This document shows, one piece after another, positions 1 to 37,009 of a stretch of 37,009 nt of DNA (the first letter of the stretch is position 1; each line of letters begins with the position of its first letter). Source of the DNA: Octopus bimaculoides (taxonomy: Eukaryota); assembly GCF_001194135.2 (NCBI RefSeq), contig NC_068987.1, forward strand, positions 46,989,657 to 47,026,665. The letters run 5' to 3'. Position numbers and translations under genes: made by a program. Below the pieces are notes generated by a model. It made no database searches and had not been told where the DNA came from. It saw only the letters and a list, made by a program, of their open reading frames with translations.

Positions 1-60
<60 letters not shown>
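1..60. repeat. (TG)n microsatellite
   Basis: Direct reading. Confidence 0.98.
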
Positions 61-62
<2 letters not shown>

Positions 63-158
63 AGTGTATGCATGTATGTATTCTAATAACAAATTTTCAT
101 TTCTTATGTTCATGACATGAACGACTATCCTTTATTGCAATTTTTTCTTCATTTCCAG

Positions 159-224
159 CTACAAGATTGTTCCCTTCATGACAAACCGAGGACTAATTCA
201 GACCTCCCAACTAGTATCACTTGT
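159..224 (+). CDS. Candidate 66-nt internal exon (phase 0-0 reading LQDCSLHDKPRTNSDLPTSITC)
   Basis: Acceptor TTTTTTCTTCATTTCCAG ends at 158 and donor GTAAGT is at 225-230. Length is a multiple of 3. Two of three frames are open (the alternative reads YKIVPFMTNRGLIQTSQLVSL). Confidence 0.6.
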
Positions 225-492
225 GTAAGTATGCCACATTGTCTAAAACACAAACCATAGAACTAAAGAATTATACAAGATTTCATTTTTTTATATATTT
301 CAGACGCTGTTCTTAGAAATGAAAAATTATTTATTTGAATTATAGACGTGTTCATAAAATGTTCCTTTTGCAACCGTATGGTTTCATTTTTAGACACATT
401 CTGAATACCTTGAATAAGTAACCTTATGCTATAGCCTACAGATAAATAGTGTGTTTTCAGTGAAATTTGGTAGAAGGTAAAATATAGCTGTC

Positions 493-690
493 GTGGTTTC
501 GATTTCCAGACCGGTAGTGTGTTATGTTCTTGAGTAAAATACCTTTTTTTCTCGTTGCTCCGTTTCACCCATCTGTAGATGGTTACCTAGTGACGGACTG
601 GTGTTACAGACCACCAATCGGGTGCGAGGAAGCACATTGTGACCAGTGGTGTATAACAACATTTGATAGTCTTGTCGATACACATCTATG
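493..690 (+). mobile_element. Highly degenerate CORE-type SINE
   Basis: GTGGTTTCGATTTCC (B-box-like), then GTGTTATGTTCTTGAGTAAAATACCTTTTTTTCTCGTTGCTCCGTTTCACCCATCTGTAGATGG, similar to the other copies. Ends are approximate. Confidence 0.55.
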
Positions 691-1727
691 CAGAATTGGC
701 ATATGTATTCAGAATTGACCGGACAGAGAGTTCTTCCATTTCAAATCCCGTCCAATCTCGTAGAAGTTACACGAGTGATTCCATCAGAGACAATAACTCG
801 CTACTCATTAAAAAATAATAAATAATATATATTAAAAACTATTATGTTCATAACGTAGAAGTTAGGGTGGAAAACCTGACATAAAAAGATAGAGACTGAG
901 GATTTTAATGATAGGTACCTACGAAAAAGGGATACAGTTGCTCTCTCGTTTACAGAAATGAGATGTGATGAATCACTTACGAATGTATTCAAGCAATTAG
1001 TTTCTGAAAAGTGTCGCTCATGTGCTAGATCGAACGTAAATTTTCAACACCGCAATGTATTAATTAATATATTCCTTATATGTAGTCTGAGATATCGATT
1101 TGATGAAATAAATCTCAAGAGATGTCGACAGACATTGTAGAAAGTTTTCAAGTTATTTATCAAAAGACCGTGAAGAATGTTAATAAAATGAAATACAACA
1201 TTAAAATAATCAACTTGGAGGTTGTTATACAACTGAAAGTCGTAATCTAGTTAAATAAAGGTATCAGAATAGTATTAATAGGAGGAAATTCTGATAGAAT
1301 TCCGTTTATCCAACTTCAATTGCAGAGATAAGATGATTGCGTAATACCAAACTAAAAAAGAAATTGGAAGGTAATGAATGTTTCCATGATAAATGTACAT
1401 CAATTAAATCATGCGTTAAATAAATTATATTGTGATTAATTTAGCTTAATGATGATCAGTATGCTAGAGCATTCTCTAGAAATAGAGGTGGTGAATATGA
1501 ATTAATTTTAGGCAGGAAGTCAATTCGTTTGTCACCGAGGAAGTTATGGAAGCTCCTAATTATCAGACTACGTTGACAGTATAACCTGTTCGGTTCTGGA
1601 CATCACATTATTCTTAATTTAGACGGGCAACCGAAACGGAAGGCTTCTCCGTCGAGTTAGCTCTGAACATAGATGACCTACGTTATCTAGCTATAAGTAA
1701 ACCTCATTATTTAATACAGACATACAT

Positions 1728-1739
1728 ATATGTGTGTGG

Positions 1740-1829
<90 letters not shown>

Positions 1830-1902
1830 TGTGTCTGTGTGTCTGTGTTTGTGTCTGTGTCTGTGTCTGTGTGTCTGTGTGTGTCTGTGTGTGTCTGTGT
1901 CT
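1728..1902. repeat. (TG)n grading into (TGTGTC)n
   Basis: Direct reading. Confidence 0.95.
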
Positions 1903-2134
1903 GGCAGCTACCATACAATAAAACTCCGGCGCTCTCGTATAATAACTTAGATGTGACTTAAATTAACCAAGGAAATAGGCATATCGTGGCGCCATCCTGG
2001 ATTCTTTTCTATGTCTTCTTGTAGAAGAAAAGTCTGTCATCTTAGGAAACGGGTATTTGCAGAATCTAGAAATAGCGACGCAAGGGAAGGCAGCCAATTG
2101 CATTCTAGCTGTAAACATCCAATCATACATCTGC

Positions 2135-2256
2135 GCGTGCGTATGTGTGTGTATGTGTATGCATGTGTGTGCATGTGTGCACTCGCGCGTGCGTGTGTTG
2201 TACATATATCCATATCTATATGTATATTTGTTACCTATCTATACACACAAACACAC

Positions 2257-2289
<33 letters not shown>

Positions 2290-2308
2290 TGTATGTATGT
2301 GTCAACAC

Positions 2309-2341
<33 letters not shown>

Positions 2342-2355
2342 TGTATGTATGTATA
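2135..2355. repeat. Degenerate (TG)n/(TA)n and two (TATG)n arrays
   Basis: Direct reading. Confidence 0.95.
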
Positions 2356-2457
2356 CTAGAGTATACTATTATAAATTTAGGCTCATAACACACAATTCAT
2401 GCTACCGAACGGTCTCATATCAGGCAACATTTTTAAGTGTGGAGACACTCTCGATAT

Positions 2458-2473
2458 ATTATTATTATTATTT

Positions 2474-2547
<74 letters not shown>
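2458..2547. repeat. (ATT)n microsatellite, which is the (TAA)n tail or target of the adjacent LINE
   Basis: Direct reading. Confidence 0.95.
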
Positions 2548-2846
2548 TTATGAAAACTATCAGTTTATTTTGCTGGGTATGATGGAAAGTGTCAGCTGTC
2601 CACAGCCAGCAGACTAAGGTGACACTTGTTTACTGGTCATGCTTCAAGAACCCTGCGAAGGATTCTTGCACTTCCAAGCAATGCTGGTTTTTGTAGGTGT
2701 TCTATCCTTACATTTGTCTCAATCGTTTTGAGCCATGTTGGTAGCTGAGTGCTGATACTCCCAAGTGCACCAATTACTGTTGGTATCGCGTCTACTCTCC
2801 TCATTGACCACAATCTTCGTATTTCCCACTTCCAATCATCGTACTG
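2548..2846 (-). mobile_element. 3' end of an R4/Dong-type non-LTR retrotransposon (C-terminus of the restriction-like endonuclease region plus 3' UTR)
   Basis: The minus strand reads QYDDWKWEIRRLWSMRRVDAIPTVIGALGSISTQLPTWLKTIETNVRIEHLQKPALLGSARILRRVLEA* (stop 2637-2639). The IPxVIGALG and LQKxALLGxARILRRVL patterns are typical of R4/Dong ORF ends. An ~90-nt UTR follows, then (TAA)n. Confidence 0.75.
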
Positions 2847-2908
2847 GGGTCGATGTAATTGGCTCACCCTCTCTCCCGAAATTGTTGGCCTTGTGCCAAA
2901 ATTTGGAA

Positions 2909-2910
<2 letters not shown>
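2841..2910 (+). mobile_element. 3' fragment of a SINE ending in an (ATT)n tail
   Basis: GTACTGGGGTCGATGTAATTGGC aligns (17/22) with 7179-7200 in another SINE-like copy. It runs directly into (ATT)n at 2911. The family assignment is from recall of Octopus SINE sequence. Confidence 0.55.
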
Positions 2911-2961
<51 letters not shown>

Positions 2962-3019
2962 GTTGTTGTTGTTAAACTGTTGTTGTTATTTATTATTGTT
3001 ATTATTATTATTTTTGTTA

Positions 3020-3054
<35 letters not shown>

Positions 3055-3072
3055 GTTTTTAAACTGTTGTTG

Positions 3073-3108
<36 letters not shown>

Positions 3109-3126
3109 GTTGTTATTATTATTATT
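2911..3126. repeat. (ATT)n/(GTT)n compound microsatellite
   Basis: Direct reading. Confidence 0.95.
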
Positions 3127-3344
3127 ACTGATGCCCTCGTTGTTTGTTGTTGCATTATATTTTTATTTATATATTTATTTATATATGTATTCATTTGTTT
3201 TTGCATTGACTCATTACATTTTCTACACCATTTCTCGCATCTTCACACATCAACCACAACAGCATGTATTGTCAAAGTCAGCACCAACCGACCGCACGCG
3301 CACCATTGTTACATTGAGACAGTGTCGTAGGAACAATTAGTCGT

Positions 3345-3712
3345 TGTAGTAGATGCAGTAGAGTAGTAGCAGTAGTAGCTGTGGTAGTAATAGTAGAAAT
3401 TGATGTCGTTTTGTGGTTGTTGTTGTTGTTGTTGTTGTTGTTATTGTTCTTCATATTGTTGTTGTTATTGTTGTTGTTAATATTGATGTTGTGGTTGTTG
3501 ATGACTGTTGGCGGTTGTTAAAGTTGCTGTTTGCATCTTGCAGTTGTAGGATCTCATTCTTTTTTCCTTTATTCGTCTTCTGTTCCTCTCCACTATCTGA
3601 TGATTCTTTCATGTGTGATGATGATGATGAGGATGATGATGATTGAAACGCATGGTGGGGGTGGGGTATTGGTGGCGGCGGCGACAATGACGATAATGAT
3701 GAGAATGATAAC

Positions 3713-3748
<36 letters not shown>

Positions 3749-3775
3749 AAGGAGTAGGAGGAAGATAAGAAAGAG
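3345..3775. repeat. (GTA)n, (GTT)n and (GAT)n trinucleotide arrays
   Basis: Direct reading. Confidence 0.9.
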
Positions 3776-4510
3776 GAAAAGATTTGAAATGCATAATGCA
3801 TTTTGTAATAACTATAATTACCCCCAACTAAGTAAAATCCTATTTCTTCAAATTAATATATATCATCAATATATATATATATATANNNNNNNNNNNNNNN
3901 NNNNNNNNNNNNNNNNNNNNNNNNNNNNNNNNNNNNNNNNNNNNNNNNNNNNNNNNNNNNNNNNNNNNNNNNNNNNNNNNNNNNNNNNNNNNNNNNNNNN
4001 NNNNNNNNNNNNNNNNNNNNNNNNNNNNNNNNNNNNNNNNNNNNNNNNNNNNNNNNNNNNNNNNNNNNNNNNNNNNNNNNNNNNNNNNNNNNNNNNNNNN
4101 NNNNNNNNNNNNNNNNNNNNNNNNNNNNNNNNNNNNNNNNNNNNNNNNNNNNNNNNNNNNNNNNNNNNNNNNNNNNNNNNNNNNNNNNNNNNNNNNNNNN
4201 NNNNNNNNNNNNNNNNNNNNNNNNNNNNNNNNNNNNNNNNNNNNNNNNNNNNNNNNNNNNNNNNNNNNNNNNNNNNNNNNNNNNNNNNNNNNNNNNNNNN
4301 NNNNNNNNNNNNNNNNNNNNNNNNNNNNNNNNNNNNNNNNNNNNNNNNNNNNNNNNNNNNNNNNNNNNNNNNNNNNNNNNNNNNNNNNNNNNNNNNNNNN
4401 NNNNNNNNNNNNNNNNNNNNNNNNNNNNNNNNNNNNNNTATATATTTATATATATATAGGTATATAGTTATATATCTCCCTTTCACTCCCTCTCTCACAT
4501 ACACACACAC

Positions 4511-5240
4511 GCTGTTTACAGCAGTGCTTGGAAGGAACGTGTGTAGCGTGTGATCGTCGCATTAAATATGACAGAAAGTTGTCATGGCGATAACTGCTCA
4601 GAGGCCTACGCAAAGTTGCAGAAAGTATATGGAGAGGAGTGCATGAGCCGTACACAAGTAATATGAGTAGTTCAGACGTTTCCAAGACGGCCGAAAAAAT
4701 ATCGATAGTGACAAACGCTCTGGAAAACCTGCAAAACTGAGAAAAACATCGCAGATGTGGGTGCAGGTGTAAGGGGAGATCGTCGAATCACCATCCGTGA
4801 GTTATCAGAGGATGTACAGATGAGTTACGGTTCAGTTCAGTCCATTATCACTGAAGATTTGGGTATGAGACGTGTGTTTGCCAAGTTTGCGCTAAAACTG
4901 CTTTCAGCTGACCAAGAAGGCACCTGGTTTTCAGTTGCACAAGAGCTCCTTGATTGTGTCGAGAATGGTGAAAACTTTATGAAAACTTTGCATAGGCCTC
5001 TGAGCAGGTATCGCCAAGCTTTTAGCAAGATTTGATGCAGATTCTCTGCTCCACTTCTCTGTCATGTTCAATGCGACGATCACATGTTACACACGTTCCT
5101 TCCAAGCACTGCAGTAAACAGCGGAAGTGAACTAGAACATTAAACCTTTGTGCGCATGCACAGCAGTGTTCAAGGTCAATCTGTGCCAAGCAGCTTCATT
5201 CTGTGTGCTTTAGCTTCGTTACTATTGATCACACCACGTA
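4511..5240 (+). mobile_element. Degenerate mariner (Tc1/mariner) element with an inverted duplication of its 5' end
   Basis: Frameshifted transposase N-terminal fragments on +: SEAYAKLQKVYGEECMSRTQV, FRRFQDGRKNIDSDKRSGKP, DRRITIRELSEDVQMSYGSVQSIITEDLGMRRVFAKFALKLLSADQ. The segment 4983-5122 is an inverted copy of 4511-4618 and reads MTEKVEQRICIK on the minus strand. The right end CACACCACG-TA resembles a mariner TIR plus the TA target. Confidence 0.85.
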
Positions 5241-5280
5241 TACTCATATTTTGAGTTCTATTTTTTCCTGTTTACATCAC

Positions 5281-5314
<34 letters not shown>

Positions 5315-6489
5315 TATATATAAATATATATATATACATGCTCACACACATACACATACATGTATGTATATATACGTTCATATATGCATATATATATACA
5401 TATATCGTATATATGATTATATATTTATATATACATGTGTGTGTGAGTGTGTGTGGGGGTGGATAAATTGCCTCGACAATGTTAAGGTTACAAGCTTGTT
5501 TTCAGAAATAACGCCGACGAGAATTTATCAAATGTTAGCGAGAATAGAACGGGAGTTCAGAGAAGTAGTTATTGGGGTGGGGGTAAGGGGGACTGAAGAG
5601 ATAAAAACTGAACTCTGNNNNNNNNNNNNNNNNNNNNNNNNNNNNNNNNNNNNNNNNNNNNNNNNNNNNNNNNNNNNNNNNNNNNNNNNNNNNNNNNNNN
5701 NNNNNNNNNNNNNNNNNNNNNNNNNNNNNNNNNNNNNNNNNNNNNNNNNNNNNNNNNNNNNNNNNNNNNNNNNNNNNNNNNNNNNNNNNNNNNNNNNNNN
5801 NNNNNNNNNNNNNNNNNNNNNNNNNNNNNNNNNNNNNNNNNNNNNNNNNNNNNNNNNNNNNNNNNNNNNNNNNNNNNNNNNNNNNNNNNNNNNNNNNNNN
5901 NNNNNNNNNNNNNNNNNNNNNNNNNNNNNNNNNNNNNNNNNNNNNNNNNNNNNNNNNNNNNNNNNNNNNNNNNNNNNNNNNNNNNNNNNNNNNNNNNNNA
6001 AAATAAAAGCAGGGACAAAACTAACATAAGCTGAAATCTGTGGCTTTTGGTTTCAATTCTTGACTTATATATTAATAGCTATTCGAAATGACATGTGAAA
6101 TGAAATGTGAAGCGTGGTTATGTGTTCATGCATTTTTGTCGAAAATCTGCAGTTTGAAATCTATTTTAAAAACTGATGTCAATTTTAAAATCCAGTGTCT
6201 TTCGATTACATGAGGCGGAAAAAATATTTCGAACGTTTTAGAGGATGACAAACGTTTCGACATAAAACGCACAATGTGCACCAGTTCAAACCATGATTTT
6301 AACGATAAAAAAATGCAGTAAACATTAGCAACATAAAGACAATGTTACTTTCTGTCTAACTTTACTAGCACCACACTAATGGCAATGCAAAACATGCCAG
6401 GTTTTTCTGCTAACACCCTGTATAATCTTTCGCTTTCACTTAAAATACCGTTCCGCTATTGATCTATTATTAAAAAGTATTTTTATTAT

Positions 6490-7265
6490 TGGTAGATGGC
6501 AGAATCGGTAAAGCATCGGATAAAATAGGATACGGTATTTGGTTCAGTGAATGCGCGTGGTTTAGTGATTAGTGTGTTCGGTGCATGATCGTAAGGTCAT
6601 GGTTTTGATTCCTGACCTGGACGGCATGTTGTGTTCTTGAGCAAGGCACTTCATTTCTCGTTGTTCCAGTTTCCTCAGCTGAAAATGAGTTCCAGAAGAC
6701 TGCTGGTGTAACTTGATATTCTGCTGTCACATCCTCGATATTCCGTTGGGTCAAGAGAAGATATCCGAGAGCGAGTGGGGGTCTATGTCTACTCGCGACT
6801 AAACGAGCACCTAAAGCAATTAACTAAAGCATGATACAGGCCACCAGGTCCTCACTCGCTTGCAAGTGATAGTTGCAAAGTAATTTGGTTCTGCCAAACA
6901 TGGGAAGATATAAAGACAGTTTCCCCATTGCATGCGTCCAGGATTTTCTTTACAAAGCAAATCTTGTAAAACAATTGATGAACAAACAATCTGTGCAGCA
7001 CCTGCTGAGAACTGTCCCAAAACTGACGACAGTGGTGTGCGCCTGTCAAAGTTATCACTAGGGGTCGTTCGTCGAGCAATGGCATTTGGTTAGGTCCCTT
7101 TCCGTTTTGAATTTAAAATCTTGATCAAATCGACTTCTCCTTTAATTTATTCCGAGGTCGGTTAAGTACACCAGTCGAATACTGGGATGGATATAATCGC
7201 TTCTGTATTTGAAAGCGGCGTCCCAGAATCGCTAGGGTCCAGTGACTGAAAAACGGTAAAAGAAT
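6490..7265 (+). mobile_element. Older SINE of a second family, split by the CORE-SINE insertion (5' part ~6490-6544, 3' part ~7084-7265)
   Basis: The 5' part GGCAGAATCGGTAAAGCATCGGATAAAAT...GGTATTTGGTT and the 3' part with CCGAGGTCGGTTAAGTACACCAGTCGAATACTGGG...GTCCAGTGACTGAAA...GTAAAAGAAT match my recollection of a common Octopus SINE. The 3' part also matches 2841-2863 in this window. Confidence 0.55.
6545..7083 (+). mobile_element. tRNA-derived CORE-type SINE, flanked by the 8-bp direct repeat ATTTGGTT
   Basis: A-box-like TGGTTTAGTGAT (~6558) and B-box-like GGTTTTGATTCC (6601-6612). CORE-like GTGTTCTTGAGCAAGGCACTT...CAGTTTCCTCAGCTGAAAATGAG resembles the MIR/CORE domain. Homologous to 34066-34378. 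ATTTGGTT occurs at 6537-6544 and 7084-7091. Confidence 0.8.
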
Positions 7266-7660
7266 TGTAGAATATAATCAACAGAACTGCAAGTACAATC
7301 TGTTTTTCTTATTTAAGTAGTTACTAGTTTTCAACCAAGTATTCCAACAGAAACACTCAGAAATTTAGGCTTCAACCCTCACATGAAAAAATAGACTAGT
7401 ATATAACAAAACAGCATAAAAAAAAAAGAAATATTTAGATAACAAACAGCATCAAAGTAAAACTAATTAATTATACAGAAGCAACACCAAAATGTTTTTA
7501 AAATGTACAAATGAAGAAACACTCAGGTACACACTTCACAAATATTAACCACATATATTTAGTAAAATAACAACATTAATAAACTTAATAGCGAACAAAA
7601 TGAAATTTAACTTTTTCTCTTCCCCCGTCACTTCCAAAGGTCATTGAATTTATGTTCATA

Positions 7661-7677
7661 TTTTTTTCTTTCTTCAG
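7661..7677 (+). other. Splice acceptor (polypyrimidine tract + CAG) opening the giant exon at 7678
   Basis: TTTTTTTCTTTCTTCAG at 7661-7677. Composition switches here from very AT-rich intron-like DNA to coding-like DNA. Confidence 0.75.
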
Positions 7678-7754
7678 TCAACGAACAATGACGTTCGGGT
7701 CGTCCCTTTAAAGCACAAGAAACAGGTGACGGCAGGAAATCTTAAAGGTAAAAT

Positions 7755-10700
7755 ATGGATAGGGCAGAAAGTAGGGCGGCTCCTAGTCGCATTGAGGTCG
7801 GTCGAACAGCTAGCATGGAGAATACCAGAGATGATATGATAAGATTACCGTTTATTGGCACCTTCCCACGAACTAGGAGGGATAAAATAGATGAGAGTAA
7901 AATACCATCTACCCAGTCTCCAACTAATTATAGACAGAAAATAAGGAGTGGCATATTTGGAAACAGAACATCGCGATTTCTCGAAGAAGTTAAATCTAGC
8001 GAACAAAAGGGGACTATATTTGGTTCGCTACCGCGGCGCAAAGTCACAGAAACTTGTACATATCCGGAACATCATAGCTCATTGCCCCGATCACATTCAG
8101 ACATGAAAACAATCAAGAGTTTGATTAAAGAAACTAGTTTTCCTGTGTATGGTGATGGTCGAAATACCTTTGAAAGAACAATTATAAACACAGATTACCG
8201 AAGATCTCCTTTCGCTATTCGATCGCCTCGTTCAAATAGTAACAGTCGTGCCAGTATGCATGACTATGCACTCAGTAGCGACGAAGGTTCTTGGTCGGCT
8301 GCGGATAGTGGTCATATTGATGATATGGAAAGTTCTGTGCTTAGTACGGCATCCTCGCAAAATGCTGGAGATTCCCATACAGACGAACAGAAAAAGAAGA
8401 AGAAAAACATCAAAAGTTTAGGTAAAAGAATCAAAAAGGGTCTTTATTCCCTTTTTCACAAACATGAAAAACGAGACAGAGACAGCGGTGTAGACGATAT
8501 CCGGCAAACTGATGAAGAAAGCAACAGGACATACTGTAGCACTGATTCCGAATTTGATCGCGACAGCATGAGCAATTTTTCTTACACGTCCAGCGTCAGT
8601 CGAAACAATTACGGAAGCAACGCAACTCTGTCACAAACTGGCCCCAGTGAAGATCGACTCAGTATGGTATCGTCATCAACGTTGTCAAATTATGGAAATG
8701 ATAGACATAAAGCCGGTATGCGTAGGGTGAGAAGTATGGGTTTCCAAGATAAGAAAAGTACTTTAGGCCACTTTGCTAATGCTACTCCTTATGATAAACC
8801 TGATGGAGATGTTACTTCGGTGTCTGCTCAAAATCAACGGAAGACATATTCGCATCAACTAGGCGTGTCTCCCGGAAGTTCAACTGACATCGTGGACAGA
8901 ACAGTGCAAGATCGCACAGTTTTGGCAAATACGAATATACATGAAGATAGTAATATGAGACGCAGCTTAACATCGGAGAAAATTAATAAAGACTCGAAGG
9001 TGACCAACAGAACATCATTACCATTTATGGGAATTAATTTGCATTCTAAGAAGAGCCAAGAATTCTCAGTGTCTTCGCAGAAAACACATATTGATCAAAC
9101 AGCTTCTGTGGAAGACCGTACTGTAAACACAGATAATAGCATGAGACGCAGCTTGACATCAGAGAAAATTAATAAAGACTCGAAAGCGACAAACAGAACA
9201 TCATTACCATTTATGGGAATTAATTTGCATTCTAAGAAGAGTCAAGAACTCTCAGCATCGTCGCAAAAAACACATCTTGATCAAACAGCTTCCACTTCGG
9301 AAGACGTTTCTGCTTCTAAATCAAAGAACACCAGTAAAGTCAGCCGTGGGTTGTTTGGTTTCTCCTTTCCCAACAGATCTAATAAAAGTTCGTCTTCTCA
9401 GCTCAAATCCACAACCAAAAATAATAAAGGCAACACAGAAGGGGAGGATACATCCTACAAAACTTCACAAGAACGGAAATCTTTGGAAGAGAAACACGGT
9501 AGAATGTTTCTTCCAATCTTGTCTGGACCAAAAGCCAGCAAGAACAGGTCGGTTGTTGTAGTAGCAAGCAGTATAGTTGGCATGTCACCATTAGGACAGT
9601 TGTCCGACTCCAGCTTTTCAAACATCGAAGATCTGAAAACCGACCATTTGAACGATAACATTCCGTCGTATACGGAACCGGACAAATTTAAGGATTCTCA
9701 ACAGCATAAAACGATTGCAAACTTCTTAGAAAGGAAAGACCCCAGAACACAAGATCTCTCCCCTGCAAGGAACAATAACCAAGTCTATCCTTCGGCAAAA
9801 CAGTCTGGTACTGAAAACTCTCGATTAAATAACATCCCAGGAGAAAATTCTGTAAAGTTGACAACGTCTAAGCGAGAATTTAACAAACATTCAAATTCAG
9901 AAAGTCATCAGTTGGGATACAATCTCTTACACAACCAAAGAACTGCTTCCCCAAAATCTGTTTCTATGCACCAACGCCCTGTTCCAGAAACAGCTGCCAC
10001 TGGTGTTGAAAGCCAGATCAGTAAAGAGAAGATAAATCTCGGTAACGAAAGCGTCATTCTGTCACAGGTTACCCAAGTCCGAAATGAAACCAAAAACGAG
10101 GAGAAAATATCTTGGCACACTAAAGAAACGAGTGGGAAAACAAATGAAGAGGATCATAGCATTAAAGAGGATAAAGCAAAAACTGTGTTTCAATATAGTA
10201 CTGAAAGCAATTACGATGATGATGATGACGACGATGATGACAATGAGTTCTTTGATATCGAAGAACCGACAGATAAGGCCACCACAAGTTCTGATGGAGA
10301 TAACACAGATTTGGAGTTCTATGACAGCGTAGAACTCGCTCCAGACACCCTTGGACAAATAAAAGAAGACAGTAGCGGAGAAAATAAAGCCGCCTTTGGT
10401 TATTCTTCAGCTACACAAATTAAAACCTCTTTTGAGCATTTAAGTCAGGACAAAATCCATCGCCAATCGGAAGACACCATTTCGAGTCGTTCTGAAATAA
10501 GTTTCAGCAAAAGCAATGTTTCACCACATCGATTACATAATGTACCAAACTCATCTGCTCCGGCGACTCAAGCTTTTAAGACTCCTTACATAACAGACAA
10601 TGGTGCCGAATGGATCAAGAGAACAGATTACAGCCAAGTTCTCACAAAAACCGATGATGTCGAAGAAATAAAAAGAAGATCCGATATTATTGTGCAAAAA

Positions 10701-13700
10701 TCGAAGAATATCGACGGAAGCAGTTTTGGCGAAAGGCCAACACTAGATTTATCAAATAGAGTAAATCAAATACAGAGAACAACAAACCAATCGAAAGCTG
10801 TTGAAGAATTAAGTAAATTCAATGAAATCAGTAGTTCAAGCAGAAAGACTGTTTTGTCAACCTCCCCTTCGTTATCAGCAACAAGAAAAACTGTTCCTTC
10901 TGGTAATATTACCAAGTCATTGGAATTATTCCAGAAAGAAATTACCAAAGCTGGAAAACAACCCATAAAAATAGAAGAAAAGACACAAATCTCAACTAGG
11001 GAGGAGAAAGGAGTTTGTGTGAGCAAACATGGGAGAGATAGTGCTGAAGAACCGCCTCCAGAAAGAGATAAACAGGATTTTGGTGTTAAGCCACTGAAAG
11101 ACAATAAAGATTCCCTTAGGATGTTTAGCGGTGCAGACGGTATTACCAACGCTAAATACAGAGGAATCAGACAAACCGAAGAATCCATCAAATATATTTC
11201 AAGATCTAACAGCGAGAACATTCCAAAGAAAGAAGTTGAAGAAGCGGCCATAATAAATGATGTTCCCACTCGGAGAAGTGATGACATCAAAACTGAGAAC
11301 CAATATGTTGGTGAGCAAAGCCCTGGGGATCAATCGATAGAAAATGTCAGGAAAGACGACATTGATGAAAATAAGAGCAAAAACATTATTAAATCAGATG
11401 AAAATCAATCCAGAAGGATCACTAACGATAATTCCAAAATCAAAGTTGATTCTGAAACCGCCTTATTGTCAACAGTCAGGAAATCAGATTTGGAATCGAC
11501 TGCAAATGACACTAAAAACATATATTCTTCAAAACATCCTAAAAGAGAAAAAAGCGAAAAGTCTTGGAAAAAATCTTCTAAAGAGAAGACTGATTCTTAC
11601 ACAGAACATACAGATGGTCGTTCACACAAGGAAATAGCCGAAAGCCAGCTTCCTCATCCTGAGAAAACAAAATCTACTGGAAGCGAAAATATTGCACAAA
11701 AATTCGATAGGCCTGAAGATAAAAATGAAGCAAATCTTGGTATTGGGGCTACTGAAAATAGGGAACCAATTCAGAAGGAAAAACCCACTAAGTCTGTGAG
11801 TGAAATGACTCAAATTTTCGATGCGAGTGGTAAACATTTGGGTTATGTCAGCATGGAAGAGATTCTACGACTTCTTAGTGAAAAGCTGAATCTTCCAAGT
11901 GCTGTCAACTTGGATCAAAATACCAGTAAAGATGCCGCTACGTCTGTGACCAGTAGCTTACATAGAAAGATGGAAGGGGCACCAGCAGAAAAAAGTTTTA
12001 AAGCAAAACATAGTTCGTCGTATGAGTCGAAAGATAAATTCGACAATGAACCCCATAGACATACCAGCAGTAAAGCTGACATGCTAAAGGAAAAAGAGTT
12101 TCATGATCACTCGAAGATTGATAGTGGAGTTGACAACAAATTCAGCAAAAAAGTTAGCCCTAAACATAGCAGTGAATCTAGCCCTGAGTCCAGCAGTGAG
12201 TCCAGTCCTGAACTCAGCAGTGAGTACAGCACTGAAGTGAGAAGTGAAACCAGTTCTGAATCCAGTACTCAGGCCAGTATAATAGATAAAAACGAACATC
12301 TCACTATCTTAAGTGAGCCAACAAGTAATGACACAAGTACTGAACACAGCGTTGAGTCTAGTCCCGAATTGAGCAGCGAGTGCAGTCCCGAACTGAGTAG
12401 TGAGTGCAGTCCAGAACTCAGCAGTGAATCCAGTTGCGCAGAACTCAGTGGAGATTCCAGTAGCCCTGACGTCAACAGCATCCCTAGTAGTGAGGCTAAC
12501 AGTGAAACAGAGAGCGACCAATTCCATAGTAAAGTCAGCAACCGAGAATTCAGCTTTGAACATAGCCGTGTATTGAATGAGGAAGATAAAATTAAAGATG
12601 GTGACACCAGTTCAGATTTCAAGCTCAACTTTGTTTCTGAGAATAAATCCAGTGATGATTCTAAGATTGACATCACAAGAATCATAGATAATAAAGATAG
12701 TGTAGATGTTCCAAATAAGGAAGACAGGACAAGCTGGTCCAAACGTCTTCACAGCGATTCAGATTTTGCTGCTAAGAATGAGAGTCTTGATAATCAAGTT
12801 GAAATCGATCAAGAAGCCAATATTGAAATTGGGAACAGAGATTTAAGCGAGAAACAATTCAAGGGTTCCGAAAAGGCCCTTGATACATCACTTGATAGTA
12901 ATACTGCTCACAAAACTGATAAGGAATCTAAACTCCAAACCAAAATTGATGCAGTTGATAATCGTAAAGTGAATTTAAGCCCAACTTCAACTGCGGAGAA
13001 TTTAAATAACATGAGTGATTTAAAGCATCATAGATCTGAAATACTTCAGGCAAGATCTACAGTTTCAGACGATGTTGGCGTTACGTCCAAGGAAGTTTTC
13101 ACTGAATTTGGTCAAAAACAGAAACCAGACGACGTAAATATTGAACAAATTGTTTCTGAATTCGTTGACAGTAAACATAAGTCAAGTGAGTATGATCTTA
13201 GAGCTTCCAATCATAAAAGCAGCGATGGAATTTTAACTAAAACGAATGATGCCAAAAATAGCAATAGCAGCGAAAATATTAAAGTCATTGAGATTTCCCG
13301 GAGCAAAAGTGAAAGTATTGAATGCAAAGAGGAGAAAGAAAACAAATACACGGAGCCAAACAAGCCAAAAGTAATCAGGAAATACAGTAAAAGTTCAAAA
13401 CATGTTGATATCGATCTTTTGGCAGACCAAATGAAGGAAGCAGATGTAAGCAGCAAGACAGATAAACTGGAAGATTCTTATCAGATAGTTTCGGAACAAA
13501 ATAAAGTGAAAGGTGACAAAGACGGGAAAACTGAAGAAAAATCCCGGCCGAAACAGAATCGCAAATCAGAACAGAAAAGAAATAAGAAGAAAAATAATAT
13601 AAATAAAACATCACGGAATAATGAAAACTTTAGTAGCGAGGATAACTCTGCTAAATCCAGCGGTGCCGATATTCCAGGTAAGACATCGTCTGAAAGACCT

Positions 13701-16700
13701 AAAAGAAGTGCGGTAGAATCTTCTGAAAGTGACGGTTCCAACAGTTTGGCCAAGTCTACGAGTAAAGTTAACCGTAAAGTAGATTTGGACAACGAAAGAG
13801 ACTACAAGAAAGACACAACATCAGATAATTCTTTAAAAGAGCAATCTCTTCTGTTAAGTCAGTCTAATGTGGTTGAAAAGAAACTTGCTAGCGATAGCAG
13901 AAGTTTTGAAGGAATTTGCGATAGAAAGATTAAGCCACTTCCGGTTAAGGATGATAATGTTAAAAAGATAACAGGCCAGATTTCTCCGTCTGTAAACAAT
14001 GAGCAAATTATGAATAAGAATAGCATAAAAGATGATTCTACTGTACTGAGTGATAAGGAAAACAAAATTATGGTGATTAAAGGGCGAGATAAGATTAAAT
14101 GTGACATCACATCATCATCGGACGATTCATCATCGTCTGGTAATGTTGATAAAACAAAGCTTTCTAGGTCTGTAGCTGTTAATGTGAAAAAAAGGGTTTC
14201 GTTTGACTTGAAACCTGACGTCAGCAAACATCCAGAAGATACAAAAGATAATGAACGTGTTTTGGATACGAAAAGCAACTACAAGGAGAAGAAATCTAAA
14301 CACAAGTCAAAGATGAAAACTAGCAAAAATATCGAAAGCAGTTCTGCAATAATCAGTGAAACTAGGAGTAAAATAAAGTCGGAAAACTCTTTATTAACAA
14401 AAGAGAAGAATGGAGAGGCCATTTGCACTGAGGAATCAAATAACGCTCCATCAGATATTATCCTTATCGAAAGTTCGAATAAAGAAACGGATGGGTTAAA
14501 ATTCTTCGAAAGACATCAGGCCGACAACGAGGTGATGGCATCCGTCAAAAAAGAGAAAGGAGCTACACCTTTTAAAACTGAAGAGTCTAAAAAGTCGAGG
14601 AGTAGAAATATGACGGCTGGTGTAGAAATATCAGAAATCCAGAAAGCGTCATATCTTTCCAGTAGAATCGGGTCGATTCATAACGAAAGCAAAGAAGACA
14701 AACAGTTCAATTTGCCACATTCTGGAAGTGAAATAAAGGGAGAAACGCGTGAGGGATTAGGTGAATCAAATTTTAAAGAAACACACGACCAAACAAACGA
14801 CACAGCGAACGAAAGAAAAGATTTCATTTCTGCTTGTCCAGAAATCAATGAGAAGGAACTAGAAATCGGAAATTTGAACGTCAAAGATCAGAATTATGCC
14901 AAAGATATCACCGAAGAAACGAAACTGGGAACCGATACCAATTTGAAAGAAAACTGGGGGATTTCGAGAATACAAAATGAAAATTTCGAAAATACATCTT
15001 GCCAGAAAATTAAGCAAAGTACTGTTGGTGTTAGTGAGAAAGAGCTTGATCAGGTAAGAGTGTATGAGACTGTGTCAAACGGGACTGTCGCTGAAGTAAG
15101 ACATGAAGGAAAAGATGCTGTTAAAATAGACTCTGTCAAAGACGAAGAGTCAATAAGTAAAGAGTTCAAAGAAAACAGCTTGTCAGAAAATAAAGAAGTC
15201 AATTTCATCTCTTCATCAAAATCGGCCGAATATACTGAAGTTAAAACCTCAAAGGAGGCAGTGACGAAAGATGTTGAATTAGATGGAAATGAACAGAATG
15301 ACAGGGGTTTCTCGAATAGAGAGGGAGAAAGTTGTGCAGAAGCAGATATTGACAAGCTGAAAGTTGAACAAAAAAAGGAGGATTCTGAATCTGAAGTTCG
15401 AATTGAGAAGAAGGAAGCTCGAATTATTGAAGATCTTTGTAAATACGCGGTGGAGGGTATAACAGAACCGTTGGAGGTTCTAAATACTCAGTATGTAGAA
15501 AACACGGAAATATCGATGGAAATTGTCTATGATAACGTAGCTGATGTCTCCATCGAATCTCATGAAATTGTACAAATAAATGTTGGAGAAAGTCTTACTG
15601 ATCCTGTAAACTTACATTGCAACGATCTAATGGAGGACTTGACGACATCTTTGAGTGATCTACTGGAAGATATTCGGACGACACCAACAGAGGTTCTAGA
15701 GAACGAGTTTAAGGAGATCTCGGTTTGTCCCGATGATATTTGTTGTAAACATTCAACTGAAATGTTTATTGATGTAAACAATGAACCAGAAGTCCTCCAA
15801 GATTCTGTATGCGTTCTGGAAGCAAACACGTTAGAAACACCAAAGGAATCAATAACCGACCAAAACGAGAGATTAGCAAAATTAACAGAAATTATAGATT
15901 ATGAGGTTATACATGTTGGCGGTGGCATGGAGCTTAGTGTATCAATAGAACAAGCAGATACAGTGCGTGAGGAGAAAAGAGATATTTCCGACGAGACCAA
16001 AGATGCTGAAGAAACATTAAAATCTGCACAAGAACTATATTCCACAGAATCTACAGAGCCTCTACAATATGAAGAAGTCAGTAAAATTGTTACGGCGGTG
16101 ACGAGAGCTCATTTCAAGGACTTGGAAAGAAATTTGATTGATTGTCTGAGCTACTCAGGTGACAATAAAGTAGAATATTGTACAGATTTGGTGGACTTGG
16201 AGGACATAGACCACGAAGAAAACATCATAGAGATCACTGCCGTGGAACATTCTAGAATAGAGGGTATTCCGATTGAGACGTTTGATGTTGCATCAATAGA
16301 CGAAATCATAAGCTTTGTGAAACTTGTGAATACGATATCTGAAGATCCGATCCATGATTTAACTGAACCTGTAGATATTGTCAAAGAAGTTCTTGCAAAC
16401 GCTTCACTAGAACCTGAACACGTGCTCTGTCAAAAGATTACTGAAACTCTATTGGAATCTATAAAAAGTCAACAGAAACTTGACTCTCAATCTTCTTCAG
16501 TTGCCAGTCGAAAAGATGACTCCAAGAGTTTCACTGGTGACAAAAGCCAAGTAATATCTGAGGAAAAATCTGACAAAAATTACTCGCCTGTAGAGTCACA
16601 ACAGTCACAACGGACATCAAACGAATTAGAAGAACACAGCGTAAAAGATTCTAAAGAACTTACTGGTAAAGTTAATGACAAAAGTATGTCTCTTTGCCTT

Positions 16701-19700
16701 GAAAGTGAACAACGAGGGGTTGATTCGAAAATAACTACAGATAAGACTTCAAACAATTCAAGCTACCTATCACCGACAAATGTGAATGATTTTAATGAAT
16801 CTGAAAAAGATAAGGAAACGTTAAATGATCAAATAGGTTCAGATGATATTGAAACATCTAAATATAAGGAGAAATTGGCAAATGAAGATAGCAATGAATC
16901 ACTGGAAACAACAAGTTGTCGGGCAGTTGTCAAGGAAAAATTGACATGTGACAAAGATGGCACTGTTAATGAGATTGATGATAAAGAATTAAAAACGAAT
17001 AAAGATAACGATGCCAAATTGACTGTAGAAATTGTCGGAGCTGATAACGAACTAAGTAAAGCGGAAATAATTGAAGGAAAAAAAGAGAAAAAAGAAAGAG
17101 AAGAAAAAGTAAAAAGAGAAAAGAAAGAAATGAAAGAAAAAGAGAAACGAGAAAAGAAAGAAAAGAAAGAAAAAGAAAAGCAGGAAAAGAAAGAGAAGAA
17201 AGAAATGGAGAAAAGAGAAAAGCTAATGAAAAAAGAGAAGGAAAGGCAAGAAAAGATAGAGAGAAAGTTGAAGGAGAAAATGAAAAAAGAAGGAAAAGTT
17301 GAGGCAGAAATAATGGAGGAAAATAGGAAGAAAAATGAAGAAACGAAGATTGAAGAGAAAGAAATCAGAACAACTGACATTGTAGAAGATACAAAGAGGA
17401 AAGAAAGAAAGAATGAAGGAGTAGAAAATATAGATGGAGTAAATCTCGAAAATAGGGAAGAAAAAATAGAAGAGATGTCGGTCGTGAAGATGGAAGAATC
17501 TACAAAAACAGAAGAAACTCCTGTCTTTGTCGAAAATAAAGAGAAGACAATTAAGGAAGGGGAATTGAGGAAAATGGCATCGATATTTGAGAGAACGAAT
17601 GAGAAGGACTTTCAGGAAAGACAAACTGAAGAAGTACTGGTCGTGGATGGAAAGGAGGGAAAGGAAAGGAAAGAAGAGAAAGCTGAGGTGCTGTCAGTTG
17701 TAGAAAGAAAGAGAGAGAAAGGTATAATAGAAGAAAAATCTAAAGAAGTTTTGGTCGATAAAGGTAAAGAATTGAAGAAAGTTGAAGTCATCGAAGGAAA
17801 TGAAGAAAAGAAAATGAAAGAAATAAAAAGTAAAGAGATTTCTGTGGTTGAAAGAAAGAAGGAGAAAAATGAAAAAGAAGAAAAGCAGGTCTTTGAAGAA
17901 AAGAAGGAAGAACTAAGAAATGAAGAAAAAACCGAAGAAGTGTTAATCGTTCGTGACGAGAAGAAAGTACAGCTAGAAGACAAAATTAAAAGGATATCAT
18001 CGGTCGCTGACGTAAAGGAGAAACAGGCGTATATCATGAAAGAAATGAAGAATGAAAATGAGGCTAGGGAAGAAGCTGAAGGTAAAGTAGACAGGGAACG
18101 GGAGAAAATTAGTGAAAACGAACTTGTAAATTTGGAAAATGAATCAGAAGTTATGGGGGATAAAGAGAGAAATAACAAGGAGGAGATAACTATGGATAAG
18201 AGAGATAAACATGATCAACAGCAGTTGTCACTTAAGGATCGTAATGAGGAGGAGGAAGAGGAGGAGTTTTACGACAGTGTGGACATATCACCACGTGAAA
18301 GTCCAAATGAACTCCCAGCCGAATTGTGTGAACAGAACGATAATCTCAAGCCTAACGAGAGTTCAGTTAAAACGCAGGATTTAGAATCGGTGACACCTCC
18401 TTCTTCAACTCAGTCACTGAAAGAATTGAAAAGTCCCTGTTTAGATAAAGATGCCACTCTGAGCGACACTCAAGAGAGTATTACCGCTGCTACTGTTGAT
18501 GTCACTAAAGATATAGACATAGCAAAACAAGTAACGGAAACAGCAAGTAGTTCGTTACCGGACATTTCCGTGGCGTCATCTACTTCGGAAAACGACAGCT
18601 TAAAGGAGCAAAGTACTAACAACAATGATACAGACGATAGAGAAACTATGTTATCACAGCGTGACAGTAAACATGACAGTACTGGTTTAGATATTACTGA
18701 TATAGCTCTAGCGAAGCAGGAAAAGGCTAAAGATAACGATATCACAAGCATCAGTAAAGAAGCAACAGCTACAACAGCAACAACAACAGTAGCAACAAAA
18801 ACATCAGCCACACCAACAGTAGCAAAAATCAATGGAACAGATCTTCAATCCAATGAAATTGAAGAGACTATAGATACCTCAGATTCAACAAATATCTTGA
18901 ACACTGGACAAAACAAATATGTACCTCCTCAGCGTGAAAGCTGTGAAGATATGTCGTTAGCAGATACTAGTGCTTCGAGCGGAAATGAGAAAATAAGCTA
19001 TGAAAAACCAACAGAACATAAGATAACTACAAACATGGAGGATGATGTTAAGGAAATTAGTTTTCCTGAGAAAGTCGAAAACAACAGAGAAATTGCTTTG
19101 TTAGCTTCAGATAGTGAAGCTGAAATGACCGTTCCTACTGAGAATAGATCTGAAGAACTGTTGGAGAGTGCAGTTTCTGAAAACGCAAACTTAAACAATG
19201 ACGAAATATTAGTACAATCCATTGTTCATGAATCGAAAGAAATTTCTCCCGGTATTTCAACGACTGATGACACTAAAGATGAAGTTGTTGCATTGACACA
19301 AGCAAACAACGTGTCGTCTGATTTAGTCGAAAAAGGTATACCTCATACGACGATCGAAAGTTACGAAGAAGAGGAGAAAACTCAAGCCACACCCACCAAA
19401 AGTGGTGTTCTTTATGCTGTTGATGCTCTAAAGAGAATGTTTGGCTTTTCTTCGAGTGAAGAACCTGAAACATGTGACAAGAATAAGGAATGTATAATCA
19501 CAAGTGAAGCCAATGACAACAGGCAGCAATTGGATGGCAAAAAGGACAGTGTGTGTCACGATGAGGATAATGTTTCTGTAGAAGTCACGAAAGGAATCAA
19601 TGAACGGGATACACCAGAAAATAAGGATTCCAAAGACTCCGAGGTTGAATATTTTGACAAGAACGACAGAAGTGATAAAACTGATACATATTTGGAAGAA

Positions 19701-22700
19701 CAAATATCAATTCAGCCGACGTCTATGGAAGATAAGAAAGAAGATATAAACAATGCAAATAAAGACATTGAGATCGAATCTTCAAAAGAGGAATCCGGTG
19801 AAATGAAACACATCGGGGATATTGTTAGTTCTAAAGGGAAAGATAGAATTATTCCTTGTGATGAAATAATACAGGTGTCGGAAGATGAAGATCATGCCAG
19901 CAGTGAAGACACAACCGATCGAGAAAGTAGCTCAGAATCTTCAAAATCTGTAGAAGAATCAAACAGTGAAATAAGTGAACCAGATTCTGCAGAAAGTTCA
20001 GGAATCATTGCTGCAGATTTAGAAGAAATGCCTCTGTTTTCTCCTCAAAAAATATCAGAGGAGATAAATATTGAAGATAGCGGTGAAAAAGCCTTCAATG
20101 AGGAAGACCAGAAAAACACATTTCATGAAGAAATTTCTACAAATCTTAACAATAAAATTGAAGAGTCAAAAGAATTTATAACCACTGAAGATGGGGAAAC
20201 AGAGCTTAAACTGTCGCCAGTTATTTCTAAGATTGATAACTTAGAAGATGGCTGCATCGAAAACATGGTCTCTGTTATTACAGTCGTTACAGATGAAGAT
20301 TTGTCCGGTGACTCGTTGCCGGAATCAGATATTCTCAAAAATGAAGACGATGCAAGACCTCAGTCAGTAGACTCTGATGTTGACGCAGAATTTATTGTGA
20401 CATCTTCTGGGTCCTCAGATATTGTAACACCAGAAGAGGATCTTGAACCTAAAATTAAAAGAAAGCCACCAGTTCCACTACCAAGAACAACTTCCAAGTC
20501 AGAAGCAAAGGATTCTAACAAGGAATCAGAATCATCTGAAGAAATCAAAGATTCAATAGAAACGGAATCAATGAATGATTATCCGGAAGATGGACAAACT
20601 TCAGTAGAAAGTAAAAGTAAAAAACCAGTTCCTTTACCAAGAAGTGGTGTTAAAACGGCTGAAAGTGTAAACGAATCATCTGAAACTGACGAATCTATAG
20701 AGGAACAGTTCAAAGATCTTTCGAGCAGATTTAACATGTTGCCGCCAGAAATGGGTGAGAAATTAAATTTTAAAAAGAAACCGCCAAAGTTACCGCCAAA
20801 ATCTAAACTTAGTGGTGAACCAAATAGCACCGAACAAATTAATTCTTATGATGATGAATCTGAAACTAATGATTCTGAAGAAATTAAAGATATCAAAAGT
20901 AGATTAAGTATGTTGCCAGCAGAAATGGGTTTCAAACTTAATTTTAAGAAGAAAACTCCACCGCCACCACCATCGAAACTTGCAACAAAAGACGATAAGA
21001 CAGGTGAAATACCTGAAGCTGTAAGTGATGATCATAATGAGAAAGAGAAGTTAATTGAAAATATAGAAATAAAGGAACAGGACAATAAAATCGAACCAAC
21101 AAGTTCTGGCACTGAAGAAGTTGATGATGCACAAATGGATCTAAAAAGAAGAATGAGTATGCTATCGGCAGAAATGGGAGTTGAAATTAATTTGAGGAAG
21201 AAAAGCCCTCCAAGTCCAGCACCAAAGGTGAAAAGGGGTGATAATTCAACTAACGCGGAAGAAAATAAATTAACTGAAGGCGACAAAGGCTCTGAAAGTA
21301 TTGACGGGTTGGAGCAAGTTTCTGATAACATCAATAATACGGACGATTCAGACGAACAATCAATGGATTTAAAAAGTCGGTTAAATAAATTATCTAACGA
21401 GATGGGAACTCAAGTAACTCTGAAGAAATCAGCCCCGGTACCGCCGCCTAAATTTACCAAAGACAAAACGAAATTACAATCGGAAGATGATGAAGAAGAA
21501 ATGGATTTGAAGTCACGAATGAATAAACTTTCTTCGGAGATGGGTACTGAAATTAATTTAAAGAAAACCCAAAAGCCCCCAGTGCCTTTACCAAAGACTG
21601 CAGCGGCAAAGATCAATAGTGTGACGGAGGTAGAGTCAAAAGATCCAGAGGAAAGTGGGGAGACCTCTTGTACATTCGTTATTTCTACAAGTATTGATGA
21701 CGTAGAATGTGATGAATCAGATAGTTTTACGTTTGTAATCAATAGTGATATTACCGAAGATCAAACCGTATCTGCAATCAGCGATAGCTCTGGAACAAAA
21801 TCTGAAACAACTACAGACGGTGACGTAAAAACAGCCGATAGCAGTGCAAATAAAGTAGAAGGTGATAATGAGGACTCTAACAGTTTTACTTTTACAATCA
21901 ATGAAGTGGCTGATAGTGATAAACCGAATTCTTATGACATCACTATATGTCCTACAGAAACAAATGAGGCCCCAGTGGTGGAAGAAAAGAAACCAGAACC
22001 GGAAGTTAAAAAAGAATTAACCGCCGAAGAGAAGGCTAAAGAGAGGCTAAAGAGAATATCGGAGATGCTGGAAGAGGAACGAAAGAAGCCGAAGGAGAGT
22101 ACTGTTGATGCCATGAAACGGAGGTTAAGTGGAAGTTTTTTGCAAGAGGAAGTAAAAGTCGATCCTGTAAAAAGGAGAAGCAGTCTTACCAGTAAACCGG
22201 CACCGAAAAAACTTGGCAATTTAGAAAATTTTCAGAAGAAATTTGGCGCTGCCAATGCACCTGGAATTGACTTTGATTCTATGAAACGAAGATATGGTCT
22301 GTTACCAGCTAAAGACAGTGTCAAAAAGGTGGCACCAGTTGAAAAGAAAGACAGTAAACTATCTAAAAGTAAAGATTCGTCCGAATCTGCCGCTAAAAAT
22401 GAAAATGTTACTGTTGAAACCGAAACGAAAAGTGTTGCCGAACCTTGTCCGATGACAACAGAAGACCAAGGAGACAAAACCAAAAATACTGAAGTTAAGG
22501 TTGCCCAAACAGAAGGAACTGTTGGAATCGATATAATCGAAGGAAAAGTAAGCGATAAAGGTAAGGAAGACGTAAACGAAAAGAGTAAAGTGGAAATAAT
22601 CAATACAGGTGAGGAAAAAGTTATCGATAATGAAAAAACAGCTGATATACCTGAGAGTGGGGACAAACAGACGACTATAGAAAAGAATGCCGATGACTTA

Positions 22701-25700
22701 AAATCTTCAAAAGAGATTATTGAATCGGAAGACAGTTCTAAAGAACTGAAGACTGTTTCGTCTGAGGTCGATCGTAAAGATAGTATTGATTCGAAAGAAT
22801 TATCAAACCAGAAACAAGGAATGCCAGACGCTCTGGAAAACACCGAATGTAAACCTGGCGTTAGTTTACAGAAATCTGATGAAGAAAGAATTAGCGATAA
22901 AATTTCTGAAGATAAAAGTCAGTCTAGTTCCGAAGAATTAAGCATTCAAAAACCTTTGTCTGTTACTGAAAGTACCGAAGATGTCTCTAAAGTAGATACC
23001 AAAGAGTCTCGGAAACTGGAGAATTCAGAAAAGCTTTCAAAGGCTCTTGAAAGTTCTTCAGATCTTAACAGGGATCAAAACTCTGTGAAGGATTCGAGTC
23101 TTGAAAAACAGGAAGGTTTGAGACAACCTACAGTTTTGGATCCAAAGGAACCTGGACAATATGATGATGTAGAAGATAGTGATACAGACAAAACATCTGA
23201 TAATGAGTCTTCGGTGGAAACTTCCAGAGAAAAACCAGCTGGAACTGTTAAAGATCATCTCGAGGTAGATGAGACTCAAAAAATATTGCATGAAGAAAAT
23301 AATAAACTTGAAGTAAACGAGGAAGAAGAAAATAAGGTAGGAGTAAAACAGGATGAAAAGAATAATCTGGGAGTAAAACAGGAAGAAAATAATAAGGTAG
23401 GAGTAAAACAGGAAGAAGATAATAATCTGGGGGTAAAAGGGAAAGAAGATATTAAATTGGGCGTAAATGAAATCAATATTTTCTCAGACGACACTAGTAA
23501 TGAAAAGTTAAAATCCAGCTACGATGTCCAAGAAGACTCTTGCGAATCTAATTCCCAAACAGAACAAACACTCTCCGATAAGGTAGATAAAAGTGAAGAT
23601 CAAACTAACATCACCAACAAAGATGTATCACAGCAACAAGTAACTGCTAAAGAAGGGGATGTATCGGAAAAAGAACAGCCATTAAGTGATGTAGATACTT
23701 CTACAAAACATATTGCTAACGAAGATAATCGGGATGCTGAGTTAGTGCAGGTAAAGGACAGTCAGGAGCCTGTTGCTAATGATGATATTCAGGATGCCAA
23801 GTTAGCCCAAATAAAGGAAAATGAAAATACTGAAAATAGGCGCCCAGAACCCAAGAATGAAATCAAATCAATCAAAGTTGAGGGTTTTAATATTGGTTTG
23901 CCAGAAAATATTGTCGGCACTGATAGTGAAGAAACGGATGAAGAATCTCCGAAAGTTCCACTCAATAAGGCATTCATTTTTGATCAGTTCAGGGATGCTG
24001 ACGAAGAGGAAGATTATGCTGATGAGGATGAAGCTGAAGATGATGATGACAGTGAAGAAATCGTAGAACGTTCGGGCGACAAATCGAGTAATTCACTTCC
24101 GTCTGAGGAATTAGTCGTTAAAGGTTTGAAGGAAAATAAAAATCTTGTTCGTCAGTCACAGTCAGAAGGTAAAAATAAGAAATTTATCAAAAGCTTTGAT
24201 GGTGACCGAAATATAGACGAGACACAGACCACCACCGAGATTCCATCGACAAAAGCTTTATCAAAGGAAAGAACTGTGGACCATAATGAACACGAGTCGA
24301 AGTTAGATAATGAAAAGGCTGTCAAAATGGAGTCGATTAAAGAACCTAAGTCCGTCACTTTAGATGACAAGTCATTTGAATGCACTAGCTCCACCGAAGA
24401 TACTCGAAGTAACAAAATACGACGTGCAAAGACAAAGTCGAAAATTTACACCCAACAAAATGCTGCAGAGAGCAAAACTGACATTGACAGCAAATATGAA
24501 AGAACTAGTAAAATTGTTGATAACAGTGAAAAGGTCACATCACAAGATAACATTTCTAAACTTGCCGCAAATACTGAACCACAATCGTCTTCCGAAAACA
24601 CAGATGTTTTGCAAGATATTATTCATAATATTAAGCAGACATTGCAAGAACGTAGCCTTAGCGACAACATTATATCTACGGTTATAGAATCATTGAAAAC
24701 CAAAGAGATTTTGGCTGATGTAACAAAAACAGAAGTAACAAGCAAAACAGATGTTCCATTCACCTCACACATTCCTGATGAGATTCTATCAGAAAACGCG
24801 GTCCAGAATAGCAAGCAATCATCCAGCCTGAACGAAAATGTTGATTTAAAGTCAGGCCCCAGCATCGACATTTTCGTATCCGAAAATGAAAAACTTGACG
24901 ATAAGTTTTCCAATAAGGCAAATCTTCCTGAAGCATCAGAACTAATTAAAGACATTACCAGTTCTATTGATATATCGAGTGAAGAAAACTANNNNNNNNN
25001 NNNNNNNNNNNNNNNNNNNNNNNNNNNNNNNNNNNNNNNNNNNNNNNNNNNNNNNNNNNNNNNNNNNNNNNNNNNNNNNNNNNNNNNNNNNNNNNNNNNN
25101 NNNNNNNNNNNNNNNNNNNNNNNNNNNNNNNNNNNNNNNNNNNNNNNNNNNNNNNNNNNNNNNNNNNNNNNNNNNNNNNNAACGATGAAAATGATGATAT
25201 GGATGTTTTTCTGGATGCAAATGAAAATATTGTTACTGATTCGAATATTGATATTAAAGATGAATCTGAACAGTCGGGAGAATTTTTCTTCACCATATCT
25301 ACGGAATTAGAAAATGCTGGAGACGAAGAAAATGACAATGAAGTAAATGTCGTGTTTTACATCGATGATAAACAGTCAGAATTATCAGTCGATGCAGACG
25401 ACAAATCCGAAGTGCAAGACGCCATTTTATTTGATGGTTCCGAAACCAACGTTGAATTTACTCTGGATTATAAATTTAATGAAGTAGACGATGTTTGTGA
25501 GGAGAAATACATATTAAATGACGATGCTATTGAGACAGAAATTCAAAGTGAAGAAGCAGAGAATAATTTGAAGTATTCTACAGATTATAATAAAATTAGT
25601 GACAGTAAGCGATGGTCTTCCGAAGATATGGGCGAAGAAACCACTACAGATAACACTGAAGAAGAATCAACTGTTTCTGTGACGGAACATTTGTCGTCTG

Positions 25701-28414
25701 ACATTAGTGGAGAGATAAATTTAGGAACACCAAATGAGTATAAAACATCAAACGACACTTTTGAAATGTCCCAGCAAGATAACTTGTTAGAAAAAACGAG
25801 TCCAGTTGCGTTCGAAAATGATGTTGGTAACTATAAGACCATAACGTCGTCTAAAGAAACTAATGACGATTTGAAAACGTCTGATTCAAAAGAGTTCTAT
25901 CAATATTCTAAAAAGGACAGCTTTGGGTCTGACACCATGGATTCGTCAGAAAACTATACTAGGACTGAAAGAAACGTCGAAGATACAAATAAAGTGTCAG
26001 ATACTTATTCAGATGGTTGTGATGAAGATGATGAGGTGGATAGTCTAATTGCAAACACTAGAAAACTTTTGCAAGGATTCCGTAAAATGAGGCTTCGTCA
26101 AGAAGAAGAACTTGAAATCTGGCGAAATCAGAAAGACAAGGATGTTTGTGATAGGGTCCCAACAGAGAGCTTAATCGGTAAACCGCCATACGAAGACATT
26201 CTACAGATAACAAATGAATGGGACAAGACAGATAAGAGTTGTGTAGATGACAGTGTAGATGAGACACACAGATATCAACAGAAACAAACAGAGTTTAATG
26301 ACACAGTAACTGTATCTCAGAAACACAAGGATTCTGAAACGTCTTCCGTCAGTTATAATGAGGATTTGTCACGTGACTCTCCAAGAGACTATAATAAAGC
26401 TGACACTATATCTTCACTTAAGACAGAAACAAAACCTGAAGCTGAACCTATGTCTAATATCTATGGAGAGACATTAGACACATCTTCGAGGTACCATCAA
26501 GAGACAGATGTGTTTTCTATGCCTCCTCCCGACAAAGAAGAGTTCGATAATAACTTCACAAATGCCAAAGATACCGCAAACAATTTAGAAAATGCGAAAA
26601 GGTCCAAAAAACATACGGAAATGGAGATTCGTAGGATTCTGATGACAGACTTATCACCGATACGAGAATTAGATGAAGAACAGAGCTTGCCAGAAACTAA
26701 CAATTTACAGGAGGAGTCTCAAGTACACAGTTTGGATATTCCTACGAACGATACTGTTCCTGCACCTTCCGATAGTCTCGTTAAAGAATGTGAAAAAGAA
26801 CCGTTATTGAACATCGAAATTGAGGTTGAAGGTGCAATTTATGATGAGACTAAACCAGTTGATGTTGCTACTGATAAACACTTGCCACCGCAAAAACCAT
26901 ACGTCAAGAGCAAAGAAGAATATAAAGACGATAATGTCGAGACTGTGATGGAAAAATGGGGTAGTATGCTTCTTCTTGATAAAGGTAGAAGTCGCAAAGC
27001 AAAGCAAAAGGACACCAAGACTCGGAAAAAGACATCAGACACTTCAGAACCATTGACTGAAAAAATATGCAATGTAACAAAAGATCAGGAACCAACGAAA
27101 GTCTGCGATACTGTCACAGCTAAGGAACCGAGTAAAGAAAAGAGTTTTGATGGTTCTAAACATTCGGAATCAACAAAAGTCCACGATACTGCTTTACTTC
27201 CGGAATCGCATAAAGAAAATAGCTTTGGTCGCTCCAAACTTCCGGAACCAACGAAAGTCCATAATACTGCTACACTTCCTGAACCAAGTAAAGAGAAGAA
27301 TTTTGGTACTTCCAAGCTTTCTGAAACAACCAAAGAACAAATCAGTGAAAAGTCCAAGATTTTAGAACCAAGGAAAGAAGATATTTGCGATTCCTCCAAA
27401 TTATTGAAACCTTTGAGAGAACAAATCGATGAAACCTTCAAACTTTCGGAAACAGCAAGAGAAAAGATCAGTGGAGACACGAAACTTTCGCAAACAGTTA
27501 ATGAAAATATTAAAGAAACCTCCAACGTTCCAGAAACACTCGTAGAAAAGAAGAGTGAAACTTATAAAGCACTGGAACCTTTGAAAGAAAACAACAGCGT
27601 AAGTCGAAAACTTCCGGAACCAAAAGAAGAAAAGTTCTTCCATACCACCAAACATCTGGATTCTTCGAAAGAAAACATCAGTGATATTTCTGTGAAAAAC
27701 AAGGAGGTTGAAGAGTATGGAAGGTTCCAACAGAGCACAGAGGGTCAGAGAAAAGTAGAACAAAAGAATCAATCTGAGTTTGATTCTCAACCCACAAAAA
27801 TAGCCGAACCTATCAGAAAGGCTGAAGATGATAAAAAGGATCAAACGCCCGAGAAAACTATTCGAAAGGATCCAAGACGAAAGGATTTAAGAACTTCAGT
27901 GAACGGTTCCTCTATGAATTCCGAAAAACCGAAAATCGAGCCAGTGTTAGACAAACCAAAGAAAACAAGAACTGCCGGAATGAGAAATGAGCAGCTGAAA
28001 CCTTGGCTATTTTCACATATGCAAAGTCCTGAGGATGAGGAAATGGAAAGTTTCATAAAGGTTTTGACTCAAAAGGACAACAGAGAGCGTAAGCAGAATA
28101 AAAAGGATGATGTTTCAATTTCCACTAAGGACAGGGATGTACCACTGGATAAGAAACAAGAGACAGAACCAGAAACCAAATACACCGAAACGCAGAAGAG
28201 TAACATTGTTGAGAGCATTGACAATACAAGTGTCACACACCCCAAAATATTGTCACAGACCCCAGAGGATATCGAAAGGAAATTGCTTCGAACTGACGGT
28301 AGTGAAAACGAGATGGTCTCAATAAGTGGTACTAAACCAAATAATGAAGTCCATGTTGAGAAACTTAATAGAAATTCTAACGTGGAAGATGTCAGAGAAA
28401 CATCGGCAAAGATT
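7755..28414 (+). CDS. Giant single-exon coding region, about 6,890 aa, acidic and low-complexity (E/K/S/D/T-rich), probably largely intrinsically disordered. It probably continues into downstream exons.
   Basis: 5,745 stop-free codons from ATG 7755 (A at -3, G at +4) up to the gap at 24992-25180. After the gap a second open frame of the same composition runs 25181-28414 (NDENDDMDVFLDANE...SAKI). That frame ends exactly at a consensus donor ATT|GTGAGT (phase 0); without splicing it stops at TGA 28433-28435. The region lacks the long non-coding microsatellites and TE insertions that crowd the flanks. Confidence 0.9.
8955..9292 (+). repeat. Coding tandem duplication, period 186 nt (62 aa)
   Basis: MRRSLTSEKINKDSK(V/A)TNRTSLPFMGINLHSKKSQE(F/L)S(V/A)SSQKTH(I/L)DQTAS at 8955-9106 and 9141-9292. 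Confidence 0.95.
12165..12470 (+). repeat. Coding Ser/Glu/Pro repeats, period 24 nt (8 aa, SSE(S/C)SPEL), two clusters
   Basis: SSESSPESSSESSPELSSEYSTE and VESSPELSSECSPELSSECSPELSSESS. Confidence 0.9.
17079..18200 (+). repeat. Purine-rich E/K low-complexity coding block; core KKEKKEREEK...KMKKE at 17079-17291
   Basis: Almost pure A/G codons with alternating Glu and Lys/Arg. Loose EVLVV/EISVV sub-repeats occur further on. Confidence 0.85.
20715..21596 (+). repeat. Five dispersed copies of a ~30-aa cassette D(L/I)xxRxxxLxxEMGxx(L/I/V)x(F/L)(K/R)K + Pro-rich tail
   Basis: Copies start at 20715, 20889, 21138, 21366 and 21504, all in frame. Confidence 0.9.
23301..23471 (+). repeat. Coding minisatellite, period 30 nt (10 aa, N(K/N)(V/L)GVKQEE(N/D)), 6 units with a 60-nt super-period
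   Basis: Units start at 23301, 23331, 23361, 23391, 23421 and 23451. Confidence 0.9.
24992..25180. other. Assembly gap (189 N) inside the giant exon. Other gaps: 3886-4438, 5618-5999, 28538-28963, 30298-30840, 33192-33740, 34760-34994, 36120-36171
   Basis: N runs read directly. Confidence 0.98.
27089..27680 (+). repeat. Coding repeat array: three 26-aa units (78 nt), then about eight 14-aa units (42 nt)
   Basis: E(P/S)TKVxxT...SKxx units at 27089, 27167 and 27245. Then ExxxExxxxxxKL(S/P/L)-type units every 42 nt from 27323 to 27659. Confidence 0.85.
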
Positions 28415-28420
28415 GTGAGT
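28415..28420 (+). other. Splice donor GTGAGT closing the giant exon (phase 0)
   Basis: Perfect GTGAGT directly after codon ATT (28412-28414). The ORF ends 6 codons later and (TG)n intronic sequence follows within about 70 nt. Confidence 0.8.
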
Positions 28421-28479
28421 ATTCGTTTATCGTGATTTTTATGAGACAGGTCCGCATTGTCATACAGATACGAATATAT

Positions 28480-28483
<4 letters not shown>

Positions 28484-28537
<54 letters not shown>

Positions 28538-28963
28538 NNNNNNNNNNNNNNNNNNNNNNNNNNNNNNNNNNNNNNNNNNNNNNNNNNNNNNNNNNNNNNN
28601 NNNNNNNNNNNNNNNNNNNNNNNNNNNNNNNNNNNNNNNNNNNNNNNNNNNNNNNNNNNNNNNNNNNNNNNNNNNNNNNNNNNNNNNNNNNNNNNNNNNN
28701 NNNNNNNNNNNNNNNNNNNNNNNNNNNNNNNNNNNNNNNNNNNNNNNNNNNNNNNNNNNNNNNNNNNNNNNNNNNNNNNNNNNNNNNNNNNNNNNNNNNN
28801 NNNNNNNNNNNNNNNNNNNNNNNNNNNNNNNNNNNNNNNNNNNNNNNNNNNNNNNNNNNNNNNNNNNNNNNNNNNNNNNNNNNNNNNNNNNNNNNNNNNN
28901 NNNNNNNNNNNNNNNNNNNNNNNNNNNNNNNNNNNNNNNNNNNNNNNNNNNNNNNNNNNNNNN

Positions 28964-29001
<38 letters not shown>

Positions 29002-29014
29002 AAGAAAACGTATG

Positions 29015-29081
<67 letters not shown>
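28484..29081. repeat. (TG)n, gap, (TA)n, (AGAT)n microsatellite cluster just after the giant exon
   Basis: Direct reading; N-gap at 28538-28963. Confidence 0.95.
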
Positions 29082-29084
<3 letters not shown>

Positions 29085-29449
29085 GCTCAGGGAAAAAAGA
29101 ACTCCTAGATTGATTGAATATATATATAACAAGTGTATCAAGCACATCGATCCAATTTCAATATTATACAGACAGATATAGAAAAATAGCAGCAATCTTA
29201 ACAACTTTGCTTTGATGAAACCGTAATATTCTCTCCGACAATAGTTTCCTTATTGTAGAGTCGCCATAATAAACTCTGTCTCCACGGTAACGGCCGAGCT
29301 AAATTCAGCATACAGCCTTTTGGTGTGAAATCTTTGTTGGTCTGTTTGTCATTTATTTCGGTAAATCTTCCATACTGTACAATCTCTCTTCTTCCCCATC
29401 ATCACTCTCGCCTTCGTTTTCTCACCCCTTTTTTCCCTCACATTTAAAC

Positions 29450-29972
29450 ATATACACGTACACATGCATGCACACATAAACACATAGACACACAAATACG
29501 CGCTAACACACACATACAAACTGATCAAAACTTACGCACACGCACACACACATACACACACACACACACAAACGCACATATGCGCTGTATGTATATACAT
29601 ATATATATATGTATGTGTACATACAAACATACATGCATACATATAAATATACATATATATATATATACACACAAGCACATACATACATACATACATACAT
29701 ACATACATACATACATACATACATACATACATACATGGAAGGATATATGAACAACCATATATATGTATGTGCGTAGCTAATCACGAATAAGGTACAACAA
29801 CGTCCCAGAATTCTCCACCAAATCTAAAACAAGGTCAATCGGTAAATTCTTTATTTTTACCATTTATTCCCTGCACAATTCCAACACTCTCAGCATGATT
29901 GTTCTTTAGTACAAGCATATATACGCAATATATCTTGCACACACACTTATCCCCGACAGCAGGCAGCAATCC

Positions 29973-30042
<70 letters not shown>
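29450..30042. repeat. (CA)n/(TACA)n arrays and (TAG)n at ~29974-30042
   Basis: Direct reading. Confidence 0.9.
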
Positions 30043-30043
<1 letters not shown>

Positions 30044-30254
30044 GCATTTCTGTGCCATAGGTGCCATAGGTGCCAGGATTTTTTGTAAAACAGAAGTATA
30101 ATGTGTTGGGGCTCGACAATATCGACCACACGTTTTTTTATGCAATCTCTAGAAAAGTGTTATGCATATTTGATAAATAGATAGATGGATACATAGATAT
30201 ATAGATATGCATATATGTATATATGTGTGTGTGTGTATGTGTACATACACATAC

Positions 30255-30297
<43 letters not shown>

Positions 30298-30842
30298 NNN
30301 NNNNNNNNNNNNNNNNNNNNNNNNNNNNNNNNNNNNNNNNNNNNNNNNNNNNNNNNNNNNNNNNNNNNNNNNNNNNNNNNNNNNNNNNNNNNNNNNNNNN
30401 NNNNNNNNNNNNNNNNNNNNNNNNNNNNNNNNNNNNNNNNNNNNNNNNNNNNNNNNNNNNNNNNNNNNNNNNNNNNNNNNNNNNNNNNNNNNNNNNNNNN
30501 NNNNNNNNNNNNNNNNNNNNNNNNNNNNNNNNNNNNNNNNNNNNNNNNNNNNNNNNNNNNNNNNNNNNNNNNNNNNNNNNNNNNNNNNNNNNNNNNNNNN
30601 NNNNNNNNNNNNNNNNNNNNNNNNNNNNNNNNNNNNNNNNNNNNNNNNNNNNNNNNNNNNNNNNNNNNNNNNNNNNNNNNNNNNNNNNNNNNNNNNNNNN
30701 NNNNNNNNNNNNNNNNNNNNNNNNNNNNNNNNNNNNNNNNNNNNNNNNNNNNNNNNNNNNNNNNNNNNNNNNNNNNNNNNNNNNNNNNNNNNNNNNNNNN
30801 NNNNNNNNNNNNNNNNNNNNNNNNNNNNNNNNNNNNNNNNAG

Positions 30843-30922
30843 ATGAAATATTGAATATCAAATATTAAAGGACTAGTATACTTTCTTGCATTTAAGCAAT
30901 CTTCAATGTCCCATATTACACA

Positions 30923-30976
<54 letters not shown>

Positions 30977-31363
30977 CCACTGCATCGATCAGATTATCAG
31001 ATGTTGTTAGATATCGCTGGTCATAAATGCAGTCCCTTGAATCGTCTTAGCTTCCGAATGACGTCAGTCCGCTGTCTTAGCGGGTTGGCCAAACTTACCA
31101 CCTTAACGGAACGTAGGTCTGTCGCAGGGTTACCCATTGACAGCTGAGTGGACTGGTGCAATGTACAACGCGAAATAAAGTAGTTTGGTCAAGAACACAA
31201 TGCACCGCTGGTCTGATCTTGGAATTGAAACCACGATCTGACGACTGTGAGTGTATACCATGCGCATTTAAACACAGACATGTGCATACGCTTGCAGATA
31301 CATACATTCATATATACATATGCACAAAAATATATATATATACTTATATGTACATATATATTC

Positions 31364-31413
<50 letters not shown>

Positions 31414-31842
31414 AGTACATATATATACATGCATATAATGTGTATACATTTATACATGCATATCATATATACTTGCAAATAACATGTGTGTGTGTATCGT
31501 TGTTATTATGCAAAAGTGTCGTAAGTCCAAAACGTTGCTTCTTCAGAGAACGAAAATCTAGTTTCACCATTCCATAGCAAAACCGCTGTACTACACTTCG
31601 ACAATTTTTGATATCTTAACATCTGAAGCAGCTGGAAGTACGATACTTTGACCAAAAGAACAGGCTAAATAATAAATATTTAAAAAAACGCATTTGGCCA
31701 AAGTTGGACATACGACAGTTTAACATACTAGCAACGATATATATAGTGTGTATAACATTCCTGTCACAACCCGGGACCTTGAAGACTGCTAAAATGCAAG
31801 AAAGTATACTAGTCCTTTAATATTTGATATTCAATATTTCAT
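30843..31842. repeat. 70-bp inverted repeat pair (30843-30912 and 31773-31842) enclosing 860 bp
   Basis: ATGAAATATTGAATATCAAATATTAAAGGACTAGTATACTTTCTTGCATT...CTTCAA(T/G)GTCCC, 3 mismatches in 70 nt. The left arm abuts an N-gap and may be longer. Confidence 0.85.
31100..31285 (-). mobile_element. Degenerate CORE-type SINE, minus strand
   Basis: The reverse complement gives GGTTTCAATTCC (B box, 31221-31232) and GCATTGTGTTCTTGACCAAACTACTTTATTTCGCGTTG...CCAGTCCACTCAGCTG, matching the 34066 copy. Ends are approximate. Confidence 0.7.
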
Positions 31843-31973
31843 ATATTCAATAAGACAATCAATACTTCACTTCATTTTACTATATATACTATATATACTA
31901 TATATTCTATATCCTACATTAATATTATAAGAATATGAATGAAACATAAAAAAACAGTGTTGGAATTCTTTTG

Positions 31974-32013
<40 letters not shown>

Positions 32014-32210
32014 CATTTTCATGTGTTAAGGCTCCGCTACCTTCACATCCAACCATCAAGAAATTTGGTGCTTTACCACTAAACTATTTTTGTTCGATTC
32101 ATTGACTGAGTGTTCACTTTGGACCTGAGAAATTACTGGAGATAAGCTGTCTTGTTTGTTTCTTAATGATTTTACAAAGTATTTTGTAAACGTTAAATAT
32201 ATCTATGTGC

Positions 32211-32370
32211 ATTCTCTCCGTCTCTCTCTCCTCTTCTCTCTCTTTCTCTCCTCTTCTCTCTCTTCTCTTATCTTCTCTCTCTCTCTCCTCTTCTCTCTCT
32301 CCTCTTATCTTCTCTCTCTTCTTCTCTCTCTCTCCCGCTCTCCCTTTCTTTATCTATCTATCTATCTATT
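32211..32370. repeat. Polypyrimidine (CT)-rich tract followed by (TATC)n
   Basis: Direct reading. Confidence 0.9.
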
Positions 32371-33156
32371 TATCTCTCACTGTCTCTTAAAACCCAGTAC
32401 CTAGATTTTGACAGACAAACACATAGACAGACAAGTACATAGACAGAATGCATGTAGATATACTTCTAAGAGGTCTTCAGTAAATTGATAGTGAATATTA
32501 ATCAATGTTGCAGTTACTCTATAAAGAAAAACTGACAAAAATTTAATGCATAAACATTTAATTAAGAGTAATATACAAGTTTTCAGAAATTCTCATGGTT
32601 GCGTATAAACAAAAACAAAATGGCAGACGACTGAGCTAGGACTTAAAAAGTGAAAGCATGTGGCACACGTTTGTGAGATTTATTTCGTAACGTAATCCTG
32701 GCGTGTGCCTAGAGCATAGTTGATGTTGGTTCATGTTATACTTCACGATCGCACTGTTGGAATTTTCTTTTTCTTTCTTCTGTGTATGCACGTATATATG
32801 CGAAAAGGTAGAATGTACATGTATTTATGTGCATATACTTGCATGTATGTATTGATATTACTTAAATGTATATGCGCATGTGTAAGTGTATATATGAATC
32901 TATGAATCTATGAATCTGTTGTCTCGTAAGTAGGACAGCATTTAAATATTTTACTTCAAAAATCTGTCTATGCTCTGAGATTCCTTGTTCTATGCATTTC
33001 TGTTTAATTTCATTTGTTCGTACGTTTGTTTCTTTTGCGTATTTTAAAAGAGGTGTATTTATATGCGATTGCGTATAACAGCAGTTTCTGTCAGTGGATC
33101 TCTATGTTTCTGCACTTATTGAATGCTTGATACATGTGCATGTATGAAGGTATATA

Positions 33157-33191
<35 letters not shown>

Positions 33192-33765
33192 NNNNNNNNN
33201 NNNNNNNNNNNNNNNNNNNNNNNNNNNNNNNNNNNNNNNNNNNNNNNNNNNNNNNNNNNNNNNNNNNNNNNNNNNNNNNNNNNNNNNNNNNNNNNNNNNN
33301 NNNNNNNNNNNNNNNNNNNNNNNNNNNNNNNNNNNNNNNNNNNNNNNNNNNNNNNNNNNNNNNNNNNNNNNNNNNNNNNNNNNNNNNNNNNNNNNNNNNN
33401 NNNNNNNNNNNNNNNNNNNNNNNNNNNNNNNNNNNNNNNNNNNNNNNNNNNNNNNNNNNNNNNNNNNNNNNNNNNNNNNNNNNNNNNNNNNNNNNNNNNN
33501 NNNNNNNNNNNNNNNNNNNNNNNNNNNNNNNNNNNNNNNNNNNNNNNNNNNNNNNNNNNNNNNNNNNNNNNNNNNNNNNNNNNNNNNNNNNNNNNNNNNN
33601 NNNNNNNNNNNNNNNNNNNNNNNNNNNNNNNNNNNNNNNNNNNNNNNNNNNNNNNNNNNNNNNNNNNNNNNNNNNNNNNNNNNNNNNNNNNNNNNNNNNN
33701 NNNNNNNNNNNNNNNNNNNNNNNNNNNNNNNNNNNNNNNNATATATTTTTTTTTTTTTTTTCAAG

Positions 33766-33821
33766 ATTTGACAAAAAGGGGCGAAACAGTAAACGTCAGA
33801 TTTGCAGGCCGCGTCAATATG
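33766..33821 (+). CDS. Candidate 56-nt internal exon (xLTKRGETVNVRFAGRVNM or FDKKGRNSKRQICRPRQY)
   Basis: Long poly-T tract + CAAG acceptor ends at 33765, and donor ATG|GTGAGG is at 33822. It is a GC-richer island in AT-rich DNA. The phase-0 reading is ATT TGA (immediate stop). Confidence 0.45.

Positions 33822-37009: not shown

What the first reader, a model, noticed from the sequence alone, without database searches (positions are those of the whole stretch)
7678..28414. A ~20.7-kb single coding exon encoding ~6,890 aa with no recognisable folded domain
Seen: 17.2 kb of stop-free frame, a 189-N gap, then 3.2 kb more of open frame, bounded by a strong acceptor (7677) and a perfect donor (28415). 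The flanking DNA carries a microsatellite or TE every few hundred bp, but this block has none of that kind, which points to purifying selection on the frame. Known: exons of this size are rare, with examples in titin, large mucins and the giant exons of neuronal ankyrins. Inference: this is a giant isoform of a scaffold protein (~0.75 MDa from this exon alone) made of disordered spacers studded with short binding motifs, able to span long distances in the cell. I cannot name the host gene from this window.
Basis: partly seen in the sequence, partly recalled or inferred. Interest (0 to 1): 0.85.

Follow-up and report, generated by a model that had tools for sequence, protein, structure and literature searches.

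The report
Giant disordered cephalopod protein exon
This is a real, roughly 20.7-kb exon of Octopus bimaculoides that encodes at least 6,823 residues (about 767 kDa) of acidic, unfolded protein found only in octopus, cuttlefish and a third decapodiform cephalopod; it carries a few conserved short docking motifs, is only partly annotated, and has no known function.

Summary
The open frames are real. The + strand has no stop from 7752 to 24991 and none from 25181 to 28432, where about 422 and 78 stops would be expected by chance. Both parts share the same codon-position composition.

Two corrections apply. First, all three frames are closed between the acceptor (7676-7677) and 7751. Coding therefore starts at ATG 7755, after a 77-nt leader, and does not run in from an upstream exon. 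Second, the two parts are in different frames if the gap is the nominal 189 N. They join only if the true gap length is 1 (mod 3), so continuity is likely but not proven.

The window is O. bimaculoides chromosome CM046607.1. UniProt A0A0L8I0Z0 ("uncharacterized", 5,760 aa) covers part A and ends in an artefact, leaving the 1,078 codons of part B unannotated.

Orthologous giant ORFs exist in Acanthosepion pharaonis (16.4 kb open) and in a third decapodiform contig. dN/dS between those two is 0.24. An exhaustive profile search found no relative outside cephalopods, and Pfam and PDB gave nothing.

Only short motifs are conserved between octopus and decapodiforms:
- five helix + KKK + polyproline units (SH3-ligand type);
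- GV..LKRMFGFSS;
- FFAT-like EF[FY]D motifs;
- RRxS sites.

Best reading: a lineage-restricted giant disordered scaffold or tether. The host gene's remaining exons and its function are still unknown.

The parts
7661..7677 (+). Polypyrimidine tract and acceptor AG (TTTTTTTCTTTCTTCAG). This is the 5' boundary of the giant exon.
   Evidence: It is the only site between 7600 and 8700 with a tract of at least 75% pyrimidine followed by YAG. The sequence is shown.
7678..7754 (+). 77-nt non-coding leader of the exon. It holds a short upstream ORF starting at ATG 7688 (MTFGSSL*) and in-frame TAA stops at 7743-7745 and 7749-7751.
   Evidence: Stops occur in all three frames. The sequence is shown.
7755..24991 (+). 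CDS part A: ATG in a good context (AAAATATGG) followed by 5,745 codons with no stop, running open up to the assembly gap.
   Evidence: It is identical to the called protein P0002 (5,744 aa) and to the N-terminus of UniProt A0A0L8I0Z0.
8955..9292 (+). In-frame 186-nt tandem duplication (1.8 copies, 62-aa unit MRRSLTSEKINKDSK..).
   Evidence: TRF result. The copies differ at 7 synonymous and 4 non-synonymous codons.
10245..10265 (+). FFAT-like motif EFFDIEE, preceded by a run of nine Asp residues.
   Evidence: The definition EFFDAxE plus an acidic flank is taken from PMC8306308.
10314..10334 (+). FFAT-like motif EFYDSVE.
15222..16484 (+). Least hydrophilic stretch (aa 2490-2910; 30-38% order-promoting residues, net charge about -0.2 per residue). 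No confident fold was predicted.
   Evidence: AlphaFold2 on the single sequence gave mean pLDDT 33. Pfam found nothing above threshold.
17025..17354 (+). Segment rich in Glu/Lys/Arg (at least 70% E/R/K over 110 aa). It is a candidate single alpha-helix spacer. The equivalent segments in the cuttlefish ORF total about 1,300 aa.
18264..18284 (+). FFAT-like motif EFYDSVD after a run of seven Glu residues. It is the same hexapeptide as at 10314 but is encoded with four different synonymous codons.
19392..19460 (+). Conserved island GVLYAVDALKRMFGFSSS. The cuttlefish has GVFSALKRMFGFTS and the third decapodiform has GVFSTLKRMFGFSS.
19647..19667 (+). EYFD motif lying between the LKRMFGF island and the unit cluster. 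It is colinear with the decapodiform motif DLEYFSSD[DE]E.
20448..20642 (+). Two polyproline sites without the helix: KRKPPVPLPR and KKPVPLPR (PxPxPR type).
20709..21596 (+). Cluster of five repeat units: an acidic run, then [DE]LKSR[LFM]sxLpxEMGxxLx[FL]KKK, then PPxPPPK. The units lie at 20709-20801, 20883-20978, 21132-21227, 21360-21452 and 21498-21596. Every class I/II SH3-type motif of the protein lies at 20448-21596 (these units plus the two helix-less sites at 20448-20642).
   Evidence: The cluster is conserved, with 6 units in the cuttlefish and several in L003. AlphaFold2 predicts a short helix at each unit with pLDDT 65-80.
21702..21902 (+). Acidic F-x-F-[TV]-I motifs (SFTFVINSD, NSFTFTINE). 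The decapodiforms have ETFVFTIV and [VT]FVFTL at the colinear position.
   Evidence: Predicted as strands at low confidence.
22017..22307 (+). Predicted helix (AEEKAKERLKRISEMLEEERKK), basic RRxS sites (MKRRLSG, VKRRSSL, MKRRYGLLP) and FQKKFG. These are conserved as MKRRLSLL and FKRKFG in the decapodiforms.
24992..25180 (.). Assembly gap (189 N, length estimated) lying inside coding sequence.
   Evidence: Both edges are open coding sequence. The frames differ by 1 nt at the nominal length, and the flanks do not overlap.
25181..28414 (+). CDS part B: 1,078 codons with no stop and the same composition as part A. No gene is called over it in the locus gene table, and the older model reads only about 19 of its codons, in the wrong frame.
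28415..28420 (+). Donor GTGAGT, phase 0. The same phase and a GT[CT]AGT donor end the giant ORF in both decapodiforms.
28433..28435 (+). In-frame TGA, 6 codons past the donor. This would be the stop if the donor is not used.

Best explanation
The block is the main exon of a gene restricted to coleoid cephalopods. It starts at the acceptor at 7677, carries a 77-nt leader, and begins translation at ATG 7755. It then encodes at least 6,823 residues (about 767 kDa, pI 4.8), most probably continuously across the assembly gap, and ends at the phase-0 donor at 28414|28415. That donor leads to at least one further exon outside the window.

The product is an intrinsically disordered, acidic Ser/Glu/Lys/Asp-rich chain. 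Most of its sequence evolves quickly, but a colinear set of short linear motifs is kept:
- FFAT-like EF[FY]D motifs in acidic tracts;
- a GV..LKRMFGFSS motif;
- a tandem cluster of five short helices, each followed by KKK and a polyproline SH3-ligand site;
- F-x-F-T-I motifs;
- basic RRxS sites;
- a Glu/Lys/Arg-rich segment that could form a stiff single helix.

Inferred mechanism: a very long flexible tether or scaffold. It would recruit several SH3-domain (or profilin-type) cytoskeletal or endocytic proteins at the polyproline cluster, and may dock on ER VAP proteins through its FFAT-like motifs. The disordered and ER/K stretches would act as spacers.

Shown here: the frame, the start constraint, conservation, selection, restriction to cephalopods, and the presence of the motifs. 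Inferred: continuity across the gap, use of the splice sites, all binding partners and the cellular role.
For: Frame:
- 0 stops against 422 and 78 expected, with matching codon periodicity in both parts.

Start:
- Stops close all three frames after the only strong acceptor.
- Both public models start at the same Met.

Identity of the locus:
- O. bimaculoides CM046607.1; UniProt A0A0L8I0Z0, 'Uncharacterized protein'.

Orthologs:
- The Acanthosepion pharaonis locus L001 has a 16,449-nt open frame (5156-21604) plus 2.5 kb more upstream.
- L003, a third decapodiform, is open over 3-10001 and 10617-19973.

Selection:
- Across 2,965 aligned codons of the two decapodiforms, dN is 0.21, dS is 0.88 and the ratio is 0.24. 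In 150-codon windows the ratio ranges from 0.06 to 0.63.
- Nucleotide similarity between them stops exactly at a shared GAG|GT[CT]AGT donor.
- The octopus internal duplication differs at 7 synonymous and 4 non-synonymous codons.

Conserved motifs:
- Unit cluster: E = 1e-28 in the word-index search, E = 6e-117 and 2.5e-89 with the unit profile, and E = 6.5e-28 for the decapodiform profile against octopus.
- The LKRMFGF island, the F-x-F-T-I motifs and MKRRLS are colinear.
- All five class I and all three class II SH3-type matches in 6,823 aa fall in aa 4235-4566, and all seven proline-rich sites in aa 4235-4614.
- AlphaFold2 places a helix of pLDDT 65-80 at each unit, within otherwise low-confidence chain.
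- Three strict FFAT-like matches were found where 0.087 are expected (0 of 2,000 shuffles reached 3).
- Two identical EFYDSV hexapeptides are encoded with different codons and sit in unrelated flanks.
- The decapodiforms keep DDEFFDVI and DLEYFSSD[DE]E.

Disorder:
- Composition; no Pfam hit in octopus or decapodiforms; no PDB hit; pLDDT 33 for the most hydrophobic 421 aa.
Against: - No transcript, junction or peptide evidence could be consulted.
- With the nominal gap length, parts A and B are out of frame. The gap could hide an intron or a stop.
- The octopus N-terminal 450 aa and C-terminal 450 aa have no detectable relative anywhere. Conservation of the start and of part B is therefore untested. 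Apart from the motif islands, octopus and decapodiforms are unalignable.
- The cuttlefish locus has a 2.7-kb repeat stretch where the frame hops. L003 has two frame changes at A-runs. I read these as assembly errors, but that is an assumption.
- dS near 0.9 is close to saturation, and the Glu/Arg/Lys-rich parts align ambiguously.
- FFAT-like and SH3-ligand motifs are short and give many false positives. Position 5 of EFFDIEE is Ile, not a small residue. No partner was tested.
- The exon side of the donor is ATT, and a stop lies 6 codons further on, so use of the donor in octopus is not proven.
Confidence: 0.55

Rival explanations
1. It is the long exon of a giant ankyrin. Giant ankyrins occur across bilaterians, and in molluscs the long exon lies downstream of the death-domain exons. 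On this reading the ORF is entered from an upstream ankyrin exon.
For: - Long ankyrin exons of 3.6-15 kb, often among the longest ORFs of a genome, are reported in Aplysia, Lottia, Ciona, Drosophila and C. elegans. Their sequence and repeats are not conserved between phyla (PMC5135030).
- The size, the disorder and the fast divergence match.
Against: - All three frames are closed between the only good acceptor and 7752, so an upstream coding exon cannot read in there.
- Public models start at the internal ATG.
- No ANK, ZU5, UPA or death-domain signal was found in the ORF or in the flanks of the window.
- The unit profile hit no ankyrin among 1.84 billion representative proteins.
Confidence: 0.06
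2. Parts A and B are not one exon. The gap hides an intron, or a stop followed by a new start, so there are two exons or two adjacent genes.
For: - The frames differ by one base at the nominal gap length.
- The older gene model bridged the gap with an intron.
- The locus gene table ends its model at the gap.
Against: - Coding-type sequence runs right up to both gap edges, with no donor- or acceptor-like sequence there.
- Composition and codon periodicity are the same on both sides.
- The gap length is only an estimate, and the bridging model lands in a wrong frame and stops after 19 codons.
- In the cuttlefish, the stretch from the unit cluster to the terminal donor is one uninterrupted ORF of about 3,000 codons.
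Confidence: 0.15
3. It is a giant microtubule-associated protein of the MAP1B/Futsch type, or an AHNAK-like giant. The Lys/Glu-rich repeats would bind microtubules or membranes.
For: - KKE/KEK-rich segment at 17025-17354, with very long Glu/Arg/Lys segments in the decapodiforms.
- AHNAK is likewise encoded almost entirely by one giant exon (my own knowledge).
Against: - No MAP1 N-terminal or light-chain homology and no Pfam hit of any kind.
- No 128-aa AHNAK-type repeats.
- No sequence relatives outside cephalopods.
Confidence: 0.06
4. It is a non-functional open frame that persists because of purine-rich, low-complexity composition. On this reading it is not a real protein.
For: - The strand is A-rich (A 0.40, T 0.22), which lowers stop frequency somewhat.
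- There is no expression evidence.
Against: - Even with this composition, 422 stops are expected in part A and none is seen. The other + frames have 307 and 792.
- dN/dS is 0.24 between two decapodiforms.
- Giant ORFs are retained in three species across the deep split between octopuses and decapodiforms (my own knowledge), with colinear motifs.
Confidence: 0.02

Closest known systems
Giant ankyrin long exons (vertebrate 480-kDa ankyrin-G and 440-kDa ankyrin-B, Drosophila Ank2-L/XL, C. elegans unc-44, the Ciona 13.3-kb exon)
   Same: A single exon of many kilobases that ranks among the longest ORFs of the genome. It encodes an extended, unstructured polypeptide whose sequence and repeats are conserved only between close relatives and which works through short embedded motifs (PMC5135030).
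   Different: Here the reading frame cannot be entered from an upstream exon at the only good acceptor, and no ankyrin domains are nearby. The exon is also longer (20.7 kb against a reported mean of 8.1 kb). No homology was found to any ankyrin.
AHNAK and other giant proteins encoded almost entirely by one exon (from my own knowledge)
   Same: Start codon in or just before a giant exon of 17-21 kb; a very large, mostly non-globular scaffold protein.
   Different: AHNAK is built from about 128-aa repeats and is restricted to vertebrates. This protein is mostly non-repetitive, acidic and restricted to cephalopods.
VAP clients that bear FFAT motifs (OSBP/ORPs, VPS13, PTPIP51 and others)
   Same: An EFFDAxE-like core with an upstream acidic tract in a disordered region (PMC8306308). 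The octopus protein has EFFDIEE after nine Asp residues, and two copies of EFYDSV[ED].
   Different: No lipid-transfer or membrane-anchor domain is present in this exon. Binding to the VAP MSP domain is untested. In the decapodiforms one motif has Ser at position 4, which resembles the phospho-FFAT variant.
Multivalent SH3-ligand scaffolds with proline-rich domains (for example the proline-rich regions of dynamin, synaptojanin, WASP/WIP, and Piccolo/Bassoon-type active-zone giants; from my own knowledge)
   Same: Tandem +xxPxxP / PxxPx+ sites clustered in a disordered region and suited to recruiting several SH3 domains at once.
   Different: Here each site is fused to a conserved 13-18-residue helix and a KKK motif. 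This 48-aa unit was found only in cephalopods, and no WH2 or RPEL match was found.
ER/K single alpha-helix spacers (myosin VI/X, caldesmon; from my own knowledge)
   Same: Long runs with at least 70% Glu/Arg/Lys and few Pro or Gly residues.
   Different: Only about 110 aa in octopus against about 1,300 aa in the cuttlefish. Helicity was not tested.

Membership tests
Giant ankyrin long exon | The exon is read in frame from an upstream ankyrin coding exon (after the UPA or death-domain exons). | tested here: not met
   Stops occur in all three frames between the only strong acceptor (7677) and 7752. The public models start at ATG 7755.
Giant ankyrin long exon | The host gene encodes ANK repeats, ZU5-ZU5-UPA and a death domain. 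| not testable with these tools
   No such domain was found in the ORF, and the window flanks show no coding signal. The flanks are only 7.7 and 8.6 kb long and contain many gaps.
FFAT-motif VAP client | A seven-residue core resembling EFFDAxE with an upstream acidic tract, located in an unstructured region. | tested here: met
   EFFDIEE after nine Asp residues, EFYDSVE, and EFYDSVD after seven Glu residues. Three matches were seen against 0.087 expected. The definition is from PMC8306308.
FFAT-motif VAP client | The motif is conserved across species. | tested here: inconclusive
   The decapodiforms keep DDEFFDVI and DLEYFSSD[DE]E. Only the EYF[DS] motif is colinear with an octopus motif (EYFD at 19647). 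The three best octopus motifs lie in regions that cannot be aligned.
FFAT-motif VAP client | Binds the MSP domain of VAP. | not testable with these tools
   Requires a binding assay.
SH3-domain ligand (class I +xxPxxP, class II PxxPx+) | A consensus polyproline core with a flanking basic residue. | tested here: met
   Five class I and three class II matches, plus five PxPxP[RK] matches, all within aa 4235-4614 and none elsewhere in 6,823 aa. They are conserved in the cuttlefish and in L003.
WH2 / RPEL actin-monomer-binding motifs | A match to the Pfam WH2 or RPEL profile. | tested here: not met
   A Pfam scan of the unit cluster at E up to 10 lists neither family. The unit profile finds no actin-binding chain in the PDB.
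MAP1B/Futsch | The conserved MAP1 N-terminal domain and the C-terminal light-chain domain. | tested here: not met
   No Pfam hit in the octopus or decapodiform ORFs. Domains in exons outside the window cannot be excluded.
ER/K single alpha-helix | A long run dominated by Glu/Arg/Lys with i to i+4 charge pairing that forms a stable isolated helix. | tested here: inconclusive
   The composition criterion is met for aa 3091-3200, and for about 1,300 aa in the cuttlefish. Helix stability was not assessed.
Cephalopod giant-ORF family (this locus, Acanthosepion pharaonis CAE1306168.1 region, ENA ERZ21867824 ctg113237l) | A giant single ORF carrying, in order, GV..LKRMFGF[ST]S, tandem [DE]LKSR..L..EMG..L.[FL]KKK-PPxPPPK units, F-x-F-T-[IL] motifs and MKRRLS, and ending at a phase-0 donor. 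| tested here: met

The most novel reading that the evidence does not exclude
Coleoid cephalopods evolved their own giant tether of about 0.8 MDa, unrelated to ankyrins, AHNAK or MAP1. It would dock on the ER through VAP-binding FFAT motifs and link the ER to SH3-domain cytoskeletal or endocytic machinery over long distances. If so, it would be a lineage-specific structural innovation of their large neurons or muscle cells.
Probability: 0.15. Interest if true: 0.75.

Novelty: new member of a known kind. Interest (0 to 1): 0.5.

Why it matters
Giant exons that encode megadalton disordered scaffolds are rare. The known examples (giant ankyrins, AHNAK, active-zone giants) organise large cells.

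This one defines a protein family seen only in coleoid cephalopods, animals noted for very large axons and complex nervous systems, and it has been missed or broken up by annotation:
- The octopus model is truncated by an assembly gap.
- The cuttlefish locus is cut into fragments, some of them antisense.

The conserved motif set gives concrete, cheap hypotheses for wet-lab tests: VAP binding and SH3 recruitment.

The locus is also a useful warning case. Assembly gaps and homopolymer errors in long, A-rich ORFs mislead gene predictors.

Tried and rejected
Searches that found nothing:
2. A chimeric query of the octopus N-terminal 450 aa, the octopus C-terminal 450 aa and the cuttlefish C-terminal 140 aa found nothing.
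3. A search with the 900 aa translated from the start of locus L003 (L003:3-2702) found nothing. The decapodiform loci could therefore not be extended, and no downstream-exon model was recovered.
4. Pfam on all parts of the octopus ORF and on both decapodiform ORFs gave nothing at or near the gathering thresholds. The weak DUF4677 match, at 15-18 bits against a cut-off of 27, was rejected.
5. A PDB profile search with the repeat unit returned only a chance capsid match at E = 0.5.
6. Rfam gave no match on the window.
7. tblastx and blastn of the window flanks against the cuttlefish locus found no conserved flanking exon. ORFs in the flanks are only microsatellite or N-run translations. The extra 2.2 kb upstream in L002 is almost all N.
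8. Literature searches for a cephalopod giant exon and for the motif strings found nothing relevant.

Results judged to be chance or uninformative:
9. The bacterial LRR and autotransporter hits to the unit profile (P0003, P0005-P0008) were rejected as chance matches to LxxLPxEIGQL-type repeats.
10. AlphaFold2 on the most hydrophobic 421 aa gave pLDDT 33. This is uninformative beyond showing no confident fold, so no fold search was run.

Other attempts and ideas:
11. The gap could not be closed from overlapping flanks, because they do not overlap.
12. EB1-type SxIP motifs number only 10 and show no basic/Ser context, so they were not pursued.
13. Reading the F-x-F-T-I motifs as LC3-interacting regions was considered, but the spacing is inconsistent and no claim is made.

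Full report
**1. Observation**

The window has eight N runs, and one of them (24992-25180, 189 N) lies inside the finding. On the + strand one frame is free of stops from 7752 to 25307, and another from 24983 to 28432. In the sequenced parts the coding frame has 0 stops. The two other + frames have 307 and 792 stops in part A and 45 and 144 in part B. Base composition predicts 422 and 78 stops, giving log10 P of about -190 and -35.

Codon-position composition is strongly periodic and almost identical in the two parts. Tandem Repeats Finder shows microsatellites of period 2-4 every few hundred bases in both flanks. Inside the block the repeats have periods that are multiples of three, apart from one purine-rich Lys/Glu stretch.

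**2. The gap (tested first, as asked)**

Coding-type sequence runs right up to both gap edges (...SSIDISSEEN | NDENDDMDVF...). Neither edge looks like a donor or an acceptor. With the nominal 189 N, the two parts are in different frames (codon starts at 0 versus 2 mod 3). They join only if the true gap length is 1 mod 3. The flanks do not overlap, so the gap cannot be closed from this window.

By contrast, the 52-N gap at 36120-36171 is flanked by 194 identical bases on each side, which is a false duplication. Gap flanks in this assembly are therefore not always reliable.

Continuity of parts A and B is supported indirectly. Composition and periodicity are the same on both sides. In the cuttlefish ortholog, the stretch from the conserved unit cluster to the terminal donor is one uninterrupted ORF of about 3,000 codons. 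I put continuity at about 0.8. It is not shown.

**3. Boundaries**

The acceptor TTTTTTTCTTTCTTCAG|T (AG at 7676-7677) is the only strong acceptor between 7600 and 8700. All three frames have stops between 7678 and 7751. In the ORF frame these are TAA at 7743-7745 and 7749-7751. An upstream coding exon therefore cannot read into the giant ORF through this acceptor.

The first ATG of the frame is at 7755, in a good context (AAAATATGG). Positions 7678-7754 form a 77-nt leader that contains a 7-codon upstream ORF.

At the 3' end...AAG ATT|GTGAGT lies at 28414|28415 in phase 0, and an in-frame TGA follows 6 codons later.

Both decapodiform orthologs end their giant ORF at GAG|GT[CT]AGT, also in phase 0. 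Their nucleotide similarity, 66-72% upstream, disappears exactly at that GT. This supports a real and probably homologous exon end, and at least one more coding exon. No such exon was found in the 8.6 kb of downstream sequence, which is full of gaps and microsatellites.

**4. Source and annotation**

The exact protein from ATG 7755 to the gap (P0002, 5,744 aa) is on record for Octopus bimaculoides GCA_001194135.2, chromosome CM046607.1, at about 46.99 Mb. It is the only gene called in 37 kb. Its cluster also holds UniProt A0A0L8I0Z0_OCTBM, 'Uncharacterized protein', 5,760 aa.

The UniProt model has the same start. It then jumps the gap from about 24978 to 25375-25431, lands in a wrong frame of part B, and stops after 19 codons. 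That ending is an artefact. The 1,078 codons of part B are thus effectively unannotated.

**5. Relatives**

A word-index search with the region 20052-22451 found one protein, an unnamed 1,203-aa fragment from Acanthosepion (Sepia) pharaonis, at E = 1e-28. Its genomic locus L001 has a 16,449-nt stop-free frame (5156-21604) and a further 2.5 kb of open frame at the locus edge. The depositors cut this into several small models, some of them antisense.

I then built a 48-column profile of the repeat unit and searched it with HMMER against 1.84 billion representative proteins. It found only three true hits: the cuttlefish fragment, the window's own protein, and a 167-aa fragment. All other hits were bacterial LRR or autotransporter repeats that match by chance.

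The 167-aa fragment lies on ENA contig ERZ21867824:ctg113237l (L003). That contig is cephalopod DNA, open over 3-10001 and 10617-19973, with two frame changes at runs of A inside KKK codons. L003 is 66-72% identical to the cuttlefish at the DNA level, so it represents a third, decapodiform species.

No relative was found outside cephalopods. The octopus N-terminal 450 aa and C-terminal 450 aa have no hit at all.

**6. Selection**

A codon alignment of the cuttlefish and L003 over 2,965 codons gives dN 0.21, dS 0.88 and dN/dS 0.24. In 150-codon windows the ratio ranges from 0.06 to 0.63, and this includes the non-repetitive disordered parts.

Within octopus, the two copies of the 186-nt tandem duplication differ at 7 synonymous and 4 non-synonymous codons.

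Three caveats apply. dS is near saturation. The Glu/Arg/Lys-rich regions align ambiguously. A 2.7-kb repeat stretch of the cuttlefish locus hops between frames, which I attribute to homopolymer errors in a 51-nt repeat array without being able to prove it.

**7. What the protein looks like**

The sequenced protein is 6,823 aa, 766.9 kDa, pI 4.83. Its composition is E 12.8, S 12.7, K 11.1, D 8.6, T 7.2 and N 6.4 %, with W 0.2 and C 0.7 %. It has no signal-peptide-like N-terminus.

No Pfam domain was found in the octopus ORF or in either decapodiform ORF, and there was no PDB match. The least hydrophilic stretch (aa 2490-2910) gave mean pLDDT 33 with AlphaFold2 on the single sequence. 'No recognisable folded domain' therefore holds, within the limits of these tests.

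**8. What is conserved between octopus and decapodiforms**

Only short colinear islands are conserved:

- (a) GV..LKRMFGF[ST]S (19392-19460).
- (b) An E-Y-F-[DS] motif (19647-19667).
- (c) A cluster of five units in octopus, six in the cuttlefish (20709-21596). Each unit has an acidic run, then [DE]LKSR[LFM]xxLxxEMGxxLx[FL]KKK, then PPxPPPK.
- (d) Acidic F-x-F-T-I motifs.
- (e) MKRRLS and FxKKFG motifs next to a predicted helix.

All class I/II SH3-type motifs and all PxPxP[RK] motifs of the 6,823 residues lie within aa 4235-4614. With the cuttlefish sequence as alignment, AlphaFold2 places a 13-18-residue helix of pLDDT 65-80 at each unit, within otherwise low-confidence chain. Pfam finds no WH2 or RPEL match.

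Separately, the octopus protein has three strict FFAT-like motifs:

| Motif | Coordinates | Context |
|---|---|---|
| EFFDIEE | 10245-10265 | after nine Asp |
| EFYDSVE | 10314-10334 | - |
| EFYDSVD | 18264-18284 | after seven Glu |

Composition-preserving shuffles predict 0.087 such motifs, and 0 of 2,000 shuffles reached 3. The two EFYDSV copies use different synonymous codons and have unrelated flanks, so they are not a recent duplication. The decapodiforms keep DDEFFDVI and DLEYFSSD[DE]E. The FFAT definition (EFFDAxE with an upstream acidic tract, and the phospho variant with Ser at position 4) is taken from PMC8306308.

A Glu/Lys/Arg-rich segment of 110 aa in octopus corresponds to about 1,300 aa in the cuttlefish.

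**9. Interpretation**

Shown: this is a real, selected, cephalopod-restricted giant coding exon, with an internal translation start and a conserved set of short motifs.

Inferred: a long flexible scaffold or tether. Its polyproline-helix cluster would recruit several SH3-domain (or profilin-type) proteins. Its FFAT-like motifs may dock it on ER VAP proteins. Its disordered and ER/K stretches would act as spacers. I give about 0.85 to the gene-level statement, about 0.4 to the scaffold mechanism and about 0.3 to VAP docking.

Rivals:

- Giant ankyrin exon, about 0.06. It is disfavoured by the closed frames after the acceptor and by the lack of any ankyrin signal. Jegla et al. (PMC5135030) show that such exons exist in molluscs and are otherwise similar in kind.
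- Two exons or two genes split at the gap, about 0.15.
- MAP1B- or AHNAK-type protein, about 0.06.
- Non-functional ORF, about 0.02.

**10. Novelty and verdict**

The existence of the ORF is already in public annotation as an uncharacterised, truncated protein. This work adds the following:

- the correct coding extent;
- the evidence that translation starts inside the exon;
- the orthologous giant ORFs in decapodiforms, and their mis-annotation;
- the evidence of purifying selection;
- the restriction of the family to cephalopods;
- the motif architecture.

The finding is a new sequence family within a known kind, namely giant-exon-encoded disordered scaffolds.

Noticed in passing
window 35926-36119 and 36172-36365: The 194 bases before the 52-N gap (36120-36171) are 100% identical to the 194 bases after it. 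This is a false duplication created at an assembly gap, and it produces duplicated spurious ORFs.
   Followed up: partly
window 24978-25431: The public model UniProt A0A0L8I0Z0 (5,760 aa) jumps the gap into a wrong frame of part B (25375-25431) and stops after 19 codons. The newer gene call simply ends at the gap. As a result, 1,078 codons (25181-28414) are effectively unannotated.
   Followed up: yes
L001 (Acanthosepion pharaonis CAHIKZ030003999.1) 1-23722: The deposited annotation splits a 16.4-kb ORF into small models, including antisense ones. In L001 2495-5155, the 51-nt repeat array (PPLKEETDLKEEAKDIS) hops between all three frames, probably because of homopolymer errors.
   Followed up: partly
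L003 (ENA ERZ21867824 ctg113237l) 1-20504: A contig filed in ENA under an analysis accession (ERZ), in the collection's metagenome-assembly set, is cephalopod host DNA carrying the orthologous giant ORF. It has two frame changes at A-runs in KKK codons, at about 10000-10620.
   Followed up: partly
window 7688-7711: A short upstream ORF (ATG 7688, MTFGSSL, stop) lies in the 77-nt leader before the main ATG at 7755.
   Followed up: no
window 7755-28414 (protein): Phe-Gly dipeptides are enriched: 12 are seen against 4.4 expected (P about 0.002). They often occur as basic-x-[ILMF]FG (GIFGNR, TIFGSLPRR, GLFGFSF, KRMFGFSS, KKFG). One of them is the invariant LKRMFGF island. Their meaning is unknown.
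   Followed up: partly
window 16832-17611, minus strand: A 780-nt antisense open frame lies opposite the purine-rich Lys/Glu segment. It is a by-product of composition, since the antisense strand there has few stop-forming triplets, and it is not a gene.
   Followed up: no
window 27080-27335: In-frame 78-nt repeats (2.7-2.9 copies) encode PEPTKVHNTATLPEPSKEK.F..SKL in part B. They are specific to octopus and have no decapodiform counterpart.
   Followed up: no
P0003, P0005, P0006, P0008 (bacterial proteins): The repeat-unit profile weakly matches bacterial leucine-rich-repeat proteins through LxxLPxEIGQL. This is a chance resemblance to the LSMLPAEMG core and not homology.
   Followed up: yes

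What the first reader, a model, noticed from the sequence alone, without database searches (positions are those of the whole stretch)
10215..25225. Multiple FFAT-like (VAP-binding) motifs spaced along the giant protein
Seen: poly-Asp followed by EFFDIEE (10245-10265); DGDNTDL-EFYDSVE (10314-10334); EEEEEE-EFYDSVD (18264-18284); NDENDDMD-VFLDANE (25205-25225); and a weaker QFRDADE (23985-24005). Known: the FFAT consensus is EFFDAxE preceded by an acidic tract, and it binds the MSP domain of ER-resident VAP. Y at position 3 and S at position 5 are tolerated. Inference: aromatic residues are rare in this protein, so finding the same F(F/Y)D core repeatedly right after acid tracts looks selected. 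It suggests a very long, multivalent ER-tethering protein at membrane contact sites.
Basis: partly seen in the sequence, partly recalled or inferred. Interest (0 to 1): 0.72.

Follow-up and report, generated by a model that had tools for sequence, protein, structure and literature searches.

The report
FFAT motifs in giant octopus protein
A roughly 6,900-residue, domain-free, disordered and uncharacterised Octopus bimaculoides protein carries three near-canonical and one weaker copy of the short FFAT motif that docks proteins onto the endoplasmic reticulum; this is far more than chance gives, but binding is untested and nothing yet shows that it bridges two membranes.

Summary
All five strings are at the stated coordinates. 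I scored them with the Mikitova & Levine 2012 FFAT scheme; my implementation reproduces all 16 of their published scores.

- **Scores:** EFFDIEE 1.0, EFYDSVD 1.0, EFYDSVE 2.0, VFLDANE 2.0. The published cut-off is 2 or less. The next best site scores 3.0-3.5, and QFRDADE scores 4.5, so it is not a motif.
- **Chance:** shuffles that keep global or local composition expect 0.06-0.20 sites at 2 or less. None of 13,200 shuffles reached four.
- **Core triplet:** every F[FY]D in the 6,823 residues read is an EF[FY]D..[DE] behind an acidic tract.
- **Phospho-FFAT class:** at chance level.
- **N gap:** as written it breaks the frame. VFLDANE lies in a second frame with no stop in 1,078 codons and matching codon usage (r = 0.97). 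It is probably the same exon, which would need a true gap length of 1 mod 3, but this is unproven. Public gene models stop at the gap.
- **The protein:** O. bimaculoides A0A0L8I0Z0, "uncharacterized". I found no Pfam domain, transmembrane segment, PDB relative or homologue.

VAP docking is the best reading (about 0.55). Orthologue conservation could not be tested. A role as a contact-site tether lacks a second anchor. I class it as a new candidate member of a known kind, of moderate interest.

The parts
7755..24991 (+). Pre-gap part of the giant ORF: 5,745 codons from ATG 7755, plus a trailing partial codon 'TA' at the gap edge. Equals NCBI protein P0001 and UniProt A0A0L8I0Z0 of Octopus bimaculoides.
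   Evidence: In-frame TAA at 7749-7751. The ATG has A at -3 and G at +4. Both public models start at this Met.
7661..7677 (+). Polypyrimidine tract plus AG (tttttttctttcttcag). It looks like the splice acceptor of the giant exon, which would make 7678-7754 the 5' leader.
   Evidence: Read from the sequence. The splice-site role is inferred only.
10215..10265 (+). FFAT1: nine Asp plus Asn, then core EFFDIEE (10245-10265). Score 1.0; the only penalty is Ile at position 5.
   Evidence: Modelled as coil.
10296..10334 (+). FFAT2: flank GDNTDL plus core EFYDSVE (10314-10334). Score 2.0. Its core starts 23 residues after the FFAT1 core.
   Evidence: Modelled as coil.
18246..18284 (+). FFAT3: six Glu plus core EFYDSVD (18264-18284). 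Score 1.0. It sits at the C-terminal end of the roughly 400-residue E/K-rich block.
24992..25180 (.). Assembly gap (189 N). The reading frame changes across it as written. A true length of 1 mod 3 would join the two ORFs.
   Evidence: Both public gene models end here.
25181..28414 (+). Post-gap ORF: 1,078 codons with no stop and the same composition and codon usage as the pre-gap ORF. It is not in any public protein model. It ends at a donor-like GTGAGT (28415-28420); otherwise it stops at TGA 28433-28435.
25187..25225 (+). FFAT4: flank ENDDMD plus core VFLDANE (25205-25225). Score 2.0, with penalties for V at position 1 and L at position 3. It begins eight codons after the gap.
23985..24005 (+). 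Score 4.5, so it is not an FFAT-like motif by the published cut-off.

Best explanation
The window holds one giant exon, about 20.7 kb including the short leader (7678 to 28414), of an Octopus bimaculoides gene. It encodes a protein of at least 6,823 residues that is acidic, rich in Ser and Lys, and domain-free. The protein is probably cytosolic and intrinsically disordered.

Embedded in it are three strong conventional FFAT motifs: D9-N-EFFDIEE, GDNTDL-EFYDSVE and E6-EFYDSVD. There is also one moderate motif, ENDDMD-VFLDANE. The most likely function is the known FFAT mechanism: the acidic tract is captured by the basic face of the MSP domain of ER-anchored VAP (or a MOSPD2-type relative), and the core then locks in with F2 in the hydrophobic pocket.

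Inferred consequences:
- The N-terminal pair, with cores 23 residues apart, could occupy both MSP domains of a VAP dimer, as proposed for other proteins with two FFAT motifs.
- The two EFYDSV[ED] copies carry Ser at position 5, where a phosphomimetic abolished ER targeting of AKAP220's EFFDSFD. They may therefore be switched off by phosphorylation, whereas EFFDIEE cannot be.
- With docking points at about 12%, 51% and 85% of the chain, the protein would be laid along or looped onto the ER surface. There it could present its other repeated linear motifs, such as the PxxP modules and the E/K block, to cytosolic partners.

Shown here: the motifs' presence, their scores and their non-randomness. 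Inferred: VAP binding, cytosolic exposure and regulation.
For: - Scores of 1, 1, 2 and 2 against the published cut-off of 2 or less for detectable ER targeting (PMC3261905). My implementation reproduces all 16 published scores.
- There is a clear gap to the next best site, at 3.0-3.5.
- 0 of 13,200 shuffles (global, or in blocks of 200, 50 or 25 residues) reach four sites at 2 or less. Expected: 0.06-0.20.
- All three F[FY]D tripeptides are preceded by E, followed by D/E at position 7, and sit behind acidic tracts.
- Only the conventional class is enriched; phospho-FFAT-type sites are at chance.
- The motifs are outside all internal repeats.
- FFAT2 and FFAT3 encode EFYDSV[ED] with five third-codon-position differences and unrelated flanks. 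They are therefore not a recent copy, and the peptide is kept despite nucleotide divergence.
- There is no hydrophobic segment of transmembrane strength (maximum 19-residue Kyte-Doolittle mean 1.42), and the N-terminus is polar.
- FFAT1 and FFAT2 are modelled as coil.
- Precedents for paired motifs: IncV has two FFAT cores 24 residues apart, and PTPIP51 and ORP3 have two each (PMC9213790). AKAP220 has EFFDSFD plus a second motif nearby.
Against: - No binding data exist.
- Conservation in orthologues, one of the four published criteria, could not be tested.
- Ile at position 5 of FFAT1 is bulky for the small Ala pocket.
- FFAT4 lies beyond an assembly gap, in another frame as written, and has two core substitutions.
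- Basic clusters such as KKKKKNIKSLGKRIKK could be nuclear localisation signals, which would limit access to cytosolic VAP.
- The motif cores also fit a generic LIR pattern.
- Expression of the ORF was not checked.
Confidence: 0.55

Rival explanations
1. True inter-membrane tether. The protein is anchored to a second organelle or the plasma membrane, and uses its FFAT motifs to hold that membrane against the ER at contact sites.
For: - Multiple FFAT motifs.
- The donor-like GTGAGT at 28415-28420 means further C-terminal exons, possibly with an anchor, may lie outside what could be read.
- Polybasic patches and PxxP modules could attach indirectly to membranes.
Against: - There is no transmembrane segment, lipid-binding domain or any Pfam domain in 6,823 residues.
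- There is no recognisable downstream exon in the repeat-rich, gap-rich 8.6 kb that follows.
- Many FFAT proteins are soluble ER recruits rather than tethers.
Confidence: 0.2
2. The acidic-aromatic sites are selected, but for a different reader. Candidates are Atg8/LC3 (a LIR core [WFY]xx[LIV] behind acidic residues: FFDI, YDSV) or another acid-plus-aromatic binding module. They might also have dual FFAT and LIR use, as discussed for AKAP11.
For: - FFAT1-3 each contain an acidic-flanked F/Y-x-x-I/V.
- AKAP11 combines an FFAT motif and a LIR (PMC13303681).
Against: - A LIR does not require E at position 1, D at position 4 or an acid at position 7, yet all three strong sites keep all of these.
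- FFAT4 (FLDA) has no LIR core.
- From memory, the stricter xLIR pattern is not met by any of them.
Confidence: 0.15
3. Compositional accident. An extremely acidic, low-complexity protein throws up FFAT look-alikes that have no function.
For: - D+E make up 21% of residues, and acid runs are common.
- One site at 2.0 is only a few-fold above expectation.
- The reversed sequence gives one 1.5-scoring site, but this is the near-palindromic FFAT1 region itself.
Against: - 0 of 13,200 shuffles give four sites at 2 or less, including shuffles confined to 25-residue blocks that keep the acid tracts local.
- EF[FY]D is expected 0.048 times and observed 3 times.
- The related phospho-FFAT class is not enriched.
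Confidence: 0.08

Closest known systems
[quoted passage not shown]
   Same: - It is a large, mostly disordered scaffold.
- It has a conventional FFAT with Ser at position 5 in an acidic N-terminal region, and a second motif close by (PMC3261905).
- Its VAP-dependent ER recruitment has been reported (PMC13303681).
   Different: - No sequence homology was detectable, and no Pfam AKAP family matched.
- The single match to an RII-binding-helix pattern is at chance level.
- The octopus protein is about 3.5 times longer and has further FFATs thousands of residues away.
Proteins with two FFAT motifs (Chlamydia IncV, PTPIP51/RMDN3, ORP3)
   Same: They have paired motifs a short distance apart. The IncV cores are 24 residues apart; here the spacing is 23. 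Such pairs are proposed to engage two VAP molecules at once (PMC9213790).
   Different: - Those proteins have a defined membrane anchor or lipid-transfer domain and are bona fide tethers. No such module was found here.
- The IncV and PTPIP51 motifs depend on phosphorylation, whereas the motifs here are conventional acidic ones.
Canonical FFAT lipid-transfer proteins (OSBP/ORPs, CERT, Nir2, VPS13A/C)
   Same: They share the same motif grammar: an acidic tract followed by E-F-[FY]-D-x-x-[DE].
   Different: They have one motif per protein, placed next to folded lipid-transfer and membrane-targeting domains. Here there are three or four motifs in a domain-free chain of about 6,900 residues.

Membership tests
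FFAT-motif VAP interactors (criteria of Mikitova & Levine 2012) | Criterion D: no more than 2 suboptimal elements among the acidic flank and core positions 1, 2, 3, 4, 5 and 7 | tested here: met
   Scores are 1.0, 1.0, 2.0 and 2.0 for four sites, and QFRDADE scores 4.5. The scoring was validated on 16 published examples.
   0 of 13,200 shuffles reach the observed four sites at 2 or less. For EF[FY]D, 0 of 5,000 shuffles reach the observed three.
FFAT-motif VAP interactors (criteria of Mikitova & Levine 2012) | Criterion A: the motif is exposed to the cytoplasm | tested here: inconclusive
   There is no signal-like N-terminus and no transmembrane-strength segment. Basic clusters could be nuclear localisation signals. 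Localisation is not known.
FFAT-motif VAP interactors (criteria of Mikitova & Levine 2012) | Criterion B: the motif is not part of a helix or folded domain | tested here: inconclusive
   FFAT1 and FFAT2 are coil in a single-sequence AlphaFold2 model, with pLDDT about 50. The context is polar, with Pro 2-3 residues after each strong core. No Pfam or PDB match was found. Single-sequence models are weak evidence, and FFAT3 and FFAT4 were not modelled.
FFAT-motif VAP interactors (criteria of Mikitova & Levine 2012) | Criterion C: key residues are conserved in orthologues more than their flanks | not testable with these tools
   No homologue was retrievable. Three word-indexed searches returned nothing and did not return the protein itself, so they are uninformative. 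The exhaustive representative search returned only the protein itself. Two metagenome scans were empty.
FFAT-motif VAP interactors (criteria of Mikitova & Levine 2012) | Direct binding to the VAP MSP domain, lost in the K87D/M89D mutant | not testable with these tools
   This needs an experiment. Complex prediction with an MSP domain was not possible with the tools' input restrictions.
Membrane contact-site tether | A second module that binds another membrane or organelle (transmembrane anchor, PH, C2, lipid-transfer domain and the like) | tested here: not met
   No Pfam domain was found in about 7,000 residues. The maximum 19-residue hydropathy is 1.42. No coding exon is recognisable downstream. 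Exons outside the window cannot be excluded.
AKAP110/AKAP220 family | Conserved AKAP family region (a Pfam AKAP family) and a PKA RII-binding amphipathic helix | tested here: not met
   There is no Pfam hit. One helix-pattern match (SDNIISTVIESL, starting at nt 24660) compares with 1.8 expected by chance.
Phospho-FFAT (Di Mattia et al. 2020) | S/T at core position 4 in an otherwise good motif | tested here: not met
   The best sites score 3.0. Counts are at shuffle level: 2 observed against 1.24 expected at 3 or less.

The most novel reading that the evidence does not exclude
A cephalopod-restricted giant disordered ER rope. This would be a single-exon protein of about 6,900 residues with no folded domain. 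It would be pinned to VAP at three or four widely spaced points: one bivalent pair that includes a non-switchable motif, and sites that can be switched off by phosphorylation at Ser 5. Between these pins it would display an E/K block of about 400 residues and a battery of PxxP modules. It would thus act as a multivalent organiser, or condensate scaffold, of the ER surface or ER-cytoskeleton interface in octopus cells. No known VAP client has this architecture.
Probability: 0.2. Interest if true: 0.65.

Novelty: new member of a known kind. Interest (0 to 1): 0.42.

Why it matters
FFAT-VAP docking is the main way that proteins are recruited to the ER surface. Known clients usually carry one motif, or at most two, next to folded domains.

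If it binds VAP, a chain of about 6,900 residues with three strong motifs would be an unusual multivalent ER scaffold. It would also give a first functional handle on an orphan giant octopus gene that is truncated in current annotations.

On the practical side, the analysis shows that both public gene models end artificially at an assembly gap and miss at least 1,078 codons.

Tried and rejected
- **Homology searches.** Three word-indexed searches (N-terminal 1,500 aa, post-gap 1,078 aa, FFAT3 region 600 aa) gave no hit. They did not even return the protein itself, which is in that collection. I treat them as uninformative rather than as evidence that there are no orthologues.\n- **Exhaustive HMMER search** of the only hydrophobic region (nt 15105-16754): only the protein itself.\n- **Two metagenome scans:** nothing.\n- **PDB sequence searches** of the whole protein and of the motif peptides: nothing meaningful.\n- **Pfam** on the whole protein, the repeat units and the N-terminus: nothing above the cut-offs.\n- **AlphaFold2** of nt 15255-16454: pLDDT 33, unusable, so no fold search was run.\n- **AKAP idea:** no family domain, and the helix pattern is at chance.\n- **WH2 idea for the MDLKSR...EMG...LKK repeat:** no Pfam support.\n- **Phospho-FFAT enrichment:** none.\n- **Internal duplication as the source of EFYDSV[ED]:** rejected. 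The flanks are unrelated, five codons differ at the third position, and no repeat covers the motifs.\n- **Scoring matrices.** The Slee & Levine 2019 and Di Mattia 2020 position weight matrices were not available in the library, so I used the 2012 scheme.\n- **Literature searches** for the accession or the peptide: nothing.
Full report
**What is in the window.**
The window is 36% G+C, rich in microsatellites, and contains eight N gaps. It holds one enormous open frame on the + strand. From an in-frame TAA at 7749-7751 the frame runs from ATG 7755 without a stop to the N run at 24992. A second + frame runs without a stop from the right edge of that gap (25181) to TGA 28433-28435.

A pyrimidine tract plus AG at 7661-7677 precedes the ATG, which has A at -3 and G at +4. 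A consensus-like donor, GTGAGT, sits at 28415-28420 after a complete codon. The simplest reading is therefore a single exon of about 20.7 kb that contains the start codon and may splice on to exons I could not find; the 8.6 kb downstream is microsatellite and gaps.

An exhaustive HMMER search returned one protein only, 100% identical and 5,744 aa long. Look-ups place it on Octopus bimaculoides chromosome record CM046607.1 (GCA_001194135.2), and it equals UniProt A0A0L8I0Z0, "Uncharacterized protein". The retrieved locus is base-for-base the same assembly as the window.

**The gap, tested first as requested.**
With the N run as written (189 bases), the two sides are not in frame. The frame that carries motifs 1-3 and 5 reads 42 junk codons after the gap and stops at 25308-25310. 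The frame that carries VFLDANE has 0 stops in 1,078 codons, whereas the other two post-gap frames have 45 and 144 stops. Its amino-acid composition correlates with the pre-gap ORF at r = 0.96, and its codon usage at r = 0.97.

The left edge ends in a partial codon "TA". The two ORFs join if the true gap length is 1 mod 3, which is compatible with an estimated length. Continuity is thus likely but not proven; a stop or an intron inside the gap cannot be excluded.

Both public models stop at the gap. The UniProt model adds 19 residues taken from a third frame ending at about 25431, which is an artefactual splice. Motif 4 is therefore in no annotated protein.

**Checking the observation.**
All five strings are at the stated coordinates. 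I took the published scoring scheme from Mikitova & Levine 2012 (PMC3261905, Table S2A). The table as stored differs by 0.5 from the paper's own Table 1 for a few rare residues, so I also fitted a variant that reproduces all 16 published Table 1 scores exactly. Both versions give the same scores here:

| Motif | Score |
|---|---|
| EFFDIEE (behind DDDDDN) | 1.0 |
| EFYDSVD (behind EEEEEE) | 1.0 |
| EFYDSVE (behind GDNTDL) | 2.0 |
| VFLDANE (behind ENDDMD) | 2.0 |

The paper's cut-off for detectable ER targeting is 2 or less, and it found only 76 such sites in the human proteome. The next best site in this protein scores 3.0-3.5. QFRDADE scores 4.5, because it has R at position 3 and the flank KAFIFD, so it fails.

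**More than chance.**
I used 3,000 shuffles each for four regimes: global, and within blocks of 200, 50 and 25 residues. The block shuffles keep the acid tracts where they are. The expected number of sites at 2 or less is 0.06-0.14, and no shuffle reached four. For sites at 1 or less the expectation is 0.003-0.015, and no shuffle reached two.

With the Table 1-fitted matrix the expectations are 0.08-0.20, and again none of 1,200 shuffles reached four.

Aromatic residues are scarce (F 2.05%, Y 1.33%, W 0.16%). There are only three F[FY]D tripeptides in 6,823 residues. All three are EF[FY]D with D/E at position 7 behind an acidic tract; 0.048 EF[FY]D are expected, and 0 of 5,000 shuffles reached three.

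As a specificity control, the phospho-FFAT class (S/T at position 4) is at chance, with a best score of 3.0 and 2 sites observed against 1.24 expected. The reversed sequence gives one good site, but this is only the near-palindromic FFAT1 region read backwards.

**Not a repeat artefact.**
Internal repeats exist: a 186-nt tandem duplication at 8955-9292, repeats with 24-, 30- and 78-nt periods, and five units of about 42 aa at about 20655-21650. None covers an FFAT motif.

FFAT2 and FFAT3 encode the same peptide, EFYDSV[E/D]. Their DNA differs at five third-codon positions and their flanks do not align. The peptide has therefore been kept, or reached twice, despite nucleotide divergence. This is suggestive of constraint but is not a substitute for orthologue data.

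**What the protein is.**
No family can be assigned. I found no Pfam domain in any part, no PDB relative by sequence, and no homologue other than the protein itself in 1.84 billion cluster representatives for the one hydrophobic, acidic stretch. The metagenome scans were also empty.

The three word-indexed searches also returned nothing. Because they failed to return the protein itself, I regard them as uninformative.

The composition is E 12.8%, S 12.7%, K 11.1% and D 8.6%. Mean hydropathy is strongly negative almost everywhere, and the most hydrophobic 19-residue window scores 1.42, below transmembrane strength. The N-terminus is polar. AlphaFold2 on the least polar 400 residues gave pLDDT 33.

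In a second model covering FFAT1 and FFAT2, both cores are coil at pLDDT of about 50. Each strong core is followed by Pro within two or three residues: EEPTD, ELAPD and DISPRE. The picture is a giant intrinsically disordered protein that is probably cytosolic.

**How it most likely works.**
The sites match the FFAT grammar at every scored element. The best-supported mechanism is therefore the established one: electrostatic capture of the acidic tract by the basic face of the MSP domain of ER-anchored VAP, followed by lock-in of the core (Di Mattia et al. 2020, PMC7705450; Mikitova & Levine 2012). Three further points are inference.

1. The FFAT1 and FFAT2 cores are 23 residues apart. This resembles IncV, where the cores are 24 apart, and other two-motif proteins proposed to bind two VAPs at once (PMC9213790).
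2. The two EFYDSV[ED] copies carry Ser at position 5. In AKAP220's EFFDSFD, S5 is tolerated, S5A strengthens ER targeting and S5E abolishes it. These two sites could therefore be switched off by phosphorylation, whereas EFFDIEE cannot. Ile at position 5 of FFAT1 is a real weakness. However, the paper notes that unusual substitutions occur in motifs preceded by at least seven packed acidic residues, and FFAT1 has nine Asp.
3. The sites lie at about 12%, 51% and, if the gap joins, 85% of the chain, so the chain could be pinned to the ER at several points.

I put functional VAP binding at about 0.55.

**Why "tether" is not supported.**
A contact-site tether needs a second anchor. None was found in 6,823 residues, and no downstream exon was recognisable. 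The protein may still continue beyond the donor-like site. Indirect attachment via the PxxP modules or basic patches is conceivable but untested. I put this at about 0.2.

**Rivals.**
- A generic LIR core ([FY]xx[IV] behind acidic residues) is contained in FFAT1-3. A LIR, however, does not explain the invariant E at position 1, D at position 4 and acid at position 7, and FFAT4 has no LIR core. Dual use cannot be excluded (about 0.15).
- Pure compositional accident is made unlikely by the shuffles (about 0.08), although FFAT4 alone would not be convincing.
- Basic clusters might be nuclear localisation signals. A nuclear location would restrict access to VAP.

**Comparison with known systems, and novelty.**
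Functionally, the closest known proteins are large scaffolds with paired FFAT motifs (AKAP220/AKAP11) and the two-motif tethers (IncV, PTPIP51, ORP3). Membership of the AKAP family fails the test: no family domain was found, and the helix pattern is at chance.

The 2012 survey remarked that AKAP220 was unique in having two strong motifs, and that GLTP and FAPP2 homologues never have three. Three strong sites in one domain-free giant chain are therefore unusual, but the kind of element is well known. Verdict: a new candidate member of a known kind, with the observation largely confirmed and the interpretation partly supported.

Noticed in passing
window 20457-21650 (+, inside the giant ORF): Five units of about 42 aa with consensus xxDExxMDLKSRxNxLSxEMGxxxNLKKxxPPxPPPK (invariant D, R, L, E-M-G, K, P, K). 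Two shorter KKP(P)VPLPR sites lie upstream. [KR]xxPxxP occurs 6 times against 0.96 expected. There is no Pfam family, and WH2 is not matched. It looks like a multivalent SH3 or proline-recognition module of unknown partner.
   Followed up: partly
window 17055-18250 (+): A block of about 400 residues made almost only of E, K and R (up to 76 charged residues per 100), in the style of KKEKKEKEKREKKEK. It ends directly in the Glu tract of FFAT3. It could be a single alpha-helix spacer or a cytoskeleton-binding region; this is not tested.
   Followed up: no
window 24977-25431: Both public protein models are truncated at the N gap. UniProt A0A0L8I0Z0 ends with 19 residues (IRIISRCRRQIRSARRHFI) read from a third frame ending at about 25431, which is a spurious splice across the gap. 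At least 1,078 further codons (25181-28414) are unannotated.
   Followed up: yes
window 8955-9292; 12156-12448; 23292-23467; 27080-27335 (+): In-frame tandem repeats inside the ORF: a 186-nt (62-aa) duplication at 92% identity, 24-nt SSPELSSE-type repeats, 30-nt EENNKLGVKQ repeats, and 78-nt repeats.
   Followed up: partly
window 10008-10079 (+): In a single-sequence AlphaFold2 model, 24 residues (ESQISKEKINLGNESVILSQVTQV) are predicted as a beta-hairpin with pLDDT 88-96. This is unusually confident for this otherwise disordered protein. It may be an artefact of the fragment end.
   Followed up: no
window 24660-24695 (+): SDNIISTVIESL matches the pattern of a PKA RII-binding amphipathic helix and resembles Ht31/AKAP-IS-type helices. 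However, one match is what chance gives (1.8 expected), so it is only a lead.
   Followed up: partly
window 35926-36365: An exact 194-nt duplicate lies on both sides of the 52-N gap (35926-36119 equals 36172-36365). It looks like an assembly artefact at the gap.
   Followed up: partly
window 4712-5032 (+): An isolated 107-codon open frame (…ITIRELSEDVQMSYGSVQSIITEDLGMRRVFAKF…) has a weak helix-turn-helix hit below the cut-off (HTH_41, E = 0.003). It is probably a transposase remnant in the upstream intergenic or intronic DNA.
   Followed up: partly
window 25283-25303 (+): FFFTIST lies 26 residues after the FFAT4 core and is the best phospho-FFAT-type site in the post-gap part (score 3.0). The spacing echoes the FFAT1/FFAT2 pair, but the score is at chance level.
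   Followed up: partly
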